From assembly GCA_001443445.1 (NCBI GenBank), contig LDXN01000008.1:3707-67706 (forward strand): a DNA stretch of 64,000 bases, in the 5' to 3' direction. A program made the translations under genes and the position numbers. Of the stretch, positions 1 to 64,000 are shown piece after piece (the first letter of the stretch is position 1; each line of letters opens with the position of its first letter). Below the pieces are notes generated by a model. That model searched no databases. It was not told the DNA's origin and saw only the letters and a list, made by a program, of their open reading frames with translations. This stretch comes from Candidatus Dadabacteria bacterium CSP1-2 (GTDB lineage Bacteria > Desulfobacterota_D > UBA1144 > Nemesobacterales > CSP1-2).

Positions 1-1
1 A

Positions 2-226
2 GGAGGAGCATCGTATATACAAACAATAAAAGAAACACTTCCTTTTATTGAAATTATGACGACTGGCGGAGTAACAGTGGAGAATTTTAACGAGTTCCTA
101 CAAGCAGGAGCTACAGCCGTCGGTCTTTCAAGCAGTTTGATAGGAAGCAATAGATTTAATGATCCTAAGACCATCACTCAAAGAGCAAAGATGGTAATTC
201 AAAAGTTAAGAGAATTGGAGGAATAA
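2..226 (+). CDS. eda: KDPG/KHG aldolase (Eda), C-terminal fragment; the gene starts upstream of the window
   Basis: In-frame translation ...LPFIEIMTTGGVTVENFNEFLQAGATAVGLSSSLIG...KLRELEE with stop TAA at 224-226. It matches the Eda C-terminal pattern. The GGAGG upstream of the glgA ATG lies at its 3-prime end. Confidence 0.5.
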   Translation, partial: GGASYIQTIKETLPFIEIMTTGGVTVENFNEFLQAGATAVGLSSSLIGSNRFNDPKTITQRAKMVIQKLRELEE

Positions 227-229
227 CTA

Positions 230-1708
230 ATGAAGGTGCTTTTTGTTTCACCTGAGATGGAGCCGCTTGCTAAAGTGGGAGGGCTTGCTGATGTTGTTGG
301 TGCCCTTCCAAAGGAGCTTGAAAACCTTGGATGTGACGTGAGAGTAATTATCCCGCTTTATGACCAAGTAAAAGAAAACCTAAAAAACCTTAAACTAAAA
401 GCAAAGAATCTGAGGAAAGAAATCACAGTTTGCCTAGATTGGCTTCCATTTAAAGGTAACGTGATGGAGGCTAATTTAAACGGACTTACCGTTTATTTAC
501 TCAGGAATGATAATTTTTTTAACCGTGAGTACATATACAGTACGCCTCAGGGTGATTATCAAGATAACGACATGAGGTTTGGATTTCTCTCTCTGGGCGC
601 ACTTGAGATAGCAAAAGCACTTGATTTTAAGCCAGATATTATCCACTGCCACGACTGGCAAACGGCGCTCGTCCCAATTTCCCTCAAATGGAGAAGGCAT
701 GTAAAAGAGGACCCATTTTTTTTAGACTCTAAAATCGTTTTTACGATTCATAATATCTCCTATCAGGGATTATTTCCAAGGGAGACATTAGAAAAGTTTG
801 GACTTCCCTGGTACGTATTTACACCCCAGGGCATTGAGTTTTATGGAAAGATAAGCCTTCTAAAAGGCGGCGTAGTCTATGGAGACGCTGTTACCACCGT
901 AAGTCCTAACTATGCCGAAGAGATAAAAACGCCTGAGTATGGAAATGGCTTGGACGGTATTCTCAGATGGATTTCACAGGAATCAAATAAGCTAGTAGGA
1001 ATTTTAAATGGGATTGACTATGATGCATGGGATCCCAAGACAGATAAGGCTCTTTACGTAAACTACGGAATAGGTGACATTAATGGTAAATTAAAAAATA
1101 AATCCGAGTTACAAAATGAGCTAGGGCTTTACGCTGACGAAGGAAAACCGCTTCTAGGAATGGTATCGAGGCTTACAGAGCAAAAGGGCATTGACCTTGT
1201 CGTTGAAGCGCTTCCACAGATTTTTGACCTTGGATTTCAGGTGGTAATTCTCGGAACAGGCGAGGAGAAATATGTGCGTATGCTCGAGAATGCTAAGTCA
1301 AGATATAAAGGAAATCTATCAGTGGTTATTGGTTTTCATGACGAAATCGCAAGAAGAATCTACGCTGGGTGTGATATGTTTCTTATGCCTTCACGGTTTG
1401 AGCCATGCGGTCTCGGACAGATGATCGCGATGAGGTATGGAAGCATTCCCGTTGTTAGAGGAACAGGCGGTCTATTGGATTCGGTTAGGGACTATTCGGT
1501 TGATAGAAAACATGGAAACGGATTTGTATTTCACCTCTTTTCGAAGGTGAGTTTCCTCGATGCTCTTACAAGAGCACTTTTGGTATACGAAAACCGTGAG
1601 GGGTGGATAGGGCTTATTATACGAGCGATGAAAGAGGATTTTTCCTGGAAAAGGTCAAGTGAAAAATATCTAGAGCTATACAAAAAGCTCGTGAATCGTG
1701 AATCGTGA
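230..1708 (+). CDS. glgA: glycogen synthase (ADP-glucose type)
   Basis: 492 aa. N-terminal KVGGLADVVGALP motif and GT-B C-terminal domain (GTGGLLDSV). RBS GGAGG 8 nt upstream. Confidence 0.9.
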   Translation: MKVLFVSPEMEPLAKVGGLADVVGALPKELENLGCDVRVIIPLYDQVKENLKNLKLKAKNLRKEITVCLDWLPFKGNVMEANLNGLTVYLLRNDNFFNREYIYSTPQGDYQDNDMRFGFLSLGALEIAKALDFKPDIIHCHDWQTALVPISLKWRRHVKEDPFFLDSKIVFTIHNISYQGLFPRETLEKFGLPWYVFTPQGIEFYGKISLLKGGVVYGDAVTTVSPNYAEEIKTPEYGNGLDGILRWISQESNKLVGILNGIDYDAWDPKTDKALYVNYGIGDINGKLKNKSELQNELGLYADEGKPLLGMVSRLTEQKGIDLVVEALPQIFDLGFQVVILGTGEEKYVRMLENAKSRYKGNLSVVIGFHDEIARRIYAGCDMFLMPSRFEPCGLGQMIAMRYGSIPVVRGTGGLLDSVRDYSVDRKHGNGFVFHLFSKVSFLDALTRALLVYENREGWIGLIIRAMKEDFSWKRSSEKYLELYKKLVNRES

Positions 1709-1733
1709 ATCGTGGTTCGTGTATCGTGTATCG
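1691..1733. repeat. tandem heptamer array CGTGWWT (about 6 units) spanning the glgA stop codon
   Basis: gtgaatc gtgaatc gtgaatc gtggttc gtgtatc gtgtatc read directly. The last 6 codons and the TGA of glgA lie inside the array. Confidence 0.8.
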
Positions 1734-2037
1734 CGGTCGGCTGCTCTTTTTGATAACTTAGTACTGTCAGTTAAATACCACAGGAAGGCATGGGCGTCAG
1801 CAACGAAATACATAAGGAGAAGTTAGATTTTTACTCCTTTAAACAAGGATTTCTTCGCTTGTTCAATGTCTTTTTCCGTAATCGTAATTCCCTTTAAAAT
1901 CCCCTTTAAGGAAATAGTGCGTTTAGGCAGACCGAAACTCCCTCCGTCTTTAACTTGAGAAGGTCTTTTTCGATTTTATCTAATTTCTTTGTATATTCTT
2001 TCATGAAAGAAACGGTCTTGGGGTTCATATACATTAC

Positions 2038-3357
2038 CTAATCACTGCCCTTTAGATTTTTCACAAAAGCCGCAAGATCCGTAGTATGATTTCTTAATTC
2101 ATCCTCATACCTTTTCATGTCTATATCCCGAATTTTTATAAGCTCTCTTACCGCTTTCATTTCCTTTCCTTTTGGTTTTATTAGGAATACTCCTACAACC
2201 CTCCCATCCCTAATGGCAAAGGAACCAAGCGAAGGTTCTCCTCCTTTACCTCTTATCCAATGTTCCTTTCCAAATTCTAGAGCGCCGATGAAAATAAGCG
2301 GCATGTCAAAAATCCCTGAGTCGTAACCGGTCACCTCAGCATAAGAAACCTTTGCACCAGCCATATTCCTTCCCGCTGTTTTTCCCTGAAGCTGGGCGTT
2401 TTCTATGTGTCCCACAACATGCTTCATTCCAAGAATCAAATCATCAAACTCAGCAACGTCTCCAGCAGCATGGATTCCTTTATCACTTGTCTCAAGAAAC
2501 TCATTGACCTGAATCCCGCGTCCTATCTTAACTTCCGTACCATTCAGCAATTCAACGTTCAAAGTTAATCCAACTCCAACCCCAACAAGGTCCGCTTCAA
2601 AAGTTTTTCCACTTTCCGCTTTGACCGCTTTTACCCATCCATTACTTCCCTCAAATTCAACTACCTTTTCTTCGGGATAAATCTCAACTCCACCCGCTAT
2701 AAGTTTATCCATAAGATAATTCCCTATGCCTTCAGGAAGCAGAGCCTGCCAGACGTATTTCTCAAGCATAATGAGCTTAACAGGAAGCCCTATTTGACGA
2801 AGTGCGACAGCAAGCTCAACTCCAATAAAGCTTCCTCCAATTACAAGAGCCTGCTTTGCTTTTTCTGCGGCTTTTTTGATTTCGTTTGAGTCACCAAGGG
2901 TTCTAAGATAATAAATACCACTTAAACCTCCACCAGAAACCTTAAGCCTACTCGGTCTTCCACCCGTTGAGATAAGAAGTTTTTCATAAGTAATCTCTGT
3001 CTCATCATCTAATACAACCTTTCCCTCTTTAGGTAAAGCAACTATTCCACGTTTGCCTTTAAGGAACATCGTCCCGTTTATTTCGAAGAAATTTTCATTT
3101 ACAAGATAAAGGTCTTCTTCTTTGAACTGGTCCTGAATGTATCCCTTTGTAAGAAGGGGGAGTGAATATGCTCGATAAGGTTGATCTCCTACGATTATGA
3201 TTCCCCCATGCTGATCCTCTTGCCTTATTCCCTTTATCGCCCATGCTCCTGTAGGCCCAGCACCCAAAATTAAGTACTTGGTTTTCATAATTTGATTATA
3301 AACTCTATCTTGAGCTAAACGAAAAAGATAGTTATAATTTCTCCTAAATGTATCCAA
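2038..3357 (-). CDS. FAD/NAD(P)-binding pyridine nucleotide-disulfide family oxidoreductase
   Basis: 439 aa. Two Rossmann GxGxxG motifs (LILGAGPTGAWA, ALVIGGSFIGVE). The likely true start is the internal MKTKYLILGAG. Confidence 0.75.
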   Translation of the reverse strand: MDTFRRNYNYLFRLAQDRVYNQIMKTKYLILGAGPTGAWAIKGIRQEDQHGGIIIVGDQPYRAYSLPLLTKGYIQDQFKEEDLYLVNENFFEINGTMFLKGKRGIVALPKEGKVVLDDETEITYEKLLISTGGRPSRLKVSGGGLSGIYYLRTLGDSNEIKKAAEKAKQALVIGGSFIGVELAVALRQIGLPVKLIMLEKYVWQALLPEGIGNYLMDKLIAGGVEIYPEEKVVEFEGSNGWVKAVKAESGKTFEADLVGVGVGLTLNVELLNGTEVKIGRGIQVNEFLETSDKGIHAAGDVAEFDDLILGMKHVVGHIENAQLQGKTAGRNMAGAKVSYAEVTGYDSGIFDMPLIFIGALEFGKEHWIRGKGGEPSLGSFAIRDGRVVGVFLIKPKGKEMKAVRELIKIRDIDMKRYEDELRNHTTDLAAFVKNLKGSD

Positions 3358-3629
3358 AAAAGGGTGGAGATTTAATAAAGGTTATTCATCGTGTAAACCA
3401 GAAGATAGTGGTTACAGAATGTGAATCGGTTAGGGGAAGCAACGTTGCTGGATATATTGATCTTCTTCGTGTAAAAAAAAGTGGCATCGAGGGCCTGTTC
3501 AAAAAAGACGAAAACTCAAGAAAGATAGAATCCCTGTGCCTCCCGACATTGAGTGTGATCGCTATCTGTTATCTTGAGAAGAAGGATAGAAAGAACGTTG
3601 TTACACTTAGAGGTGCTGAGGTTGAATAA
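3348..3629 (+). CDS. hypothetical small protein (weak call)
   Basis: 93-aa ORF with no recognisable motif, in the same frame as the open extension upstream of hflX. Confidence 0.2.
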   Translation: MYPKKGGDLIKVIHRVNQKIVVTECESVRGSNVAGYIDLLRVKKSGIEGLFKKDENSRKIESLCLPTLSVIAICYLEKKDRKNVVTLRGAEVE

Positions 3630-4130
3630 AAACATACTTACTATCCTTACGTGCATTGGTTCGACTATATAAAAATCGAGAACTAGTTTTTAACCCGTAA
3701 TAAGAAAGGTGAAAGAAACCTTATTACATAACATGCTGTTTCATTTAACAACAACGGAGATATAAATATAGAGAAAATATACGGAAGAATTTCTGGCCTT
3801 AAGCCAAGCGAGCTTCATAACCTCTCAAGACTGTATAAAAGAAGAGTTCCAAGCAGAGAAATAATAACCCTAGAGCTTGGAAGAACGCTATCTCAAATAT
3901 CCTACGATATTAAAAAAGAAATAACCCTTATAATCAATAGAAAAGGAAGAACAGAAATAGTATTCGTAGGGGACTCTTATGAATTACCCTTTAATGATCT
4001 TCTTGAGCGATCGAGAGAATCAAAATACAGGCTCAGGGGTTATAGACTTATTCATACCCACATCAAAAATCCCGATCTTTCTCACCCTGACCTCGTAACA
4101 CTTCTAAATGAGAGGCTTGATTTAATAGGC

Positions 4131-5453
4131 GTGCTTGAGCTAAAAGACGGCGGTATACCAGGCAGGTTTCAAATAGCCCATATCCTTCCATCAAATCCTC
4201 AGGGTGAGATGTGGAGAATAATTAACTACAATGATTTAGGTAGAGTAGATATAAATTTTGAAGAATTTATAAGAGACATAGAACACGAATTTGAAAGGTC
4301 TTACTTTGATTCTGGAGGTAGAGAGGAAAAAGAGGGTGTTTTTCTGGTTGGATTTTCAACAAAATCTAGGATCGAAGCTGAAGAATCGGTAGAGGAATTA
4401 AAAGAACTCGCACGTTCAGCAGGGAAAGTCGTTCTCGATAAAACCATTCAGATTAGAAAGCAGATTGATCCTAAATATCTCATAGGAAAAGGAAAGCTAG
4501 AGGAGATAATTCTTAAGGCCAAGCAAGTTGGAGCCGATACACTTATCTTTGATGTAGAACTCACACCAACTCAGGTTAGAGCAATTTCTGAGGAAACCAA
4601 CCTTTCTGTAATGGATAGGACTCAATTAATACTCGATATATTTGCAGAGCGTGCTAAAACAAGTGAGGGAAAGATTCAGGTTCAACTTGCACAGCTCCGC
4701 TATATGCTTCCAAGACTTACAGGACGAGGTGTTGAACTATCTAAGCTAGGGGGTGGCATTGGAACAAGGGGCCCCGGAGAGCAAAAGCTTGAAGAGCAAA
4801 GAAGAAGATTAAGGGAAAGAATAGGACATCTTGAAAAGCAAATCGAAGAGCTTAGTAGAAGGCGCGAGCACACAAGAAAACAGAGGAGAGAAACAGGAAT
4901 TCCAACAGTCACACTTATTGGTTACACCAACGTCGGAAAGTCAACCCTCTTTAATGCTTTAACAAGAAGCGGTGTAACCGTTGAGAATAAACTCTTTTCC
5001 ACACTAAATCCAACTACTAGAAAGCTTATGCTTCCAAGTGGAAGAGAGATACTACTAACGGACACTGTAGGATTTATAAGAAACTTGCCAAAAGAGCTTG
5101 TAAAGGCCTTCCGTGCAACACTTGAAGAATTAGGTGGATCATCTCTACTTATTCATGTTGCAGATGCATCCGACCCACTTGTGGAAGAAAAGATCTATTC
5201 AGTAGAGAAAATACTTGATGAATCAGGTTATAGTTCTATACCTAGGTTTATAGTTTTTAATAAGATGGATTCCAGCTCTAAAGAAGTTATTGATATGTTT
5301 CTGAAAGTATTTAACGCCCCTCTTATTTCCGCACTTAATAAAGATAACTTAACCGTTTTCTTACAAAGACTCGATGTTGAAATAGAAAAGCTTACTTTTT
5401 ATAAACAAAAAGAAGAAAGCTCTTCCAATTACCTGAGAGAAATCAAGGTGTGA
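4131..5453 (+). CDS. hflX: GTPase HflX
   Basis: HflX N-terminal domain (GVFLVGF...EESVEELKELARSAG) followed by a G domain (GYTNVGKSTLFNALT, DTVGF, NKMD). The start is uncertain: the frame is open back to 3732 with no ATG/GTG/TTG. An internal ATG near 4206 (MWRII) is also plausible. Confidence 0.85.
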   Translation: MLELKDGGIPGRFQIAHILPSNPQGEMWRIINYNDLGRVDINFEEFIRDIEHEFERSYFDSGGREEKEGVFLVGFSTKSRIEAEESVEELKELARSAGKVVLDKTIQIRKQIDPKYLIGKGKLEEIILKAKQVGADTLIFDVELTPTQVRAISEETNLSVMDRTQLILDIFAERAKTSEGKIQVQLAQLRYMLPRLTGRGVELSKLGGGIGTRGPGEQKLEEQRRRLRERIGHLEKQIEELSRRREHTRKQRRETGIPTVTLIGYTNVGKSTLFNALTRSGVTVENKLFSTLNPTTRKLMLPSGREILLTDTVGFIRNLPKELVKAFRATLEELGGSSLLIHVADASDPLVEEKIYSVEKILDESGYSSIPRFIVFNKMDSSSKEVIDMFLKVFNAPLISALNKDNLTVFLQRLDVEIEKLTFYKQKEESSSNYLREIKV

Positions 5454-5516
5454 GTATGGATTTTTTGATATTACTTAGGATTTTTGTTTAAGCAATTGAA
5501 AATTGTTAAGATAAAG

Positions 5517-6440
5517 TTAAATATCAACTTCTGCTACCCCACTTCTTAGGACCTTAACATCATCGTCACGCCGTGTAACCTCAAAGCCTAGTACTGTTTT
5601 CTCATCCTGTTTTCCCATTTCCCATCCATCAACAACAAGTATGTCTCCAGGGTAGACGGGGCTTGCGAACCTGCTGCCAAGTCTTCTTAACTTCGAAGGA
5701 TCACCGTCGAGATAACACTCTATAATTGCCCTCATTGTTAAGGACAACATGCAAAGACCATGCACAATTATTCCCTTAAGTCCTGAAGCCTTTGCAACAT
5801 TTTCATTTGTATGGATAGGATTTCTATCCCCTGAAGCCTGTGCATATTTATATGTTATATCCCTAGGAACCCTGATAATCTTTCTAAATAATAGCGAGCT
5901 TGAATTATCTACCTGAATCTGCTCCTTTTTACCTACAACATTTTGTTTCTGTCCACTTCCAATTCCTCGTATAAAAATCCCCCATTCTGATTCAACCACC
6001 CTCTCACCTTTCTGGTTGTTAGAAACAACATTTATAATAAGGAGCTCACCGCTTCCCTTATCCTCTATGTTTTTAACCTTAGCCCGACACGTAATTGTGT
6101 CTCCAGGTCTAATAGGTTTATAGAAGTGCATATCTTGTTCCCCATGAACAAGCATGAGGAGATTCCTGCCTAACTGCTCCGGACCACCATGTAGAGCTAC
6201 CTCCGTCCATAGTTTCTCTGCCAAGAATAATTCATGAACTACCGCAAAACTTGGAGGAGCCATACCAGAACCAGATATTCCGGACAAGGCACCGTTATAA
6301 TTGTAGTAGGTCATATTACGTGAGCCTATTGCCAAGGCATATTTATAGATTGCTTCCGGTGTAACCTCATACACAACAGAAGGTGATTCGTAACCTATAT
6401 AATCTCTATTAAGTCCCATAGCGTTTCTCCTCTCCTCCAT
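5517..6440 (-). CDS. MaoC-like double hotdog (R)-hydratase/dehydratase
   Basis: 307 aa with two hotdog halves. The second carries the MaoC motif (DRNPIHT...GIIVHG). Confidence 0.7.
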   Translation of the reverse strand: MEERRNAMGLNRDYIGYESPSVVYEVTPEAIYKYALAIGSRNMTYYNYNGALSGISGSGMAPPSFAVVHELFLAEKLWTEVALHGGPEQLGRNLLMLVHGEQDMHFYKPIRPGDTITCRAKVKNIEDKGSGELLIINVVSNNQKGERVVESEWGIFIRGIGSGQKQNVVGKKEQIQVDNSSSLLFRKIIRVPRDITYKYAQASGDRNPIHTNENVAKASGLKGIIVHGLCMLSLTMRAIIECYLDGDPSKLRRLGSRFASPVYPGDILVVDGWEMGKQDEKTVLGFEVTRRDDDVKVLRSGVAEVDI

Positions 6441-6947
6441 TAAAAGATTTTTTAATAAACTTTCACCTAAATCTCCTGCACAACGATTTTATCAAAATTT
6501 AGATCGACTTGACTTCGCAATCGCTTACAAAGAGATGTGGATCGTGTTAGCAACCGCTTGATTAAAAAATTAAGAGAGTGGCAATGCCCTTCTGAATTCA
6601 TCTTAAAAATCTCAAACTTCATAAGGAATCATCAATAATTGACTTGTTCATACTGGTTACGAATCTCATTTTTATCTTAATACAACTTTAACATAAATTT
6701 AATAATATCTTAATATAAATTGAAATGGTTGTCAAGGATTTTTTATTCGCATTTGCAAAATTTCATCATTCCTATAAGTCTCTTTGGAACACTCAATTAA
6801 GTTGTAAAAGCGAGCTCGTCAAAGCGATTTATAGTCACATTTGACGGCAGAAATGAAAAAAAGGATTCAAAAACCTCGAGCTATATTTACTAACCAAGAT
6901 GATCAGGGGCTGCCTATACTCTATAAATTGGATTTTTAGCATGTTTT

Positions 6948-6967
6948 AAGTATGTCAAAACATACTT
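6948..6967. promoter_or_regulatory. perfect 8-bp inverted repeat AAGTATGT-N4-ACATACTT upstream of dksA; candidate operator
   Basis: Read directly, about 40 nt upstream of the dksA start, in an AT-rich 550-bp spacer. Confidence 0.35.
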
Positions 6968-6992
6968 TTACCATTTACATAATACAACCAAC

Positions 6993-7373
6993 ATGATATA
7001 TATTTATATTATGAATCCTGAAAAACTAGAGTTCTTTAAAGGGATTCTACTTGAAAAAATGAATCTTCTTATCGATACCGCAGGAAAAACGATGAGCGAG
7101 ATGAGCCAGGAAGATGACTCCTTCCCTGACCCCCTAGATCGTGCAATGTCAGAGTCGAGTAGAACAATTGAGCTGAGGAAAAGAGACCGGGAAAGAAAGC
7201 TAATTCAAAAGATTCAAAAAGCAATTCAAAAAATGGAAGACGGCACCTATGGTATATGCGAAGAGTGTGGAGACGAGATCTCTGAAGAAAGGCTTAAAGT
7301 AAGACCAGAGGCGTCACTTTGTATTAAATGTAAAGAAGAGCAAGAAAAGATTGAGAAACAACTTGGGTTGTAG
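6993..7373 (+). CDS. dksA: RNA polymerase-binding transcription factor DksA
   Basis: Coiled-coil tip motif DPLDRA and C4 zinc finger CEECGDEI...CIKC. The true start is probably ATG 7011 (MNPEKLEFF). Confidence 0.85.
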   Translation: MIYIYIMNPEKLEFFKGILLEKMNLLIDTAGKTMSEMSQEDDSFPDPLDRAMSESSRTIELRKRDRERKLIQKIQKAIQKMEDGTYGICEECGDEISEERLKVRPEASLCIKCKEEQEKIEKQLGL

Positions 7374-7385
7374 ATTATTCAATAG

Positions 7386-7850
7386 TTAATTCATACCTCC
7401 AAACACAAAACCTCTAAGAAAATCAGCATCTGATTCTTTAACTATCTTCCATTCACCGTTTATCTTTTCAAACATTATGTTCTCGCTTAGCTGAAAACGG
7501 CTATTATCTTCTTCCAATCTTACATCAACCTTAGTTTTCTGACTCACATTAACCCTTTTATCGGTATTGTAGATATTTCTATCATAATGGGAGACCTTAA
7601 TTTGGTCAAAAAGAGTAACGTTTGAAAGGAAATTCTTTTTTATTTCCTCAATACCTATAACTTTGCCATCCTTTTCTTGTCTATAGTTTGGCGATATACA
7701 AGACATATAAAGGTTGACGTTTTTTGTCTCAAAGGCCTTTTGTCTTTTTGAGAGTAAATCCTCAATTTTATTCCTATCTGAATCAACACAATGGTTGATG
7801 AGAAATGGAATAAAAACTAAAAGGAGAAGGATTAATCGTTTTTCTCTCAT
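7386..7850 (-). CDS. hypothetical secreted protein or lipoprotein
   Basis: 154 aa with an N-terminal signal peptide (LILLLLVFIPFLINHC). Overlaps the bamD stop. Confidence 0.45.
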   Translation of the reverse strand: MREKRLILLLLVFIPFLINHCVDSDRNKIEDLLSKRQKAFETKNVNLYMSCISPNYRQEKDGKVIGIEEIKKNFLSNVTLFDQIKVSHYDRNIYNTDKRVNVSQKTKVDVRLEEDNSRFQLSENIMFEKINGEWKIVKESDADFLRGFVFGGMN

Positions 7851-8692
7851 CCTTCTTTAGCTTTTTCCTTTTCCTTCTTCTCGATCTTTGCAAGGAGGCT
7901 AGCTGCCTTATCGTGGTATTTTGCTGTTGGGAATTCCTCTATTAGACGAGTAAGGACCTCTTTTGCAAATTGTCTCTCACCCATATCATAGTATGACTTT
8001 CCAAGTACATAAAGCGCTTCCTCATATTTGCTTGTATCCTGGTACCGTTCTACAACCAGCTTATACCGTTCGGCAGCAGCTTTATAGTTCTTTCTTTTTG
8101 CATAAAAGTTTCCTAAATATATCTCACGTTTAGCAAGACTATTACGGCATTCGATTACCATCTTTTTAGCGTCACCAACAAGGGGAGAATCTGGATACTT
8201 ATCGACAAAGATATTAAACCACTTTAGAGCCTCTCTTGTGTCTGTAGGGTCTCTATCGTAGCTTTTCATCCGTTTAAAATGCGAAAGCGCTAAACGAAAG
8301 GTGGCATAAGGGGTTTCTTCATGGCCTGGATGACGCTTTATAAATTCCTCATATTCAACCGCTGCTTGTTCATACTCCCCTTTTTTGAAATAAGTATCGC
8401 CAGTTCGTAGCTCTGCAAGGGTAGCATAAGGACTATAAGTATATCTAATTTGGATTTCCTTAAATAGCTTAAGAACAAGGTCGTAATCCGTGCCTGTAAA
8501 GATCCACGGGAATCCTCGCTTTTGTTCAAGTTCATTCATAGCCCTATTATATAGAACTTCAGGCCCCGCGCTGCCATCGATCCGCTTGGAGCTACAAGCA
8601 AATAGTATAAAAATAGCAGGAATCAGTATTAAAGGGCTTATTTTCCTCATTAACTTTAACAAAATAGTATTCAGATAGGTGCGCCCTGTCAA
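7847..8692 (-). CDS. bamD: outer membrane assembly lipoprotein BamD-like (TPR)
   Basis: Signal peptide plus lipobox-like LFACSS. TPR repeats with the BamD-like pattern (YNRAMNELEQKRG...YFKKGEYEQAAVEYEEFIKRHP). Confidence 0.7.
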   Translation of the reverse strand: MTGRTYLNTILLKLMRKISPLILIPAIFILFACSSKRIDGSAGPEVLYNRAMNELEQKRGFPWIFTGTDYDLVLKLFKEIQIRYTYSPYATLAELRTGDTYFKKGEYEQAAVEYEEFIKRHPGHEETPYATFRLALSHFKRMKSYDRDPTDTREALKWFNIFVDKYPDSPLVGDAKKMVIECRNSLAKREIYLGNFYAKRKNYKAAAERYKLVVERYQDTSKYEEALYVLGKSYYDMGERQFAKEVLTRLIEEFPTAKYHDKAASLLAKIEKKEKEKAKEG

Positions 8693-8727
8693 GCATGAAC
8701 TTTTATAGATCTATCCTCATGATAGTT

Positions 8728-9249
8728 TTAAGTTTTAATGTCTTTATAAGTAATTTTTCGCCTTACTAAATCGGATGATAAAGAACTAACTCTATGAATA
8801 AAGAGAACTCCATTTAGATGATCAACCTCGTGCTGAATAGCAATCGCTTCAAGACCCTGAGAGAGTACTTCGACTTCGTTACCTTCTGGGTTGAGTCCTC
8901 TTACAATAACATTTCTTGCCCTTTTTACATTCCCAAGGAAATCGGGAATGCTTAAGCAACCTTCTTTGGTTATCTTCTCTCCCTCGGCATATATGAGAAC
9001 AGGATTTATCATGGCCAGAAGCCCATGATTTTTTTTAGGCCCGATTTTTCTAGATACATCAATAACAAAGATCCTTAGTGGATATCCAACTTGAGGCGCT
9101 GCTACACCAACACAGCTAGGCGATGCATACATCGTTTCGATCATGTCATTTACTATTCGCCTAATCCCATCGTCAACTTTCAATACTGATTCAGACATAG
9201 TTCTAAGTATTTGATGTGGATATTTAAGTACTGGAAGACTTGCCATCAA
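8728..9249 (-). CDS. def: peptide deformylase
   Basis: The three PDF motifs: GVGVAAPQVG, EGCLSIP and HEVDHLNG. Confidence 0.9.
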   Translation of the reverse strand: MMASLPVLKYPHQILRTMSESVLKVDDGIRRIVNDMIETMYASPSCVGVAAPQVGYPLRIFVIDVSRKIGPKKNHGLLAMINPVLIYAEGEKITKEGCLSIPDFLGNVKRARNVIVRGLNPEGNEVEVLSQGLEAIAIQHEVDHLNGVLFIHRVSSLSSDLVRRKITYKDIKT

Positions 9250-9289
9250 TCGAAATTATCCATTACATTGGGTTGAAAGGGATCGGCTT

Positions 9290-9838
9290 TTAAAGCTCAA
9301 GAACGTCTAATTCTTTAATACTTATATCGATTGACATTTCCTTCTCAATTATTGAGAATTCCTTTTCAAGAAGAGTGACATCTACATATTCAGGTATGTC
9401 TACCTCAAGGATCATTGTATAAACAGGCGCGCTCTCGCCAGGTATGACCTTTGTATTTAGGTCGGTAATATTTATCCCCTTTGAAGCAAGTAGTTCAGAG
9501 ACCTTATAAACAATCCCTGGTTTATCAGTTCCTATAACAGAGATTATATAGGGGATCCCAGAATAGAGCTTCTTTGATTGGATTTCGTTTTCATTAAGCT
9601 CTTTTATAGAGATAAAAAGCCCAAGTTTATTCGTAACTTCTTTAAAATGACTCTCAAAATCTGAAGCAACAACCTCTTCCTTGGTTGAAACAATAAGAAT
9701 CATGGCGAATTCACCACTTAGAATTGTCATACTCGAATCCTCAATATTTGCTCCTAGGTCGTAAAGGGCTTTTGATACACCTGCAACAATACCAGGGCGG
9801 TCTTTACCTATAGCTGTTATAACAAAAAATCGTCTCAT
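9290..9838 (-). CDS. tandem ACT-domain protein (GcvR-like)
   Basis: Two ACT domains (ITAIGKDRPGIVAGVS... and ISVIGTDKPGIVYKVS...). Confidence 0.65.
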   Translation of the reverse strand: MRRFFVITAIGKDRPGIVAGVSKALYDLGANIEDSSMTILSGEFAMILIVSTKEEVVASDFESHFKEVTNKLGLFISIKELNENEIQSKKLYSGIPYIISVIGTDKPGIVYKVSELLASKGINITDLNTKVIPGESAPVYTMILEVDIPEYVDVTLLEKEFSIIEKEMSIDISIKELDVLEL

Positions 9839-9937
9839 ATTTTGTTCACCTTAAGTTGAGTCATAAATCTACTCTCTTTAACAAGCTTAATATTTTCAAA
9901 AAAGAAGCCTAGAAATTTATTATGAGTATCACCCCGA

Positions 9938-10996
9938 TTACAAATTTAAATTTCGTAATAGCTTCCCCTTGTCTACATTTATTCCTTTTATAAGAGCAGG
10001 ATCTTCTTCAATCTTTCCTTCAGCAATTTGTAAAACGTATGGCAGTATGGCATTAGATAATGAATAAGTTGCAGTCCTTGAAACAAGAGAAGGAATATTC
10101 GTTACGCAGTAGTGGAGCACCCCATCAACGCTATATACGGGTGAATCAAGGTTCGTAGGATGACTTGTCTCCGAACACCCTCCCTGGTCAATTGCCACGT
10201 CCACAAAAACACTACCAGGTTCCATTCTCGAAATCATCTCTCCTGTAATAACCTTTGGTGCTTTTGATCCTGTTACAAGTACAGCGCCTATAACTAAGTC
10301 AGAGTCTCGAAGCTCTTTTTCTATCAATTCAGGGTAAGATGGAATTGTTTTAACCATGCCTTCAAATCTCTCATGAATAAACTCGAGCTTCTTAGGATTT
10401 TTATCTATTACCACAATCTCAGCACCGAGTCCAAGAGCCGAAAGAACAGCGTTGTATCCTACAGTCCCGACTCCGATAACAGTAACCTTCCCCGGTTTTA
10501 CCCCTGGGGCACCGCTTATTAAAACTCCCTTTCCACCACTTGGTCTCTCAAGAAAGCGAATCCCGATTTGTACTGAAAGTCTTCCTGCGATTCTGCTCAT
10601 GGGAGCAAGAAGAGGAAGTGAGCCGTCTGAAAGCTCCACAGTTTCAAAGGCTATAGCCATAACACCAGTTTTTTCAAGCGTTCTTGTAAGCTCGATATTC
10701 GCAGCAAGATGAAGATAAGAAAAAATAATGTGATCACTTCTAATGAGAGGATATTCCCCTGAAAGTGGCTCTTTTACCTTTACAATAAGTTTAGATTTAT
10801 TAAAAATATCCTCTTCGCTTTCAACTATTTCCGCTCCTGCTTTTTTGAACTCCTCATCACTTATACCGCTTCCTATTCCAGCACCCTTTTCTAACAGAAC
10901 GCGATGCCCTCTTTCAACTAATACCCTTGTTGTTTGGGGAGTAACGGCAACTCTATATTCGCGTACCTTTCTTTCTTTAGGAATTCCAATTATCAT
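9938..10996 (-). CDS. ald: alanine dehydrogenase
   Basis: 352 aa. N-terminus IGIPKERKVREYRVAVTP, NAD-binding VIGVGTVGYNA, and C-terminal TATYSLSNAILPYVL typical of Ald. Confidence 0.8.
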   Translation of the reverse strand: MIIGIPKERKVREYRVAVTPQTTRVLVERGHRVLLEKGAGIGSGISDEEFKKAGAEIVESEEDIFNKSKLIVKVKEPLSGEYPLIRSDHIIFSYLHLAANIELTRTLEKTGVMAIAFETVELSDGSLPLLAPMSRIAGRLSVQIGIRFLERPSGGKGVLISGAPGVKPGKVTVIGVGTVGYNAVLSALGLGAEIVVIDKNPKKLEFIHERFEGMVKTIPSYPELIEKELRDSDLVIGAVLVTGSKAPKVITGEMISRMEPGSVFVDVAIDQGGCSETSHPTNLDSPVYSVDGVLHYCVTNIPSLVSRTATYSLSNAILPYVLQIAEGKIEEDPALIKGINVDKGKLLRNLNL

Positions 10997-11173
10997 CGAG
11001 AGTTAGAATAGCATGAGTTTTAGAAGTCTCAACAATTTTGACCGGATAAAGACTGTTGATTAGAATTTATCGTTAGCCAAAGAGAACAAAGAGTTCACAG
11101 ATGTATGAATTTGATTAATCAGCAAACACAGTAGGAGGCGGTTCGCGAACTACAATAAATGCACGGGTATCTT

Positions 11174-11201
11174 GTAGGGGTACGTTGCAACGTGCCCCTA
11201 C
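11174..11201. repeat. REP-like palindrome GTAGGGGTACGTTGCAACGTGCCCCTAC (intergenic, ald-obg)
   Basis: Near-perfect 28-bp palindrome. 27/28 identical to the copy embedded in RAYT copy C at 46550-46577, and both are followed by TATC. Confidence 0.85.
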
Positions 11202-11316
11202 TATCTATCTCGGTGTTTGTATCCGATTAAATTTTCAAAGGCCATAATCAAACCTCTACTCTTTCTCTACGCTCTCTGTGCACTCTGTGGCTAAACTGGA
11301 AATGGTATAACTAACG

Positions 11317-12327
11317 ATGGTCAAATTTGTAGATGAAGCGAAAATCTATGTGAAATCAGGTCGCGGCGGAAAGGGATGTGTGAGTTTCAGGCGCGAGAAA
11401 TTCGTCCCCCGCGGCGGTCCAAACGGAGGGGATGGTGGAAATGGAGGAAGCGTAATACTTATTGCAAGACAAAATATGTCCTCTCTTCTAGATCATCGTT
11501 ATAAGCAGCACTACAAAGCCGAAAACGGAGAGCATGGAAGAGGAAAAGACCAGCACGGGAAAAACGCACCAACGCTTTTAGTTCCTGTTCCCGTTGGAAC
11601 CGTTGTAAAAGACTTTTTTACAGGCGAGATTCTGGGAGACCTTACCGAGGACGGTGATACCCTCGTTGTCGCAAAGGGCGGGCGCGGTGGAAGAGGAAAC
11701 GCAAGATTTGCGACACCAACAAACCGTGCCCCAAGATATGCAGAGCCTGGTGAGGAAGCAGAAGAAAGAACCCTGCTTCTCGAGTTGAAACTCCTTGCTG
11801 ATGTAGGAATCATAGGTTTTCCTAACGCAGGAAAGTCAACGCTGATATCTAGAATCTCGGCAGCACGTCCCAAAATCGCTGACTATCCTTTTACCACGCT
11901 TATTCCCAATCTGGGTGTTGTAAGCTATAACGAAGGAAAAACATTCGTTGTTGCTGATATTCCAGGACTTATTAAGGGGGCACACGAAGGAACTGGTCTT
12001 GGAATAAAATTCCTAAGACACATAGAACGCACTAAGGTTCTTATCCATCTACTTGATTTGTCTCCGTTAACAGAGAGAGACCCAATAGAAGATTATCACC
12101 AGATGAATGGGGAACTTAAGGCATACAGCGCCGACCTTATTAAAAAACCACAAATTATCGCGCCAAATAAGATTGACATAACAGAAGCGAGAGAAAAACT
12201 TAAGGAAATCAAGACCTATTTCAACAAACTAGGGATTGAAGTATTTCCGATTTCCTCAGCAACTGGAGAAGGTTTACAGGTGCTAATCAAAGAAGTAGGA
12301 AAGAGATTAGAAATACTTAGAAATTAA
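11317..12327 (+). CDS. obg: GTPase Obg
   Basis: Obg fold N-terminus ([17 protein letters not shown]...[14 protein letters not shown]) and G domain ([10 protein letters not shown]). Confidence 0.9.
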
Positions 12328-12334
12328 CGCAGAA

Positions 12335-12973
12335 TCAACCACAGGCAACTATCTCTTTAAGTGAGCTATGTCTAAAAATTTCTTCTTCTAATACGTCTTT
12401 GGCAATTCTTTTTGGATTTTCTCTATCGAGGTGCCATTTTAATGGATTGTTTTGAATATATTCTCTGATTTTTTGTAATTCATCTTCATTACGGATTATA
12501 TGTTCATAATAATTACGTTGCCAGAATTTACGATGAAACGAGGGTAGTATATTGTGTTTTACCCCACGAATGTATTCGTTTGTGGTCATTGTTTTAAACC
12601 ATTGAATAATTTTACGTAGGGGCGAACCTATGTGTTCGCCCTGTAAATCCATGTCTTTGCCATTGTTATTTGGGCAGACACGCAGGTCTGCCCCAACATT
12701 TGTTTCAACAATTGTTATAATGCCATGAAAATGGTTGGGCATAATGATATATTCATCAATTTTTATATTTGTGAATTTGTTGGGTAATACCACCCACCAT
12801 TTTTCAATAATCTGCCCAGCAACATACAATTCCACTTTGTCATTTTTAATCTCGCCTAATAAACATTCTCTATTATGCGTGCAAATCGTTATAAAATACA
12901 CCCCCGGTTGTGAATAATCGTATTCTTTCAATCGTATTGACCTTCTATGATGAACATCAGGATTGTATTTCAT
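12335..12973 (-). CDS. REP-associated tyrosine transposase (RAYT, IS200-like HuH), copy A, intact frame
   Basis: 212 aa. N-terminal HRRSIRLKEYDYSQPGVYFIT, HuH motif MPNHFHGII, catalytic Tyr region WQRNYYEH. Carries an in-frame REP-like insert (12616-12694). Confidence 0.8.
   Translation of the reverse strand: MKYNPDVHHRRSIRLKEYDYSQPGVYFITICTHNRECLLGEIKNDKVELYVAGQIIEKWWVVLPNKFTNIKIDEYIIMPNHFHGIITIVETNVGADLRVCPNNNGKDMDLQGEHIGSPLRKIIQWFKTMTTNEYIRGVKHNILPSFHRKFWQRNYYEHIIRNEDELQKIREYIQNNPLKWHLDRENPKRIAKDVLEEEIFRHSSLKEIVACG
12616..12694. repeat. two REP-like hairpins inside the RAYT-A ORF (GTAGGGGCGAACCTATGTGTTCGCCC ... GGGCAGACACGCAGGTCTGCCCC)
   Basis: Palindromes read directly. The first unit is identical, as reverse complement, to the intergenic unit at 55041-55066. 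The insert length preserves the frame. Confidence 0.8.
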
Positions 12974-13098
12974 ACCGACCTTGCCATTTCTAACCTAAAC
13001 TCACACACAGACCAATATATCTCGTCTTGTTCCTGTTGTGTTAGACCAAGAATATCAAACACTACTTCCCCAGCGCTCAGCGGTTGGGTGGCGCAACC

Positions 13099-13320
13099 CT
13101 ACTTTGCAGATATGCTTTGTAATGTTCGCGCCCGAAGCCCAATAATCGTAATGCCTACAACTTCTTTTTTCTTCTCGTCGTAGCGAACGATAATGCCCTC
13201 GCCGATATCCGTTCCAACTGCTGGGCGGGGCTCGCCGACAGAAATGTAAAGCACATCCGCCTCCTCATCGTATTCCCAGCTTAGCGCTGGTGTACCCTCA
13301 AGGATTTTTAACGCTTCCAT
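13099..13320 (-). CDS. DUF2283-family small protein
   Basis: 73 aa. WEYDEEADVLYISVGEP matches the DUF2283 core. The ORF is visibly more GC-rich than its flanks. Confidence 0.55.
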   Translation of the reverse strand: MEALKILEGTPALSWEYDEEADVLYISVGEPRPAVGTDIGEGIIVRYDEKKKEVVGITIIGLRARTLQSISAK

Positions 13321-13321
13321 A

Positions 13322-13932
13322 TCACTTCCCTACATATACCTCGTGTTTAAAAATTTCATCTTCCAATGCATCTGTGGCAATTTTCTCTGGATTTTCTCTA
13401 TCTAAATGCCATCTTTGTGGATTATTTTGAATATATTCCCTGATTTTGTTTAATTCATCTTCTTTGCGGATAACGTGTTCATAATAATTTCGTTGCCAAA
13501 ATTTACCAACTATATCAATCCTATTTTCTTTTATGTACTTTAACCAATCATGTACGCATAGTGATTTAAACATTCCAATAATTTCACCAATTGTAGGGGC
13601 GGTCTTGCACCCGCCCTATTATTTGGGGCAATTGTAGGTGCAGGCCTTGCGCCTGCCCTATTATTTGGGGCAACCGCAAGGGTTGCCCCTACAAATATTA
13701 TCCCATGAATATGATTCGGCATAATGATGAACTCGTCTAGTTGTATATTGTCAAATCTGCTTGTTATTTCATGCCATTGCCGATTGACCATCTGCTTTAG
13801 TTGTGGATATTGTTCAAAATACAATTCTTTATTATCTGTACAAATCGTTATAAAATATGCCCCTGGCTGTGAATAATCGTATTCTTTCAATCGTATTGAC
13901 CTTCTATGATGAACATCAGGATAGTATTTCAT
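13322..13932 (-). pseudogene. RAYT copy B, split by a frameshift inside a REP-like insert (ORFs 13540-13932 and 13322-13573)
   Basis: The N-terminal ORF has HRRSIRLKEYDYSQPGAYFIT and MPNHIHGII and then reads through the REP units as VGATLAVAPNNRAGARP. The C-terminal ORF has WQRNYYEH and NNPQRWHLDRENP. The two frames overlap at 13540-13573. Confidence 0.75.
13593..13692. repeat. REP-like cluster of three hairpin units (with a tandem duplication) inside RAYT copy B
   Basis: GTAGGGGCGGTCTTGCACCCGCCC, GCAGGCCTTGCGCCTGC and GGGCAACCGCAAGGGTTGCCCCTAC. The motif CTATTATTTGGGGCAA is duplicated. Confidence 0.8.
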
Positions 13933-13942
13933 ACCGATTACA

Positions 13943-15076
13943 TTAAGTGTTACGATCTGATAGATAATCTTCTAAAGATTTATAAGTTTTTACAATCTTA
14001 AGTCCTTTAATTTCTAACCTTTTCTTTACCTCTTTTCGATTACGATCAACAAGTATTATCTCGCTTTTCTGAGGTAACATTGAAAGTAAAAGAAACGCAT
14101 TAGAATCCTCTGGTCTAAAACTGTATCCTATAATAACAAGTTCTTCAGTTTCTGACATAACTTTAATTGCAGATTGCCAAATTTCGTACATTTCTTTTCT
14201 TTCAAATGGCTTAATAAAAGAGGGCAACATACATCCTGGCCCATAGCCTCCTACATAACCCGGGTTTATTTTATCTGGATGTCTATCCAGTAATCCTTCA
14301 AAATGTAATTGATTACTTTCTCTATTGTCCATTACAATTACAATATAATCTCTACCACGCAGTTTCTCGATTGATCTAAGGCTAGGTGGTTCCCAATTAA
14401 TAGAACCATGCATCTTATGAATTCTTAATATGGAACACTTATTTCTTTTTTCTAAGCATTTCTTGTCCTCATCCCGTTCAAATTCTGAAACACCCACATA
14501 CCCATCCAAAGGAGACCAAATACCAGCACTAAGCAATGCTTTTTCTAAAACCAAATCGTAGTTAAATGTGATGACTTTATCACTTGAGTTGATAATTTTT
14601 GAAAACTTTTTAGCCAAGATATTTCCTTTAAGTCTAACAAAAACTAGGTAGAAATAGGTTTGAATAATATTTCTTATCCTTTCTAGTTCTGTTTTACTTG
14701 TAAACCACCAAGGTATCGCTGAATGAGGTTGAATATTAGATCCTTTTTTCTCAAACCGAATATTTGGACCATTTAGATGCAGGTCAATTAAAGTAATGAG
14801 ATATTCTAAGTTCTCTTTTATCTCGGTGGATATTTTATCAGAATCATACTTTTCAAATCGAGAAGTTGCTTCCTTTTCTAATCTTATTATGAAGTTATTT
14901 AAATTATTAAACCAATTAGCTCTCAACTCTTTATCTTCAGGATTTAAATCTTTTCTACTTTTTTCTCGTTTGTACGCTCTTTCTATACAACACCATAGTT
15001 CTTTCATCAAAGGACCATCAGCCACGGCCTTAGAAAATCCAGCACCTAACAAAAAGGTTCTGTTTATATTTCCCAT
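13943..15076 (-). CDS. standalone SIR2-like (SIR2_2 family) protein; candidate NAD-depleting defence effector
   Basis: 377 aa. N-terminal FLLGAGFSKA, ITFNYDLVLEKAL (TNYD-like), KMHGSINW (HGS motif) and C-terminal VIIGYSFRPEDSN, which match the SIR2_2 signature blocks recalled from memory. The ORF is AT-rich relative to its neighbours. Confidence 0.65.
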   Translation of the reverse strand: MGNINRTFLLGAGFSKAVADGPLMKELWCCIERAYKREKSRKDLNPEDKELRANWFNNLNNFIIRLEKEATSRFEKYDSDKISTEIKENLEYLITLIDLHLNGPNIRFEKKGSNIQPHSAIPWWFTSKTELERIRNIIQTYFYLVFVRLKGNILAKKFSKIINSSDKVITFNYDLVLEKALLSAGIWSPLDGYVGVSEFERDEDKKCLEKRNKCSILRIHKMHGSINWEPPSLRSIEKLRGRDYIVIVMDNRESNQLHFEGLLDRHPDKINPGYVGGYGPGCMLPSFIKPFERKEMYEIWQSAIKVMSETEELVIIGYSFRPEDSNAFLLLSMLPQKSEIILVDRNRKEVKKRLEIKGLKIVKTYKSLEDYLSDRNT

Positions 15077-15205
15077 CTACACACCAAATTGTCCAGTTTT
15101 ATGTTAATAGGGAAGTCCTCAAGTAGCAATGGTAAATCTTTGTGTTTAGTGAAGGGAGTTAAGAAAAGGTGGCAAATACGTTATCAAACCAAACCTAAAG
15201 TTAAA

Positions 15206-16069
15206 CTACACCCTTAGTCGGGCTTTTGCGATTTGGATTTGTTTTTGCCCCATATCCCTTGATCTCAATCTTTCCCATATAAAAACGCTCGTTATAGAGA
15301 CAAAGAGAATAATCGTTCCAACAGCGTTTATCTCTGGGGTCATTCCTCTTCGGAGCATTGCCCAAATCTGCATAGGAAGCGTGTTATCCCTTCCAGTGAG
15401 GAATATCGTCACGATGATTTCATCGAAAGATAAAGTAAATGCAAGTAAAGCTGCGCCAAGAAGAGCAGTTGTTATATTCGGAAGAACTACGCTGAAAAAT
15501 GCTCTCCATCTATTTGCCCCAAGGTCCATTGCCGCAAGAACCATAGATTTATCCATCGCTTTTAGACGTGCTAAAACCTCTAAATAAACTACTGGTATAC
15601 AGAATGTGATGTGTCCTATTGCCACTGTAATCAAAGAAAGATCAAACTTTGCAAACGAGCAAAAAAGAAGAAGTGCAACACCTGTTATGACACCTGGGAA
15701 AGTTATCGGCCATGTGGAAACCCTATGAAAAACGCCTTTTAGTGGGAATATGAACTCATCCATTGCAAGAGCAAGAAGGGTTCCCACAATCAGAGAAAAA
15801 ACAGTTGCAGCAATTCCCACTTTAATGCTGTTAAAGACTGCCTGCATCAGATCGTTATTATTTAGAAACTCCTTATACCAATAAAAAGTAAATTTCTTAA
15901 ATGGAAAATAACTGAAAGGGGCTTCGTTAAATGAAAATATAACTACGATAATAATGGGAGAATAAAGAACTAGGAAGAAGATAAACACATAGAGCCTGAG
16001 TATAAAATCTCCAGCACTAAATGATTTTGCTAGTTCGTGTGTTTTTTTAATCCTTAATTCTTCCTGCAT
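15206..16069 (-). CDS. potC: ABC transporter permease (PotC/PotI-like, polyamine)
   Basis: 287 aa, 6 TM, with an EAA-like loop (AAMDLGANRWRAFFSVVLPN). Confidence 0.8.
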   Translation of the reverse strand: MQEELRIKKTHELAKSFSAGDFILRLYVFIFFLVLYSPIIIVVIFSFNEAPFSYFPFKKFTFYWYKEFLNNNDLMQAVFNSIKVGIAATVFSLIVGTLLALAMDEFIFPLKGVFHRVSTWPITFPGVITGVALLLFCSFAKFDLSLITVAIGHITFCIPVVYLEVLARLKAMDKSMVLAAMDLGANRWRAFFSVVLPNITTALLGAALLAFTLSFDEIIVTIFLTGRDNTLPMQIWAMLRRGMTPEINAVGTIILFVSITSVFIWERLRSRDMGQKQIQIAKARLRV

Positions 16070-16101
16070 GATATTTATCTATGCCAAAATGTAATTTCAA
16101 T

Positions 16102-16206
16102 GTAGGAGCGCCATCCCTTCGACCGTTCGATCCTTCGATAAACTCAGGGCTCACGGCTCAGGAGACATGCTTGGCGCGACAGGTCGCGGCTAGAAGCCGC
16201 TCCTAC
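16102..16206. repeat. REP-like/MITE-like element with GTAGGAGCG...CGCTCCTAC termini in the potB-potC spacer
   Basis: 9-bp inverted termini about 90 bp apart, with an internal hairpin GCGCGACAGGTCGCGG. Confidence 0.7.
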
Positions 16207-16208
16207 CT

Positions 16209-17063
16209 TTATATCTCCATACCGCTATAACGTGCGGCAATCTTCTCGCTTATATAAAGTATGAAGGCCACGAGAAGTATCAGGACAAGACCATTTGCCG
16301 CTCCAAGTGTCCATTGAAACGCGCTTCCAAAAAGACTCCAAACGATATTTCCAATCATGATTCCCTCAGGACCTCCGACCAATAGGGCCGCGACAAAGTC
16401 ACCTACACTTAGAGCAAACACCGAGGTAATTCCTGCTATAACACCTGGAAGGGTCAGAGGAAATATAACGCGCCAGAAGGTTGTAAACCTTCCCGCTCCG
16501 AGATCATATGAAGCCTGAAGAAATTCGTCGGGGATTTTTTCAAGCATTGCATACACTGGGATGATTAAAAAGGCTATAAAAGCCATAGTAAGCACTAAAA
16601 TTAGGGCAAACTTGCTGTAAAGGAGAATACTAAGAGGTTCATCAATTACCCCGATAAAGAGTAAAAATTGGTTTATTACCCCGTTTGTCCCTAGAACTAT
16701 CTTCCATGCATATGCCCTTACAAGGTAACTAATCCAGAGTTGCATGATTATAAGAAGCAAAAGCAAATTTTTATATTTTTTAAGTCTATATGCAATGAAA
16801 AAGGCAACCGGATAACCTAGTATAAGTGCGAGTATTGAGACAGTAACCCCGATACCAACTGTTTTAAGGATAGTTCCATAGTAAAGAGGAGTTGTAAAAA
16901 TCTTTACGAAGTTCTTGAGTGTAAATTCCTTGATAATCGTTAGGTATTCTGTATCCCAGAACGAGTAGATAAGAAGCGAGCTGTATGCGAAGATCTCAAG
17001 AATAGTAATCCATAATATTGGAACTATAATTAGGACGATAAACTCGAGCCTTCTTCCCTTCAT
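16209..17063 (-). CDS. potB: ABC transporter permease (PotB/PotH-like)
   Basis: 284 aa, multi-TM, EAA loop (ASYDLGAGRFTTFWRVIFPLTLPG). Confidence 0.8.
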   Translation of the reverse strand: MKGRRLEFIVLIIVPILWITILEIFAYSSLLIYSFWDTEYLTIIKEFTLKNFVKIFTTPLYYGTILKTVGIGVTVSILALILGYPVAFFIAYRLKKYKNLLLLLIIMQLWISYLVRAYAWKIVLGTNGVINQFLLFIGVIDEPLSILLYSKFALILVLTMAFIAFLIIPVYAMLEKIPDEFLQASYDLGAGRFTTFWRVIFPLTLPGVIAGITSVFALSVGDFVAALLVGGPEGIMIGNIVWSLFGSAFQWTLGAANGLVLILLVAFILYISEKIAARYSGMEI

Positions 17064-17085
17064 GCCATTTAACTATAAAAATATT

Positions 17086-17167
17086 GTAGGGGCAACCCAT
17101 GCCTGTGGCGAGCCCAGTCGAGCCACGGTTGCCCAAAAGATAGGGCGGGTGCAAGACCCGCCCCTGC
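17086..17167. repeat. composite REP-like element (nested palindromes) in the potD-potB spacer
   Basis: GTAGGGGCAACC...GGTTGCCC encloses GTGGCGAGCCCAGTCGAGCCAC and is followed by GGGCGGGTGCAAGACCCGCCCCT. The last unit is identical to 62122-62144. Confidence 0.8.
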
Positions 17168-17220
17168 GGTTAACAACGCAATGACACTAAACCTTAAATA
17201 AAAAGAGACTTAGACCTAAT

Positions 17221-18312
17221 CTACTTTGCAGTCTTGAATGCCTGACGGACCTCGTTGTATTCGCCTTCATTTTGTATCGGCTGCCACCACTTGATCTTCT
17301 TTGAGGCCTCAACTATGTAGTTCGGGTCGTCAATATGTGTGAATGCCTTCTCGTCAGGTGTCATAAGTGGAGCAGCTTTTGGGTTAACTATGAAGTAGTT
17401 AGTTACCTTGAAGACTGCATACTGTCCCTCTGGGCTGATGGCAAAATTAATCCACTTCTCTGCCATGTCCTTATTCTTAGTTCCTTTTACAACCATCCAC
17501 TGGTCTATCCATCCCGAAGTACCTGGATCAGGGATGCACTCTGCCACAGGGATACCCTGCTTTTTAAGATCAAGGGTTATTATTGGCCAAGAGATTGAAG
17601 CTACAACCTCCTTGTTTGCAATAAGATTTGTAAGCTCACCGGCTGTTGACCAAAATGCCCTTATCTGCGGCCTCCACTGAATAAGAAGCTTCTTTGCCTC
17701 TTCAAGCTTCGCTTTATCCATGGTATAAGGGTCAGTACCAAGGAGGATCCCTGCCTGGAATACGGCTGTATTATCCTCACCAGGAACTGAGAGCTTCCCT
17801 TTATATTTCGGATCCTTGAAGATATCCCATGGGGGACAACTCGTAAAAACATCTGTGCGATAGGTTACTGGGTCTGGCCCCCAGGTGTAGTTTACGCCAT
17901 AGACCTGCCCATCCTTCTTGTTGTAATCCAGCTTTCTAAAGAACTCGAAGATATCATTGTAGTTGGGAACGTTTTTGAGGTCTATAGGCTGAACTAGGTC
18001 AGAGTCAATCATACGCTTTGGCAAGTTGCTTGAAAGTGCGACAAGGTCGTAGGAAGCGGCCCCACCTGCCTTTACCTTGGCGAAAAACTCATCCATGCCC
18101 CCAACGTATGTTCCCTTTACCTCAGCACCGTACTTTTCTAAAAACACCTTTGTGAAGGACTCATCTGTATAGCCCTCCCACACAAGGGCACTTAGCGTGA
18201 CTTTGGCAGCCTTTGAGGTCCCCGTCACAAAAAGTCCCACCAATAGCAAGGCTCCAATGAATAAAGCAGCGCCTGCTACTATCTGCTTCCTAAAATTTCC
18301 CTTCTTCTTCAT
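17221..18312 (-). CDS. potD: periplasmic polyamine-binding protein (PotD/PotF-like)
   Basis: 363 aa with a signal peptide and solute-binding family 1 architecture. Confidence 0.8.
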   Translation of the reverse strand: MKKKGNFRKQIVAGAALFIGALLLVGLFVTGTSKAAKVTLSALVWEGYTDESFTKVFLEKYGAEVKGTYVGGMDEFFAKVKAGGAASYDLVALSSNLPKRMIDSDLVQPIDLKNVPNYNDIFEFFRKLDYNKKDGQVYGVNYTWGPDPVTYRTDVFTSCPPWDIFKDPKYKGKLSVPGEDNTAVFQAGILLGTDPYTMDKAKLEEAKKLLIQWRPQIRAFWSTAGELTNLIANKEVVASISWPIITLDLKKQGIPVAECIPDPGTSGWIDQWMVVKGTKNKDMAEKWINFAISPEGQYAVFKVTNYFIVNPKAAPLMTPDEKAFTHIDDPNYIVEASKKIKWWQPIQNEGEYNEVRQAFKTAK

Positions 18313-18338
18313 GTTTCCTTACCTCCTTGATTAGGGAT

Positions 18339-19505
18339 TTAATTTTTTAAAACTATTGCATCCTCTATTTTCCAACAGAAATAAAGAGAATCTCCAATTG
18401 CAAGTTTTTGAAGCAGGGCATCACCCCCTCGCGCCTCAGCTTTTACCTCAAGACCGTTCCCTAAAGTAATTATGTAATCAACCAGAGAGCCTTCGTAGAT
18501 GGTTTCAACGAGTTTTCCCGGAATACAATTTAAATCGTTTGTTCCTTCAAGGTCTCTAAACAAAAATACCCTTTCAGGTCTAATGCCTACCGTTATGCTA
18601 TCGCTAACGTTTACCCTTTCCTTTGTTTTTACAAGAACCTCGCCAACGCCTTCAATCTGTACGATTGCCCTATTTCCTTCTGATCGTATTGCCTTTCCAT
18701 CAAGGAAATTCATCTCTCCTATAAATTCAGCAGCAAAACGTGTAGCAGGATTCTCGTATATTTCCATAGGCGTTCCAATCTGTACTATTTTCCCCTTGTC
18801 CAGAATAAGGATTCTGTCTGAAATGCTTAAAGCCTCCCCCTGGTCGTGGGTTACGTAGATGAAGGTTGAACCTATTCTCTCATGAAGGCTCTTGAGCTCA
18901 ATGAGAAGATGCTGTCTGATTTTTAGGTCAAGCGCGCTTAAAGGCTCATCAAGGAGAAGAACTTCAGGTTCTTTAATTAAAGCCCTTGCAAGCGCAACAC
19001 GCTGCTTCATTCCTCCAGAAAGGTGATGAGGCTCGCTCTTCTCCCACTGTTCAAGCTTCATAAGCCTAAGCATGTTCTTAACCTTTTCCTTAACAACCTC
19101 CTTTTTAACACTGTCAACCTTAAGACCATAGGAAATGTTGCCAAAAACATCCATGTGTGGAAAAAGCGCATAGTTTTGAAAAACCGTGTTCACATTTTTT
19201 CTCTTGTGCGGTGGTATACCATTTACTCGATTACCAAATATGTAAACGTCACCCTCTTCAGGCTCTTCAAACCCACCTAAGATCTTTAAGATTGTGGTTT
19301 TCCCACTACCCGATGGTCCAAGAAAGGAAAAAAGCTCACCCTTCTTTACTTCAAATGAGACGTTGTCAAGGGCAATGAAATCACCGTATCTTTTTGTGAC
19401 GTTCTCAAATACGATTGCTGGCTTCTCAACAGAGGGAAATACCTCCTTGCTTTCTCTTTGCGAATTTGCTTCTTCTTTTATAGCTAGCAATCTTTCTTGA
19501 CTCAT
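18339..19505 (-). CDS. potA: polyamine ABC transporter ATP-binding protein
   Basis: Walker A GPSGSGKTT, signature LSGGMKQRVALARAL, Walker B LLLDEPLSALD, and a TOBE-like C-terminal domain. Confidence 0.9.
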   Translation of the reverse strand: MSQERLLAIKEEANSQRESKEVFPSVEKPAIVFENVTKRYGDFIALDNVSFEVKKGELFSFLGPSGSGKTTILKILGGFEEPEEGDVYIFGNRVNGIPPHKRKNVNTVFQNYALFPHMDVFGNISYGLKVDSVKKEVVKEKVKNMLRLMKLEQWEKSEPHHLSGGMKQRVALARALIKEPEVLLLDEPLSALDLKIRQHLLIELKSLHERIGSTFIYVTHDQGEALSISDRILILDKGKIVQIGTPMEIYENPATRFAAEFIGEMNFLDGKAIRSEGNRAIVQIEGVGEVLVKTKERVNVSDSITVGIRPERVFLFRDLEGTNDLNCIPGKLVETIYEGSLVDYIITLGNGLEVKAEARGGDALLQKLAIGDSLYFCWKIEDAIVLKN

Positions 19506-19631
19506 TTGAAACCTGCAACTATTTAATCACAGATTAACACGAATTTACACTAATAAAATGATGCGACATCCATGATTCACGAATTATCTTATTCATCTTG
19601 CTTCCTGCATCTTGTATCTTGTATCTCATCC

Positions 19632-21119
19632 TCACGTATACCATCCGAGTGGGCTTTCATTGAGATTAATGGTTACTTGTTTCAACTGTGTATATTCCTC
19701 AACTGCATATCTTCCGAGCTCCCTTCCAATCCCGCTCTGTTTGTATCCCCCCCAGGGAAGCTGGTTAAAACAAGGTTGTGATGAATTAACCCAGAGAATA
19801 CCCGCTCTAAGCTCTTTTGTGATTCTAAATGCCCTGTTTATATCTCTAGTAAATACCCCCGCTGCAAGACCATACCTCGTTTGGTTTGCAAGCTCTATTG
19901 CTTCATCTTCTTCTCTAAATTTCATAACAGTAAGCACAGGGCCAAAGATTTCATCCTGAACTACCTTCATATTGTTTTTTACATTTGTAAAAATCGTAGG
20001 GGAAACATAGAACCCCTTTTTAAGTTCGCCATTTTGAAGTCGCTTTCCCCCGTAAGCGATTTCTGCCCCCTCTTTCTTCCCAAGCTCTATATAATGCATC
20101 ACCTTATTTAACTGTTTCTCAGATGCAATCGGGCCCATTTCAGTGGCTTCCTCAAGTGGGTTACCTATTTTTATCCTCTTTGCCTTTTTAGTAAGCTCCT
20201 CTACAAATCTATCATGTATTTTATCGTGGAGATAAAGTCTTGATGTTGCAGAGCAAACCTCTCCTTGATTTACAAAAATCCCAAACTGCACCCACTCGAC
20301 AGCAAGAGGGAAATCAGCATCCTCAAAAACAATCATCGGGGATTTTCCACCAAGCTCGAGTGAGATCTTCTTGACATTCCCCGCTGCGGCTATCATTAGT
20401 TGTTTTCCTACCTCTGTGCTTCCAGTAAATGCGATCTTGTCAACGTACTCATTCTTTGCAAGCTCCATTCCAGCAACCGGGCCAAGACCGTTTATTATGT
20501 TTACAACACCATCGGGAAACCCTACCTCCTTAATCAACTTCGCAAGCTCAAGTGCAGTTAGGGGTGTTATTTCTGCAGGTTTTAATACACAACAATTCCC
20601 TGTAGCAAGGGCCGGAGCCAGTTTCCATGCAGCCATAAGAAGAGGATAATTCCATGGGATAATCTGACCAACTACACCAACAGGTTCTCTGAGCACCATT
20701 GCAAAGATATTTGGGTCGGGAACAGGAACGATGTCGCCATTAATTTTGTCTGCAAGACCACCATAAAATTCAAAGCAATCTGCCGCATCACTCATATCCA
20801 TCCTTGACTCTCTTATGGGTTTCCCGGAGTTTAAGGTTTCAAGTTGAGCAAGTTCCTCAGCCTGATCTCTAATCGCACGGGCAAGGGCAAATAGTAATTT
20901 CCCGCGCTCGACTTGACTCATTTTTCTCCAAGGACCTTTATCAAATGCGCGTCTTGCAGCCATTATTGCCATTCTTGCATCTTCTTCATCAGCAAGCGGG
21001 ACAGTAGCGATCACCTCTTGGTTCGCAGGGTTTATAACATTCCAAGTCTCTCCTGTATGAGAAGAAACCCATTTGCCGTCAACAAACATCTTATATTTTT
21101 TCACAGCCATCGGGATCAC
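19632..21119 (-). CDS. NAD+-dependent aldehyde dehydrogenase (gamma-aminobutyraldehyde/betaine aldehyde DH-like)
   Basis: 495 aa. ALDH motifs ELGGKSP and catalytic Cys region (GEVCSATSR). Confidence 0.85.
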   Translation of the reverse strand: MIPMAVKKYKMFVDGKWVSSHTGETWNVINPANQEVIATVPLADEEDARMAIMAARRAFDKGPWRKMSQVERGKLLFALARAIRDQAEELAQLETLNSGKPIRESRMDMSDAADCFEFYGGLADKINGDIVPVPDPNIFAMVLREPVGVVGQIIPWNYPLLMAAWKLAPALATGNCCVLKPAEITPLTALELAKLIKEVGFPDGVVNIINGLGPVAGMELAKNEYVDKIAFTGSTEVGKQLMIAAAGNVKKISLELGGKSPMIVFEDADFPLAVEWVQFGIFVNQGEVCSATSRLYLHDKIHDRFVEELTKKAKRIKIGNPLEEATEMGPIASEKQLNKVMHYIELGKKEGAEIAYGGKRLQNGELKKGFYVSPTIFTNVKNNMKVVQDEIFGPVLTVMKFREEDEAIELANQTRYGLAAGVFTRDINRAFRITKELRAGILWVNSSQPCFNQLPWGGYKQSGIGRELGRYAVEEYTQLKQVTINLNESPLGWYT

Positions 21120-21196
21120 CCCTCCAAAAAGTTGCTACTTGCTAGTCGTTAGTCATTACTCTATACAATCATAGTTAACCGCATAACCTTCCATCA

Positions 21197-21300
21197 TTGT
21201 CATTGCGGGCGTTAGCGAAGCAATCTCAAAAACAATCAAGAGATTGCTTCGGGACGGAGCCTGCACCGAGTGTATGCGAAGTGTCCCTCGCAATGACAGG
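21197..21300. mobile_element. MITE-like element, family B (terminal inverted repeat TGTCATTGCG(R)GG; subterminal GCGAAGCAATC / GATTGCTTCG)
   Basis: Inverted termini cattgtcattgcgggcg ... ccctcgcaatgacagg. Non-coding. Sister copies at 39680-39851 and 59962-60100. Confidence 0.7.
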
Positions 21301-21420
21301 TAAGGAAACTCGCTTCTTATTAGTAACAACAAATTATGAATTTTTTGTAACATACTATAACCTTTTGAGAAAAGACCAACGACTTCATAAAAAGATTATA
21401 ACAATTTCTCATACTTACTT

Positions 21421-22785
21421 CTAGGCTTTCTTTTTAGAGGAATATCCCTTATTAACTGCTCGAACTGCTTTTTCTAAAATATCTAAGCCTCTCAGAAGTA
21501 AACCCTCATCTATTATTAGAGGAACAAGAAGCCTCACAACGTTATCGTAAACGCCTGCCTTCATTATCACTAATCCATTTTTGTAGCATTGTTTAATTAC
21601 CTCTGCAGCCTCTTCCTTAGCAGGCTCCTTTGTAACTCTATCCTTAACGAGCTCAATCGCAGCCATAGCCCCTAACCCCCTAGCGTCTCCTATTATATAA
21701 TATTTCTCATGCATATTTTTGAGCCTTTCGTTTATTAATTCACCAACCCTACGGGCATGCTCCATAAATCCCTCCTCCTGCATTATTTCAATTACTTTTA
21801 AAGAGGCAACACAAGATAGCGGATTTCCTCCGAATGTTCCACCCAGCGATCCAACTTCTGGTGCATTCATAATCTCTGCCTTTCCCGTTACCGCTCCAAG
21901 GGGAAGCCCCGCGGCTATTGATTTTCCCATAACCATTATGTCAGGTTCCAAGTTGTAATGATTAACTGCAAACATCTCACCGGTTCTCCCAAATCCTGTT
22001 TGCACCTCATCCACGATAAATACGATTCCGTTCTCCTTACAAATCCTAGCTATTCCGGGAAGAAACTCAGGCGGCGGAACTATGAATCCGCCTTCGCCAG
22101 TAACGGGCTCGACAATAACGGCAGCAACCTCCTCAGGATCTACATGGGTTTTAAAAAAGCTTTTAAAATGGTCAAGACACGCAACCGCGCAATTCGAATA
22201 ATCAGATCCGAACGGACAACGGTATGGGTAAGCATAAGGCATACGGTATACTTCAGGTGCAAAGGGACCAAATCCCAGTTTGTAGTATCTTAATTTGCTT
22301 GTGAGGGTCATGGTTAGGAGAGTTCTTCCATGAAACGCATGCTCGAAGGTTATAACCGATTTTCTTTTCGTAAAGTATCTTGATACCTTGATGGCGTTTT
22401 CCACAGCCTCAGCTCCACTGTTTACAAGAATGGTCTTTTTAGGGAAATTTCCAGGGGTAATCTCAGCGAGTTTCTCAGCAAGCCTAACATAAGGCTCGTA
22501 CATAAACACATGAAAACAAGTATGAAGATATTTTTCTATCTGCACCCTTAGAGCTTCGGTTATTTCCTTTCTTGAGTGTCCAACATTAACAGTTGCAAGA
22601 CCACTTGCAAAATCTATAAAGGTGTTTCCATCTATATCAGTAATTAGTGAATCTTTAGCCTTTTCAATAAATGCCGGTACGGTATTAAACACCCCTCTTG
22701 GTACATATTTTTCTCTGAGTTCAATCATTCCTTTTGATTTTGGTCCTGGAATCTCTGTTTTTAGATTTTCACTTGTTTTTTTCAT
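21421..22785 (-). CDS. class III PLP aminotransferase (putrescine/GABA aminotransferase-like)
   Basis: 454 aa. Class III fold with PLP Lys region (VMGKSIAAG) and DEVQTGFGRTG. Confidence 0.85.
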   Translation of the reverse strand: MKKTSENLKTEIPGPKSKGMIELREKYVPRGVFNTVPAFIEKAKDSLITDIDGNTFIDFASGLATVNVGHSRKEITEALRVQIEKYLHTCFHVFMYEPYVRLAEKLAEITPGNFPKKTILVNSGAEAVENAIKVSRYFTKRKSVITFEHAFHGRTLLTMTLTSKLRYYKLGFGPFAPEVYRMPYAYPYRCPFGSDYSNCAVACLDHFKSFFKTHVDPEEVAAVIVEPVTGEGGFIVPPPEFLPGIARICKENGIVFIVDEVQTGFGRTGEMFAVNHYNLEPDIMVMGKSIAAGLPLGAVTGKAEIMNAPEVGSLGGTFGGNPLSCVASLKVIEIMQEEGFMEHARRVGELINERLKNMHEKYYIIGDARGLGAMAAIELVKDRVTKEPAKEEAAEVIKQCYKNGLVIMKAGVYDNVVRLLVPLIIDEGLLLRGLDILEKAVRAVNKGYSSKKKA

Positions 22786-23074
22786 TTCTTAAGCTCTTGA
22801 ATAACAGGAACTAGATTTGATATTTTTGATATTATAGTATGCTGCAATAAAAAACAATAATTTTATTGTCATCAAAAGAAAATAGCCTTCTGCCCACCCT
22901 ATGAAGAATGAAGTTCTGAGGCGACCTGGCACGACATGACATTCAGTACAAAGTGAGTAATCACAAATTGACAGCTTCACATTACCCTAAAAACTAGAAT
23001 AACAAGATACATATTGGGGGGCAATTACTGTGCCGTGAAAGGTTTCAAACGGAACTAACGAAATCATTAGAAAA

Positions 23075-24277
23075 CTAAATTGCCATTGCGTCAACCTTTC
23101 TCTTCTTTGTACCGCCTAGCCTAGCAAATTCCATGTGGTCAAGAAACTTTAAAAGCTTTACTTGAACATTTTGTGGAAGCTCCCCTATCTCATCCAAAAA
23201 AAGGGTTCCACCATTTGCGAGCTCAACCAATCCTGGCTTACCTTCAGGCTTTGCCCCCGTAAATGCACCCTTTTCGTAACCGAATAGCTCAGCTTCAATA
23301 AGGGTCTCCGGTATTGCACTACAATCTATATCAATAAACGCCTTATCCTTGCGCTGGCTCCCCTCATGGATTATCTTTGCAAAGAGTTCCTTACCAACCC
23401 CTGATTCGCCGAGTATAAGAACCGTTGAATTAAACCTCGCAACCTTGAGCGCTGTCTCAAGGGCATTTAGCAACTTTTTACTCTTAGCTACGATATCTAT
23501 AGTTTTAATCTCCCTCATTTCCCTCTCGCTTTCTTTTATTCTCTCCTTGAGTTCTTCTAAAAGCGTGACATCCCTTTCACTGGTCACAACGTATATGATT
23601 TCCCCATTACCATCAAACACAGGATTTCCAGTAATAAGTAATTTCCTTCCACTTCTAACGCTCTGAATAAAACTCACCGGTACTCTCTTGCGAAGTACTT
23701 CTATCGTGACAGATGTATCAAAGAAGCCCTCTTCCACAAGTTCTCTCACATTTCTTCCAATTACATCCTTTTCCTTAAGGTCGTTAAGCCTCAACGAAGC
23801 CTTGTTTACCTTAATTACGTTTCCATCTCCATCAGTAATAAAAAGTCCGTCATAGCAGGACTCAATTATCGCTTCCATCCGAAGATTTAGTTTTTTTACT
23901 GAATGTAGCTCGTCTGATATTCTATCAATCTCACTAATTTCTTGAAAAACGCTGACTGCACCGATTATCTTTCCATCGACTTTTATAGGACTAATGTTTG
24001 CAACAAGTGTAACAATCTTGCCTCGAAGAACTTTACCGCTAACACCTACTCCGCTTTGGATTACGTCGAGAAGCCCACTTCCTGTATTTGGAAGGACATC
24101 CAACACAAATCGATTAATCGCCTTTTCCGTAGGTATTTGGAATATGTTCTCAGCCGCTTTATTGAAGAACATAATCTCCCCCTTCGAATTAACTATAACT
24201 ACACCGTTTGGAATAACGCTCGCTATTTCTTTAAATAACTTTGTATCTTTAATAGGAAAGCTCACACGCTTTTTCAT
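23075..24277 (-). CDS. PAS-PAS sigma-54 activator, truncated in the middle of the AAA+ domain (probable pseudogene)
   Basis: Two PAS-like segments, Walker A GESGVGKE, GAFTGA loop and Walker B LFLDEIGEL, then a stop. The arginine-finger, sensor II and HTH regions present in the neighbouring paralogue are absent. Confidence 0.6.
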   Translation of the reverse strand: MKKRVSFPIKDTKLFKEIASVIPNGVVIVNSKGEIMFFNKAAENIFQIPTEKAINRFVLDVLPNTGSGLLDVIQSGVGVSGKVLRGKIVTLVANISPIKVDGKIIGAVSVFQEISEIDRISDELHSVKKLNLRMEAIIESCYDGLFITDGDGNVIKVNKASLRLNDLKEKDVIGRNVRELVEEGFFDTSVTIEVLRKRVPVSFIQSVRSGRKLLITGNPVFDGNGEIIYVVTSERDVTLLEELKERIKESEREMREIKTIDIVAKSKKLLNALETALKVARFNSTVLILGESGVGKELFAKIIHEGSQRKDKAFIDIDCSAIPETLIEAELFGYEKGAFTGAKPEGKPGLVELANGGTLFLDEIGELPQNVQVKLLKFLDHMEFARLGGTKKRKVDAMAI

Positions 24278-24297
24278 AGTACTAGCTTTTGTTCCTT

Positions 24298-25752
24298 TTA
24301 CTCCTCCTTGAAAGTGTCCTTTCTTATTCCAAACTCCTTGAGTCTTAACTCAAGTATTCTTCTTGTCGTTCCGAGTAGATCAGCTAATTCGGTGTTAGAG
24401 AGATTTGGATGCTCTTTAACCGCCTTTTCAATTAGCTTGTGATCTAATTCGGTGGTAAGGGACTGGATTAATTCATGTATCATCTCCCAGCTACCTTTTA
24501 AGGGTAGATCCTCTACCCCTAAAAACAACCGAAATACCTTCCATAGACCATGAAAAAAGATCTCTTCCCCTATTTCCGAGGGACTTTCATGAGAGCCTTT
24601 TATCTGAAGATCCCGTGCTTCTATCCTATCACCCTGAGCTTCAATTAACGCACGCTCGATCATATTTTCTAGTTCTCTAACGTTCCCCGGGTAATCATGC
24701 TCCATAAGAATATGCCACGCCTCAGAAGAAAGCTCTGTGATCTGCCTTTCTAACTTTTTCCCCTTATTTTCAAGGAAATGTGCAACAAGAATGGGAATAT
24801 CGTCCTTTCTTTCTCTAAGCAGAGGAAGCTCTATAGTGATAACACTGAGTCTGTAGTATAAATCCTTCCTAAAGCTTTCGTCATCTAAGGCCTTTCTAAT
24901 ATCTCTATTTGTAGCTGCAATTATTCTTACGTCAACCTTTATTGGAGTTCCTCCCCCCACCCTTTCAAATTCCCTCTCCTGGAGGAATCTGAGAATCTTT
25001 GTTTGGAGCCACGGGCTCATATCGCCTATTTCATCGAGGAAAAGTGTCCCTCCATGTGCACGTTCAAATTTTCCTACCTGAGTTCTAAGCGCACCCGTGA
25101 AAGCCCCCTTCTCATATCCAAAGAGCTCACTCTCAAGAAGAGTTTCAGGGAGTGCAGCGCAATTTATAGCGACAAAAGGCCCCTTCCTTCTTTTACCTGA
25201 CTCATGTATTTCTCTAGCTACAAGCTCTTTACCTGTTCCGCTCTCTCCCAGGATAAGTACTGTTGAATCCGTATTAGCAGCCTTCTCTATAGCAGAAAAT
25301 ACCTCCTCCATCTTTGGGCTCTTGCCGATAATAGTATTGTATCCATGAGGGCTGCGCTTAACACTACGAACCTCATGAGAGATTTTTCTCCCCTCGATCG
25401 CCCTTTCAACTACTGAAAGAAACTCCTCATTTCCAAACGGCTTGATGAGATATTCAAAGGCTCCGCCTTTCATCGCTTCAATTGCCGACTTTACACTTGA
25501 ATATGCGGTCATAATAATGACTGGCATATCTGGGTGTGTGTACTTTACCCTTTTTAAGAGCTCTAGTCCGTTCATCCCTGGCATTGATAGGTCAACAACC
25601 ATCAAATCGGTGTCATGCCCTGTTATATATTTAAGTGCTAGATCACCGCTTAAGGCAAATGACACATCGTATTTTCCCTCACCCGAAAGAAGTATCTGAA
25701 GGGATCGGCACATTCTGGTTTCGTCATCTACGATTAAAATTTGTGGCTTCAT
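24298..25752 (-). CDS. sigma-54-dependent response regulator (NtrC family)
   Basis: Receiver domain (DDE...D-LSMPGMNG), AAA+ ([23 protein letters not shown]-finger region) and a C-terminal Fis-type HTH. Confidence 0.9.
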
Positions 25753-25848
25753 CTCTATTTTATTCCCATTTCTCCCGCAGTGTGGGAGAAATACTGCTTT
25801 TTATATTATCACATCGATTTTTGCTGATGAAGGGCTCTCCACTTTTCT

Positions 25849-27009
25849 CTAAACCGAATATTTCCTTCCCTTCCACTCAATCTCCCTACTAATTTTACCC
25901 CTATATGCTGAGAGTAAAAACAAAATAGTAGAAACCCCTATACCTATAGGGTAAAAAAATGCTGAGGCATTTGGATATTTCAATTCGTCGAATCTCCTCA
26001 ACTTTGTGACAACCATAAGAGACACTAGACATAAAGTTGCAATCAAAAATAAACCACTTGTAAATCCTGGCTCTATGAAAGTCAAAAGCAATGAATAAAG
26101 AAATAGAATAAAGGGGAGTAAAGAAAAAAATATAAGGCGAAGAACTATCTTGAAAAGAGTTTTAAAGTCATAACCAAGCAGGGTAAAAAGGTTTTTTGTC
26201 CAACCCTGAACTATTTCCCTTAAAGATTTATACATCCTGCAGCGAACTATTTCCCTACCGTAGGAGAAGTAGATTTTGAACCCTTTTTTCTTAACGTTTT
26301 CCGCTAAACTAACATCTTCTAGTATTTTATCTCTTATCGTTTCATGCCCCCCTGCATCTTCATAAACACTTCTTTGAATCAAAATGAACTGCCCATTCGC
26401 TGCAGCAGCATCCGCATTAGGACTATTAATCCAATTGTAATTGTATCTATAGCTCAAGAACTCATAAATAACAGGCTGTACAGCAGATTCCCAGAATCCA
26501 CGAAGCACCTGCTCAGGGCTAAAAGAAACCATATTTATGTTGTTTGATAAACTAAAGCTTAGCACCTTTGATATCGCATCAGGGTAGAGTTCTGTATCAG
26601 CATCGAGAAAAAGAAGCCATTCTCCACCGGCCTCTTTCATACCGAGGTGAATAGCATAGTTTTTTCCTATCCAACCCTCTGGTAGGTTGCCATTTTTAAT
26701 TAACTTTAATTTCGCATTATTTTTTTGCATATCCTCTACCGCTCGATAAGTGCCATCTTTTGATCCATCATCTATGACGATAATTTCTAGCTCATTGTAG
26801 TTCTGTCTAATTACTGATGTCAGGCACGTAGATATGTTTTCCATCTCATTTCTAGCCGGGATAATGACGGATACCAAGGGGGAGTTAATTACGCCAGTGA
26901 TCTGTATATTAGATTGAATATGATCATAGGAATGATCTCTATTTTTTACAAACTCTCTGATCCAGAAAAGATATATAAAAAAAAGAAAAATATATTCTAT
27001 GAACATCAA
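25849..27009 (-). CDS. family 2 glycosyltransferase, membrane-anchored
   Basis: VSVIIPARNE...IIVIDDGSKDGT, DXD motif (LFLDAD), and C-terminal TM helices. Confidence 0.8.
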   Translation of the reverse strand: MMFIEYIFLFFIYLFWIREFVKNRDHSYDHIQSNIQITGVINSPLVSVIIPARNEMENISTCLTSVIRQNYNELEIIVIDDGSKDGTYRAVEDMQKNNAKLKLIKNGNLPEGWIGKNYAIHLGMKEAGGEWLLFLDADTELYPDAISKVLSFSLSNNINMVSFSPEQVLRGFWESAVQPVIYEFLSYRYNYNWINSPNADAAAANGQFILIQRSVYEDAGGHETIRDKILEDVSLAENVKKKGFKIYFSYGREIVRCRMYKSLREIVQGWTKNLFTLLGYDFKTLFKIVLRLIFFSLLPFILFLYSLLLTFIEPGFTSGLFLIATLCLVSLMVVTKLRRFDELKYPNASAFFYPIGIGVSTILFLLSAYRGKISREIEWKGRKYSV

Positions 27010-27163
27010 AACTTGAATTTACAATACTATAGTCTTATTTACAATATAAAATATAAAGACTAGATTCGATCACTATAAGTCTCCCATGCTAATATCTTAT
27101 GCTAATATTTGACAAAGGTAAGTTATTCACCTATATTTTGTAGTTTATTACATAAAAGAGTTG

Positions 27164-27236
27164 GGCCCATAGCTCAGCTGGTAGAGCTCCCGGCTCATAA
27201 CCGGAGGGTCCCTGGTTCGAACCCAGGTGGGCCCAC
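27164..27236 (+). tRNA. tRNA-Met (anticodon CAT); an elongator or a tRNA-Ile2 (lysidine) type cannot be excluded
   Basis: Cloverleaf read by eye: acceptor GGGCCCA/TGGGCCC, D-stem GCTC/GAGC, anticodon loop CTCATAA, T-arm CCTGG-TTCGAAC-CCAGG. G1-C72 is paired, so it is not an initiator. CCA is not encoded. Confidence 0.85.
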
Positions 27237-27371
27237 GCGTAATAGATATGGATTCCTAGATGGTCAAGGACGGTTACCTGAATAAATTTTATGTCTTTTC
27301 ATCGTATATACTTTCCCGAATAAAATCATTCCAAGTTTTTACAAACACAACAGCAAAACAAGGAGGTAAAT

Positions 27372-28100
27372 ATGAGGAGTCAGATTACAGCCCTTGAGGC
27401 GCTTCAGCAGCTTGATATAGAACTTAGGGAGTTGGAAGATGATCTAGAAAGATACCCTCAAGAAATATCACGATACAAAGAAGAAACAGAAAACACTAAA
27501 CAATCCCTGGCTAAAGCAAAAGAAGAACTCAACCAAACAAGAAAAAGGAAGATGGAAAGTGAGTCAAAGCTATCCGGAAATAAAGATAAAATAAAAAAGG
27601 CTGAGGTAAAGCTTTTTGAGATAAAAACATATAGGGAGTATGAAGCTTTACAAAAAGAGATTGGAGATGTTAAAAAGGCTAACGCAGATCTCGAGGAGGA
27701 TATATTAAAAGAAATGGAGACACTTGAGGGGTTAGAGACAGAGGTTAAAGAAAAGGAGAACACTCTGAATGAGAAAGAAAAGGAGTATGACAAGATAATA
27801 GACATCTATAATCGAAAAATTAGTGAGATAACAAAGGCCTATGAAATTAAGAAGCAGGAAAAGAAGAAAATGGTTTCACTTATTAACCCAGAAATACATA
27901 CACTTTACGAGAGAATAAGAAGAAGAAATGGCGTTGTAATTGTACAAGCAAGAAATGAGTTATGTACAGGATGTAATATGAACATCCCCCCACAGCTTTT
28001 TAACGAAGTCCTTACCAGTAAAAGGATGATCCAGTGCCCGAACTGTCAAAGAATTCTCTACTGTGAAGAAACAACCGAAGGTGAGGTACAAACAGCATAG
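27372..28100 (+). CDS. coiled-coil C4 zinc-ribbon protein (COG1579-like)
   Basis: Long coiled coil plus C-terminal CTGC...CPNC zinc ribbon. This family is commonly found next to rnhA. Confidence 0.65.
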   Translation: MRSQITALEALQQLDIELRELEDDLERYPQEISRYKEETENTKQSLAKAKEELNQTRKRKMESESKLSGNKDKIKKAEVKLFEIKTYREYEALQKEIGDVKKANADLEEDILKEMETLEGLETEVKEKENTLNEKEKEYDKIIDIYNRKISEITKAYEIKKQEKKKMVSLINPEIHTLYERIRRRNGVVIVQARNELCTGCNMNIPPQLFNEVLTSKRMIQCPNCQRILYCEETTEGEVQTA

Positions 28101-28521
28101 AGTGTCTTCCACTACCTTGAACTCGTCTCTTGAAATCTATATTGACGGTGCTTCGAGAGGAAACCCAGGCAAGTCAGGTGCGGGGATATTAATAAAAGAG
28201 ACGAACGGAAGCATCCATAAGATAAAGAGAAAACTTGGGATTCGTACAAATAACCAAGCTGAATACGAGGCATTAATAAATGCCCTCAAGGCAGCAAAAG
28301 GACTTAAAAAAACCCACCTAAAAATCTATTCAGATTCACTTTTACTAGTCAGTCAGATAAACGGAAACTGGCGGATCCGTAATCCTAATATTTTAGCACT
28401 TTCCAAAAAAGCCAGAAGCCTAATTAAGGGATTTAAACACGTAGAGATTCATCACATTCCAAGGGAATTAAACAGAGAAGCAGACAGACTTGCAAACGCA
28501 GCAATAGATGAATATCCTTAA
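28063..28521 (+). CDS. rnhA: ribonuclease HI
   Basis: RNase H motifs: IYIDGASRGNPG (Asp1), NNQAEYEAL (Glu), IYSDS (Asp), EADRLAN (Asp). The start is uncertain: GTG 28063, GTG 28099 or TTG 28114. Confidence 0.85.
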   Translation: MKKQPKVRYKQHRVSSTTLNSSLEIYIDGASRGNPGKSGAGILIKETNGSIHKIKRKLGIRTNNQAEYEALINALKAAKGLKKTHLKIYSDSLLLVSQINGNWRIRNPNILALSKKARSLIKGFKHVEIHHIPRELNREADRLANAAIDEYP

Positions 28522-28527
28522 ATACTA

Positions 28528-28933
28528 GGACGAGTGAACTGGGCGATCGCTGGGTTTTCCAATTTGGATAACCCAGAGGAAAGTCCGAACTCCATAGGGT
28601 AGAGTGCTGGGTAATACCCAGGTGTCGTAAGACAACGGAGAGTGCAACAGAAAACAAACCGCCTATGTTTTTCTATCCTCTATTAGAATTAGAAAAACAG
28701 GCAAGGGTGAAAAGGCAGTGTAAGAGACTACCGCGCAGAATGGTGACATTTTGCGGCTTGTAAACCCCACTCGGAGAAAGACCAAATAGGGAAGTAGCTG
28801 TTTTCTTTTTAAAGAGAACAGGCAGGTAGCCCGCCTGATGCTTCCGGGTAGGTCGCATGAGGCATCCAGAAATGGATGTCCTAGATGAATGATCGTCCAA
28901 GACAGAATTCGGCTTATAGGTTCGCTCGTCTCT
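28528..28933 (+). ncRNA. rnpB: RNase P RNA (bacterial type A)
   Basis: Conserved blocks GAGGAAAGTCCGAACTCCATAGGGTAG, GGGTGAAAAGGCAGTGTAAGAG and GACAGAATTCGGCTTATAGG. P4 covaries (AGTCCGAA / TTCGGCTT). The P1 helix pairs GGACGAGTGAAC with GTTCGCTCGTC. Confidence 0.85.
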
Positions 28934-28998
28934 TTAAATACGTGGTTCGGGGTTCGATGCTCTTGGTTTAAATACGATACACTAGTCACGATCCACGA

Positions 28999-30252
28999 CT
29001 AGCTGAATCTAACTTTAACAAACTCCCGCTTTCCGATTTTTACCTTTAGGAGTTCTTTATAGGGCAACAAGGCCTTTGGATCGGCGATCTTTTGTCCATC
29101 TACTATAACTCCGCCCTGCTCTATTAACCTCTTTGCCTCCCCTCGACTTTTGACCCTATCAGAAGAAAGGAGAACTAGGTCCAAAATAGTTGTGCCATTT
29201 GTTCTCACAAGCGTTATCTCTTTTGCATCTTCTGGAAACTGCCTATCAGAAAACTTAATCTCGAAATCCCTTTGAGCCTGAGCAGCACTTTCATTTCCAT
29301 GAAACCAAGAGACTAGCTCGGAAGAAAGAGCCTTCTTAGCGTCCATAGGATGCCACTCAACTCTCATCTTGCCGATTTCCTCCTGAGGCCTCTTGCTGAG
29401 AAGTTCGTAATACTTCCACATTAGCCGGTCTGATATAGACATAACCTTCCCGTATATCTCGTCTGGAGTGTCTTCTATCGCTATATAGTTCCCGAGGGAT
29501 TTAGACATCTTCTGAACACCATCAAGACCTTCTAGGATAGGAACTAAGATAGCCACTTGTGGTTCTTGTTTGAAATACCTCTGAACGTCTCGGCCAAGAA
29601 GAATGTTGAATTTCTGGTCTGTCCCTCCGAATTCAACATCCGCTCTGATGTTAGCTGAATCATAGCCCTGTATCAGAGGGTAAAGGAATTCCCTAAGTGT
29701 AATAGCAGCGCCAGATGTGTAACGTTTATGAAAGTCATCTCGTTCAAGCATTCTGGCTACATTCTCAAGTGATGCTAGTTCCAATATTTCTTGAGCGTTC
29801 ATTTTCTCAAGCCAGATGGAGTTAAAGACAACCTCAGTTTTATCTTCTCTTAGGATTTTAAAAACCTGCCTTTCGTAAGTTTTGCCGTTTTGAGCAACCT
29901 CTTCTTTAGTCAAAGGGGGTCTAGTCTCTGTCTTTCCAGAAGGATCGCCAATCATTGCAGTAAAATCTCCAATTAGAAAAACCACCGTATGCCCCAAGTC
30001 CTGAAAGTCTCTAAGTTTTTTGATAAGGACGCAGTGCCCTAGATGGAGATCCGGTGCAGTCGGGTCGAATCCAGCTTTTATTCTAAGGGGTTTATTTGTC
30101 TCTAGAGATTTCTTTAACTTTAAAAGTAGTTCTTCTTCAGAGATTATCTCTGCGGTTCCTCTTTTGATGATTTCAAGCTGTTTTTCGGGACTAATCTTTG
30201 TCATAATTAGAAATCCTTTTCCTAAATTCGATTTAAAATATAGTATATTCAA
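28999..30252 (-). CDS. tyrS: tyrosine--tRNA ligase
   Basis: HIGH-type motif PDLHLGH, KMSKS, and a C-terminal S4 domain. The probable true start is the internal MTKISPEK (near 30204). Confidence 0.9.
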
Positions 30253-30341
30253 GCCTTAAGTCAACGAGAGAAAGAGGTATCGAATATTCTACTTGAAAAA
30301 ACTCTCGATAGTTCTTAGAATATTAAACTTGCGGAGGTTAC

Positions 30342-31466
30342 ATGACTATGAGAAGAGGAGAGAGAGTGTATTATGTTAAGGATTTAATCCAGTCAGTCCC
30401 TCTTCACCCGCCAAAAAGAATATTTGACGAGCTTGAAAGGTTAGGTTATCGAGGCCAATCAGGAGCAAGGCGTGCAGTATCTCTTGCCGCATATCGTCAC
30501 GTTAAGAGGCTTAAGCTCTTACACACCAAAAAGGTTCCAAGACCGGAGCTTCCTCCAAGGCCTAACTCAATCCTGATGGGGCCCACGGGATGCGGTAAGA
30601 CTTATCTCATTGAACTTCTATTCGGGGAGATATTTAAAATACCATATGTCATAGTGGATATGACTAAGTTCACTGAATCCGGCTATGTAGGGGATGATGT
30701 TGTAAATATGCTTGTTCAACTTGTTTACACTGCAAATGAAAGTATTGATATTGCTGAATGCGGTGTTGTTGTCCTGGACGAATTTGATAAGATAGCAGGT
30801 GCATTTAGCACTGCAAGGTTTGCAGGACAAGGAACTACAAAAGACGTTTCTGGATATGGTGTCCAGAGGGAGCTACTTAAAATCCTTGAAGGGGCTGATG
30901 TGCAGATCCCACTTGATTTCGGGTTCTCAAGCCGTGGTCCAAGGGCACTGATTTCAACAAGGGATATAACCTTTTTTGCTGTTGGAGCATTCTCAGGAAT
31001 AAGGAGCTTATTTGAAAAAGGCGGAGTGGGGTTTCTTCAAAAATTGGAAGAAGATGGAGAGGCAGATGAATCAATTGCCTATAAATTGAGCGAAGAGGAA
31101 GCTGATGATGTGACACGGTTTCATCTATTCGGATTTCTTCCAGAGCTCATTTCAAGGTTCAACAGAATTGTACCGTTTTCTCCTCTTGATAAAGACACAC
31201 TAAGAGACATCTTTCTTCTTAAGGTTCAAAAATACAAAAAGGAGTTTGAAGAAGAGGGATTCCAGCTACACATAGAGCCAAAGGTGGCTGATTTCGTCAT
31301 AAAAGAAGCCGTTAAGAGGCAGACAGGAGCAAGAGGATTAGATGTTCTTATGTCTAAACACCTAGAAGAGGTAGCCTTTGAGATATTCGGAAAAGGTGAT
31401 GAGGGAGAGGTCATGCTCACTGTAGCCTCCGGAAAGGTCTCTCATATAGTAAAGAGGCGCGCATGA
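30342..31466 (+). CDS. ClpX-like AAA+ ATPase paralogue lacking the N-terminal zinc-binding domain
   Basis: Collinear with ClpX: VSLAAYRHVKRL, Walker A MGPTGCGKTY, pore loop SGYVGDD, Walker B VVVLDEFDKI, DVSGYGVQRELLKILEG, IGF-like loop GVGF, sensor TGARGL. No C4 zinc-binding domain is present. Confidence 0.75.
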   Translation: MTMRRGERVYYVKDLIQSVPLHPPKRIFDELERLGYRGQSGARRAVSLAAYRHVKRLKLLHTKKVPRPELPPRPNSILMGPTGCGKTYLIELLFGEIFKIPYVIVDMTKFTESGYVGDDVVNMLVQLVYTANESIDIAECGVVVLDEFDKIAGAFSTARFAGQGTTKDVSGYGVQRELLKILEGADVQIPLDFGFSSRGPRALISTRDITFFAVGAFSGIRSLFEKGGVGFLQKLEEDGEADESIAYKLSEEEADDVTRFHLFGFLPELISRFNRIVPFSPLDKDTLRDIFLLKVQKYKKEFEEEGFQLHIEPKVADFVIKEAVKRQTGARGLDVLMSKHLEEVAFEIFGKGDEGEVMLTVASGKVSHIVKRRA

Positions 31467-32875
31467 TGGATTCGACAAGCTCACCACAGGTGGATTCGAC
31501 TCTTCGACAAGCTCAGAGCTCACCACAAAAGGTATCTATTGTAAGCCTGGGCTGCTCAAAAAACCTTGTAGATAGCGAATTAATTCTCGGCTCACTCAAA
31601 AACGCAGGATACGAAATCTCATCTGAGAAAGAAGCGGATTTAATAGTCGTAAACACTTGTGGGTTTATTGCAGACGCAAAGAAGGAATCTATAAACACGA
31701 TAATCGAGCTTTCACAATACAAACACCATGGTAACTGTAAGAAGCTAATCGTTACAGGATGCCTTGTTGAGAGATATGCGGATGAGCTTAAAAGGGAACT
31801 TCCTGAAGTGGATGCCTTCTGGGGCACAGGCGACCTCCTAAAGATTGGGGAGATTCTGGGAATGAAAAAGATTAAGAAAATCTACAAGTCTACTCCCGGA
31901 ACACTCTATGACCCAGATAGTCCAAGGGTTCTTACAACACTCCCCCATACAGCTTATGTGAAAGTTTCTGAAGGGTGCTCAAGAACTTGCTCTTTCTGCA
32001 TAATTCCAAAACTAAGGGGTCTTATGAAAAGTAGACCCGCTGATTCTATCGTCGGAGAGGTAAGGAATCTAGCAAATCTTGGAGTCAAGGAGATAAACCT
32101 CATTGCTCAGGATATGACAAGCTATGGAAGGGACATCGGAACGAATCTAGAAAACCTGCTTCGAGAGCTTGTAAAAGTAGATGGTATAAAGTGGATGAGG
32201 CTTCTTTACTGCTATCCCTGGGGATTTACAGATTCCCTTGTAAGGCTCATTGCTGAAGAAGAAAAGATACTGAATTACATAGATATGCCTCTTCAACACA
32301 TAAACGATAGAATCCTGAAACTCATGGATAGAGGAACTACAAGTGCTAGAATTAGGAATATTATTGATAAGCTTCGTAAGGAAATTCCAAATCTAACGCT
32401 TCGCACCACATTCATCGCGGGATTTCCGAGTGAAACCGAAGAGGAGTTTAAAGAGCTTCTTGATTTTGTAGAAGATATGAGATTTGAAAGAGCTGGGGCT
32501 TTTAAGTACTCGCAAGAAGAAGGAACTAAAGCAGGTGAGATGCCTCATCAAATTCCTGATGAAGTAAAAGAAGAAAGATACGAAAGACTACTGGAAGTTC
32601 AATCCGAGGTTTCTCTGAATAAAAATCGAACGCTTATTGGAACCATCCACGAGGGCTTTATCGAAGGCACCGAGAACGGCAATTACATCGCCAGAATCCC
32701 CTCACAAGCGCCTGAGGTTGATGGGGTGACGTATATAAGTGGTTCCCCAAAAACCCTCCCTCCAGATAGCTACCCCAGATCCCAAAGAAACAAGAGACTA
32801 AAAGTCGGCGACTTGGTAAAAGTCTCGATCACCGATGCGGATATTTATGACCTGTTTGGGAAAGTAGTAAGTTAG
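31463..32875 (+). CDS. rimO: ribosomal protein uS12 methylthiotransferase RimO (radical SAM, MiaB family)
   Basis: MTTase N-domain (VSLGCSKNLVDSE), radical SAM CxxxCxxC (CSRTCSFC), C-terminal TRAM. The start overlaps the upstream stop (ATGA). Confidence 0.85.
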   Translation: MMDSTSSPQVDSTLRQAQSSPQKVSIVSLGCSKNLVDSELILGSLKNAGYEISSEKEADLIVVNTCGFIADAKKESINTIIELSQYKHHGNCKKLIVTGCLVERYADELKRELPEVDAFWGTGDLLKIGEILGMKKIKKIYKSTPGTLYDPDSPRVLTTLPHTAYVKVSEGCSRTCSFCIIPKLRGLMKSRPADSIVGEVRNLANLGVKEINLIAQDMTSYGRDIGTNLENLLRELVKVDGIKWMRLLYCYPWGFTDSLVRLIAEEEKILNYIDMPLQHINDRILKLMDRGTTSARIRNIIDKLRKEIPNLTLRTTFIAGFPSETEEEFKELLDFVEDMRFERAGAFKYSQEEGTKAGEMPHQIPDEVKEERYERLLEVQSEVSLNKNRTLIGTIHEGFIEGTENGNYIARIPSQAPEVDGVTYISGSPKTLPPDSYPRSQRNKRLKVGDLVKVSITDADIYDLFGKVVS

Positions 32876-33101
32876 ACCCTACTTAAACCCTCTTATCCCA
32901 TTTTCAAGAAAAGATTTAATCGTATTATTTCCGATTCTTTTGGATGCTTACTCCTCCCCCCATCCTAACCTTCCCCCACTAAGAGGGGGAAGGGATAAAA
33001 AAATTTCCTTTCCTCCCCCTTTTATGGGGAGGACCAAGGTGGGGGTTAAAATAAACCCGATTGTTGAATACTTTCTGACTTATAAATATACTCCATAGAA
33101 A

Positions 33102-34028
33102 ATGAAAATAATATTCATGGGAACTCCGGAATTTGCTGTGCCTTCTCTGAGGGCTCTAGTTGATTCGGGAGACGAGGTTGTCGCAGTTGTAACCCAGCCT
33201 GATAAACCTAAGGGGCGAGGGCTTGAGGTTGCCCCGCCTCCGACAAAGGTTCTTGCAGAAAGACACGGTATTCCTGTTTTGCAACCTGCTAAGATTAAAA
33301 CGGAGGAGTTTTTTAACGAGCTTAAAAAATTTAATCCAGACTTAATCTGTGTTGCTGCATACGGGAAAATCCTGCCCAAGAATATACTTGATCTCCCCCA
33401 CTACGGTTGTATCAATGTCCACGCATCACTTCTTCCCAAATATAGAGGTGCGGCTCCGATCAACTGGGCGATAATTCGAGGAGAAAAGGTTACGGGAATT
33501 ACTACGATGAAAATGGATGAGGGCATGGATACGGGCGATATGCTCCTTAAAAAAGAGGTACCCATTGAAGATGAAGATACCGGAGAAACCTTATCCGAGA
33601 AGCTTTCCGAAATAGGAGCCAGGCTTCTAATCGAAACCATAAGGCTTCTCAAAGAAGGACAGCTCAATCCCATTCCTCAAGATCATTCACAGGCTAACTA
33701 TGCACCGATGCTTAAAAAAGAGGATGGAAAGATAGACTGGCAAAAATCGGCTGAAGAAATCAGAAACCTGATTCGTGGAGCACTTCCATGGCCCAGTGCC
33801 TATACAAATCTTGAGGGAAAACTCCTAAAAATATATAAAGTTCGCCTTGCTGGTGGTGAAGGGAAGCCAGGAGAGGTGATAAAATCCGAGTCTGGAATTT
33901 TAAGAGTCGCAACAGGGAAAGGAGCACTAGATATTCTGAAACTTCAAATTGAGGGAGGGAAAAAACTAGAAACCCAGGTGTTTTTAAGAGGAAGAAGGAT
34001 TGAAGAGGGGATGGTATTGGGAGATTAG
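33102..34028 (+). CDS. fmt: methionyl-tRNA formyltransferase
   Basis: MKIIFMGTPEFAVPSL, HASLLPKYRGAAPINWAI. Confidence 0.9.
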   Translation: MKIIFMGTPEFAVPSLRALVDSGDEVVAVVTQPDKPKGRGLEVAPPPTKVLAERHGIPVLQPAKIKTEEFFNELKKFNPDLICVAAYGKILPKNILDLPHYGCINVHASLLPKYRGAAPINWAIIRGEKVTGITTMKMDEGMDTGDMLLKKEVPIEDEDTGETLSEKLSEIGARLLIETIRLLKEGQLNPIPQDHSQANYAPMLKKEDGKIDWQKSAEEIRNLIRGALPWPSAYTNLEGKLLKIYKVRLAGGEGKPGEVIKSESGILRVATGKGALDILKLQIEGGKKLETQVFLRGRRIEEGMVLGD

Positions 34029-34062
34029 AACCAATTCTCTATGGAAATATCGAATAAAAAAG

Positions 34063-34122
34063 TAGGGTCGAACATCGCGTTCGCCCATAATGGGAATGGG
34101 CAACCGCAAGGGTTGCCCCTAC
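34063..34122. repeat. REP-like pair (GTAGGGTCGAACATCGCGTTCGCCC ... GGGCAACCGCAAGGGTTGCCCCTAC) downstream of fmt
   Basis: The second unit is identical to the unit inside RAYT copy B (13670-13692). Confidence 0.8.
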
Positions 34123-34236
34123 AGGTTTTATGCTGTATTTCAAAACAGAATTAGTATTAATTGCATGATTCGGAGCAAACTAAGTGGTTAATTATCTAGC
34201 TAATTGGTGTATTAGATTTAGCTCTATACTTTTTCT

Positions 34237-34605
34237 CTAAATACTCAACACCACCTCAAAAAAACCAATCTTTACTTTAGATGCAATTCCATTCTTCCAG
34301 CATATATCTCGTGCTGCGTTTTGCAATTCTTTTGGGACTAAAAGCACAAGCTGAGTGCCAAGATTTGATAGCTCTCTCCACTCTTGAACCTCTTCTTCAT
34401 TAATAGTCTCCTGGGTCTCTACCTCTGCTATCAACATAATCTGACCGTAGTTTACAAAAACTACATCGGGATAATGCCCTTTAAACTCAAAATTTTTTTC
34501 TTGCCCAGGATTTGTATGGACTTCTTTGTAGAGTCTTGAGTATTTCTCTTTTATCTTGCTAATTACCCAATCGTGGAGAAACTGTTCATCCCTAGACCGC
34601 TCCAT
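34237..34605 (-). CDS. hypothetical protein, translationally coupled to nadK
   Basis: 122 aa. Overlaps the nadK stop by 14 nt. Possible PD-(D/E)xK-like segment PDVVF...IAEVE, but it is weak. Confidence 0.4.
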   Translation of the reverse strand: MERSRDEQFLHDWVISKIKEKYSRLYKEVHTNPGQEKNFEFKGHYPDVVFVNYGQIMLIAEVETQETINEEEVQEWRELSNLGTQLVLLVPKELQNAARDICWKNGIASKVKIGFFEVVLSI

Positions 34606-35455
34606 ATCTTTCTCCCCACTTAAGCTTGGTTTTAAGAATCGTAAAATAATCTCTGAATGGGGATTTAATCAACTTAACAGATGTGTCAGCCTTTCGTACC
34701 TCAACTACATCTCCCATATTCAAGCTGACTCCTACCTGTCCGTCTAGTGTAAGGTAAATATCCGGTGTATCTGTAAGAACCTTGACCCTGATTGTAGTTT
34801 CATTGGAAACAACTAGAGGTCGGTCGGTAAGGGTATGTGGACAAATCGGAGTAATGATTGTAAGAGGAAGCGTTGGATAAACAATGGGACCCCCAGCAGA
34901 AAGAGAATAAGCAGTAGAGCCTGTTGGAGTTGAAAGGATTATTCCATCTGCCTTAAAGGTGGTTACATGAGAATCGTTTATATATATTGCAAGATCAATT
35001 ATTCTTGCAACTGCTCCTTTGTTAACTACAACATCGTTAAGAACCAGGTAATTCCCTATTCTTTCATTCCTTCTATGAATAGTTGCATCAAGCATTTCTC
35101 TTTTTTCGATTTCGTATTTGCCAGAAAGGATATACTCCATCATGGGATAGAGCTCATCGAGGGTAATCTCGGTGAGGAAGCCCAGTCCTCCAAGATTTAC
35201 TCCTAAAATCGGAATATCGTATTTTGAGACAAGGCGGGCAACTCCAAGAAAAGTCCCATCTCCACCAAAAACTAAAACCAGATCTACAAGTTCAGGGAGT
35301 TCGCTTCGTGGAACAGAGCTTTTATGCCCAATTACCGCTGCAAGTTCTTTCTCAACATAAACCTCAATGCCCTTCTTTTCAAGCAACTTGGATAGTTCTG
35401 TTGTAATCTCAAAGGTTTCTTTTTTCTTGGTATTGCCGATAATACCGATCCTCAA
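34592..35455 (-). CDS. nadK: NAD kinase
   Basis: GGDGT motif (VLVFGGDGTFL) and NAD kinase C-terminal domain. Confidence 0.9.
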   Translation of the reverse strand: MRIGIIGNTKKKETFEITTELSKLLEKKGIEVYVEKELAAVIGHKSSVPRSELPELVDLVLVFGGDGTFLGVARLVSKYDIPILGVNLGGLGFLTEITLDELYPMMEYILSGKYEIEKREMLDATIHRRNERIGNYLVLNDVVVNKGAVARIIDLAIYINDSHVTTFKADGIILSTPTGSTAYSLSAGGPIVYPTLPLTIITPICPHTLTDRPLVVSNETTIRVKVLTDTPDIYLTLDGQVGVSLNMGDVVEVRKADTSVKLIKSPFRDYFTILKTKLKWGERYGAV

Positions 35456-35758
35456 AACCTATGCCTCCAACTCAATCGGCTGCCATTCGTGGAGTTTTTT
35501 GCAGTCTATGGAGTGTGAATATAATATACGTTGGCGGGTTAAAGAATCAAATATCAAGAAGCATGAGACAAGATGCAAGATGAACGATACATAATTCATA
35601 CATCATGAATCATTTTATTTGTGGCAAAATTGTGGAAAGAGAGGGAAAACGTTAAATCGATTAGCCTCTGCCTTCTACATTTTCTCATCCGCAGAGCCTC
35701 CAAATGCGGGACTAGGAAGTCCTCGTCAAGCTCAGACGAGACATCCTGACTATCCTTG

Positions 35759-36884
35759 CTAATTTGACATCTCTTCTTTCTTCTTCTCCCCCGCTTCGTA
35801 AAGCAGATAGCTTTTTATAAATTCACTTAAGTCACCATCAAGTATCGGCTCAACGTTCCCCGTTTCGTATCCAGTTCTATGATCCTTAATCATCCTATAT
35901 GGATGCAGCACATAGGAACGAATCTGACTACCCCATGCTATGTCCTTCTTTGTTGCATGTAGCTCTTCGAGCTTCTCTCTTTGTTTTTCTTTTTCAAGTT
36001 CGTATAGCCTTGCACGAAGAACCTTCATCGCTACAACACGATTTTGATGCTGAGAACGCTCATTCTGACAACTAGCCACTATCCCGGTCGGAAGATGTGT
36101 AATCCTCACAGCAGAGTCGGTTTTATTTACATGCTGGCCACCCTTGCCACCTGCTCGAAATGTATCAATCCTTAAATCCTTCTCATCAATCTCCACTTTA
36201 ATATCTTCATCTATCTCAGGCGAAACAAATACGGATGCAAAAGAGGTGTGTCTTCTCCTGTTTGCATCAAATGGAGAAATACGCACTAGACGATGCACGC
36301 CACTTTCTGCTTTGAGATACCCATAGGCATAAGAACCCTTTACAAATAATGTTGCGCTTTTTATTCCAGCTCCATCTCCCGGTTGATAGTCGAGCATTTC
36401 TACTTGGTATCCGTTTCTTTCCCCATACCTGAGATACATTCTAAGAAGCATCTCAGCCCAATCTTGTGCCTCTGTTCCACCTGCGCCTGCATTGATAGAA
36501 ACTATGGCATTCTTTTCGTCATCCTGATCGCCGAGCATTCTTTTAAATTCCATGCTCTCGATTTTGCCTTCGATATAGGAGATTTTTACTTGAGTCTCTT
36601 TTGCCGTTTCTTCATCCTCCTCTTCAGAGGATAGCTCCGCCAACACCTCCGCATCCTCAAGTTCATGGTAGAGATTCCCTAGGTCATCAATAATGCTTTT
36701 TAATTGTGCCCGTTCCTTCAGTACTTCTTGAGCCTTTTCAGGTTCTGTCCAGAAGTTTGAGGCACTAATGATTGTTTCTAATTCTACTAGGCGTGATTTC
36801 TTCTTAGGAAGGTCAAAGAAAGTCCCCTAGGATTTGTATTCTCTTTTTCAAATCTTCAATTTTCTCTTTGTTTTCTGCAAACAT
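35759..36884 (-). CDS. prfB: peptide chain release factor 2, with programmed +1 frameshift
   Basis: The frame-0 leader MFAENKEKIEDLKKRIQILGDFL ends at CTT TGA C (TGA = rc of 36813-36815), preceded by the SD-like AGGGGA. The +1 frame continues DLPKKKSR... to the SPF and GGQ motifs. Confidence 0.9.
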
Positions 36885-37020
36885 AAAATTAAACCCTCCA
36901 TGTTCATATATAAATTAATATAAGATCTGAATGTGATAAAAACAAGTCGTTAGTTGAATTATCCCTGGTGTAAGGTAAATTTTTAAAATCTATCCATAGA
37001 CAAAAAGGAGAATATTTAGC

Positions 37021-38160
37021 GTGAAGAAATACCTCTTTACACCCGGTCCTGTCCCTGTTCCAGAGGATATACTCCTTGAGATGGCAAGGCCTATAATACA
37101 TCACAGGACTGTAGAGTTCGAAAACATATTTGCCGAGGTTAGGGAGGGACTCAAGTACATATTTCAAACAAAAGAAGAGGTATTTGTACTTGCTTCTTCA
37201 GGCACAGGGGCAATGGAAGGGGCAGTTACGAATACACTTTCTCGCGGAGATCCTGCTCTTGTTGTAAATGGTGGAAAGTTCGGCGAGAGATGGGTAAAAA
37301 TCTGTCAGGCTTATGGCATTGAAGTCCATGAAATAAAGGTTGAATGGGGTGAAGCTGTTGATCCTTCTGAGATAAAAGGCGCCCTTAGCAAGAATCCTTC
37401 AATCCGTGCAGTTCTAATCCAGGCAAGTGAAACATCAACCGGAGTTATGCATCCGACAAAAGAGATTGCTGAAATTACAAAAGAAAGGGATGACGTTATT
37501 CTAATAGTAGATGGAATTAGCGCAGTTGGTGTATTCCCCCAACCCCTTGATGCATGGGGTATAGATGTTCTTATCGGAGGCTCTCAAAAGGCGTTTATGC
37601 TCCCTCCAGGACTCGCATTTGCCGCTTTGAGTAAAAAGGCGTGGAAATTTAATGAAAGATCGAATCTGCCCAAGTTCTATTTTGATTTCAAAAGGTATCT
37701 CAAAGATGCAAAGAGTAACACCACACCATGGACACCAGCTATAACTCTTGTCATAGGTCTTGCTTCGGTTCTAAGAAACTTTAAAAATGAAGGCCTTGAG
37801 AAAATGTTTCAGCGCCACGCAAGGCTTGCTCAAGCTACAAGAGAAGCGATAAAAGCAATAGGGCTTGAACTCTATGCGAAGCATTCGCCGAGCACCGCTC
37901 TTACAGCAGCCATTTCTCCCGGAGATATAAACGCAGGAAAGATTATAAGCGGACTGAGAGACAGATTTGGAATGACCCTTGCTGGAGGACAGGACCAGGC
38001 GAAAGGAAAGATCTTTAGAATCTCTCATATGGGATTCATTGATAGGGCTGATATCATTGCCGTTATCTCGGCTCTCGAATGCATTCTTAGAGATCTTGGA
38101 TATAAATTCGATTTTGGAGCCGGGTCAAGAAGGGCCTCTGACATTTTGGGAGTGGAATAA
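37021..38160 (+). CDS. class V PLP aminotransferase (serine-pyruvate/alanine-glyoxylate type)
   Basis: 379 aa. N-terminus FTPGPVPVPEDIL, PLP Lys region GGSQKAF. Confidence 0.8.
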   Translation: MKKYLFTPGPVPVPEDILLEMARPIIHHRTVEFENIFAEVREGLKYIFQTKEEVFVLASSGTGAMEGAVTNTLSRGDPALVVNGGKFGERWVKICQAYGIEVHEIKVEWGEAVDPSEIKGALSKNPSIRAVLIQASETSTGVMHPTKEIAEITKERDDVILIVDGISAVGVFPQPLDAWGIDVLIGGSQKAFMLPPGLAFAALSKKAWKFNERSNLPKFYFDFKRYLKDAKSNTTPWTPAITLVIGLASVLRNFKNEGLEKMFQRHARLAQATREAIKAIGLELYAKHSPSTALTAAISPGDINAGKIISGLRDRFGMTLAGGQDQAKGKIFRISHMGFIDRADIIAVISALECILRDLGYKFDFGAGSRRASDILGVE

Positions 38161-38188
38161 GGTTCATAAGTAATATTATGTACTAAGG

Positions 38189-38271
38189 TTGTCATTCCTG
38201 CATGTATTAAGCGGGAATCCAACATTTCAAGCACATTATGGATGTCCGATAAATACATTCGGGCATGACAA
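38189..38271. mobile_element. small TIR element, family D (TTGTCATTCC ... GGCATGACAA; internal GCGGGAATCCA and CCGATAA)
   Basis: Inverted termini read directly. Related tandem copies at 51812-51960. Confidence 0.6.
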
Positions 38272-38369
38272 AAGTAACACATGCTTAACGGGAGTTCATA
38301 AGAAATTCCTAGACCTTAAGACAGCAAGGAGAACACAGAGTTTATGAATGAAAAAAAGAATCCCTCTCC

Positions 38370-39638
38370 GTGAACTCTGTGGTCTCTGTGGCAAAATCAG
38401 TGAAAACCACAATTAAATTCATTCATCTTTCTGACATTCATATCGGGTTTGAAACTCACGGAAAGTTAAATCCCATAACGGGGAGAAATACAAGGCTTGA
38501 AGATGTATTACGCTGCCTAGATTCAGTTTTTGAAACTGCTATTCGAGAGTCAGTAGATTTAGTCCTAATAGCTGGTGACGTTTTCCATAGAGAAAACCCC
38601 CATCCTACGGAAGAGACTGAGTTTGCAAAGAGAATATCGAAACTCGTCTCTCAAGGTGGAACACAGGTTATTATAGTACTTGGCAACCACGACTATCCAA
38701 CAAGCTTTGGAAAAGCCGCTGCTGTTGAAATATTTCCTGCTCTCAATCTTGAAGGAGTAACAATCGCAAAAAGACCTGATATTTACCCTGTAATTACAAA
38801 AAATGGACAAGTTCAGATTGCCTGCATTCCTTGGGCAAGAATTAGCACGTTACTAACAAAGGACGAATACAAATCGCTTTCTTCGGATGCGCTTCAGTTA
38901 GAAACTGAAAGAAGGCTAATACATATAATACGTGACTTAATTAGGAGAATAGAAAGCACATATCCTGCTGTTTTTCTAGGACATATTGCTCTAAGAGAGG
39001 CAACGCGTTCAGGTACAGAAATGACCACTCTTCTTACACAAGACCCATCAATCCCAAGGGGTGAGCTTGCAAACTCTGCGTTTACCTATGTAGCTCTCGG
39101 TCATGTACATAAATTTCAGAATTTGAATAAGGGTAATAAACCTCCAATAGTTTATTCAGGTAGTCTAGAAAGGATTGACTTTTCAGAAGAAAAAGAAAAA
39201 AAGGGATTTGTCATAGGTGAGATATTTAGAGATGAAAGCGGTTGGGAATGTAATTATGAATTTATTGAAACGGAAGCAAGAAGGTTTCTTACCATAGAAG
39301 CTGCAGAGAAAGATATAAACACAAGCGAAGAAATCATTAACATAATTAAAAAAGAGGATGTCCGAGATGCCGTTGTTAGAGTAAAGTTAAGAGCATCAAA
39401 ATCAGAACAAGTCGATGAAAAAAGAATTAAGGAAGCTCTAAATGAGGCTTATTCAATAAAAATAGAAAAAATCTTTGAAAAGCAAGAAAAGATATTCAGG
39501 CAAGCAGAATTATCAAAATCTATGGATATTGTGGAGGCTTTGGATAAATATATCAGCACTAAACCGGAACTTAAAAATATTGCCGAAGATATGAAAAGGT
39601 ATGCGGCAGATCTTATTCAAAAATCAAAAGAAATCTAA
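38370..39638 (+). CDS. sbcD: Mre11/SbcD-family DNA repair exonuclease
   Basis: Calcineurin-like phosphoesterase motifs (HLSDIH, GDVFH, GNHD, GHVH). No sbcC/rad50 partner lies in the window. Confidence 0.8.
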   Translation: MNSVVSVAKSVKTTIKFIHLSDIHIGFETHGKLNPITGRNTRLEDVLRCLDSVFETAIRESVDLVLIAGDVFHRENPHPTEETEFAKRISKLVSQGGTQVIIVLGNHDYPTSFGKAAAVEIFPALNLEGVTIAKRPDIYPVITKNGQVQIACIPWARISTLLTKDEYKSLSSDALQLETERRLIHIIRDLIRRIESTYPAVFLGHIALREATRSGTEMTTLLTQDPSIPRGELANSAFTYVALGHVHKFQNLNKGNKPPIVYSGSLERIDFSEEKEKKGFVIGEIFRDESGWECNYEFIETEARRFLTIEAAEKDINTSEEIINIIKKEDVRDAVVRVKLRASKSEQVDEKRIKEALNEAYSIKIEKIFEKQEKIFRQAELSKSMDIVEALDKYISTKPELKNIAEDMKRYAADLIQKSKEI

Positions 39639-39679
39639 ATTATATATTTACCCAAAAACAAACGTAATTACTTTATTAT

Positions 39680-39851
39680 CGCTAGAGCAAAGTGAAGCGC
39701 TGAGTAGCGCGAGGCTAAAAATCCTAGTCCGTCATTTGCAAGGAATACTTCGACTAAGCTCAGCATAGATTCCACGACAAAGCAATCCCAAAAGAGAGAT
39801 TGTCTTCGGCTCGTAACGACAAACTATACGCTTCGCTAGCGCAATGACAGG
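39680..39851. mobile_element. MITE-like element, family B copy 2 (nested inverted repeats: outer CGCTAGAGC...GCTAGCG, inner CCGTCATTTGCA...CGCAATGACAGG)
   Basis: Inverted repeats read directly. Subterminal AAAGCAATCCC / GAGATTGTCTTCGG as in the other copies. Confidence 0.6.
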
Positions 39852-39933
39852 AAAAAGGCAATTAGTATAGACGCTCAAGAAAAGTTACTTATATAATTAA
39901 CCATAAATCGTTTAAAAAAAGGAAAACTCAACT

Positions 39934-40860
39934 CTACACAGATGGTGTTCTCGTTTCGTAACAACCCACACTTAAAGGATTACATTTTGTAGTTTCTATT
40001 TGCAGTGTCACATGGTGGATTGCGAATTCATCGTGTAGATGCCTTTTAATTTCTTCAATAATTTTCTCACTCAAGTTAATATCTTCAATCACAAGATGTG
40101 CACTTAGTGCCTCAAAGCCTTGGGTCAGAGTCCAGGCATGAAGATCATGCACACCGAGCACTCCCTTATGAGACCCGATAGCCAATTCAAGAGATTCAAG
40201 GTCTATTCCCTTTGGAGTTCCTTCAAGAAGAACATGAACAGATTCAGTAAATATTTTCCAAGCGCTTCTAAGTATCAAAACCGAAATCAAGATACTTATT
40301 ATCGGGTCGGCATAATACCATTTGGTTTGTAGCATTACTAAACCTGCAACAAGCGCGCCAAAGGAACCAAGCGCATCACTAATGACATGATAAATGGCCC
40401 CCCTAATATTTAAGCTAATGCTCTTAATTCTTGAAAGAAGATATGCGCTAAGAAGATTAACGCCGAGACCGAAGAAAGCTACCACTGTCATCTCAAGGCT
40501 TTTTACTTCGGTTGGAATTCTCAATCTGTCATATGCCTCAACTATAATTCCAAGGGAGATACCAAAGAGAAGAAGACTATTTAAGAAAGCGGCTAGTATC
40601 TCAGCTCTATAAAATCCAAAGGTTTTTTGAGAAGTAGGTGGCTTAAGTGAGAACCATAGCGCGAAAAGGGCGAGTGTAATAGAAACAACATCTATCAACA
40701 TATGTGCTGCATCGGAAAGTAAAGCAAGGCTTCCTGTCAAAAACCCGGCCGCACCTTCTATTAGCATAAAACCAAAAGTGAGACAAAGTACAACTATAAG
40801 AGCATTCTTCTCTTTCAATTCCATTTTTGATGAAAGATTGTCTTGATCGTTCAAACCCAT
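39934..40860 (-). CDS. cation diffusion facilitator family transporter
   Basis: Six TM helices, the CDF signature, and a C-terminal cytoplasmic domain. Confidence 0.85.
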   Translation of the reverse strand: MGLNDQDNLSSKMELKEKNALIVVLCLTFGFMLIEGAAGFLTGSLALLSDAAHMLIDVVSITLALFALWFSLKPPTSQKTFGFYRAEILAAFLNSLLLFGISLGIIVEAYDRLRIPTEVKSLEMTVVAFFGLGVNLLSAYLLSRIKSISLNIRGAIYHVISDALGSFGALVAGLVMLQTKWYYADPIISILISVLILRSAWKIFTESVHVLLEGTPKGIDLESLELAIGSHKGVLGVHDLHAWTLTQGFEALSAHLVIEDINLSEKIIEEIKRHLHDEFAIHHVTLQIETTKCNPLSVGCYETRTPSV

Positions 40861-40919
40861 TTTATTTAAAAATACATACGTTATAAATAAGAGTCAAAAG
40901 ATTATGTTAAAGTTATTTT

Positions 40920-41762
40920 GTGGAAGAAGTTAACTGCGGGGCAAGCAAAATGGTAACAAGAAAACCAGCAGTAGCAGGCAAATTTTATGAGGGAAATGCT
41001 GAGGAATTAATTAAGGAGCTAAGTCTATTAGTAAAACCACTCCCCGATGTTGAAAAGAAAAAGATCCTTGGAGGAATCTCTCCACATGCAGGATATATCT
41101 ACTCAGGTCATGTGGCGGGCGAACTTTATTCAAGAATACAAATACCTCAAAGAATCGTAATTCTCTCTCCCAACCACACAGGATACGGGGCAAGAATCTC
41201 TATATTTCCAGATGGATACTGGGAAACGCCCCTAGGTAATGTAAAGGTTGATTCAGAGCTTTGTACCCTTATTCAATCAAGGTATAAATCAATAGTAAGG
41301 GAAACGGATGCTCATCTTTTTGAACACTCGCTTGAAGTTCAACTGCCTTTCATTCAGCATCTAAAAAGCGATTTTCAGATAGCTCCAATTACGCTCATGC
41401 ACCTTACATTTAAAGAATGTGAAATCCTAGGGAGAGCAATTAGTGATTCAATCAGGGAAATGGGAGAAGAAGTCCTAATCATAGCAAGCTCAGATTTAAA
41501 CCACTATGAGGATCAAAAAGTAACTGAGAAAAAAGATATGATGGCAATAGGAAAGGTGCTTTCACTTGACCCTAAAGGGCTTCTTGATGTTAAGTCGAGG
41601 TATGGCATTTCAATGTGTGGAGTAATTCCTACAACCGTTATGCTCATTTTATGTCTTGAGCTTGGAGCAAAGAAAGCCGAACTCCTAAAACACGCTACAT
41701 CAGGTGATATAAGTGGAGATTACAACCACGTTGTCGGCTACGGGGCAATTTGGGTTTATTAA
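40920..41762 (+). CDS. MEMO1-family protein (AmmeMemoRadiSam system protein B)
   Basis: GGISPHAGYIYSG, SSDLNHY. The start is probably ATG 40950 (MVTRKPA). Confidence 0.8.
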   Translation: MEEVNCGASKMVTRKPAVAGKFYEGNAEELIKELSLLVKPLPDVEKKKILGGISPHAGYIYSGHVAGELYSRIQIPQRIVILSPNHTGYGARISIFPDGYWETPLGNVKVDSELCTLIQSRYKSIVRETDAHLFEHSLEVQLPFIQHLKSDFQIAPITLMHLTFKECEILGRAISDSIREMGEEVLIIASSDLNHYEDQKVTEKKDMMAIGKVLSLDPKGLLDVKSRYGISMCGVIPTTVMLILCLELGAKKAELLKHATSGDISGDYNHVVGYGAIWVY

Positions 41763-41933
41763 CCTCAATTATTTCTAGAAATAATCGTTAGAAAAACCTG
41801 ATTGAAAATTAGACATTTCATCCGAATCCACAAAAATCACAAATAAAAATTCAAAATTTACAAGATCACCTTTTGAATGCTATAATTTTAGTTAGAGTAC
41901 ATAGTTGTTAATTATTTCATAAAGGGAAATCCG

Positions 41934-42557
41934 ATGGCTAGACAAGCCGTAATTGAAGATCCAAAAGGTTTAGAAGTAGAAATAATAAGCATGTGCGATT
42001 CAACCAGGGAAATGCTTTCCGCAACACGAGATGGTTTTAAAAGACAGGATAAAGAAAGTCTAAATTATGCAGAAAAGATAGGTCGGGAAATCCACCAAAA
42101 AGAAAAGGAACTGACACATTCAATTATTTCCAAGTTTTCGAGAACAGAAGAACCTATTAAAGACGTAGAAGTGCTTGGTTTTCTTCCCGCACACCTCGAG
42201 AGAATCGGAGACAACATTGAACTTCTTATAAGATGCATAAGAACGATGGCATACGAAGGGACACTTTTTAGTGAAAGAGCGATAAAAGAAACAAATACGC
42301 TTTTTGATAAAGCTATCGAGCTTCTTGAATGCCTTCGTGATGCCCTAAAAACGAAAAATAAAGTACTAATAAGATACGTCAAAGAGGAAGGAGAAAAATT
42401 TCAGGATATGATTAGCGAATATTCTCTTGCGCACCAAGAGCGTTTGATTGAAGGCACATGCTTCTCAAAGGCTTCTTCTGTTTATCTTGCTATTCTAGAT
42501 TACCTTGCCGAGGTTGAAAGACATATAAGACAGATGGCAAATAATATCGTACTTTAG
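41934..42557 (+). CDS. PhoU-domain protein
   Basis: Two PhoU-like helical repeats with ERIGDN. Confidence 0.65.
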   Translation: MARQAVIEDPKGLEVEIISMCDSTREMLSATRDGFKRQDKESLNYAEKIGREIHQKEKELTHSIISKFSRTEEPIKDVEVLGFLPAHLERIGDNIELLIRCIRTMAYEGTLFSERAIKETNTLFDKAIELLECLRDALKTKNKVLIRYVKEEGEKFQDMISEYSLAHQERLIEGTCFSKASSVYLAILDYLAEVERHIRQMANNIVL

Positions 42558-42652
42558 TTGCTATTTTCCCTATTAAGATAGCTGAAATATAGAAATTATC
42601 TTTTAAATCCATATAATTAGAATAATTTAGTTATGCCGCCAAGGGAGGAAAC

Positions 42653-42847
42653 ATGAAAAGCCCAAAGAATATTATTACTCTAATAATTATTCTATTGATT
42701 GTGATTGTATTAGCACAAAACGCCAAAGCTGTAGATGTAAGGTTTCTCTTTTGGAACTTTTCTACATCTGCATTTATTATGTATCTAATTTTCTACGTTG
42801 TTGGTGTGATATCTGCACTTATCGGGATTGTTTGGCGAAAGATATAG
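42653..42847 (+). CDS. LapA-family (DUF1049) small inner-membrane protein
   Basis: 64 aa. TM-AQN-VxVxF-TM pattern. Confidence 0.5.
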   Translation: MKSPKNIITLIIILLIVIVLAQNAKAVDVRFLFWNFSTSAFIMYLIFYVVGVISALIGIVWRKI

Positions 42848-42857
42848 TAAAATTAAT

Positions 42858-42886
42858 GTAGAGACGACCCGACGGGTCGTCTCTAC
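42858..42886. terminator. 29-bp palindrome GTAGAGACGACCCGACGGGTCGTCTCTAC; bidirectional terminator candidate between the LapA-like gene and the ilvB-like gene
   Basis: 14-bp stem. Same palindrome as at 51627-51655. GTAG/CTAC termini. Confidence 0.6.
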
Positions 42887-42940
42887 TGAGAGGCCACCGG
42901 TTTTATTACAATACTAAATTTTCAAAAATCGTGAGAACCG

Positions 42941-44572
42941 TCATGCAAATATCAATAATCCACCGAATTTCTCCACTATCTTGAGATTCTCTCTATAGTC
43001 AACAGGACAATCTACAATAACAGGTTTGTTTTTTGAGAAGGCTTCTTCCAAAACAGGCTTAAGCTCCCCTGCGGCTTCGATTCTATACCCAATAGCACCG
43101 AAGCTTTCTGCAAATTTAACGAAATCCGGGTTTCCAAAGTTCACATGAGACTTTCTTCCAAAAGTAATCTGTTGTTTAATCTCTATGAGACTATAGCTTT
43201 TGTCGTGGAAAACCAAGCTCACGAACGGCACCTCTTCTCTTACGGCAGTTTCAAGTTCCTGTGAATTCATCAGAAATCCTCCATCTCCTGTGACGGTTAC
43301 TACTTTTCTCTCTGGATAAAGTAGCTTTGCTGCAATTGCACCAGGAACCCCAACACCCATTGATGCAAATCCATTTGAAATTATACATGTATTTGGTTTA
43401 TAACATGGATACACCCTAGCAACCCAGAGCTTATGGGCCCCGACATCGGAGATGACTATATCGTCCTCTCCCATTATATCCCTTAGATCAGAAAGAATCT
43501 TTTGTGGCTTTGGAGGAAAAGACTTGTCGTTTTTATATGCCTCACACTCTCTTAGTATCTGTTCTCTAAGAGCTTTTGAATAATTCGCTTCATTTTGCCT
43601 TGCTCTATCAGCAATCTCTCTAAGCGATATAGATATATCCCCTGTCACTCCAACACTTATTATATAGTGAGCATCAACTTCGGCAGGAGACATATCAATA
43701 TGAACGATTTTTTTGTCTCGATTTGGATTCCACTTCTCAGGGGAATATTCAACAATGTCATACCCTATCGTAATTATAACATCCGCTCTAGCCAATCCAG
43801 ACGCGATATAATCACCCGCTTGAAGACCAACTGTAAAAAGCGAAAGCTCGTTGTTATCAGAAAGTGCCCCCTTTCCCATAAAGGTATGCGCTACAGGAAT
43901 ATTTAATTTTTCGGCAAAATACAGAAGAGCATCTGCAGCCCTTTCTCTTATAACACCATTTCCAGCTAAAATCATCGGATATTTAGCCTCAGAAATTATT
44001 TTAGCTGCTCTTTCGACCTGGGCAGCAAGAGGCTCAGGGCTGAAAGGAAACTGTACAAAAAGAGGTTTTTCATTTACATCCATACCTGCTACATCTTCGG
44101 GAAAATCTATATGAGTTGCTCCAGGCTTTTCCGTCTCGGCAACTTTGAATGCTTTTCTCACAGCTTCCGGGATGACCTCTGGTTTTTTAATCTGAGTGTT
44201 CCACTTAGTTATAGGATGAAATATTCCTACAATATCAATGTATTGATGAGATTCCTTATGCATCCTATCAAGCGAAGCCTGCCCTGTAATCGCAACAATT
44301 GGAGCTCTATCCATATTAGCATCTGCTACACCTGTCATCAGGTTTGTGGCACCAGGTCCAAGTGTTGAAAGACAAACACCCGCCTTTCCACTCAACCTCC
44401 CATATACATCAGCCATGAAAGCCGCGCCCTGTTCATGGCGTGTTAATATAAACCGCATTTCTGAATCAAGAAGGGCATCCATGATATCAATATTCTCTTC
44501 CCCGGGGAGGCCAAATATATATTTAACCTTTTCATTTTCAAGACATTTCACAAGCAGTTCAGAAGCCTTCAT
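42941..44572 (-). CDS. thiamine-diphosphate enzyme, acetolactate synthase large subunit-like
   Basis: 543 aa with TPP N, central and C domains (GDGGF). Confidence 0.8.
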   Translation of the reverse strand: MKASELLVKCLENEKVKYIFGLPGEENIDIMDALLDSEMRFILTRHEQGAAFMADVYGRLSGKAGVCLSTLGPGATNLMTGVADANMDRAPIVAITGQASLDRMHKESHQYIDIVGIFHPITKWNTQIKKPEVIPEAVRKAFKVAETEKPGATHIDFPEDVAGMDVNEKPLFVQFPFSPEPLAAQVERAAKIISEAKYPMILAGNGVIRERAADALLYFAEKLNIPVAHTFMGKGALSDNNELSLFTVGLQAGDYIASGLARADVIITIGYDIVEYSPEKWNPNRDKKIVHIDMSPAEVDAHYIISVGVTGDISISLREIADRARQNEANYSKALREQILRECEAYKNDKSFPPKPQKILSDLRDIMGEDDIVISDVGAHKLWVARVYPCYKPNTCIISNGFASMGVGVPGAIAAKLLYPERKVVTVTGDGGFLMNSQELETAVREEVPFVSLVFHDKSYSLIEIKQQITFGRKSHVNFGNPDFVKFAESFGAIGYRIEAAGELKPVLEEAFSKNKPVIVDCPVDYRENLKIVEKFGGLLIFA

Positions 44573-44727
44573 GTTAATCCTTAATCAAAGTTTTATACTA
44601 ACTCCTACCCTTCCTAAATCAAATTTCAAAAGAATAAGTTACTAAGTAGAACCTGATAATATCGAATGCTATTTGAATTATCATAATACTTGTTTAGAAT
44701 TTTTACAAATTAAACCAAAGATGATTT

Positions 44728-45153
44728 TTAAAGAGGAGGCTCAATTTTTATCTTTGTTCCTAATTCGACCCCGGTTGCATCCTTAGGGTTCACTTCAAGC
44801 ACATATTTCGCAGGGCGAAGCGGCGTATAAACCTTGCATTCAGAATAGGGATTTTGTTTTCCAATACAGGGTTTAGCGTTCACAATGTGGACAATTATTC
44901 CATCACTATCAATCCATAGTATAGCTAGTTCAATTAATGTATCTTTCATCCAGAAACTAGGAAATGCTTCTCTATCATATATAAAAATCATTCCACAATT
45001 AGGACAGAGAGATTTTCTTCCTTGAAGACCTTTCTGCTTGTCCTTCGCTACCTCAGCTTCTATCTTTACATCGTTAGGTAGCGTTATCAAATAAGAATCC
45101 AAACCAGTTTCAGCTAGAACTAAAACTAAGAACAAAATAAGTTGCTTTATCAT
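44728..45153 (-). CDS. DUF192-family secreted protein
   Basis: Signal peptide, then MIFIYD...FWMKDTLIELAILWIDSDGIIV...YVLEV. Confidence 0.7.
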   Translation of the reverse strand: MIKQLILFLVLVLAETGLDSYLITLPNDVKIEAEVAKDKQKGLQGRKSLCPNCGMIFIYDREAFPSFWMKDTLIELAILWIDSDGIIVHIVNAKPCIGKQNPYSECKVYTPLRPAKYVLEVNPKDATGVELGTKIKIEPPL

Positions 45154-45161
45154 TGGATTTC

Positions 45162-45560
45162 CTACTTTTTAAAAACCCTTTTTACAAACCGGTCCTCATC
45201 AAGCTCCGAAATTAGATAGCCAATTTCATATTGATTACCTGGATAACAATAAAGCCTTATTCCCTGAGGTGTAATCAAAAACTTACCCTCCTTTTTTGTG
45301 CCATCGGGAAGCTTCACTTCATAAACCGTAAATCCCACAGTGCCTCCGCCAATATTCACAATCTTTCTTTCTTCTCTTAGTATTCTCACGCCTTCTGCTA
45401 TATCCCAAACCTTTGGATATATCTGACCTTTAACTTCTAGCTTCATATCAGTGTTATATTTAGTTTTCCGATCATGCCTGCTTGACGGGACAAGAATGTC
45501 TCGTCTATCCTGATTATTATGCACGGATAGGCGGGATTTTCGAATCCCGCCAGCCAACAA
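45162..45560 (-). CDS. hypothetical protein; probable real start at the internal MKLEVKG
   Basis: The N-terminal 36 codons of the ORF overlap hairpin repeats, so they are unlikely to be coding. Confidence 0.35.
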   Translation of the reverse strand: MLAGGIRKSRLSVHNNQDRRDILVPSSRHDRKTKYNTDMKLEVKGQIYPKVWDIAEGVRILREERKIVNIGGGTVGFTVYEVKLPDGTKKEGKFLITPQGIRLYCYPGNQYEIGYLISELDEDRFVKRVFKK

Positions 45561-45580
45561 TGCAGGACTCGAAAGTCCAA
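45527..45580. repeat. hairpin family C units (ATAGGCGGGATTTTCGAATCCCGCC and CAGGACTCGAAAGTCC)
   Basis: Relatives of GCGGGACTTTCCAGTCCCGC, seen at 51.28 and 52.10 kb. Confidence 0.7.
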
Positions 45581-45763
45581 CCTATCTAGTTTCATAAGAG
45601 TCCTCGATATAATTTTATTGTAACCCGAAGTTTAGAGCTATTTCTCGCATCTTATATTTCTCATCGTACATTTTGTTTGTAGTAGAGAGAATTCAATGCA
45701 CCATATACCTACGCCAAGGCGATCTGCTTACTTTCTTTAATACATAAATTCTAATGAGAACAC

Positions 45764-46213
45764 TCAAATCACAAAAAATCTCTTGAAAACTTCAACCCTA
45801 GAAATCATACCTACACAGGTTAGGAGTAAGTCCAGCTTTTTATTTCGTTCATACACAAACCGCGCTTTTAATTCTCCTCCACAATACTGGCAATTTGATT
45901 CTTCAGCCCATTTGTCACACTTCTCACAATACTCACCCTTTTCGTTATACCAGGTAAATAGGGAATAAACTAACTCATTTAATCCTCTTTTACCCAAAGA
46001 ATCAGACCAATCACTAAGAGCCTCTTTTATACCTTTTCGGAATCTCTGCGGGACTTCAGTCAGATCACCCGAATAAATTTCTTCTTTATCCACATAAATC
46101 CTAAAGAAAAAGTCCATCTTCTTACTTAATCCGTGATTCGTGTATTGTGGATTGTGGATCGTTTTTTGTGAACCGAATCGTTCGACTGAGCTCACGACGA
46201 AGTCACGAAACAC
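45764..46213 (-). CDS. hypothetical zinc-ribbon protein (CxxC...CxxC); probable start at the internal MDFFFR
   Basis: CEKCDKW...CQYCGG. The upstream part of the ORF overlaps the heptamer repeat array. Confidence 0.4.
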   Translation of the reverse strand: MFRDFVVSSVERFGSQKTIHNPQYTNHGLSKKMDFFFRIYVDKEEIYSGDLTEVPQRFRKGIKEALSDWSDSLGKRGLNELVYSLFTWYNEKGEYCEKCDKWAEESNCQYCGGELKARFVYERNKKLDLLLTCVGMISRVEVFKRFFVI

Positions 46214-46226
46214 TAGTCACGAACCA
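46131..46226. repeat. heptamer arrays (TCGTGTA/TTGTGGA... on the top strand, TTCGTG-type on the bottom strand) in convergent arrangement
   Basis: Read directly. Shares CACTAGTCACGAWCCAC with 28981-28998 and the CGTGWWT unit with the glgA 3-prime array. Confidence 0.65.
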
Positions 46227-46335
46227 CCAGTTAGTCTCCACAACCTTCCTGGTATCCACAGTACTTGCACATAGCATGACAACCAATCCTCATTAGAGGC
46301 TACTACAATTAGGACATATAGTAATATCTTCAGCT

Positions 46336-46854
46336 TCATCTTTCGCTGAACCTTCTTGAGTCATAGTCTTTTAGTGTTTTACCTAAGATTTGTGGATTAT
46401 TTTGAATATATTCCCTGATTTTGTTTAATCCATCTTCATTACGAATTATATGTTCATAATAGTTACGCTGCCATAATGGAATTCCTGGTGTTTGATGAAT
46501 ATCATTAATTAGTATTGAATTGGAAACGGGTCTGCCAAATTGTTCAAATGTAGGGGCACGTTGCAACGTGCCCCTACTATCATTGTTAATAACAATAATA
46601 ATTCCGTGAAAATGGTTGGGCATTACAATATACTCATCCAATATCAAATTTCTTCGCAAGTCAAATGTTTTTAGCCATTCTGTTTTAACAATTTCGCCTA
46701 ATTGGTTTAATACTATTTCCCCACCTACTACATCACCAAAAACACATTCTCCTTTTTGTGTACATACCGTTATAAAATATGCCCCTGGCTGTGAATAATC
46801 GTATTCTTTCAATCGAACCGACCTTCTATGATGAATATCAGGATTGTATTTCAT
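46336..46854 (-). CDS. RAYT copy C, with an in-frame REP-like insert and a divergent/shortened C-terminus
   Basis: HRRSVRLKEYDYSQPGAYFIT, MPNHFHGII, WQRNYYEH. The insert is translated as DSRGTLQRAPTF. Confidence 0.75.
   Translation of the reverse strand: MKYNPDIHHRRSVRLKEYDYSQPGAYFITVCTQKGECVFGDVVGGEIVLNQLGEIVKTEWLKTFDLRRNLILDEYIVMPNHFHGIIIVINNDSRGTLQRAPTFEQFGRPVSNSILINDIHQTPGIPLWQRNYYEHIIRNEDGLNKIREYIQNNPQILGKTLKDYDSRRFSER
46550..46577. repeat. REP-like palindrome GTAGGGGCACGTTGCAACGTGCCCCTAC inside RAYT copy C
   Basis: 27/28 identical to the intergenic copy at 11174-11201. Confidence 0.85.
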
Positions 46855-47051
46855 ACTAACCTTACCCTCCTATATATTCACAAACACACACCTAACACAA
46901 TAAATCCCGTCCCCTTGTTCTTTTGAGCAACCGCAAGGGTTGTCCCTAAAAATATTATCACGTCTATATCCATTAACCCTGTATTCTCCCCCTTATAATA
47001 GAAACGAAATTTAGAATCTTTACTATTATAGGTAATTACAGAAGCCCTGGC

Positions 47052-49172
47052 TTACCGAACTACAAAAGTCCTTATAGTCTCAGCGAGTACGTTTGGATCA
47101 TTAGTAGGCTCCGCGCATCTGGTACCAGCACAGACGCAAGCAACAGGTGATTTTAATTTTGATATTTCCTGGATAGTTTGAGATAGGTTCCCTAGCTCAC
47201 TATTAGATGAGTTTATCTGAATAACGATTTTATGCGGTCTGTAAATCGACCATGCAGTTCTTAGAAGTTCTTCTACCCTTTGATCATCCCTTTCACCAAC
47301 AATAACAACCCGAGGCGGATGTTTGACGTGATTATGTAAAGCAAGAAAGTAAGTGGCTGCGTAAAGACCGAATTTCTCAGCGACTCCACTAAAATACATT
47401 AGTGTATTCTCTGAATATTCTCGATAACGATAATCATCTGTTAGATAGTGTAATCTGTCGAAAAAGGCTGCGGCGCTTGCGTTGGGTGACGGTATTGGGT
47501 CATCCTGAATTGGCTTAAAACGATTCTTTAATATGACTACTCTATCATTCGTCTCTTCTATATCGAAGAATCCCCCGTTTCTTTCATCATAGAATTTCTG
47601 GGTGACCAAATTAGCCAGATTAATTGCCTTTCCAAAATAAAAACCATTTCCCGAGGTCTCGTAAGCATCTAGACATGCAATCCCCATTTTTACTTGATCA
47701 TCAAGAAATCCGACGACTTTTGCTCGTCCATCAAAATAGGTGTGACAAAAACCTATTCCTTCTTCAAAGCAGTTTCTAAGTAGAAAATCTAGAGTCTTTA
47801 TGGCTAAATCCCTTGCTCCTTCATCTCCTAGAACCTTGTAAGCCAGAAGAAAAGCTGAAACCATCATGGCGTTCCAATTTGTATAAATTATCTTATCTAC
47901 ATATGGAGTAGGTCTTCTTTTTCGTGCTTCAAAAAGACGACTCTTTCCTGATTCTATTAACTCCCTCACTTTCTCATTAGAAATATTAAGCCTTCTTGCA
48001 ATCTCTTCTGATTCCATATCAATAAAAAGAAGATTCTTCGCAGGATTGTGCTTCATCTCGCCTCGTGAGTAAATATTGTAATAAAGAGATATAACCTTGG
48101 CCTCCTCAGAACTAAGAGCATCTTCTACCTCCTCCTTTGTCCATGTGAAGTAATCACCATCGTCGTGAAGGTCAATATCAGCATCCTGACTTCCATAAAA
48201 CCCTCCATTTTCTTGGTCAGAAAGAACATCCATCACAAAACCTATAATTCCTTCTGCTATGCGACGGAAAAAATCGTTACCTGTAACCTGATATGCTAGA
48301 AGATAGGTTTTTAAATGTTCGGAGTTGTCATAGGACATCTTCTCAAAGTGAGGAACGATCCATTGAGCATCTACAGAATAGCGATGGAATCCGCCTCCAA
48401 TCTGGTCATACATTCCTCCCTTTGCACTTTTTGTGAGTGTTTTATCTATTATGTGTAAGAACTCTTCGTCTTTGGTTTCAAAGTAACGAGCAAGTAGGAG
48501 TTCGACTGCACCAGAATGCGGGAATTTCGGCGCAACTCCAAACCCGCCATTTACCGAGTCGAATGAATCCATCATATTTTCAATAGCTCTATCGACTAAG
48601 AGAATGTTAAGCTCACCAGGGGATGACTCAAATTGATTTGCTAGCAAAAGCGCCTGGTAGATTTTATTTGACTCGGAAACGACAGCCTCTTTATTTTTTC
48701 TGTAATAATCAATAACCCTATTGAGCACATTACGAAAAGAAGGTAGGTTTTGTGTATCTCTAGAAGGGAAATAGGTGCCCCCAAAAAATACCTTTCCTTC
48801 CGGTGTCATAAATCCAGTAAGAGGCCAGCCACCTTGACCTGTAAGAGCACTTACCGCCTGCTGGTATCTTCTATCAACATCTGGTCTTTCATCCCGATCC
48901 ACTTTTATTGCGATAAAATTCGCGTTGATTATTTTTGCAATCTCTTCATCCTCATAACTTTCCCTGTCAATAACATGGCACCAGTGGCACCATACAGCAC
49001 CGATATCTAGGAGAATAGGACGGTCTAATTCTTTTGCCTTCTGGAAAGCCTCTTCACACCAAGGATACCAGTCTACAGGCTGATGACTCGCGCTTCTTAA
49101 ATACGCACTTGATTCATCTGCTAACCGATTCTTTCCTTCTTGTGTCACCATTTCACTCATAATAACTTTCAA
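47052..49172 (-). CDS. thioredoxin-domain protein, DUF255/YyaL family (thioredoxin plus six-hairpin glycosidase-like)
   Basis: 706 aa. N-terminal VWCHWCHVIDRESYED. Confidence 0.8.
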   Translation of the reverse strand: MKVIMSEMVTQEGKNRLADESSAYLRSASHQPVDWYPWCEEAFQKAKELDRPILLDIGAVWCHWCHVIDRESYEDEEIAKIINANFIAIKVDRDERPDVDRRYQQAVSALTGQGGWPLTGFMTPEGKVFFGGTYFPSRDTQNLPSFRNVLNRVIDYYRKNKEAVVSESNKIYQALLLANQFESSPGELNILLVDRAIENMMDSFDSVNGGFGVAPKFPHSGAVELLLARYFETKDEEFLHIIDKTLTKSAKGGMYDQIGGGFHRYSVDAQWIVPHFEKMSYDNSEHLKTYLLAYQVTGNDFFRRIAEGIIGFVMDVLSDQENGGFYGSQDADIDLHDDGDYFTWTKEEVEDALSSEEAKVISLYYNIYSRGEMKHNPAKNLLFIDMESEEIARRLNISNEKVRELIESGKSRLFEARKRRPTPYVDKIIYTNWNAMMVSAFLLAYKVLGDEGARDLAIKTLDFLLRNCFEEGIGFCHTYFDGRAKVVGFLDDQVKMGIACLDAYETSGNGFYFGKAINLANLVTQKFYDERNGGFFDIEETNDRVVILKNRFKPIQDDPIPSPNASAAAFFDRLHYLTDDYRYREYSENTLMYFSGVAEKFGLYAATYFLALHNHVKHPPRVVIVGERDDQRVEELLRTAWSIYRPHKIVIQINSSNSELGNLSQTIQEISKLKSPVACVCAGTRCAEPTNDPNVLAETIRTFVVR

Positions 49173-49324
49173 AATTAAACAATTAGTGGCTCATCTTCAA
49201 ATAGGATAGGCAATTTTATGGGCAAAGGCATGCCTTGTCCCTACTTTGCTGTCCACAAGCAAGCCTGTTCCGATGTATTCTACTTAGTCTTAGCCATACT
49301 CAGAACAAACGGGAGCTCATTATT

Positions 49325-49470
49325 ATCCGAGGCTGGAAAACCTCGGCTATCGTTATGTAATTATTTGTATGGAACCTTCGATAGTCGCGACTTTCCAGTC
49401 GCGGATTTTTATAATTGGAATTTATCTCGGCATGGCCTGCCCTGAGCCAGGTCCCCGATTTAATCGGGGA
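49325..49470. repeat. cluster of short GC hairpins (CCGAGG-CTGGAAAA-CCTCGG; CGCGACTTTCCAGTCGCG; CCCCGATTTAATCGGGG) in the DJ-1 to DUF255 spacer
   Basis: The 38-mer TCGATAGTCGCGACTTTCCAGTCGCGGATTTTTATAAT recurs at 51362-51400 with 2 mismatches. Confidence 0.75.
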
Positions 49471-49497
49471 AGGGATGCCGCTCCTACGACACATAGG

Positions 49498-50028
49498 TTA
49501 CCCCTTTTTTTCTTTTATTGCCTTAATAATCTCGCGCATAAAGGCAGGCAGGTCATCTGGGATGCGTGATGTCACCAAGTTTCCATCTCTTACAACCTCA
49601 GCATTTATATACTCAGCTCCTGCATTTACAATGTCATCCCTAATAGCACTAACGCAGGTCACCTTTTTACCCTTTAGTATTCCTGCCGAGACCAACACCC
49701 ATCCAGCATGGCAGATAGCTCCAATTACCATGCCATGATCAAAGGCATCTTTAACCAGTCTTAACATCGCAGGGTAACGGCGCATATAATCTGGAGCATA
49801 GCCTCCGGGGACAATGACACAATCGAAATCTACACCCTTAACCTTGTCTGCCGAAGTGTCCACTTTTACTGGATAACCATGTTTACTGTTATACGTGTCA
49901 GAACTTCCACTTCCTACTACAATTACCTCCGCTCCTTCTTCTCTAAACCTATAAAGCGGATACCAAAGTTCTAATTCTTGATATTGGTTCTCAGCTAAGA
50001 TCGCAACCCTTTTCCCTTTTAGTTCCAT
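49498..50028 (-). CDS. DJ-1/PfpI family protein
   Basis: Nucleophile elbow AICHAGWVL. Confidence 0.85.
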   Translation of the reverse strand: MELKGKRVAILAENQYQELELWYPLYRFREEGAEVIVVGSGSSDTYNSKHGYPVKVDTSADKVKGVDFDCVIVPGGYAPDYMRRYPAMLRLVKDAFDHGMVIGAICHAGWVLVSAGILKGKKVTCVSAIRDDIVNAGAEYINAEVVRDGNLVTSRIPDDLPAFMREIIKAIKEKKG

Positions 50029-50094
50029 GATTGCCTCCTTGACTAGGAATTGGGAATTAGGATTAATTCCTAACTCCTAATGCCTAATTCCTAA

Positions 50095-51165
50095 TCAAAT
50101 CCTTGCAACCTTCGCCATTAGTAAATGATCAACTAAGACCAGGTTTACCATTGCCTCAGCGATGGGAACTGCCCTCGGACAAAGGCAAGGATCATGCCTA
50201 CCTTTTACAACAAGATCCTTAATGTTGCCATACTTATCCACTGTTTCTTGAGTCTTTGAAATTGAAGAGGTTGGTTTTATAGCAATCCTAACTACCAGAT
50301 TCTCTCCAGTTGTTATTCCACCCTGGATTCCGCCTGCATTGTTTGTTTTAAATCTGAGTCTATTAGAATCATCCATATACATAACATCATTGACCTCAGA
50401 CCCTTTTCTTCTTGAAACCTCAAAACCCATTCCTACTTCAAACCCCCTTATCCCACCTATACTCATAAGGGCTTGCGCAAGGTCGGCGTCCATTTTATTA
50501 AACACAGGGTCGCCAAGACCTGGCGGGACACCGATTGATACAACCTCAACTGTCCCACCGATTGAATCCCCTTCATGCCTAACCTTCTCAATTAGGTCTA
50601 TCATCTCAATAGCCTTTTCAGAATCCGGGCATCTAACTGGATTATTTTCAATCTCATTAAAATCTATTTCCTCAGCCACAATATCTCCAATTTGCTTTAC
50701 ATAGCCAATAGTCTTTACTCCGTTTAAATTCAGGATTTTCTTTGCAAAAGCCGCGGCGGCAACACGTCCGACTGTTTCTCTCGCAGAAGACCTCCCGCCA
50801 CCTCTCCAGTCTCTCACTCCGTATTTAACGTCATAGGTATAATCCGCATGGCCAGGGCGATAAGTGTCCTTTATGTCTTCATACGATTTTGAAATCACAT
50901 CTACATTCTTAATCATAAGTGAAATGGGTGTACCAAGGGTTTTTCCTTCAAAGACGCCTGAGAGCATCTCTACCTTATCTGGCTCTTTTCTCTGAGTGGT
51001 TACTTTACTCTGACCAGGGCGACGACGATCGAGTTCATATTGGATTTCCTCTTCCGAGATCTCAAGCCCTGCAGGACAGCCATCTATTATTACCCCAAGA
51101 GCAGGACCGTGAGATTCACCCCAGGTAGTTATCTGAAAAAGCCTACCAAAAGAATTTCCAGGCAT
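50095..51165 (-). CDS. aroC: chorismate synthase
   Basis: 356 aa. GESHG, the RPGHAD signature and GRSSARET. Confidence 0.9.
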   Translation of the reverse strand: MPGNSFGRLFQITTWGESHGPALGVIIDGCPAGLEISEEEIQYELDRRRPGQSKVTTQRKEPDKVEMLSGVFEGKTLGTPISLMIKNVDVISKSYEDIKDTYRPGHADYTYDVKYGVRDWRGGGRSSARETVGRVAAAAFAKKILNLNGVKTIGYVKQIGDIVAEEIDFNEIENNPVRCPDSEKAIEMIDLIEKVRHEGDSIGGTVEVVSIGVPPGLGDPVFNKMDADLAQALMSIGGIRGFEVGMGFEVSRRKGSEVNDVMYMDDSNRLRFKTNNAGGIQGGITTGENLVVRIAIKPTSSISKTQETVDKYGNIKDLVVKGRHDPCLCPRAVPIAEAMVNLVLVDHLLMAKVARI

Positions 51166-51226
51166 AGGGAAATTTTATATCAGTAGGAAAGGCATTGCAA
51201 ATACTTTAACGGATTAGGGAAGATTA

Positions 51227-51428
51227 TAGGCGGGGATGGGAAACCCCACCTATCCGCATATTTCAATTTCCACCAGAAATAGGCGGGACTTTCCAGTCCC
51301 GCACTGATGGGCGGGGTTGGAATACCCCGACTTCGTTGTTTTATTTGCTTGAATATAAACATTCGATAGCAGCGACTTTCCAGTCGCGGATTTTTATAAT
51401 GGGGATATATATCGCGCCTAGAAGGCGC
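51227..51428. repeat. cluster of hairpin family C units (GCGGGACTTTCCAGTCCCGC, CGGGGTTGGAATACCCCG, GCGACTTTCCAGTCGCGG, GCGCCTAGAAGGCGC)
   Basis: Read directly. Part of a 955-bp non-coding spacer. Confidence 0.75.
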
Positions 51429-51626
51429 ACCTACGATTCATTTGGGTTGTTGTTTCCCATACTCGTAGGAGAGGCTTCCTTCGATGAACTCAGGACAGGT
51501 CTAGGCTCGAACCAACTGTGGTAAGCCAATACATGTAGGGCTCATTCCCCGAATGAGCCTTGACATTGAAGGCTGATGAAGGTATCAGCCCTACTCTAAA
51601 GATTTTTATGAGCCCGACGAATTATT

Positions 51627-51667
51627 GTAGAGACGACCCGCCGGGTCGTCTCTACTTTATTTATTCA
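51627..51667 (+). terminator. intrinsic terminator: GTAGAGACGACCCG-C-CGGGTCGTCTCTAC followed by TTTATTTATT
   Basis: 14-bp perfect stem plus T-tract. No annotated plus-strand gene upstream. Confidence 0.6.
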
Positions 51668-51811
51668 GATCTGTCCAGTTTTCGATTCTTTTTAGATGTA
51701 AATCTAGTTTTTAGGAAATCGTATTGCTCTAGTCTTAATCCAATAAGACCTGAGTTAATGATTTGGGTAACTGATGTTCTACACTTATACACTTAAGTAG
51801 GGATATAGGAT

Positions 51812-51960
51812 CGTCATTCCCGCAGTCCCCGATGAATTCCTCTTGGATAGCGGGAATCCATTTTGCTTTGTCATTCCCAAACGTTACCCGATAAAAACAT
51901 TCTGGTACAAGCTTTATTGGGAATCCAATGGATACCCGATAACTGCACTCGGGTATGACA
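51812..51960. mobile_element. two tandem family D elements (CGTCATTCCCGCAG...AGCGGGAATCCA; TTGTCATTCCC...GGGAATCCA...CCGATAA...CGGGTATGACAG)
   Basis: Same architecture as 38189-38271. Confidence 0.55.
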
Positions 51961-52016
51961 GAAGCGACGGATGCACGATTAACCTTCTGCACGCATTAAG
52001 CCTTGTCCAGCATTGG

Positions 52017-52119
52017 CAGGCGGGGTTGGAAAACCTCGTCTCATTGTGCAGGGTTAGAAAACCCTGCCTATCAGTGTATGTTAAGATTCTGGGGGATAGG
52101 CGGGACTTTCCAGTCCCGC
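52017..52119. repeat. hairpin family C cluster (GGCGGGGTTGGAAAACC, CAGGGTTAGAAAACCCTG, ATAGGCGGGACTTTCCAGTCCCGC) abutting the rlmD stop
   Basis: The last unit is identical to 51279-51302. Confidence 0.75.
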
Positions 52120-52120
52120 T

Positions 52121-53377
52121 TTATATGAGTCTTGAAAGCAACGCTACTGATTCAATATGATATGTCTGTGGGAACATATCAAATGGGCGAATTTTTATAA
52201 GTTTATAGCCAAACTCAGTAAGCGTCTTTAAATCCCTTGCCAAGGTTGGTGGATCGCATGAGACGTAAATGATTTTCTCTGGAGAAAGTTCTACTAGTCC
52301 TTTCAATATACCCTTTGCCCCTTCTCTCGGTGGGTCGAGAACAACTAAATCGAATTTATCATCCCTTTTAAGCGATTCTTCGACAAAAAGTTCGGCTGGA
52401 GTGGGATCAAAGATCACATTCCTTATTTGATCTGCCTCTGCACTCTTTTTTGCAAGCTTGATAGCCTTTGCGCTAACGTCAACCCCTACTACCTCTCTAG
52501 CCCTTTTTGCAATGTGAAGTGAAAAATTTCCAATCCCACAGTATAGGTCTAAAACCCTTTCGTGTCCTTTAAGATCTGACCATTCAACTAAAGTCTCAAC
52601 TAATCGCTCATTAATTTCTCTATTTGACTGAATGAAAACCGATGGAGTTGAATAGAACTTTAAGCCAGATTGAGTAAATTCAAAGTCCTCTTCATGATAT
52701 CCTGCTACCGATACGTTCCCTATCTCTAACGATTTTTTTATATGATCACGAAGGGTGTTAAGTTTCTTTGGATCCTTCTCACTGAATGGGACAAGAGAAA
52801 TGTGAGCAGTCTTTCCATCTGATGCTATATGAATCCTTGCCAAAGGGTAATGTGCATTAATCGAAGAAAGGCATTTAGTAAGACGAAAAATCGCTTCATT
52901 TATAATACTCGAAGCAATTGGACAACCTTCTATCGGGACTCGTTTTCGACTTCCCTCTTCATGGAATCCAAGATGATACCTTCCCTTTTGAAACCATGTT
53001 GAAAGGGTAACCCTATTTCTGTAGCTGTATTCTTCTAGAGAAGGAACTATTGGCTCAATCTCGATGCCTCTTAATCTACCAATTCTTTCAAGAGTTTCTC
53101 TTAGAATGCTTACTTTAGCAGCAAGTTGAGAAGGATACTTAAGATGTTGCAACTGGCACCCTCCACATTCCCCAAAAACAGGACAGGGCGCCTGAGTCCT
53201 TTCAGGAGAGGTTCTTAAAATCTCTTCAATAATTGCCTCAGCGTAACTACCTTTGTCCTTTGTGATTTTAACCTTTAAAACATCGCCAGGTAGCCCACCC
53301 TTTACAAAGACCACCTTACCATTGGCTCTAGCCATTCCTGCCCCGCCGAATGTGAGCTTTTCAATTTCGACTCGCAT
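52121..53377 (-). CDS. rlmD: 23S rRNA (uracil-C5)-methyltransferase RlmD/RumA
   Basis: TRAM domain, 4Fe-4S cluster Cys (CGGCQLQH), SAM MTase motifs (DLYCGIGNFS), catalytic PPR/Cys region. Confidence 0.85.
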   Translation of the reverse strand: MRVEIEKLTFGGAGMARANGKVVFVKGGLPGDVLKVKITKDKGSYAEAIIEEILRTSPERTQAPCPVFGECGGCQLQHLKYPSQLAAKVSILRETLERIGRLRGIEIEPIVPSLEEYSYRNRVTLSTWFQKGRYHLGFHEEGSRKRVPIEGCPIASSIINEAIFRLTKCLSSINAHYPLARIHIASDGKTAHISLVPFSEKDPKKLNTLRDHIKKSLEIGNVSVAGYHEEDFEFTQSGLKFYSTPSVFIQSNREINERLVETLVEWSDLKGHERVLDLYCGIGNFSLHIAKRAREVVGVDVSAKAIKLAKKSAEADQIRNVIFDPTPAELFVEESLKRDDKFDLVVLDPPREGAKGILKGLVELSPEKIIYVSCDPPTLARDLKTLTEFGYKLIKIRPFDMFPQTYHIESVALLSRLI

Positions 53378-53696
53378 GATATAACTTTAACTTAACAATT
53401 TCCAGTAGCTTGCTACAGGGTTTCAGCTGTCATCTCGAACGCACGTGAGAGATCTAGATTCCTCACGGAGCCTGTGCTGAGCCACTGCGAAGTATTCGGA
53501 AAGACACCACGTGTCATATTGCTTCGTCACTGCCTTTTATTTCCTTTTCTCGTTCTTTTCATTTCCCTCCGAACCACACTGCGGTTCAAAGAATACTCCA
53601 CTCGAAATAATTCTCCCCGAAATAACCAAAAGAACTGTCGTTTGTATGTTGATGCCCTGCAGCTTGCCTCAGGATTCATTATTGTATCCCAGCAAC

Positions 53697-54704
53697 CTAA
53701 ATTATAATCATAGCATCCCCATAACTCAGAAATCTGTATTCCTTTTCCATTGCCTCTTTATAGGCTTTAAGAATAAGCTCCCTGCCTGCAAATGCTGAGA
53801 CCAACATAAGAAGCGTTGAACGGGGAAGATGAAAATTTGTTATCAAAATATCAACAATTTGAAACTGGAAGCCAGGATAAATGAAAAGATCCGTATAGCC
53901 GAAAGCAGGCTGCACATTTCCATTTTTATCAAGAGCACCTTCTAGGGTTCTTACTACAGTGGTACCCGCAGCAACAATTCTTTTGCCCTCTCTCTTAGCC
54001 CTGTTTATAGCAAGAGCCGCTTCATCAGAGATTTCTCTATATTCCTGATGGATTTTGTGTTCTTCTACATTCTCAGTCTTAACTGGTTTAAAGGTTCCAG
54101 CCCCTAAATGTAATGTAATATAAAGAATTTCAATACCTTTTTGACGTATTTCGTCTAAAAGCCTTCTTGTGAAATGAAGCCCTGCCGTCGGAGCAGCAAC
54201 CGCTCCTTTCTTATCCGCATAAACCGTCTGATAGAAAATCCTATCCTTCTCTTCAGGCTGGCGTTTAATGTATGGAGGAAGAGGCATCCTTCCAGAGTGC
54301 TCTATGTAATCATCGGCATCCTCTTCAAACTCAATTATCCACTCATCTTTTCCATCTTTTAATACCTTTCCCTTAAAACCTCCATCAAATTCGATCTTCA
54401 TGTTGTGTTTGGGATTTTTCATAATGGCCTTCCAAAAACAAGCATTTATCCTATCTGTAAGCAGAACCTCCACTTTCTTGCCTTTGTCTTTTTTCCCGAA
54501 AAGCCTGGAAGGGATGACTTTTGTGTTGTTTAAAACAAGTATGTCCCCTTCTTTTAAGATTTGAGACAACTCAAAAAATCTTCTGTGTTCGATTTTTTGA
54601 TTATTTCTCCAAACAACCATCAACCTTGATTCCTCCCTATTAGAAACTGGATAGAATGCAATAAATTCATGAGGGAGTTCGTAATCAAAATCGGCTGTTT
54701 TCAT
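53697..54704 (-). CDS. queA: S-adenosylmethionine:tRNA ribosyltransferase-isomerase
   Basis: MKTADFDYELP, RMPLPPYI and FLSYGDAM. Confidence 0.9.
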   Translation of the reverse strand: MKTADFDYELPHEFIAFYPVSNREESRLMVVWRNNQKIEHRRFFELSQILKEGDILVLNNTKVIPSRLFGKKDKGKKVEVLLTDRINACFWKAIMKNPKHNMKIEFDGGFKGKVLKDGKDEWIIEFEEDADDYIEHSGRMPLPPYIKRQPEEKDRIFYQTVYADKKGAVAAPTAGLHFTRRLLDEIRQKGIEILYITLHLGAGTFKPVKTENVEEHKIHQEYREISDEAALAINRAKREGKRIVAAGTTVVRTLEGALDKNGNVQPAFGYTDLFIYPGFQFQIVDILITNFHLPRSTLLMLVSAFAGRELILKAYKEAMEKEYRFLSYGDAMIII

Positions 54705-54763
54705 TGAACCTATTCTACCCGAAGTGACCGCGGTTATGTTTGAAATAAAAACGAATTATTGCT

Positions 54764-54800
54764 GTAGTAGGGGCAGGTTTGAATCCTGCCCCTACAGTAG
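54764..54800. repeat. REP-like palindrome CTGTAGTAGGGGCAGG-TTTGAAT-CCTGCCCCTACAGTAG
   Basis: Read directly. Confidence 0.75.
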
Positions 54801-54912
54801 ACATGATTTGGTACAAGGTTGAATTCGTCTAATTGTATGTTGGTATAACTCTCTGGTATTTTGCCATCACAGTTGCTTGACGTCATCCCTGTTTTTTTAT
54901 ATCCGCCGTTGG

Positions 54913-55066
54913 GTAGGTAACGAGCAGACCTAGCGCCTGCACTATTATTTTGGGCAACCGTGGCTCGAGCGGGCTCGCCACAGGCAAGGCTTGCCCCTAC
55001 AAATAATATCCCGTGTATTTGATTCGGTTTGTGAAATAAAGGGCGAACACATAGGTTCGCCCCTAC
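54913..55066. mobile_element. RAYT relic: composite REP-like array enclosing about 40 nt homologous to the RAYT HuH coding region
   Basis: 55001-55040 reverse-translates to ...FHKPNQIHGILF, matching MPNHIHGIIF of copy B. It is flanked by GTAGGTAACGAGCAGACC..., GGGCAACCG[GTGGCTCGAGCGGGCTCGCCAC]...TTGCCCCTAC and GGGCGAACACATAGGTTCGCCCCTAC. The last CTAC supplies the argG stop codon. Confidence 0.7.
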
Positions 55067-56280
55067 TTACCTTTAACCTTTTCCAGAAGTTTCTTTATCG
55101 AAAGTCTTAATGCATTTATCCTTATAAACCCTGTTGCATCCTTCTGATTATAGACCTTTTCTTCCTCGAAGGTAGCCAAATCCTTCTGATATAAAGAAAA
55201 TGGAGAACGCCTGCCTGCAACTGATACAGTTCCTTTATAAATCTTCATTCTAGCCGTTCCAGACACATTCTTTTGAGACTCATTTATAGCAGCCTTCAGC
55301 ATTTCCATCTCAGGTGAATACCAAAACCCATAATAGATAAGCTCCGAAAATTTAGGAGTAAGCATGTCTCTTAGATGCATGACCTCTCTGTCCATTGTAA
55401 GAGACTCAACTGCTCTGTGTGCAGCATGAAGAATTGTACCACCCGGGGTCTCGTAAACACCGCGTGATTTTATTCCGACAAATCTGTTTTCCACCATGTC
55501 TACTCTTCCAACGCCGTTTTTTCCAGCAATTTTGTTTAGTTTATGAAGAAGTTCTACTGGAGAAAGTTCCTCCCCGTCAATCCTTACCGGCACACCCTTT
55601 TCAAAATCTATGTCAATGTAGGTAGGCTCGTTTGGAGCTTTATCGGGGGAAACTGTCATCTCAAACATATTTTCAGGTGGTTCAGCCCAAGGGTCTTCAA
55701 GTATTCCACCCTCGTAGCTTGTATGAAACAGGTTCCTATCGCAGCTATAGGGTTTTTCTTTAGTTACGGGAACGGGAATCCCATGACTTTTTGCATAGGT
55801 CATAAGATCCTTTCTCGATTTAAAATCCCACTCACGCCACGGAGCTATAACGCCAATAGCTGGGTTAAGCGCATAGTAGGTTAATTCAAACCTTACTTGA
55901 TCGTTGCCCTTTCCTGTTGCGCCATGTGATACCGCATCCGCATTTTCTTTTTTTGCAATTTCAATCTGCTTCTTTGCAATCAGAGGTCGTCCAAGAGAGG
56001 TCCCCATTAGATACATCCCTTCATAAACTGCGTTCGCGCGAAGGGCTGTAAAAACAAAATCCCTTACAAATTCATCTTTCAAATCCTCTACATACACTTT
56101 ACTGGCGCCTGTTTTTATAGCCTTTTCTTTTATCTCCTCTAAATCCTCCCCTTGACCTAGATCAGCAACAAACGCAATAACCTCTGCTTTGTATTGTTCA
56201 ATAAGCCATCTGAGTATCACGGATGTATCAAGGCCGCCAGAGTAAGCGAGTATTATTTTCCTAATATCTCCCATTTTCAA
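55063..56280 (-). CDS. argG: argininosuccinate synthase
   Basis: [10 protein letters not shown]-loop, 405 aa type I ArgG. Confidence 0.9.
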
Positions 56281-56376
56281 AAAACCTCCAATAATTCATT
56301 TTGAAGAAAGCTAAAGGCAAAGGTGTAAGCAAATCTTTAGACTTTTAAAATCAGGTAGTCTAAACAAATAAAGATT

Positions 56377-56904
56377 TCATTTACTCATCTGTTTATCCAG
56401 TTGACTTCCCCTAAGGTCATAAAAATAGAATGTTGCACCCTTACTCTCATAAAATTTCTCAAGTGAAAAACCGATATATTCTAGCTTTGCATCGTCATCA
56501 CCCCTATACGTAGTACGTTTCACTTCCTGGGAAAGCTTGCAAACAATTGGAATTTCGTTTGTAGGACTTTCATGACATAAAAATCGAAGTTCAAATTCGC
56601 CATCTACAGACATATTCCTTGGAATAGCAAACCCTACAGCCATCCTAGCATTTATTAGTTCAATTACCATGAGCTTAACCTTTCCAAAACCTTCGGCCTC
56701 CCCTCCGCCCTCAACCTCAAATGTATAGCCGTAAAAGTTAACGGGTATGTTACTCTCCTTCATCGAATCGAGATACCAATAATCCTCTGAAGTTAGCACA
56801 CACATAATCTGAAACATTTTAGCCTCCTGAAAACTACTAAATTCAAACCTTAAACTGGCGTAAGTAATGATAACATGCAATGAATACAGTCTAAACAAGC
56901 CCAA
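56377..56904 (-). CDS. hypothetical protein
   Basis: No recognisable motif. The probable start is the internal MFQIM. Overlaps the pgeF stop. Confidence 0.4.
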   Translation of the reverse strand: MGLFRLYSLHVIITYASLRFEFSSFQEAKMFQIMCVLTSEDYWYLDSMKESNIPVNFYGYTFEVEGGGEAEGFGKVKLMVIELINARMAVGFAIPRNMSVDGEFELRFLCHESPTNEIPIVCKLSQEVKRTTYRGDDDAKLEYIGFSLEKFYESKGATFYFYDLRGSQLDKQMSK

Positions 56905-57571
56905 TGAAGCTCAGTTGCTTCCCTACATTTTCACCATCCCTTCTATATGAATGAAAATCACTATTGCATTTTGTACAGATGTTCATTACCTCAATGTCCT
57001 TTACTCCCTCTTTAAATAGATTAATTCGATTCGCTCCCTTTAAATCAAGGATGTATTTAAGATTGCTTTTTCTAAATAAAAAGTCCTTCCAATTATCGAA
57101 TTTATCAATGAATTGAGACGCTACATCCTCACCAACCTCATAACAGCAACCTCCAATAGATGGACCAACCACGCAAGAAACTCCTGATGGTTCGATTCCA
57201 AATCTTTTTTTCATCTCAGTGAGGGTAGCTATCGGGACCTGTGAAAGGGTTCCTCGCCAGCCTGCATGAACTACAGCAACTAAAAGACCAGTTTTCTCCG
57301 CAAAAAGTATAGGAACACAATCCGCAGTAAAAACCCCAATACCTATTCCTCTTAAACCAGTTATAATCGCATCCCCTTTTTCCTTTGACATATCTTTGAA
57401 TCCATCATTTATGACGAAAACATCACTGCTATGTGTTTGATTTATAGTGGCAATGTTACTCAACCCGAAATATCTTGCAATATCAGATACGCTCCCATTG
57501 AATTTTTTGTTAGAAAATCCGTGAACTATCCCGCCGATTTTAGATAAACTCTGAGACTTAATCCAACTCAT
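56891..57571 (-). CDS. pgeF: purine nucleoside phosphorylase/laccase-domain protein YfiH (PgeF)
   Basis: DUF152 motifs TADCVPILF and HAGWRG. Confidence 0.85.
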   Translation of the reverse strand: MSWIKSQSLSKIGGIVHGFSNKKFNGSVSDIARYFGLSNIATINQTHSSDVFVINDGFKDMSKEKGDAIITGLRGIGIGVFTADCVPILFAEKTGLLVAVVHAGWRGTLSQVPIATLTEMKKRFGIEPSGVSCVVGPSIGGCCYEVGEDVASQFIDKFDNWKDFLFRKSNLKYILDLKGANRINLFKEGVKDIEVMNICTKCNSDFHSYRRDGENVGKQLSFIGLV

Positions 57572-58515
57572 TTTTCTAATAATTCAATCACAGCTTTAAT
57601 ATCATCAGGAATGGGGGCAGAGAATTCCACATTCTCTCCAGTCCTTGGATGCTTGAAGTTAAGCGTTAACGCATGAAGTGCCTGCCTTGCAAGGCACTTT
57701 GAGAGCCTATCCAACAACTCGGATTTATGTTTTTTTACACCATACATCTTATCACCCAATATCGGATAACCATTTTCAGCAAAATGGACCCTTATCTGAT
57801 GAGTTCTTCCAGTTTTAGGCTCAACTTCAACCATTGTCACTTCTTTATACCTTTTTATAACCCTCCATAAAGTAAACGCCTCCCTTCCTGCTCTGACCTT
57901 TGTTGTCATCTTAATTCTATTTTTAGGGTGCCTTCCTATGAGAGAAGAAAATGAACCTGATTCTCCTTTAATATCACCAACTACTAATGCTAAATACTTC
58001 TTTTTGGTTTCGTGTGATTTGAATTGATTTACAAGAGAATTATGAGCAATGTCGTTCTTGGCAACTACCATAACGCCAGAGGTGTCTTTGTCAAGCCTAT
58101 GCACTATCCCCGGTCTAAGTTTTCCCCCAATTCCCGAAAGACCAAGACATTTGTAAAGGAGCGCATTTACAAGAGTACCGTCTTTTATTCCAGCCCCAGG
58201 ATGCACTGTTATTCCCTGAGGCTTGTTAACCACAATAATGTCATCATCCTCATATATAATTGGAACCTGTATATCTTGGGGCTGAGCCTCCAGAGGTTCA
58301 GGGGAAACAAAAGTTACACAAACGTCCTCACCCCCGCTTAGTTTCTTCGATGGTCTTATTGGTTTGCCCTCTACTAAAATAAGACCTTCGTCCAGCATTC
58401 TTTTTATTTGAGAACGAGTAACACTTGTAAGAAGAGACGAAATAGCAACATCTGCTCTCTTGCCTGATAAGTCTTTTGGTATTTGAAACCTTTCTATGGA
58501 TTCTTCTTTATTCAT
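57568..58515 (-). CDS. rluD: 23S rRNA pseudouridine synthase, RluD-like (RluA family)
   Basis: S4 domain N-terminus, catalytic HRLDKDTSG. Confidence 0.9.
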   Translation of the reverse strand: MNKEESIERFQIPKDLSGKRADVAISSLLTSVTRSQIKRMLDEGLILVEGKPIRPSKKLSGGEDVCVTFVSPEPLEAQPQDIQVPIIYEDDDIIVVNKPQGITVHPGAGIKDGTLVNALLYKCLGLSGIGGKLRPGIVHRLDKDTSGVMVVAKNDIAHNSLVNQFKSHETKKKYLALVVGDIKGESGSFSSLIGRHPKNRIKMTTKVRAGREAFTLWRVIKRYKEVTMVEVEPKTGRTHQIRVHFAENGYPILGDKMYGVKKHKSELLDRLSKCLARQALHALTLNFKHPRTGENVEFSAPIPDDIKAVIELLEK

Positions 58516-58564
58516 ATTTAATTGCTTGGATAGATTTTAAAAAAAGTACTTTAATTCTGTATAA

Positions 58565-59734
58565 TTAGTGCTTACTTCCACCAGCTTTATATTGTATCTT
58601 TTGTTGATATAGCCTCATAGCCGAGCTTGCTATTACTCCAGGAACATCCTTATTTTTTGAAAGTGCTTGAAGTTCCTTATCCCTTAGGTGTCTTATAAAG
58701 CGAAGTGCTAAAGGTGGTGGTGTCTTAGGATTGTTAACCAAAGCTACTTTGACCTGGTAGTTTCTGGTCCATCTACGAGTAGAAGCAATCTGATTTAACA
58801 CCTCTTCGTTTGCGGTTTTTGATTGTACAATTAGTATAATCTCCATATCGGTAACACCTGGGTTCCTTATTGCAGAAACGGCTACCATTCTATTTGAATC
58901 ACGAATTAGGATCGTCCGTGCCGCTCTATTCCCTAAAAGAGCAAGTTTGATCCTTTGAGGAATGTTCATCTGCTTTATTTTATGAAATAGACTTTCACGC
59001 CTTCGCTCAACAGCCTCATCTATCTCTTCCCCAGTTTCCTCTGTAAGATCATTAGAGAAATCAATGCCATCGAGAAAAGATTCATTGATATCTTCAAGTA
59101 AAGTAGATTTAGCTTTCTCTTCTTCATCATCTGACGATATATCAGAATCAATAGCCTCTTCAGGAACATCCTCACTCGGATCATTTTTACTATCATATTT
59201 TGGATAATTGAGAGGAGCTTCACCTTTTTTAGCTAAATAAAGCTTAAAGATGGAAATAACCCTATCTAGTTTAGAGCGACTTATAGAAGGGTTCTTGGTT
59301 AGTGCTTCGACTATAACTTCTGACCTTAGGATACGTTTTTGATCATCTGTTATTAATTCGATAATGGGCGAACTATGAACTGTCTCGGCAAGAAAGGCGA
59401 TGGTATCATCATTTGTGGAAGGATTTAGTATTATCTTTTGAAGTTGAAACTCACTCGCTGTATTTCTAGCAATATAATCGAGGAGCTTAGGTGAAGTTGA
59501 TGTATCATCAAGTACTGTTCCAATTACTTCATCCGGCATTGATTTTAGAGAAGCCTTAGCCTCTTTACTTATTTCTTCATCTTCATCCAGAGTCAGGCTA
59601 TATAGAACCTTAACAAGATTCTTTGGCGGAATAGTAATAAGGCCCCGTGCCGCATTAAGACGAAGCTCTTTTGGAAGAGATGGATCAACAAACTCTTTTA
59701 AATAATCAGGAAGGTTCTTAATAAAATCTACCAT
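58565..59734 (-). CDS. hypothetical protein with helical repeats and an acidic linker
   Basis: 389 aa. D/E/S-rich central linker. No identifiable catalytic motif. Confidence 0.45.
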   Translation of the reverse strand: MVDFIKNLPDYLKEFVDPSLPKELRLNAARGLITIPPKNLVKVLYSLTLDEDEEISKEAKASLKSMPDEVIGTVLDDTSTSPKLLDYIARNTASEFQLQKIILNPSTNDDTIAFLAETVHSSPIIELITDDQKRILRSEVIVEALTKNPSISRSKLDRVISIFKLYLAKKGEAPLNYPKYDSKNDPSEDVPEEAIDSDISSDDEEEKAKSTLLEDINESFLDGIDFSNDLTEETGEEIDEAVERRRESLFHKIKQMNIPQRIKLALLGNRAARTILIRDSNRMVAVSAIRNPGVTDMEIILIVQSKTANEEVLNQIASTRRWTRNYQVKVALVNNPKTPPPLALRFIRHLRDKELQALSKNKDVPGVIASSAMRLYQQKIQYKAGGSKH

Positions 59735-59961
59735 CGTTTATTAGATTTATTTTATGTAAAAAAACCGATGTATACAAACATAAAATCAGCGATGATTTGA
59801 TACTGGAGTGGAGTAAGAAAAGAAGACTATTTCTTTTAAGACATCTTTCCCAATCAACAAATAAGTGAATCAGAGTCAAACTAAAGTTCAAGATTGAATT
59901 AGAAAATGATGTTCACTCCAGCAACCTGCACGGTATCATTAAATTTAAAGAAAGTAATAGA

Positions 59962-60100
59962 AGTCATTACGAGGGAGTGAAACGACCGAAGCAATCCCTT
60001 GAATACTCAGGCAGAGGGGTATAATGAGCCTACATAGTGTTAGCAATGGATTGCTTCACGGAGTTTACACTGAGTTTATCGAAGTGCTCGCAATGATAAC
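59962..60100. mobile_element. MITE-like element, family B copy 3 (GTCATTACGAGGG ... CTCGCAATGATAAC; subterminal GAAGCAATCCC / GGATTGCTTC)
   Basis: Read directly in a 470-bp spacer. Confidence 0.65.
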
Positions 60101-60203
60101 ATTTTCTCGTCCTCTCAATGAGAGGGTTGAGAACCTAACCAACCCCATCAGATTCCGCCAATGACAGAGAAAACCTTGTAGCAAGTTACAGAGAATTATC
60201 AAA

Positions 60204-61142
60204 TTAAATTCGAATAACACAGGGTATATGTTTTACTTTTTTTATCTTTTTGGATTTTGTAGAACTAAGCCGAGTTTCAACCATGTCCAAGGCACTGCCA
60301 TGACTAACTGATATTTCTAAAAAACCTGTACTTCCAATAATTGCTAGAAATTCACCCTTTGGAACTTCTGCATAAAATTGTGATATTCCCTTTATTACCT
60401 CACCACCTATATAAACCCTTGACTTAGGTTTTATGAGCTGAGCAGGTATGTTCGTAATAAGGTTTCCGAAAGAGTCTATGTAAATAACCTCGCCTATTAT
60501 TTCACTTCCCCGAACCACTGGCTCTTTAATCTGAAGCTTTACGGGCTTCCTTACTTGCCCGCCTAAATCATCTGCTGGTACACCGAGAGAAAGGTGAGCG
60601 GCGGCAGGAGCAAAAACGTCCCTTCCATCAAAAGTAGAACCCACTTTAGGAAGAATGTATTTCGGGTTTGAAATCTTGAATGCCTTAACTGATTTGAATT
60701 CACTATAAATAAAGGTAAAAATCCCGTTATCAGGTCCTAGAAAAATATAGTTGTCAGCTTGTACAACTATAGGCTTTCTTCTACTACCCACTCCAGGATC
60801 AACAATCACTATATGAATAGTCCCTTGAGGAAAGTAATGGTAGAAATTCCTAAGAATGAAAGCAGCTTGAAAAACATCCTGAGGTACTATTTCATGCGTG
60901 ATATCAGTAATTATTACTTCAGGATTTATTGAAAGTATAACCCCTTTCATCGCCCCACTATAGTGATCTTTTAATCCAAAATCGGTTGTTAAGGTTATGA
61001 TGCGTTCCATTTTAGTTTTCCATGTTTTCTTCTCATTCACTAATTCCCAATTCCTAATCCCCAATTCCCAAACTATAATATAAACGTTACACAATTTAAC
61101 GTGACAATAAAATGAAGCTCCATATCCTGGGTTCGGGAACAT
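60204..61142 (-). CDS. SAM hydroxide adenosyltransferase family protein (DUF62)
   Basis: LTTDFG, DPGVG. The probable start is the internal MERIITL (near 61020). The upstream ORF extension overlaps the MBL gene start. Confidence 0.75.
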   Translation of the reverse strand: MFPNPGYGASFYCHVKLCNVYIIVWELGIRNWELVNEKKTWKTKMERIITLTTDFGLKDHYSGAMKGVILSINPEVIITDITHEIVPQDVFQAAFILRNFYHYFPQGTIHIVIVDPGVGSRRKPIVVQADNYIFLGPDNGIFTFIYSEFKSVKAFKISNPKYILPKVGSTFDGRDVFAPAAAHLSLGVPADDLGGQVRKPVKLQIKEPVVRGSEIIGEVIYIDSFGNLITNIPAQLIKPKSRVYIGGEVIKGISQFYAEVPKGEFLAIIGSTGFLEISVSHGSALDMVETRLSSTKSKKIKKVKHIPCVIRI

Positions 61143-61855
61143 GCATTCCTTATGAAAGAAGAGGGTCTTCAGGGTATGCCCTTAGGCTTTCAAAGTCAAC
61201 CATTTTACTCGATTGCGGAAATGGAACTACTTGGAAGCTTGGAAAAGTTGGCATAAATTACCTAGAGGTAAACCACATATTTTTATCGCACTTTCATCCT
61301 GATCATACGGCAGATTTAATCCCATTTCTATTCGCTACTAAATATGCCCTAGTTAAGAGAGTAAAACCGCTTTATATCTGGGGATCGAGAGGATTTAAAG
61401 GTTTCTTCTCGGCACTAAATAATGCTTACAATGATTGGATCCAGCCAGACAAATTAAACATTGAAGAACTAGATGAAGGTATAATGAAATTTGACGACTT
61501 CACACTAATTTCAGGAAAAACCCTTCATATAGACAGTAGCCTTGCTTATCGGATTGAAAGTGAAGGTAAATCTATAGTTTATTCAGGTGATACTGACTAT
61601 TCAGAATCATTAGTTGAGCTTGCAAGAGATTCTGATTGCTTAATTATTGAATGCTCAATGCCCGACAAATTAAAAGTTAAAGGTCACCTTACTCCAACCG
61701 AGGTATCAAAGATAGCTAATAAATCGAAAGCTAAAAGGCTTATAATTTCGCACCTCTACCCAATCTGCGATGAATTGGATGTTATTAAGGTGATTAGAGA
61801 ACAAGTGGATGCAGAAACAATCTTGGCTGAAGATTTATTAGAGGTAGAAATCTGA
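61112..61855 (+). CDS. MBL-fold metallo-hydrolase
   Basis: HFHPDHTAD motif. Confidence 0.8.
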   Translation: MKLHILGSGTCIPYERRGSSGYALRLSKSTILLDCGNGTTWKLGKVGINYLEVNHIFLSHFHPDHTADLIPFLFATKYALVKRVKPLYIWGSRGFKGFFSALNNAYNDWIQPDKLNIEELDEGIMKFDDFTLISGKTLHIDSSLAYRIESEGKSIVYSGDTDYSESLVELARDSDCLIIECSMPDKLKVKGHLTPTEVSKIANKSKAKRLIISHLYPICDELDVIKVIREQVDAETILAEDLLEVEI

Positions 61856-61856
61856 A

Positions 61857-61885
61857 GTAGGGGTGGGTTTGAAACCCGCCCATAC
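61857..61885. repeat. REP-like hairpin GTAGGGGTGGGTTTGAAACCCGCCCATAC immediately after the MBL gene stop
   Basis: Read directly. Confidence 0.7.
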
Positions 61886-61948
61886 AGAGTATAAAAAATG
61901 CCATACAATCCTGAAAAACAACTAGACGTAGTATTCGACTGAAAGAAT

Positions 61949-62427
61949 ATGATTATTCAGAGCCAGGCATATTTTATAACGAGTTGCACTCATAATAGAG
62001 AATTGTATTTTGAACAATACCCACAACTAAAGCAAATTGTAAATCTACAATGGCAAAAAATACCAGTCAGATATGCCAATATACAATTAGTAGGGGCAAC
62101 CCTTGCGGTTGCCCAAAAGAATGGGCGGGTGCAAGACCCGCCCCTACAATTGGGGAAATCATTGGAACGTTTAAATCACTGTGCGTACATGATTGGTTAA
62201 AATACATAAAAGAAAACAGGATTAATACGGTTGGTAAATTCTGGCAACGTAATTATTATGAACACATTATCCGCAAAGAAGAACCGTTCAAACGTACACG
62301 TGAATATATTCTAACCAATCCCTTACGCTGGCATTTGGACAGAGAAAATCCCTATCGGAAAGGCGAAGATGATTTTGATAGATGGCTTGAGAGCCAATTC
62401 AAAGATGGAAGGGTCTCTCAATTTTAA
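61949..62427 (+). pseudogene. RAYT copy D: 5-prime truncated, HuH region deleted, frameshifted within a REP-like insert
   Basis: ORF1 ...AYFITSCTHNRELYFEQYPQLKQ... jumps from ANIQL straight into the REP translation VGATLAV. ORF2 has WQRNYYEH and NPLRWHLDRENP. No HuH motif remains. Confidence 0.7.
62090..62147. repeat. REP-like pair (GTAGGGGCAACCCTTGCGGTTGCCC ... GGGCGGGTGCAAGACCCGCCCCTAC) inside RAYT copy D
   Basis: Units shared with 17086-17167 and 13593-13692. Confidence 0.8.
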
Positions 62428-62460
62428 CCGCCTTGACATTAAGACCGCAAACTGCTTTAA

Positions 62461-63369
62461 TTGAGAAGTAAGGAGGGTAAAAGTATGGAACTTATGGAAG
62501 CAATAGGATCAAGAAGAAGTATAAGGTTTTTTAAACCATGGAAGCCAGTGGAAGAGTGGAAGATTCAAATGATGCTTCAAGCCGCACGATATGCGTCTTG
62601 CCAAGGCAACTGCGGTTCAACCGAAGCGATTGTAATTGATAAGAGAAGATATCCAAAGGACAAATTTGAGAAGATTATAGAATGCGCCTCACCATTTAAT
62701 GAAATCCATCTTCGCCAAGCCCCGATTGTAATCGCATGGCTTTTAAACCTCGACGCCTGGTATAAGGAACTAGTCCAATCCTTTGCAGTTCTATTTCCTG
62801 CAAGGGCAGTAAGCGTGGCTCATGGCTGGACATATAAGTTACTTACAGAGGTTACTTATCCACGTCTCATGAGCTTTCCACGAGAAAGGACTGAGGCGCT
62901 CCTTAGAATTGAGGCAGGGCAAGCGATAGCTAACGCATTTCTTGTAGCAACCGAACTCGGGCTTGGGTGCTGCCTTCTTGCAACCGGGAGAAAGCCTGCT
63001 GAGTTTCCAAAGGTGTTAGGAGTCCCTGAGAACATTGTTCCGATTTGGCTTATGGCTGTTGGATATTCCGCTGAGTCCCCAGGGCAAAGACCTAGGAAGC
63101 GTTTTGATAGGTTATTTCACCTGAATGAATACGGAAATCCACTTAAAGAAGACCCAGCCGTTAAAGAAGAACTAAAAGGGAGAAAGCTAATTCAACCTAT
63201 GGACCCACTTCCAGGAAGGGATGAAGAGGTAAAGCATGTATGCAGAATGTTTGGATTTTCTGAGGATATGCCCGATATGCCCAAAGAGCACATAAAAGCC
63301 CTCTATGAAGATGAAAAGTCTCCCTACTACGGTGAACTTCCGCCAGGGCTTGAAGATAGAGGAGTGTAG
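62461..63369 (+). CDS. nitroreductase-family protein
   Basis: IGSRRSIRFF...MLQAARYA matches the nitroreductase N-terminal pattern. The probable start is ATG 62485. Confidence 0.6.
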   Translation: MRSKEGKSMELMEAIGSRRSIRFFKPWKPVEEWKIQMMLQAARYASCQGNCGSTEAIVIDKRRYPKDKFEKIIECASPFNEIHLRQAPIVIAWLLNLDAWYKELVQSFAVLFPARAVSVAHGWTYKLLTEVTYPRLMSFPRERTEALLRIEAGQAIANAFLVATELGLGCCLLATGRKPAEFPKVLGVPENIVPIWLMAVGYSAESPGQRPRKRFDRLFHLNEYGNPLKEDPAVKEELKGRKLIQPMDPLPGRDEEVKHVCRMFGFSEDMPDMPKEHIKALYEDEKSPYYGELPPGLEDRGV

Positions 63370-63513
63370 CTACACAATGCGGATTTCGGATTGTGGAATG
63401 CGGATTTTTTAAATCTGCATTCTGTAATCCGCAAAAGGCAATCCGAATTCCAAAATCCAGATGAAGTTAAGGAAATTTGCTTAAGTTGACATGCGTGCCG
63501 CAAGGGTTGTTCC

Positions 63514-64000
63514 CTACTTTTTGCATTGAGACAAAAGTCTCAGTGTTGATTCTTTCACCTCCTCAATCGTTATATCCTTGAGGCACTTAACATCATAGGG
63601 GCAACTCGGTGTGTAGCCGAATTTTGTGCAAGGACTGCAAGATAGATTTTTGTTAATCGCTACATGGCGTTTACCTATAGGTGCCCATTTCTTTTGAATA
63701 CCAGCACCGAAGAGCGAAACCGTTGGTGTTCCAACTCCGTACGCAATATGCATAATTCCAGTGTCACCTGAAATTAATATATCGAGCTTGGAGATTATTG
63801 CCGCAGTTTCCATAAGAGATGTTTCCCCAACAAAATTAAGGACTTTATCTCTTCCAACAATTTCCTCAAACCTTATTGCATCCTTAACCTCGGACCTACC
63901 ACCAACGAGTACTGTTCCTAAACCTTCTTGAGATAATCTTTTAGAAAGCTCAGCAAAATTAGTTATTCCCCATCTTCGTTCTGGAATCGTGGCTCCAGAA
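63514..64000 (-). CDS. family 9 glycosyltransferase (LPS heptosyltransferase-like), C-terminal part; continues beyond the window
   Basis: GDTGIMHIAYGVGTPTVSLFG motif. The frame is open to the window edge. Confidence 0.7.
   Translation of the reverse strand, partial: SGATIPERRWGITNFAELSKRLSQEGLGTVLVGGRSEVKDAIRFEEIVGRDKVLNFVGETSLMETAAIISKLDILISGDTGIMHIAYGVGTPTVSLFGAGIQKKWAPIGKRHVAINKNLSCSPCTKFGYTPSCPYDVKCLKDITIEEVKESTLRLLSQCKK

Follow-up and report, generated by a model that had tools for sequence, protein, structure and literature searches.

GTAG-footed hairpins in a Candidatus Dadabacteria genome probably represent REP elements of RAYT transposases

The window analysed here is a continuous 64-kb stretch of the genome of Candidatus Dadabacteria bacterium CSP1-2, a member of the Dadabacteria sampled from groundwater. 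It contains four Y1-transposase (RAYT/TnpA_REP) genes, designated A to D, three relics of such genes, and about 24 REP units at some 15 sites, imperfect copies included. The REPs share an architecture of an 8-bp G+C-rich stem, a loop of 4-6 nt and a GTAG foot, and a unit may stand alone, form a 'double-foot' palindrome (GTAG...CTAC) or pair with an inverted partner so that both feet point outward. The RAYT genes and the REPs inside them are as follows.

12335-12973, minus strand: RAYT A, an intact Y1 (HUH/Tyr) transposase of 212 aa, with two in-frame REPs between the HFH motif and Tyr172
12616-12641, plus strand: REP in RAYT A, GTAG followed by GGGCGAAC-CTATGT-GTTCGCCC; the gene strand encodes GEHIGSPL
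12672-12697, plus strand: REP in RAYT A, GGGCAGAC-ACGCAG-GTCTGCCC followed by CAAC; the gene strand encodes VGADLRVCP
13322-13932, minus strand: RAYT B, frameshifted in this window through loss of 1 nt from its first REP
13593-13692, plus strand: in-frame REP trimer in RAYT B, units 13593-13616, 13634-13658 and 13667-13692
46336-46854, minus strand: RAYT C, 172 aa, HUH and Tyr retained, helix after the REP region replaced
46550-46577, no strand assigned: double-foot REP in RAYT C, GTAGGGGCACGTTGCAACGTGCCCCTAC
61898-62427, plus strand: RAYT D, a B-like pseudogene (about 85% DNA identity) with frameshifts
62090-62147, plus strand: REP doublet in RAYT D, GTAG-GGGCAACCCTTGCGGTTGCCC, a spacer, then GGGCGGGTGCAAGACCCGCCC-CTAC

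RAYT A is the only clearly intact copy in this window. RAYT B is intact in the sibling strains L001, L005 and L007, where it encodes 203 aa, and its trimer includes a 42-nt module of spacer plus REP that has been duplicated in tandem; RAYT C is probably defective, and RAYT D has lost 45 nt, including the HUH motif, in a deletion that stops exactly at the GTAG foot. The internal REPs of all four genes are in frame and lie between the HUH motif and the half carrying the catalytic Tyr. The copies are 45-85% identical to one another. B, D and at least two of the relics belong to one recently expanded lineage and, at the DNA level, the homology of B and D (the sole pair compared) stops at the limits of the ORF.

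The ORFs match the Pfam family Y1_Tnp, and RAYT A matches the NCBIfam model REP_Tyr_transpos with 63 bits (E=2e-17) against 19 bits (E=1e-3) for IS200. Scores of 58-63 bits do not reach the curated cut-off of 80 bits for the equivalog NF047646; the in-frame REP region breaks up this match, which is still far above that for IS200 (19 bits, cut-off 55). When the PDB was searched with a profile of RAYT A, the sole significant match was 4ER8, the E. coli TnpA_REP (E=2.3e-6), and a Foldseek search with an AlphaFold2 model (pLDDT 82.8, pTM 0.77) likewise placed 4er8_A first (E=4e-6), with IS608 and ISDra2 ranking lower. Residues 91-117, which are encoded by the REPs, are predicted in this model to form a surface loop of low pLDDT. 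Among 45 homologues, H81, W151, E157, R161, Y172 and N176 (RAYT A numbering) are invariant, while conservation of H83, Q152 and H158 is 90% or more. The HUH motif of RAYT A, H81-F-H83, aligns with that of the E. coli protein, and Y172 and N176 align to its Y115 and N119; W151, Q152, E157, H158 and R161 align to W94, Q95, E100, H101 and R104 of TnpA_REP, which in E. coli make the contacts with GTAG (residue roles according to PMC6006769).

Outside the four genes, hairpins, relics and one separate element occupy the spacers.

11174-11201, no strand assigned: extragenic double-foot REP of RAYT C type with one stem mismatch; divergent genes either side, upstream of obg
16102-16206, no strand assigned: separate 105-nt element with termini GTAGGAGCG...CGCTCCTAC
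17086-17167, plus strand: extragenic REP doublet of B/D type; left REP 17086-17134, right REP 17143-17167 with a CTGC foot
34062-34122, plus strand: extragenic REP doublet; GTAG and an imperfect A-type hairpin, 11-nt spacer, B-type hairpin and CTAC
42858-42886, no strand assigned: double-foot REP, GTAGAGACGACCCGACGGGTCGTCTCTAC, flanked by convergent genes
46914-46958, minus strand: B-like RAYT relic, IIF plus a degenerate REP (46925-46948), 70 nt upstream of RAYT C
51535-51655, plus strand: REP doublet 51535-51594 (GTAG-hairpin ... hairpin-CTAC), then double-foot REP 51627-51655, GTAGAGACGACCCGCCGGGTCGTCTCTAC
54739-54862, minus strand: RAYT relic, NIQLDEFNLVPNHVY ... IIRFYFK, including double-foot REP 54767-54795
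54913-55027, minus strand: RAYT relic, PNQIHGILF plus a REP cluster; composite REP 54952-55000 and degenerate partner REP 54913-54942
55041-55066, minus strand: A-type REP, GGGCGAACACATAGGTTCGCCC plus CTAC on the plus strand
61857-61885, no strand assigned: degenerate double-foot REP, GTAGGGGTGGGTTTGAAACCCGCCCATAC, directly after a metallo-beta-lactamase-fold gene and upstream of RAYT D

Double-foot REPs begin at 11174, 42858, 46550, 51627 and 54767, in addition to the degenerate example, and inverted doublets with a short spacer are found at 17086-17167, 34062-34122, 51535-51594 and 62090-62147, as well as in the clusters within RAYTs. The doublet at 34062-34122 is flanked by convergent genes and is identical in 8 strain contigs; the REP at 42858-42886 was found in 5 strain contigs and carries the sole SNPs of a 106-nt stretch. 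The REPs at 51535-51655 sit in a spacer rich in repeats, the sites at 16.1 and 17.09 kb are within an ABC-transporter operon, and the foot of the REP at 55041-55066 supplies the TAG stop codon of an ORF at 55063-56280 (minus strand).

An earlier, sequence-only reading of this DNA had described a single REP family with GTAG/CTAC termini, dispersed among spacers and linked to RAYTs. Every hairpin site that it cited is present in the window, and the proposed link with RAYT genes, including copies inside them, is borne out by the protein comparisons and the in-frame REPs. The notion of one family must be abandoned: there are several, comprising at least five sequence types, each paired with the REPs of a different RAYT. 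A-, B/D- and C-types reside in RAYTs A, B/D and C respectively and recur extragenically, the extragenic copies aligning base for base with the clusters in RAYTs B and D; for the GTAGAGACG type, there is no RAYT within the window. Dispersal among spacers is correct as to position, but the copies at 46.93, 54.76 and 54.92-55.00 kb lie within RAYT relics; they came with copies of the gene and not as independent REP insertions. The item at 16.10 kb, which had been counted as a family member, is the distinct 105-nt element, a partial relative of which occurs at 51466-51520. Units that had been overlooked are two of the form GTAGAGACGACCCG-N-CGGGTCGTCTCTAC (42858-42886 and 51627-51655) and the doublet at 51535-51594. 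Doublets with ATAG/CTAT feet had also been overlooked, and they form a family separate from the GTAG units.

The hairpins are far more frequent than base composition would produce. A strict scan (G+C-rich stem of 8 bp, no more than one mismatch, loop of 3-9 nt, exact GTAG 5' or CTAC 3' foot) returned 17 units, where 20 Markov-1 random sequences gave 0.1 on average; besides these 17 with exact feet, some units have degenerate feet (CTGC, CAAC or ATAC). The heptamer GTAGGGG occurs 20 times in the window where 4.6 are expected, and 16 of the 20 fall within REP units; the other four (3966, 19996, 30687 and 52483) equal the chance expectation in number. The arrangement GTAGGGG-N10-40-CCCCTAC was observed three times with none expected, and no GTAGGGG-N-CCCCTAC arose in any of 100 shuffles. 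Folded as single-stranded DNA, the units have free energies between -9 and -14 kcal/mol (z-scores between -3.5 and -6.6). The sequence-only reading had staked itself on two points, that all copies can form hairpins and that the elements are not confined to the window; hairpin potential holds for all copies, and at least 120 metagenome contigs carry an identical REP sequence, for the most part without an adjoining RAYT. Density is low and patchy, with no REPs in positions 1-11 kb of the window or in the 9.8 kb upstream of it.

Most of the related loci compared, from many phyla, show the same arrangement. Among these 78 loci, compared across the region between the HUH and Tyr motifs, a perfect GTAG-hairpin is present in 58, a perfect hairpin-CTAC in 50 and both in 41. 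The left hairpin shows 95.5% pairing and compensatory changes, with both sides altered in six of its eight pairs, a covariation that none of 500 shuffles matched.

Two palindromes within palindromes had been reported, with the remark that such nesting is frequent. Both are real, with inner coordinates that need shifting by 2-5 nt. A 24-nt block, CTGTGGCGAGCCC(AG/GC)TCGAGCCAC, is found at 17103-17126 and, on the reverse strand, at 54960-54983, and at both sites it separates the loop of GTAGGGGCAACCCTTGC|GGTTGCCC from its 3' arm. The two composites go back to a single insertion event, and 'often nested' is consequently an overstatement. Small dispersed repeats (SDR) of Nostoc, the subject of Elhai et al. 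in 2008, reportedly measure 21-27 nt and insert into other small repeats, and by that description they resemble the block nested in the REP loop; however, as the block has two copies only, both in the same REP context, gene conversion explains it equally well as an SDR-like insertion. Strains that are about 99.6% identical were compared at 17.1 and 55.04 kb. At the former, sibling strains have a REP trimer without the 24-nt insertion, as against the doublet with insertion in the window, and at the latter contig L208 has a shorter, decayed version of the REP; both reflect recent change between strains. No clean pair of filled and empty REP sites was found between strains, the sites at 34.06 and 42.86 kb being filled in all strain contigs.

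In considering how these elements might spread, we draw on the TnpA_REP proteins of E. coli, Stenotrophomonas and Marinomonas. By analogy with these, the RAYT would bind the folded REP hairpin on single-stranded DNA, reading the GTAG foot as a guide, would cleave at a CT or CA dinucleotide close by via a 5'-phosphotyrosine linkage, and would then rejoin the strands, thereby copying or rearranging REP doublets; the CTAC foot may itself provide the CT. It had been supposed that GTAG is the tetranucleotide that RAYTs cleave, but characterised RAYTs cut CT or CA dinucleotides adjoining the REP (PMC8266576) and, on this analogy, the tetranucleotide GTAG serves for recognition or as a guide and is not the cleaved site. 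Part of the spread in the window is by a second route, duplication of RAYT genes followed by decay, after which the internal REP clusters persist as 'extragenic' repeats. Clusters are also remodelled through the gain or loss of 42-nt spacer-plus-REP modules and by the 24-nt loop insertion.

The second route could be taken to account for everything, such that RAYT genes and not REPs were duplicated and then decayed, their G+C-rich internal clusters outlasting the rest, and REPs are immobile alone. We consider this possible but doubtful. It accords with the RAYT coding remnants beside REPs at three spacer sites (46914-46958, 54739-54862 and 54923-55027), with the cluster at 17.09 kb, which copies the in-frame cluster of RAYTs B and D base for base, coding spacer too, with the concentration of REPs near RAYT genes (none in 20 kb of neighbouring DNA), and with the derivation of B, D and relics from a single, recently expanded lineage. 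Yet no RAYT remnant is detectable beside the REPs at 11.17, 34.06, 42.86, 51.5-51.65 and 55.04 kb, the doublet at 34.06 kb joins an A-type to a B-type unit, the GTAGAGACG type lacks a RAYT in the window, and 88 of 98 metagenome matches away from contig ends have no RAYT-like ORF within 150 nt.

It is less likely again that the hairpins are maintained by the host as terminators, mRNA stabilisers or protein-binding sites and that their link with RAYTs is incidental. Positions between convergent genes (34.06 and 42.86 kb) or in the ABC-transporter operon (16.1 and 17.09 kb) would suit such functions, as would the REP that provides a stop codon, and roles of this kind are known for REPs of other bacteria (PMC3733652). 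But the stems have no following T-run, the same units are in frame within transposase genes and are also decayed or polymorphic, and REP types correspond to RAYTs; regulation could be a secondary role, and it leaves the origin of REPs unexplained. Chance or compositional artefact is ruled out as a source of the palindromes by the 17 units against 0.1 expected, the 100 unsuccessful shuffles and the identical copies at distant sites, and nothing beyond the four isolated heptamers speaks for it. We conclude that the hairpins are probably REP/REPIN elements belonging with RAYT tyrosine transposases of subclass 2.4 (RAYT group 4).

The IS200/IS605 family offers an obvious comparison, in that it shares the Y1 HUH transposase fold and hairpins with a 5' guide tetranucleotide. 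An IS200/IS605 element was nevertheless rejected here: the hairpins are internal to the gene instead of marking the ends of an element, identity between copies is 45-85% where an insertion sequence would have near-identical copies, the homology of B and D does not extend past the ORF, and the IS200 model gives 19 bits on a RAYT against a cut-off of 55. Fold and catalytic residues are shared with the E. coli REP/BIME and TnpA_REP system (PDB 4ER8) and with the REPtrons of Corneloup et al. 2021; the GTAG-contact residues are conserved, and a hairpin with a GTAG foot would be the substrate here as in E. coli. Sequence identity to the E. coli protein is about 20%, however, and E. coli REPs, unlike those of the window, have bulged stems and lie around a single-copy gene with none inside it.

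Unpaired GTAG feet and head-to-head dimers recall the GTAG-tagged REPs of Di Nocera et al. 2013 and the REPINs of Bertels and Rainey 2011. The GTAG-tagged families, which have stems of 6-13 bp, also resemble the present units in lying between convergent or co-directional genes, in supplying TAG stops from their feet and in occurring within ORFs (PMC3733652), whereas the window stem sequences differ from those stems of that survey that were compared. Copies per kb are low here relative to GTAG-tagged REPs and REPINs, and several are relics of transposase genes.

The closest likeness is to subclass 2.4 of Quentin et al. 2018 (RAYT group 4 of Bertels et al. 2017), in which REPs with canonical GT[AG]G feet have a stem base of three G-C pairs, 'double-foot' forms combine 5' GT[AG]G with 3' C[TC]AC, REPs are in frame in tnpA_REP between HuH and Y in a variable peripheral loop (beta3-alphaC), and distribution is scattered over phyla (PMC6006769). 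These REP, in-frame and phylum-scatter traits were all seen here, and it is the double-foot REPs and in-frame insertions on which the match of the window RAYTs to this subclass rests. The REP/RAYT set is bacterial selfish DNA of a kind previously described, in a host lineage, Candidatus Dadabacteria, that is absent from those surveys. RAYTs of a given type usually occur once per genome (PMC5581495), which is a common trait and not a strict criterion, while here four genes and three relics occupy 64 kb. The window further departs from subclass 2.4 as described in the recent expansion of the lineage comprising B, D and relics, and in extragenic clusters that copy the in-frame cluster.

In the window, short GTAG-footed hairpin repeats (REPs) accompany TnpA_REP-type Y1 tyrosine-transposase genes (RAYTs); the analysis shows their anatomy, the pairing of REP types with RAYTs, conserved catalytic and GTAG-contact residues, the fold, selection on the RAYT-internal hairpins and strain differences. 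The sequence-only reading, which had tied one dispersed GTAG/CTAC family to RAYTs, was essentially right. At a G+C content of 39.9%, the window contains GTAGGGG 20 times against 4.6 expected; 16 of these lie inside hairpin units and the other four are at chance level, and GTAGGGG-N10-40-CCCCTAC occurs three times and in none of 100 shuffles. A strict scan (G+C-rich stem of 8 bp, one mismatch allowed, 3-9 nt loop, exact GTAG foot 5' or CTAC foot 3') recovers 17 REP units; 20 random sequences from a Markov-1 model give 0.1 on average. With imperfect REPs included the total is about 24 units, distributed over about 15 sites from 11.17 to 62.15 kb, and none lies in window 1-11 kb or in 9.8 kb of sequence upstream of it. 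Folded as single-stranded DNA, the units reach -9 to -14 kcal/mol (z-scores -3.5 to -6.6). Every position named in the sequence-only reading holds a real element, but its single family gives way to several distinct sequence types: A, B/D and C, named after the RAYTs, further double-foot types (palindromes with GTAG 5' and CTAC 3'), one of which it missed, and a doublet of two inverted REPs.

REP types in the window
12620, 12672, 55041, and degenerate at 34066: A type, GGGC[GA][AG]AC-6 nt-GT[TC][CT]GCCC
13593-13692, 17086-17167, 34098, 46925, 54913-55000, 62090-62147: B/D group in three forms, GGGCAACC-CTTGC-GGTTGCCC, GGGCGGGT-GCAAG-ACCCGCCC and GGGCAGGC-GCAAG-GCCTGC[AC]C
11174, 46550: C-type double-foot palindrome, GTAGGGGCACGTTGCAACGTGCCCCTAC
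54767, and degenerate at 61857: second double foot, GTAGGGGCAGGTTTGAATCCTGCCCCTAC
42858, 51627: third double foot, GTAGAGACGACCCG-N-CGGGTCGTCTCTAC, the one missed earlier
51535-51594: REP doublet

A CRISPR or tandem-repeat reading was set aside, since the copies lie scattered and inverted instead of forming an array. Rfam and tRNA scans of the window found no known RNA family at the repeats, their sole matches being a class A bacterial RNase P RNA (315 bits, 28531-28932) and a tRNA-Met gene (27163-27236).

Translation reveals four Y1-transposase genes, and within the window the REPs cluster around these and their relics.

RAYT genes in the window
12335-12973, minus strand: RAYT A, intact 212-aa ORF
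13322-13932, minus strand: RAYT B, frameshifted by a 1-nt deletion in its first internal REP
46336-46854, minus strand: RAYT C, HUH and Tyr motifs kept, helix after the REP region replaced
61898-62427, plus strand: RAYT D, B-like pseudogene (about 85% DNA identity) with frameshifts and a 45-nt deletion

Several tests of sequence and modelled structure mark protein A as RAYT-like. It matches Pfam Y1_Tnp and scores 63 bits against NCBIfam REP_Tyr_transpos, under the curated cut-off of 80, with a far lower IS200 score of 19 bits. A PDB search with its single sequence returned no match; a profile of 45 homologues had E. coli TnpA_REP (4ER8) as its sole match (E=2.3e-6). The AlphaFold2 model (pLDDT 82.8, pTM 0.77) has 4er8_A as its best Foldseek match, followed by the IS608 and ISDra2 transposases, and H81/H83, W151, Q152, E157, H158, R161, Y172 and N176 align with functional residues of E. 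coli TnpA_REP, where the counterparts include the HUH motif, GTAG-contact residues, catalytic Tyr115 and Asn119 (PMC6006769).

Sibling-strain contigs L001, L005 and L007 carry RAYT B as an intact ORF of 203 aa, and gene spacing is unchanged among strain contigs carrying RAYT C. The deletion in RAYT D removed DEFIIMPNHIHGIIF, and with it the HUH motif (62030-62095 compared with 13690-13750); its endpoint is exactly the GTAG foot of the first internal REP, which fits a break at the REP boundary without amounting to proof of one. The strain contig adjoining RAYT D stops inside the repeat. A variable island adjoins RAYT A/B (12335-15076 in the window, 5925-14452 in strain contig L003), holding DUF2283, RAYT B and a SIR2_2-domain gene in the window and most strains, and in L003 an A/B chimeric RAYT, two DUF2283 genes, DUF4258, an MmeI-type methylase/endonuclease and a PLD/SNF2 helicase; the two sets resemble alternative defence cargo at a hotspot flanked by RAYTs. 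Upstream of fmt, some strains have an IS481-type (rve) transposase (L210 1119-2282, L213 204-1367) where the window has a radical-SAM gene.

In all four RAYTs the internal REPs separate the HUH motif from the Tyr half and keep the reading frame. Those of RAYT A code for VGADLRVCP and GEHIGSPL, and residues 91-117, comprising the REPs and their spacer, form the only internal low-confidence stretch of its model. In-frame internal REPs are a property of the whole protein family. In a set of 78 related loci, which spans Deltaproteobacteria, Chloroflexota, Nitrospirota, Bacteroidota, Bacillota, Francisella, Saccharibacteria and other groups, 58 have a GTAG-preceded perfect 8-bp hairpin between the HUH and Tyr motifs, 50 a perfect hairpin followed by CTAC, and 41 both, with the reading frame almost always identical. 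CTGCGT and ACGCAG, the loops seen most often, are each other's reverse complement, and so the pair constitutes an inverted doublet with its feet outward. When sequences were picked by the foot and first four stem bases alone, to keep the test of pairing fair, the left hairpin paired fully in 56 of 71; among 42 distinct sequences 95.5% of cells pair and six of the eight pairs show changes on both sides, a level of pairing reached by none of 500 shuffles. The RAYT-internal hairpins are under selection, and the retention of the doublet with compensatory changes across many phyla suggests something more than an accidental insertion. In six of the homologue loci (L009, L030, L039, L057, L073, L079) the inter-REP region is a tandem array, reaching about 250 nt in length, whose units are half-hairpins or complete REP modules; the HUH-Tyr loop grows by repeat gain, like the 42-nt module of RAYT B.

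Copies in the spacers fall into gene relics and free REPs. The extragenic clusters match the in-frame clusters of RAYTs B and D base for base, including the coding spacer, and in a sensitive tblastn search remnants of RAYT coding sequence turn up next to three spacer REP sites.

RAYT relics in spacers
46914-46958: IIF and a REP
54739-54862: NIQLDEFNLVPNHVY, a double-foot REP, then IIRFYFK
54923-55027: PNQIHGILF and a REP cluster

The REPs at the three sites are leftovers of RAYT genes and not independent REP insertions, and part of the 'extragenic' REPs here are clearly transposase-gene fossils, which bears on how REPs originate and spread. The same search found no RAYT remnant beside the REPs at 11.17, 34.06, 42.86, 51.5-51.65 and 55.04 kb. 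The last of these, at 55041-55066, provides the TAG stop of an ORF at 55063-56280; in strain contig L208 its counterpart is shorter and decayed, and the site marks a boundary between diverged and identical sequence.

Palindromes inserted within palindromes had been described at several places, and the nesting is real at both sites concerned. Composites 17086-17134 and 54952-55000 consist of GTAGGGGCAACCCTTGCGGTTGCCC with a 24-nt block (GTGG...CCAC) between loop and 3' arm; as this block is common to both, with 22 of 24 bases identical, they represent one nesting event in two copies. The clearest sign of recent change comes from sibling strains L001 and L002, which are about 99.6% identical overall and lack the block at 17.1 kb, having instead a REP trimer with an extra 42-nt spacer and REP module. 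Gene conversion from the 55.0 kb copy would explain this difference as well as a new insertion would. In metagenome contig L159 a different palindrome is nested within the same REP loop. At the 34.06 and 42.86 kb REPs there is no presence/absence difference among the strain contigs compared; the double-foot REP at 42858-42886 holds the sole substitutions of a 106-nt stretch (five strain contigs; L219, L220, L222), namely stem C to A and GTAG to GTGG.

Other repeats accompany the REPs. The 16.10 kb item of the sequence-only reading is a real element at 16102-16206, inside an ABC-transporter operon, but it does not belong to the REP family: it is a MITE-like element of 105 nt with 9-nt inverted termini GTAGGAGCG/CGCTCCTAC, distinct from the short REPs. 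A partial relative lies at 51466-51520, the common part being GTAGGAG..TCCTTCGAT[AG]AACTCAGG. A second hairpin-doublet family, unlisted before, has ATAG/CTAT feet pointing inward and the layout [GGCGGGG-TTGGAAAA-CCCCGCC CTATC], 25-35 nt, [GATAG GCGGGAC-TTTCC-AGTCCCGC]; no cognate transposase was identified for its five copies.

ATAG-type doublets in the window
45485-45550
49327-49404
51230-51302
51310-51389
52048-52119

The spacer at 51166-52120 (955 nt) has no genes and is dense with hairpin repeats. At least four kinds occur there: REP doublets, a double-foot REP, ATAG-type doublets and GTCATTCCC...GGGAAT units.

Obg places the window in Candidatus Dadabacteria CSP1-2 (100% identity), and the locus recurs in aquifer and reactor metagenomes; a cyanobacterial origin, to which 40% G+C and Nostoc-like palindromes had pointed, is thereby rejected. 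The REPs are not restricted to the window: exact GTAGGGGCAACCC-N-GGTTGCCC is found in at least 120 metagenome contigs of 39% to 66% G+C, from many unrelated organisms; 88 of the 98 matches away from contig ends lie more than 150 nt from any RAYT-like ORF. The window's specific doublets and 24-nt block were absent from the contigs returned by the metagenome scan. We consider it unlikely that the in-frame doublet is a selected master copy and, separately, that the 24-nt block is a mobile element aimed at REP loops. Were the internal doublet a master copy, the extragenic REP clusters would derive from it, and its fixed position, fixed frame and compensatory stem changes across phyla would be accounted for. 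Were the 24-nt block mobile, it would be an ultra-small element of its own, a parasite of a parasite, comparable to the SDR elements of cyanobacteria.

By analogy with the E. coli, Stenotrophomonas and Marinomonas enzymes (PMC8266576, PMC6006769), a RAYT would bind the folded REP hairpin on single-stranded DNA, with GTAG as a recognition or guide motif, cut through a 5'-phosphotyrosine link and rejoin the strands. The earlier statement that RAYTs cleave GTAG was imprecise: the tetranucleotide would be part of RAYT recognition, and the cut would fall at nearby CT or CA.

Some interest attaches to how densely RAYT genes and relics are packed, to the REP fossils, to the fixed, covarying internal doublet and to the nested 24-nt block, in a compact, naturally polymorphic locus that brings together an intact RAYT and a strain-specific frameshift alongside a pseudogene, relics and free matching REP doublets. 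Quentin et al. (2018; PMC6006769) described TnpA_REP subclass 2.4, equivalent to RAYT group 4 of Bertels et al. (2017), with canonical and 'double-foot' REPs and with tnpA_REP genes that carry REPs between HuH and Y, the frame unbroken, in a region that is peripheral and variable. Di Nocera et al. (2013; PMC3733652) catalogued GTAG REP families, including head-to-head dimers, feet that supply TAG stops and REPs inside ORFs. Since both had already been described, the REPs and RAYTs of the window fall within a known kind; the main features have been on record since 2013-2018 and the known picture is unchanged, with systems that carry REPs within the transposase gene now extended to Candidatus Dadabacteria, which is known as a candidate phylum from metagenomic data.

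Follow-up and report, generated by a model that had tools for sequence, protein, structure and literature searches.

The segment at positions 12335–15205 of the window (the whole 64-kb stretch of DNA analysed here, from an uncultured Candidatus Dadabacteria population of aquifer (groundwater) metagenomes) is probably one allele of a strain-variable defence-gene slot that lies between obg and potC and has been remodelled by recombination. Contigs encoding an identical Obg or PotC protein present three alternative contents at this one site, one of them with a restriction-like module, and the junctions carry relic sequences. The initial annotation's proposal of a hotspot at which accessory, defence-type cargo turns over stepwise is therefore supported; its further suggestion that RAYT loci act as landing pads is not, as discussed below.

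Organization and composition of the locus

Five ORFs, every one on the minus strand, occupy the interval: RAYT1, DUF2283, RAYT2 (in two pieces) and a SIR2-like gene. Intergenic gaps are 7, 125, 1, 10 and 129 nt in order from obg to potC. The features referred to throughout are:

11317–12327, plus strand: obg (GTPase), left flank (Pfam GTP1_OBG, 214.9 bits)
12335–12973, minus strand: RAYT1, intact, 212 aa (Pfam Y1_Tnp, 27.8 bits)
12616–12694, minus strand: in-frame REP pair within RAYT1 (GTAG-headed palindrome and fold z-score)
12974–13061, minus strand: relic of a type IIG restriction-methylase gene, last ~30 codons (alignment and nhmmer profile)
13099–13320, minus strand: orphan DUF2283, antitoxin-like, 73 aa (Pfam DUF2283, 40.4 bits, cut-off 23)
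13322–13932, minus strand: RAYT2, frameshifted paralogue of RAYT1 (direct repeats with RAYT1)
13322–13573 and 13540–13932, minus strand: the two RAYT2 pieces, 83 aa and 130 aa (ORF list)
13591–13697, minus strand: intragenic REP array of RAYT2 (42-nt tandem unit, DNA fold)
13943–15076, minus strand: stand-alone SIR2_2 protein, 377 aa (Pfam SIR2_2, 33.5 bits, cut-off 24.5)
15077–15205, minus strand: spacer between potC and the cargo (blastn and alignment breakpoints)
15206–16069, minus strand: potC, last permease gene of a PotABCD-type ABC operon, right flank (Pfam BPD_transp_1)

Coordinates and families of these co-oriented ORFs between obg and the pot operon are as initially annotated; obg and RAYT1 are convergent, with their stop codons facing each other across the 7-nt gap. 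The impression of a GC-rich DUF2283 and an AT-rich SIR2 gene also held when computed per ORF. Relative to the 53 other ORFs of the window (mean GC 0.400, sd 0.028; mean GC3 0.345, sd 0.044), DUF2283 has a GC of 0.495 (z +3.4) and a GC3 of 0.50 (z +3.5), and SIR2 a GC of 0.323 (z −2.8) and a GC3 of 0.243 (z −2.3). SIR2 homologues are AT-rich even where the GC of the host locus is 0.48–0.53; low GC is characteristic of the family and cannot serve as a clock. The gene is also found at the orthologous site in a sister species (contig L151) and, therefore, is not a very recent arrival. As for the two flanks, both taken at the outset for housekeeping loci, obg is conserved, but the pot side cannot firmly be called housekeeping: no ORF of the window deviates more in GC3 than the pot binding-protein gene (z +3.9), and the operon has shrunk to relics in one sister species.

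Alternative contents between obg and potC

Variant A, the arrangement of the window, consists of SIR2, RAYT2 and DUF2283 and was found in ~15 records. Variant B combines DUF4258 and two DUF2283 genes with an HKD+SNF2 helicase, which is DrmD-like (PADLOC C3a139, 3e-52), and with a type IIG RE-MTase-like gene, which has a match at 8e-54. Variant C contains DUF5677, fused to the start of RAYT1. Neither DUF5677 nor the orphan DUF2283 has a PADLOC match or a known defence role. Variants B (L013, L019, L024) and C (L026, L020) are represented by three and two metagenome contigs, respectively, some of them short, and assembly across repeats, the RAYT copies included, can produce chimeras. An identical PotC protein flanks all three variants, and a single sample, 3300025167, holds both A and B (L002, L024).

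The slot measures 1.0–9 kb. Alignment of A and B places the breakpoints at 15092 and 13321, and the segment that varies between them is exactly RAYT2 plus SIR2; for variant C, the breakpoints are at ~15146 and 12997. The spacer next to potC is accordingly common to A and B up to 15092 and shared in part with C up to ~15146. On the other side, the order alaDH–obg is syntenic across all Dadabacteria relatives; synteny stops directly after obg in L034 and L037, and the order of genes past obg is not kept in more distant Dadabacteria. A conserved gene order with uniform composition, the pattern that would have spoken against the initial annotation, was not observed.

This pattern is that of the core defence hotspots described in Pseudomonas aeruginosa (cDHS, PMC10250203) and in the E. 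coli pan-genome (PMC10121019), as the portions of those reports compared here present them: a fixed position, conserved bounding genes and a content that varies between strains and includes recognisable defence systems, at a site with no integrase or tRNA. In our case, the bounding proteins, Obg or PotC, are identical around A, B and C, the recognisable systems are the type IIG-like and HKD-SNF2/DrmD-like genes of variant B, no tRNA or Rfam element was found near the slot and a scan of the ORFs between 11317 and 19505 gave no integrase match. Within the same limits of comparison, this slot differs in being very small, in belonging to an uncultured phylum seen through metagenome contigs and not isolates, in being anchored by a RAYT gene and in having cassette boundaries marked by RAYT paralogues and a type IIG tail. 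As a defence hotspot it is genuine, though of a fairly ordinary kind, and it extends a pattern known from cultured Proteobacteria, defence hotspots between core genes, to a natural population of uncultured Dadabacteria.

Relics at the junctions

Upstream of RAYT1 lies a relic of ~90 nt (VFDILGLTQ...ARSV*), ending in a stop codon that shares bases with the RAYT1 start codon (GTATGA). Variant B (L013) has an intact type IIG gene of 1263 aa, whose 3′ end aligns with this relic, and so does the in-frame C-terminus of DUF5677 in variant C (L026). An nhmmer profile recovers the tail (E = 1.6e-22) once per locus and twice in L013, where it is duplicated around a toxin–antitoxin (TA) cassette; in L010, it precedes a second SIR2 paralogue. 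In the window, the SIR2 ATG is immediately preceded by GTGTGTAG, a match to the end of the same tail. These relics are traces of earlier occupants, whose order they may record, and we infer, therefore, that the slot has been remodelled stepwise, by insertion or deletion.

In variant B, and only there, the DUF2283 gene that is an orphan in the window follows a DUF4258/DUF2283′ pair (L013, 7122–7349 with 6913–7125). It resembles the predicted toxin–antitoxin pairs of this type in being a 73-aa DUF2283 domain ORF that stands beside such a pair, and it differs in being an orphan, only 34% identical to the antitoxin-position paralogue DUF2283′. The DUF4258 partner gene is absent from the 64-kb window, and the orphan itself is missing from variant C and from L151. 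It is probably a leftover of a DUF4258/DUF2283 module.

No significant hairpin or REP was found in the spacer 12974–13098 (fold z −0.05), no hairpin in the spacer 15077–15205 (fold z +2.1), and no direct repeats resembling target-site duplications at the junctions, by repeat scan and junction alignments. The locus is also different from an integron-like cassette array, which has an IntI integrase and structured attC sites at its cassette boundaries: the element repeated at the boundaries here, the type IIG tail, is derived from coding sequence and has no secondary structure. The island had been described as REP-marked; the REP hairpins do not flank it, being contained instead within both RAYT ORFs.

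RAYT genes and their intragenic REPs

RAYT1 scores above the Pfam Y1_Tnp cut-off of 23 and below the curated cut-off of NCBIfam REP_Tyr_transpos (63 bits; cut-off 80), and its translation displays an HUH motif (MPNHFHG) and a Tyr motif (FWQRNYYEH). RAYT1, abutting obg, is common to all three variants and to two sister species (L033, L151); it is the fixed anchor of the slot. One shared 2-nt deletion inactivates it in L004, L016–L020 and L026, and all three cargo types occur on this haplotype. Its REP pair (DNA fold z −3.6) includes a GTAG-headed palindrome at 12616–12627, and the translation of the pair, which lies between the HUH and Tyr motifs, reads ...VGADLRVCP...GEHIGSPL...; these peptide motifs recur, in variable copy number, in 105 homologues.

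RAYT2 is 84–92% identical to RAYT1 in direct repeats at both ends, with homology beginning just 5 nt before the ATG. In the window allele, it is a pseudogene: a single-C deletion in a C-run (ACCCGCCCC to ACCGCCCC, ~13601–13603) shifts the frame by −1. Intact alleles of 203 aa exist in L002 and L004, and L011 bears a second, independent frameshift. The deletion falls inside the REP array, which also contains GTAG-headed palindromes (DNA fold z −4.7); the gene was inactivated by a −1 slip within its own intragenic REP. The array belongs to the REP family of the potD–potB spacer, whose REP pair is 88–95% complementary to the RAYT2 REPs and where the 42-nt unit is also polymorphic; GTAGGGGCRRCC has 8 matches against 0.43 expected.

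Judged from sequence, the window RAYTs belong to subclass 2.4 of RAYT/TnpA_REP, for which in-frame intragenic REPs have been described (Quentin et al. 2018, PMC6006769) and which is equivalent to RAYT group 4 (Bertels et al. 2017, PMC5581495). They share with it the HUH/Y1 core, GTAG-headed genomic REPs, the intragenic REPs and a scatter over many phyla. What differs here is the number of copies (at least four in 64 kb, at 12335, 13322, 46336 and ~61920, most of them decaying), the lack of REPs directly flanking RAYT1 or RAYT2, and the arrangement of two tandem copies around a cargo gene, recombining with each other. The flanking REPs or REPINs of classical RAYTs are absent at this locus, where the spacer upstream of RAYT1 has no significant hairpin, the 3′ end of RAYT1 is 7 nt from obg and RAYT2 abuts both DUF2283 and SIR2, and four loci in 64 kb are unlike the domesticated RAYTs of Bertels groups 2/3, which are single copy per genome.

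Recombination or RAYT activity

No REP hairpins occur at the cargo junctions and all cargo types are found on the broken-RAYT1 haplotype; turnover is thus best explained by homologous recombination. Exchange would take place between co-occurring strains through the conserved flanks, and crossovers may also fall within short repeated "handles", for which the RAYT paralogues and the ~100-nt 3′ tail of a type IIG gene would serve. RAYT-catalysed transposition of cargo would not be needed. Two contigs suggest that the role of the RAYTs is passive, with paralogues supplying homology: L013 has a chimeric RAYT, RAYT2-like at its 5′ end and RAYT1-like at its 3′ end, and L151 has a single RAYT with a SIR2–RAYT2-type 5′ junction and a RAYT1-type body, the outcome expected of a crossover between the direct repeats (D2). 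The L013 chimera, like the L010 arrangement mentioned above, is one observation. Read in this way, the locus may be a concrete case of RAYT paralogues adding genome plasticity as recombination substrates rather than enzymes.

Could the RAYTs be more active than that? As landing pads, the HUH/Y1 enzymes of RAYT1/RAYT2 would cleave REP-like hairpins by their own gene and integrate single-stranded cargo, and defence genes would accumulate there. Every cargo block does end right upstream of a RAYT start (SIR2 at RAYT2, the type IIG tail or DUF5677 at the RAYT1 ATG, SIR2 at the RAYT of L151), the window has an unbroken RAYT1, the population carries polymorphic GTAG-headed REPs that match in family, and an unrelated Ignavibacteria homologue of SIR2 (L059) is also followed by a Y1 gene. 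We nevertheless regard this explanation as distinctly unlikely, considering the bare junctions, the cargo turnover on a frameshifted RAYT1 and the two independent breaks of RAYT2. The two further RAYT copies of the window, between or downstream of housekeeping genes or beside genes without assigned function, have no recognisable defence cargo either, and a Y1 neighbour was seen at only 2 of ~80 distant SIR2_2 loci, i.e., there is no conserved SIR2–RAYT pairing. The RAYT literature compared here contains no RAYT-mediated mobilisation of protein-coding cargo, and, according to PMC6006769, there is no formal evidence of autonomous movement by tnpAREP genes. A related idea, that RAYT2 and SIR2 (13322–15091) form a composite IS200/IS605-type transposon inserted as a unit with SIR2 as a passenger, would account for the exact A/B segment, for two co-oriented genes 10 nt apart and for SIR2 followed by a Y1 gene in L059 and L151. 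It is highly improbable: neither end has the subterminal hairpins of IS200/IS605 elements, RAYT2 stops 1 nt from DUF2283 and its homology to RAYT1 sets in only 5 nt ahead of the ATG, the window has no second SIR2 copy, L151 is an orthologous locus and not an independent insertion, and SIR2 homologues elsewhere have no Y1 neighbour.

A bolder form of the recombination reading is that subclass-2.4 RAYTs, possibly together with short conserved gene tails like that of the type IIG gene, are portable handles that define cargo + RAYT cassettes, so that multi-copy RAYTs would structure how defence genes pass between strains and between loci, SIR2 being a new single-gene NADase immune system spread in this manner. 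We consider it unlikely at present. In its strongest version, the RAYT enzyme would nick cassette boundaries and thereby stimulate exchange.

The SIR2 protein

The SIR2 gene is a plausible stand-alone defence gene encoding a predicted NADase, according to its sequence and structural model. The AlphaFold2 model has a pLDDT of 90.7, and the closest solved fold, by Foldseek and HMM searches, is the SIR2 of SIR2–HerA antiphage complexes (PDB profile matches 8w9l, 8yhx and 8j4u), with a TM-score of 0.46–0.54 against 0.27–0.31 for deacetylase sirtuins. With SIR2–HerA (Nezha; PDB 8w9l, 8wld, 8sub, 8j4u) it shares the Rossmann-type SIR2 core, the GAGxS, N-x-D and H-G-S motifs and a similar size (~360–400 aa), whereas identity is only 12–17% and the TM-score only ~0.45–0.54, the helical insertion is distinct and HerA is missing: no HerA gene was found in the window or beside the SIR2 homologues examined. 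Ten positions are invariant in 37 homologues (G11, A12, G13, S15, N172, Y173, D174, H223, G224 and S225). The fold, the Gly-rich NAD loop, the N-x-D motif and the catalytic His of defence-associated SIR2 NADases are thus present, but a full-length match to a curated model is absent: PADLOC SIR2 models match 60–75 residues, mostly within residues ~155–230, and NCBIfam SIR2_antiphage gives 18.6 bits (cut-off 500).

It is reasonable to hypothesize that the protein would hydrolyse NAD+ upon an infection trigger and so abort phage replication, with the hypervariable helical insertion (aa ~41–160) as a putative regulatory or sensing part. Alternatively, SIR2 would have an accessory role, as an NAD-dependent deacylase, ADP-ribosyltransferase or regulator, and the slot would be a general accessory-gene hotspot. 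The SIR2 defence systems compared here (SIR2–HerA, SPARSA, Thoeris ThsA, DSR1/2, AVAST5) have a partner (HerA, pAgo, ThsB) or a fused sensor (SLOG, STAND, the large DSR C-terminal domain), and the window SIR2 has neither; this, the partial model matches, the occurrence of homologues as single genes among metabolic ones and the absence of defence annotation in variant C speak for a non-immune role. We still hold such a role to be rather unlikely, given that variant B fills the slot with a clear restriction-type module and a TA pair and that fold and HMM matches point to the antiphage SIR2 and not to deacetylase sirtuins. Patchy spread, foreign AT-rich composition and deep allelic divergence centred on one surface domain are, moreover, typical of immune genes.

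The defence reading draws on the wider family as well. It is sparse and patchily distributed (182 matches among 5.8 billion proteins), its members being lone genes of 350–390 aa inserted among housekeeping or metabolic genes of GC-richer hosts. This stand-alone SIR2_2 family of ~370 aa, with its hypervariable helical domain, is a candidate for a NADase defence system made up of one gene; two alleles at one locus are 60–63% identical in amino acid sequence, and the helical insertion is their most divergent part.

Gene Content and Composition of the Slot

The region between obg and potC, the last permease gene of a pot-type ABC operon (12335–15205, hereafter the slot), is a fresh example of a known feature, the core-gene-flanked defence hotspot. 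The initial annotation described five co-oriented minus-strand ORFs here, with a GC-rich DUF2283 ORF and an AT-rich SIR2-like ORF, and both descriptions are borne out by ORF coordinates and per-ORF composition. The family names are backed by Pfam and NCBIfam matches; the NCBIfam match of the REP-associated tyrosine transposase (RAYT), at 63 bits, is the only one under its curated cut-off (80).

Genes of the slot and its flanks
11317–12327, plus strand: obg, left flank
12335–12973, minus strand: RAYT1, 212 aa
13099–13320, minus strand: DUF2283 ORF, 73 aa
13322–13573, minus strand: C-terminal piece of RAYT2, the frameshifted paralogue, 83 aa
13540–13932, minus strand: N-terminal piece of RAYT2, 130 aa
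13943–15076, minus strand: SIR2-like ORF, 377 aa
15206–19505, minus strand: ABC operon of a PotA-like ATPase, a solute-binding protein and two permeases, the last permease gene being the flank

Scored against 53 other window ORFs, DUF2283 has a GC of 0.495 (z +3.4) and a GC3 of 0.50 (z +3.5), and SIR2 a GC of 0.323 (z −2.8) and a GC3 of 0.243 (z −2.3). A promoter and terminator scan of 12200–16200 gave chance-level counts (15 vs. 14.1 and 4 vs. 2.7). The window's strongest compositional outlier is the solute-binding-protein gene (17221–18312; GC 0.464, GC3 0.516, z +3.9), which may itself be a replacement or acquisition.

Alternative Contents of the Slot

Exact-protein look-ups recovered the same locus on numerous metagenome contigs from aquifers and sediments, as well as in the MAG GCA_036750755.1, and a species-level scan with Obg placed the lineage in Candidatus Dadabacteria. 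Synteny on the alaDH–obg side is kept in all relatives. Past obg, the order differs in two other Dadabacteria (L034 and L037, Obg 81–85% identity), where a small membrane protein, NUDIX, trpC and trpD follow; these and other post-obg genes of distant Dadabacteria are absent from the window. A RAYT1 orthologue follows obg in two sister species (L033 and L151, Obg 90–92% identical), which makes the 3′ side of obg a breakpoint in synteny where this clade carries a RAYT.

Slot content also differs within the population: contigs with identical Obg or PotC proteins carry three different contents. The variants are read from metagenome contigs, a main caveat here; variant A, the window arrangement, is found in ~15 records, variant B in three contigs (L013, L019, L024) and variant C in two (L026, L020). 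Sample 3300025167 holds both A (L002) and B (L024). Variant C has a lone DUF5677 gene, the stop codon of which overlaps the start of RAYT1, and variant B has five genes ahead of RAYT.

Genes of variant B
HKD(PLD) and SNF2 helicase protein, 1050 aa: PADLOC C3a139 match (3e-52), DrmD-like
Type IIG restriction-methyltransferase-like protein, 1263 aa: match at 8e-54, also resembling DrmMI and PglX
DUF4258 protein
DUF2283 paralogue (DUF2283′)
The same 73-aa DUF2283 protein as in the window

PADLOC gave no match for the RAYTs, DUF2283, DUF4258 or DUF5677. The breakpoints between A and B are sharp, at 15092 (16 nt upstream of the SIR2 ATG) and 13321 (the DUF2283 start codon); those of variant C lie at ~15146 and 12997.

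The junctions also carry relics. The 125 nt that separate DUF2283 from RAYT1 hold the decayed 3′ end of a type IIG gene, its last ~30 codons (VFDILGLTQ...ARSV*, 12974–13061), with the stop codon overlapping the RAYT1 ATG. A search of the window for this tail returned a single copy (12964–13061), so we rejected a dispersed repeat and regard the tail as a local relic. It is fused in frame to the DUF5677 C-terminus in variant C, occurs twice in variant B, on either side of the TA cassette, and precedes a second SIR2 paralogue in contig L010. The 8 nt preceding the window SIR2 ATG, GTGTGTAG, match its end. Such relics at slot junctions make a type IIG gene abutting RAYT1 look like an earlier state, and later cargos would have taken its place piece by piece. 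The initial annotation had read the slot as a hotspot of stepwise acquisition, and the three variants and the junction relics support that reading with direct population evidence.

L010 (2298–2743) presents a fourth arrangement, with the second SIR2 paralogue (P0004-like) standing after DUF2283 and the tail relic, where RAYT1 would be; as a single sighting on a 2.7-kb contig, it may be an assembly chimera. In L013 (8655–8715), a REP doublet is read in frame within the 1263-aa type IIG restriction-methylase ORF (peptide NVGATLAVAQDIGQAQGLPLQ), which stays unbroken.

The window DUF2283 is a bona fide DUF2283 domain and an orphan there. In variant B it comes after the DUF4258 and DUF2283′ pair, sharing just 34% identity with DUF2283′; neither variant C nor L151 has it. 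A GC3 of 0.46–0.50, unlike that of any neighbour, fits a separate origin.

A Predicted Stand-Alone Immune NADase

The SIR2 gene is a member of a sparse family (182 matches) of 350–390-aa SIR2_2 proteins encoded singly, with an invariant Gly-rich loop G11-A12-G13-x-S15, N172-Y173-D174 and H223-G224-S225. Its AlphaFold model is confident (pLDDT 90.7), and among solved structures it comes closest to SIR2 subunits from SIR2-HerA antiphage complexes (TM 0.46–0.54 vs. ~0.3 for deacetylase sirtuins). Neither HerA nor another partner is found nearby, and none is conserved beside homologues. The RAYT subclass in the slot is already known; this stand-alone SIR2 family is uncharacterised.

Homologues are AT-rich (GC ~0.35) even in loci of 0.48–0.53 GC, which makes low GC a trait of the family, whose gene moves horizontally. 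At this position the population and the sister species hold two deeply divergent alleles (60–63% aa identity), with divergence centred on a helical insertion (aa 41–160). Together with the restriction-type alternative cargo, all these features support a predicted immune NADase role. Scanning viral contigs with the SIR2 alignment returned only distant, partial SIR2_2 relatives (24–31% identity), so there is no sign of a phage-borne family. Elsewhere in the window, a 154-aa ORF with no Pfam match on record (7386–7850), between a YfiO/BamD-like TPR gene and dksA, has a GC as low as that of SIR2 (0.320, z −2.85).

RAYTs as Probable Passive Homology

RAYT1 and RAYT2 have ends that are 84–92% identical. 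In the middle they differ, each with GTAG-headed REP hairpins that form a pair or an array and are translated in frame (DNA fold z −3.6 and −4.7, respectively). The REP-encoded peptides VGADLRVCP and GEHxGSPL recur, in 1 to ~10 copies, in 105 homologues of many phyla. We do not claim novelty for these REPs, as in-frame intragenic REPs are a published hallmark of TnpA_REP subclass 2.4 (PMC6006769), equivalent to RAYT group 4 (PMC5581495).

RAYT copies are undergoing decay. The RAYT2 frameshift in the window is a single-C deletion inside an intragenic REP; a distinct 1-nt deletion affects this region in L011, and the gene is intact in other contigs. A 2-nt deletion in RAYT1 is shared by L004, L016–L020 and L026, a haplotype on which all three cargo variants (A, B and C) occur. 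RAYT genes also recombine: the RAYT of L013 is chimeric, RAYT2-like at its 5′ end and RAYT1-like at its 3′ end, and the sister species L151 has one RAYT that joins the SIR2–RAYT2 junction to a RAYT1 body, as would be expected from a crossover between the direct repeats 12865–12978 and 13824–13937.

The suggestion that RAYT loci act as active landing pads for cargo is not supported. No hairpins were found in the junction spacers (fold z −0.05 and +2.1), an Rfam scan of 10500–18500 at E ≤ 0.1 gave no match, and the tRNA search found a single tRNA-Met, at 27163, hence no tRNA-linked integration site; this is evidence against RAYT-catalysed cargo capture. Taken with the recombinants, it leads us to regard the RAYTs mainly as passive stretches of homology. 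A conserved SIR2–RAYT two-gene system was rejected, as a tblastn of three Y1 proteins against 86 SIR2 loci (513 kb) found, besides the same population, only L059 and L072. Among the papers listed by a literature search on defence hotspots, none mentions RAYT.

The window has two more degraded RAYT copies, neither of them beside recognisable defence cargo: a 172-aa ORF without the normal C-terminus (46336–46854) and a frameshifted copy that lost its HUH segment (about 61920–62427). Each closely follows, in the same orientation, a housekeeping gene, DsbH-like for the first copy and of the metallo-beta-lactamase fold for the second. Directly downstream of the first copy are two ORFs without Pfam match (45162–46213; 132 aa, and 149 aa with CxxC pairs).

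In L151 (GCA_050735395.1, 1–5089; Obg 91.7% identical), only short potD and potC relics are left of the pot operon, a GC-rich (0.52) luciferase-like monooxygenase gene adjoins SIR2, and the single RAYT lacks its ATG. The potC–potB spacer of the window has a 22-nt inverted repeat (16094–16115/16193–16214) with a GTAGGAGCGCC-type head, enclosing 77 nt (fold z only −1.5); it may be another kind of REP or a “double-foot” element. In the potD–potB spacer (window 17064–17220; L011 15748–15922; L023 8874–9006), the number of REP copies varies within the population, with spacer lengths of 133/134, 157 and 175 nt. The longest, 175 nt, carries one additional 42-nt REP unit, a period equal to the RAYT2 internal tandem unit; in the window form, the loop of the second hairpin contains a 24-nt insert.

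Follow-up and report, generated by a model that had tools for sequence, protein, structure and literature searches.

Can a SIR2-type protein of 377 residues, encoded beside no visible partner, constitute an anti-phage effector on its own, or is it one half of a system whose other half lies elsewhere? The question is raised by a gene in a 64,000-nucleotide stretch of Dadabacteria DNA (the window), which a first-pass annotation had described as a standalone open reading frame (ORF) carrying four SIR2-like motif blocks. Both observations hold: on the minus strand an ATG at 15076 leads to a stop at 13943-13945, and the translation contains FLLGAGFS (residues 8-15), TFNYD (170-174), KMHGSINW (221-228) and IIGYSFRPED (315-324). 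The start codon is credible, since the N terminus aligns with those of homologues from residue 1.

The SIR2_2 family and its active site

The proposed SIR2_2 membership was confirmed with the Pfam profile PF13289, against which the protein scores above the curated threshold (33.5 bits versus a gathering cut-off of 24.5; E=5e-8) and which matches 60 of the 62 homologues in our family alignment (identity down to 25%). SIR2_2 is the protein's sole Pfam domain, with no extra sensor domain attached. The profile of the canonical sirtuin deacylases (PF02146) gave no match at E<=0.01, and the Cys4 zinc-binding module is absent, the only cysteines (residues 29, 30, 207, 214 and 282) forming no CxxC pair. 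By its sequence, the protein falls within the immune branch of SIR2 ('SIRim', Pfam SIR2_2), a clade already predicted to be immune as a whole, in whose neighbourhoods defence systems are 12-fold enriched and whose experimentally documented bacterial proteins are all immune (bioRxiv 10.1101/2024.09.18.613514).

Defence-model sets, to which the first-pass annotation had looked for corroboration, recognized the protein in part: PADLOC models matched its core (best 44 bits, to a SIR2 model of the SIR2-HerA kind), each match being confined to about 65 residues (residues ~155-230), and no model matched it over its full length. NCBIfam SIR2_antiphage (NF042942) scored 18.6 bits, far under its cut-off of 500. 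Among solved structures, a sequence-profile search picked up SIR2-HerA alone, through its SIR2 subunits (E=3e-9 and 3e-3). The AlphaFold (AF2) model of the protein (pLDDT 92, pTM 0.91) predicts a Rossmann-like core interrupted at residues ~24-160 by a helical insertion (about 140 residues long); in Foldseek, defence SIR2s ranked ahead of sirtuins, with SIR2 of SIR2-HerA as the best matches (TM 0.53) and ThsA and Avs5 as weaker ones (E about 5e-3).

Alignment to PsSIR2 places N172, D174 and H223 on N163, D165 and H212, the putative catalytic residues of that protein (PMC11472057). Far from having lost such residues—an outcome for which the first-pass annotation had allowed—the family retains the NAD-binding loop and the Asn, Asp and His without exception across the 62 sequences, along with K221, G224 and S225 around the catalytic His (Table 1). 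The helical insertion carries two further family-invariant residues, E91 and D98, while variable surfaces occupy residues ~31-90, 101-135 and 201-275. This retention bears on the reading in which the gene is a non-functional, decaying relic within a degenerating accessory block. The gene does adjoin a split transposase gene, other copies of that transposase have decayed, and two family members (L022 and L029) are frameshifted; yet the ORF is full-length and has lost none of the family-invariant residues, the fold of the protein is confidently predicted, and in a second metagenome the protein is 100% identical despite 25 differences in 7.2 kb of DNA. We regard decay as extremely unlikely.

Table 1. 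Features at the SIR2_2 locus, with positions in the window
Feature	Position	Strand	Basis
SIR2_2 ('SIRim'-type) gene, 377 aa	13943..15076, stop codon included	-	ORF, Pfam, AF2 model
GAGxS NAD-binding loop, codons of G11-A12-G13-F14-S15	15032..15046	-	G11, A12, G13 and S15 invariant in 62 sequences
N172-Y173-D174 codons (TFNYD), predicted catalytic Asn and Asp	14555..14563	-	Family-invariant; aligned to PsSIR2 N163/Y164/D165
H223 codon (KMHGS), predicted catalytic His	14408..14410	-	Aligned to PsSIR2 KLHGS motif, H212
RAYT-type Y1 transposase, split into two ORFs, 10 nt past the stop of SIR2	13322..13932	-	NCBIfam REP_Tyr_transpos, RAYT HMM
DUF2283 gene (73 aa), flanked by the RAYT copies	13099..13320	-	Pfam PF10049, 40 bits; GC 0.495
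Intact RAYT-type Y1 transposase, 212 aa	12335..12973	-	Pfam Y1_Tnp, NCBIfam REP_Tyr_transpos
Intergenic region, 129 nt, from ABC-transporter permease gene to SIR2 start	15077..15205	-	Sequence

Beyond the window the family is sizeable, with 182 homologues at E<=1e-3 and, in a profile search, 245 cluster representatives (clusters at 50% identity) at E<=1e-30. Nearly all of the members listed are single-domain proteins of 330-420 aa; a minority of the family is fused to a C-terminal PD-(D/E)xK nuclease, an architecture typical of conflict systems. The distribution is patchy, taking in Dadabacteria, Zixibacteria, Chloroflexota, Ignavibacteria, Planctomycetota and archaea. We considered and rejected a phage, plasmid or viral origin: tblastn of phage and plasmid collections returned no match to the SIR2_2 protein, a search of IMG/VR gave distant and partial SIR2_2 matches only, and no viral structure matched the model at E<=1e-3.

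A variable interval and its neighbours

The gene occupies an interval bounded by obgE and an aldehyde dehydrogenase (Aldedh) gene. Its GC content is 0.323, against a window mean of 0.399, its GC3 of 0.243 is the lowest locally, and its composition falls within the lowest 0.24% of gene-sized windows. In a sister Dadabacteria genome obgE and Aldedh are conserved, the block is absent and other genes fill the interval. Low GC, together with this absence from the sister genome, indicates that the SIR2_2 gene is most likely a recently acquired accessory gene in a variable stretch. An RNA element as integration site was discarded: neither a tRNA nor any other RNA element lies near the gene (tRNA-Met, 27163; RNase P RNA, 28531). 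Nor is the gene bracketed by REP-like palindromes: GTAGGGGYACGTTGCAACGTGCCCCTAC is found at 11174 and again at 46550, and a variant of it at 54768.

Upstream, on the same strand, lies an ABC transporter operon of the polyamine type, with genes for aldehyde dehydrogenase and aminotransferase adjoining it. Transcription of the SIR2 gene could start from its own promoter within the intergenic region or arise by read-through from the transporter operon; a consensus scan of that region for promoters and terminators found sites no commoner than in shuffled sequence. The three ORFs directly downstream, which the first-pass annotation did not mention, comprise two tandem RAYT-type Y1 transposase genes, one of them split, and a DUF2283 gene. 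The split copy contains a 42-nt internal duplication (repeats D1-D4), and its counterpart in a 99.6% identical contig (L099) is an intact ORF of 203 aa; we treat it as a neighbour, not as an established part of the system. Its intact tandem paralogue (72-92% nucleotide identity) has an HUH motif at residue 81 and a Tyr motif, RNYYEH; its end is separated by 7 nt from that of obgE, which is convergent with it. No recognized defence gene occurs in the window's own neighbourhood, which holds only the RAYT copies, DUF2283 and the transporter, and the DUF2283 gene does not recur beside homologues, being absent from the neighbour clusters.

Do other members of the family keep more telling company? 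In a tally, made without formal control, over about 15 independent close-family loci, no conserved partner gene recurs, and defence or toxin-antitoxin genes lie at roughly half of the loci (about 7 in 15). Among the former are a Dsr1 C-terminal region (L006), a PNP effector with a GajB-like helicase (L027), a DrmC-like PLD protein (L013) and a ThsA-like SIR2 (L014); the latter include HicAB, ParE/HicB, RelE/Xre and HigB. Several homologues (L002, L007 and L017) have purely housekeeping neighbours. Consistently housekeeping surroundings, the pattern that the first-pass annotation had set against a defence role, are thus not what the family displays: its neighbours differ from locus to locus and often belong to defence or toxin-antitoxin systems.

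These surroundings weigh on whether the protein might instead be a housekeeping or regulatory NAD-dependent enzyme, a protein deacylase or ADP-ribosyltransferase, with no part in phage defence. Such enzymes exist within the SIR2 superfamily, the gene stands directly downstream of a transporter operon in the same orientation, and the neighbours of some homologues are metabolic only. Against this, the profile match is to SIR2_2 and not to sirtuins, the zinc-binding Cys motif is missing, the neighbours are not conserved, and a sister species has the flanking genes but lacks this one; the gene's composition is atypical, defence and toxin-antitoxin genes are frequent around its relatives, and the documented bacterial proteins of its clade are immune without exception. 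We therefore judge a housekeeping role very unlikely.

HerA and Y1 proteins as candidate partners

That no partner gene is visible, as had first been noted from the sequence, was borne out: the Pfam table of an identical contig (L001) lists no HerA, TIR, STAND or pAgo domain within +/-8 kb, and a HerA taken from beside relatives found no remnant by tblastn over the whole 64-kb window (best E=0.17). In the closest characterized relative, the SIR2 of SIR2-HerA, PsSIR2 alone is auto-inhibited, showing no activity unless HerA is present (PMC11472057). By analogy, the present protein may be the effector half of a partner-dependent system whose other component, a HerA-type ATPase or something else, is encoded elsewhere or has been lost, leaving a SIR2 that would be silent on its own, or an orphan remnant. 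In keeping with this, SIR2-HerA supplies the only profile-detectable solved structures, the best fold matches and the best PADLOC match, and in the two closest genomic relatives, both Zixibacteria (54-56% identity), a herA gene directly follows the SIR2 gene.

In those two relatives herA begins 18-50 nt after SIR2 on the same strand, the canonical sir2-herA order, which made a Nezha-type system a candidate. The Zixibacteria SIR2 gene lies between nurA and a repair-type herA: the HerA protein scores 96 (4d2i), 102 and 93 (NCBIfam) bits against double-strand-break (DSB) repair HerA versus 45-46 bits against anti-phage HerA, and nurA, its partner, is on the other side. This is also the one independent event of HerA adjacency among the roughly 15 close-family loci, the others having no HerA within +/-8 kb. 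With HerA absent at those loci and no remnant of it in the window, we rejected a Nezha-type SIR2-HerA system here. As for dependence on a partner of some kind, the protein bears only a weak likeness to the SIR2 of SIR2-HerA, limited to the core, with TM 0.53 and identity about 15%, and the invariance of the catalytic residues across an entire partner-less family argues against decay. We hold such dependence to be an unlikely explanation, though one to be taken seriously.

A second candidate is offered by the transposases. Linkage to Y1 (IS200/RAYT-type) genes could mean that the SIR2_2 gene is a passenger or addiction gene moved with them, or that it works with a domesticated HUH nuclease able to sense single-stranded DNA. 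Across 185 SIR2_2 loci (1930 ORFs), Y1- or RAYT-like ORFs occur only beside SIR2, never more than 1.2 kb away and never on the opposite strand; this statistic is post hoc. The adjacency arises five times independently (the window, L019/L022, L013, L113 and L071), and at L019 and L022 the stop of RAYT and the start of SIR2 overlap by 4 nt, the pair sitting between nurA and herA as if the two had been inserted together.

Other details count against such a link. The Y1 proteins come from divergent subfamilies (20-50% identity), the copy at L019 has no HUH motif, the order of SIR2 and Y1 varies between loci, and the Dadabacteria RAYT next to SIR2 is no nearer to the Zixibacteria copies than is an unlinked copy at 46 kb, a combination that led us to reject a co-inherited RAYT-SIR2 cassette. 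Homology between RAYT copies does not continue past the ORF, SIR2 is not enclosed by element ends common to them, and most family loci have no Y1 gene. The window itself contains four RAYT loci, two among housekeeping genes and two decayed, which suggests that the element is simply abundant here. A link to Y1 transposases, whether as passenger or as partner, accordingly strikes us as very improbable.

The two lines of evidence can also be combined. Given a Zixibacteria gene inside a nurA-herA operon and the recurrence of Y1 genes in five independent settings, the short SIR2 clade might not lack a sensor after all but use repair HerA or Y1/HUH/RAYT proteins in trans, NAD+ depletion being triggered by phage DNA ends or single-stranded DNA intermediates on which a housekeeping HerA or a domesticated RAYT acts. 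We consider this speculative and highly improbable; were it true, the SIR2 would be an effector that defends by working through a protein of DNA repair or transposition.

Proposed mechanism and known relatives

Membership of the immune SIR2 branch, kept catalytic residues and a position in a variable stretch with no partner make a single-gene, NAD-destroying effector the most likely interpretation. We accordingly favour, with confidence that is about even, an autonomous single-polypeptide SIRim SIR2, acquired horizontally into a variable Dadabacteria interval and predicted to act as an NADase anti-phage effector through abortive infection (Abi). Its NADase activity and its defence role are both things that we infer. 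The Rossmann core would bind NAD+ through the invariant GAGxS loop, and N172, D174 and H223 would cleave the nicotinamide-ribose bond; that the protein should be an NADase and not a deacylase is suggested by homology to the SIR2 domains of SIR2-HerA, ThsA and DSR. In the uninfected cell the helical insertion, with E91 and D98, may occlude the pocket, as the 'small domain' of PsSIR2 does. A cue from the phage could then lift the inhibition by acting at the variable surfaces, the likeliest being a phage protein or a change in oligomeric state brought on by infection. The resulting collapse of NAD+ would leave the infected cell unable to support phage replication.

For gene organization the nearest precedent is AbiH of Lactococcus lactis, a validated short single-gene Abi protein predicted to be SIR2-like (PMC13064643). 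Like AbiH (PF14253), the present system would consist of one gene for a protein of roughly 350 aa (here 377), with no fused sensor and no conserved neighbour; both genes are chromosomal, linked to mobile or variable regions and placed in the SIRim clade, whereas the host phyla differ. The protein is not an AbiH-family member, because its 17 bits against the AbiH HMM fall under the gathering threshold of 30.9; 4 of the 62 family members match that HMM at E<=1e-3. Confirmation would make this the second case, following AbiH and phylogenetically distant from it, of a SIR2 NADase that defends with no sensor fused to it or encoded beside it. It would also sharpen the question of how a catalytic domain of ~370 residues with a helical lid senses infection and avoids self-intoxication, and would extend defence annotation to poorly studied candidate phyla in proteins to which PADLOC and NCBIfam give no full-length match. 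The advance would be moderate, AbiH having set an earlier example of a short SIR2-like Abi protein encoded by one gene. Since analysis of the SIRim clade already predicts such proteins, it would also be incremental, unless the links to HerA or Y1 turn out to be functional. Most likely, then, we are dealing with an uncharacterized subfamily of a known kind and not with a new kind of system.

Comparison with SIR2-HerA (Nezha / GAO_19; PsSIR2 8w9l, EcSIR2 8sub, 8j4u) shows how far the likeness extends. The SIR2 subunits are of similar size (360-415 aa) and have in common with the present protein a Rossmann core of the SIR2_2 type into which a helical small domain is inserted, the motifs TxNYDxxxE, DG(F/Y)VG and K(L/M)HGSINW, and aligned catalytic N, D and H. 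By contrast, identity is about 15% and TM 0.5, no alignment reaches beyond a core of about 70 residues, and herA is not adjacent in the window or at most family loci. SIR2-HerA assembles as a ring-shaped SIR2 dodecamer or tetradecamer docking on a HerA hexamer, whereas our model is a single-chain prediction.

ThsA, DSR1/DSR2, the SIR2-APAZ protein of SPARSA and Avs5 belong to the same catalytic domain superfamily, and NAD+ hydrolysis is presumed to be common to all of them; unlike the present protein, they carry SLOG/Macro, large C-terminal, APAZ or STAND sensor regions, or need TIR or pAgo partners, and none was detected by sequence profile. The C-terminal SLOG/Macro domain and neighbouring TIR protein (ThsB) that mark Thoeris ThsA are absent, SIR2_2 being the only domain and no TIR lying nearby. 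As for DSR1/DSR2, no Dsr model appeared among the PADLOC matches, and the protein is indeed much shorter, as first described, at 377 aa in total compared with a C-terminal sensor region of about 1000 aa or more. The Aga_SIR2 models of SPARSA match the core only (36 bits, residues 156-230), with no Piwi or pAgo neighbour. Two single-gene phage-defence candidates catalogued in PADLOC, PDC-S21 and PDC-S25, are weakly matched by 13/62 and 3/62 family members, respectively; these matches are marginal and local (best E about 1e-6), the present protein itself matching PDC-S21 at E=4e-3.

Family membership, conserved residues and predicted fold

The first-pass annotation had described the SIR2 gene as an SIR2_2-type ORF carrying four motif blocks, FLLGAGFS, TFNYD, KMHGSINW and IIGYSFRPED. 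We find these at residues 8–15, 170–174, 221–228 and 315–324, and the Pfam SIR2_2 model (PF13289) scores the protein at 33.5 bits against a curated cut-off of 24.5 (E=5e-8), confirming that observation. A collection of 5.8 billion proteins holds 182 homologues at E<=1e-3; a profile of 62 of these retrieves 6,465 cluster representatives at E<=1e-10, of which 245 reach E<=1e-30. Distant partial matches aside, no family members were found in phage, plasmid and viral collections. A minority of members carry a C-terminal PD-(D/E)xK (PDDEXK_3) fusion; in the metagenomic proteins P0101, P0108 and P0115 (~500–535 aa), the SIR2 module is followed by such a nuclease (PF13366, 118–127 bits).

Across an alignment of 62 homologues whose identity ranges from 72% down to 25%, the invariant residues are G11, A12, G13 and S15 of the NAD loop, E91 and D98, N172, Y173 and D174, W187, P189, G192 and Y193, K221, H223, G224 and S225, and G317 and D324. 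The TFNYD...KMHGSINW stretch aligns (profile E=2.7e-9) to residues 157–218 of PsSIR2, the SIR2 subunit of Paenibacillus SIR2–HerA, in which N163, D165 and H212 are putatively catalytic (PMC11472057); these correspond to N172, D174 and H223 of the window protein, all three kept and invariant in the alignment. Conservation peaks at the NAD loop, an ENxEYLxTLIDL helix, the two catalytic motifs, LPSFIKP and IIGYSFxxED, with variable stretches at residues 31–90, 101–135 and 201–275. Judged from this alignment, the protein has an NAD-binding loop and catalytic triad that are intact and under selection.

AlphaFold2, run on the alignment, returned a confident model (pLDDT 92, pTM 0.91) with a Rossmann-like sheet and a helical insertion of ~140 residues (helices 24–39, 46–72, 90–101, 128–146 and 153–161), and no further domain; the large C-terminal sensor domain reported missing in the first-pass annotation is indeed missing. 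Foldseek against the PDB ranked SIR2 subunits of SIR2–HerA at the top (8w9l, E=5e-8, TM 0.53; 8sub and others), with classical sirtuins lower, followed by ThsA and Avs5 at E ~5e-3. Its five cysteines form no CxxC pair, so the sirtuin zinc module is absent.

No curated defence model in PADLOC, NCBIfam or Pfam AbiH matches the protein over its full length: PADLOC matches are limited to a core of ~65 residues (best PDLC04093 'SIR2', 44 bits), as they are in all 62 family members. The window protein scores 18.6 bits with NCBIfam SIR2_antiphage (cut-off 500) and 17 bits with AbiH (PF14253, cut-off 30.9; 4 of the 62 members reach E<=1e-3). It therefore belongs to the SIR2_2 superfamily but falls outside SIR2–HerA, AbiH, ThsA, DSR and SPARSA as currently modelled. 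AbiH of Lactococcus has been validated as a single-gene Abi, is now predicted to be SIR2-like (PMC13064643) and offers the closest precedent for this organisation. The window SIR2 represents an uncharacterised subfamily of a well-known effector kind, whose existence will not surprise a specialist.

Genomic setting in the window

The ObgE encoded on the flank of the SIR2 region matches that of 'Ca. Dadabacteria bacterium CSP1-2' at 100% identity, which places the organism in Candidatus Dadabacteria. A spacer of 129 nt separates the SIR2 start from the ABC transporter genes. GC content of the SIR2 gene is 0.323 (GC3 0.243) against a window mean of 0.399 (sd 0.027, gene-sized windows), and only 0.24% of gene-sized windows are as low. 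The DUF2283 gene has the highest GC locally (0.495); it has no DUF4258-type partner, and no DUF2283 counterpart adjoins any SIR2 homologue.

Features of the window and of homologous loci
Feature	Contig	Position	Strand	Remark
SIR2 ORF, 377 codons	window	13943–15076	−	ATG 15076, stop 13943–13945
Polyamine-type ABC transporter, four genes	window	19505–15206	−	upstream of SIR2
RAYT-type Y1 transposase gene, split	window	13932–13322	−	10 nt past SIR2 stop
DUF2283 gene, 73 aa	window	13320–13099	−	between two tandem RAYT copies
RAYT paralogue, intact, 212 aa	window	12973–12335	−	stop 7 nt from convergent obgE
RAYT locus	window	46336–46854		
RAYT locus	window	61949–62427		
obgE–aldehyde dehydrogenase interval	window	12328–19631		
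obgE–aldehyde dehydrogenase interval	L190	11012–19394		
tRNA-Met	window	27163–27236	+	
Bacterial class A RNase P RNA	window	28531–28932	+	315 bits
28-nt palindrome	window	11174–11201		intergenic, upstream of obgE
28-nt palindrome	window	46550–46577		inside 46-kb RAYT, just past HUH motif
Palindrome variant	window	54768–54794		at 54.77 kb; coincides with weak RAYT HMM match
nurA–RAYT–SIR2–herA	L019	6176–10776		one strand
nurA–RAYT–SIR2–herA	L022	5327–9790		one strand
Dsr1-like ORF, SIR2	L006	1–2852		ORF immediately upstream of SIR2 matches Dsr1 C-terminal 400 residues, 105 bits
GajB-like UvrD helicase, SIR2, PNP-superfamily effector	L027	6052–10890		helicase full-length, 192 bits, upstream; effector (PDC-M60C) downstream
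Two different SIR2_2 genes	L014	6560–9101		divergently adjacent, one ThsA-like
Two different SIR2_2 genes	L017	8001–9047; 15645–16760		6.6 kb apart
DrmC-like PLD neighbour	L013			
HicAB neighbour	L009			
ParE/HicB neighbour	L011			
RelE/Xre and HigB/HTH pairs	L016			either side of SIR2

A sister Dadabacteria genome (L190; ObgE 87% identical) keeps both flanks of the SIR2 interval: BamD, Def, ACT, AlaDH and ObgE at one end, the aldehyde dehydrogenase (92% identical) at the other. The interval between them differs wholly in content: SIR2, RAYT, DUF2283 and transporter genes are all absent from it, and unrelated genes (luciferase-like, TPR, permease and FAD-oxidase) stand there instead. The interval is a hot spot of genomic variability. 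Since the flanks are kept and the interval replaced, SIR2 is an accessory gene in a variable stretch that was remodelled recently. In a second metagenome, contig L099 matches the window DNA at 99.6% identity across 7.2 kb, encodes an identical SIR2 protein and has the proximal RAYT gene intact. The tRNA-Met and RNase P RNA of the window are standard housekeeping RNAs and have no bearing on the SIR2 finding.

Neighbourhoods of homologues and the question of a partner

We compared ~15 independent loci of the close family (HMM score >150) and ~170 with more distant SIR2_2 genes. Neighbours of close-family SIR2 genes differ from locus to locus, and clustering of all neighbour ORFs revealed no recurring gene family beside them except RAYT-like genes; the earlier remark that no partner gene is visible in the window extends to the family, whose loci share no conserved partner. 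Defence or toxin–antitoxin genes are adjacent or a few genes away at about half of the close-family loci, by a tally made without formal control, and three loci (L002, L007 and L017) have metabolic neighbours alone. This uncontrolled pattern matches the published 12-fold enrichment of defence systems around the SIRim clade, the predicted immune branch of the superfamily (bioRxiv 10.1101/2024.09.18.613514). In a Cytophagia MAG (L027), where the downstream effector is a 533-aa PNP_UDP_1 protein resembling PDC-M60C, the neighbourhood may represent a defence island or a system of several genes. On contig L006, the SIR2 gene lies 33 nt downstream of the Dsr1-like ORF, which is cut by the contig end.

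The SIR2 protein shows a SIR2-like fold with neither sensor domain nor conserved partner. The best explanation, to which we give about an even chance, is that it is a single-gene abortive-infection effector with a predicted NAD+-hydrolysing activity. Its helical insertion, which carries the invariant E91 and D98, would hold the pocket shut in the manner of the PsSIR2 small domain (PMC11472057); a signal of infection that acts on the variable surfaces would lift this block, leading to NAD+ depletion and abortive infection.

The main rival is dependence on a HerA partner, which we consider unlikely. The two closest genomic relatives come from Zixibacteria MAGs (L019, 54% identity; L022, 56%, its SIR2 gene frameshifted), in which the end of RAYT and the start of SIR2 share 4 nt and herA lies 18–50 nt past SIR2, a coincidence not to be dismissed; HerA dependence is moreover known for the nearest characterised SIR2s, and the family could derive from SIR2–HerA systems. 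Yet these HerA proteins score higher with double-strand-break-repair HerA (Sulfolobus 4d2i, 96 bits; NCBIfam HerA_Thermprot, 102; helicase_HerA, 93) than with anti-phage HerA models (45–46 bits), are flanked by NurA, the classical partner of HerA in repair, and have no counterpart in the window or at any other family locus examined. We read the arrangement as a single insertion into a nurA–herA operon. The L019 nurA ORF is the shorter of the two (273 aa versus 352 aa).

RAYT genes near SIR2

An HMM trained on the RAYT-like neighbours, searched against 185 loci (1,930 ORFs), found such ORFs at only six: the window (with its duplicates L001 and L099), L019, L022, L013, L113 and L071. All lie <1.2 kb from SIR2 on the same strand (rough post-hoc probability ~1e-4), a constancy that could reflect a functional or mobile SIR2–Y1 unit. 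We nevertheless hold such a link improbable and leave it as an unexplained association: the linked Y1 proteins come from divergent subfamilies (20–50% identity), the L019 copy lacks the HUH motif, and gene order varies across loci. The SIR2-adjacent Dadabacteria RAYT resembles the Zixibacteria copies (40–46%) no more closely than the unlinked copy at 46 kb does (47–49%); of the four RAYT loci in the window (12.3, 13.3–13.9, 46.3 and 62 kb), two have housekeeping surroundings and two have decayed, and homology between copies ends at the ORF limits. Less probable still is that SIR2 uses the housekeeping HerA–NurA or a domesticated Y1 enzyme as a sensor in trans.

RAYT proteins of the window are 45–51% identical to each other, and of the two loci remote from SIR2 one encodes 172 aa and one is decayed; the family looks as if it once expanded in this Dadabacteria genome and is now in decay. 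A GC-rich perfect palindrome of 28 nt, GTAGGGG(T/C)ACGTTGCAACGTGCCCCTAC, occurs twice in the window; other RAYT copies have related palindromes at the same position, and the element is perhaps a REP-like target of the RAYT genes, or a relic of them.
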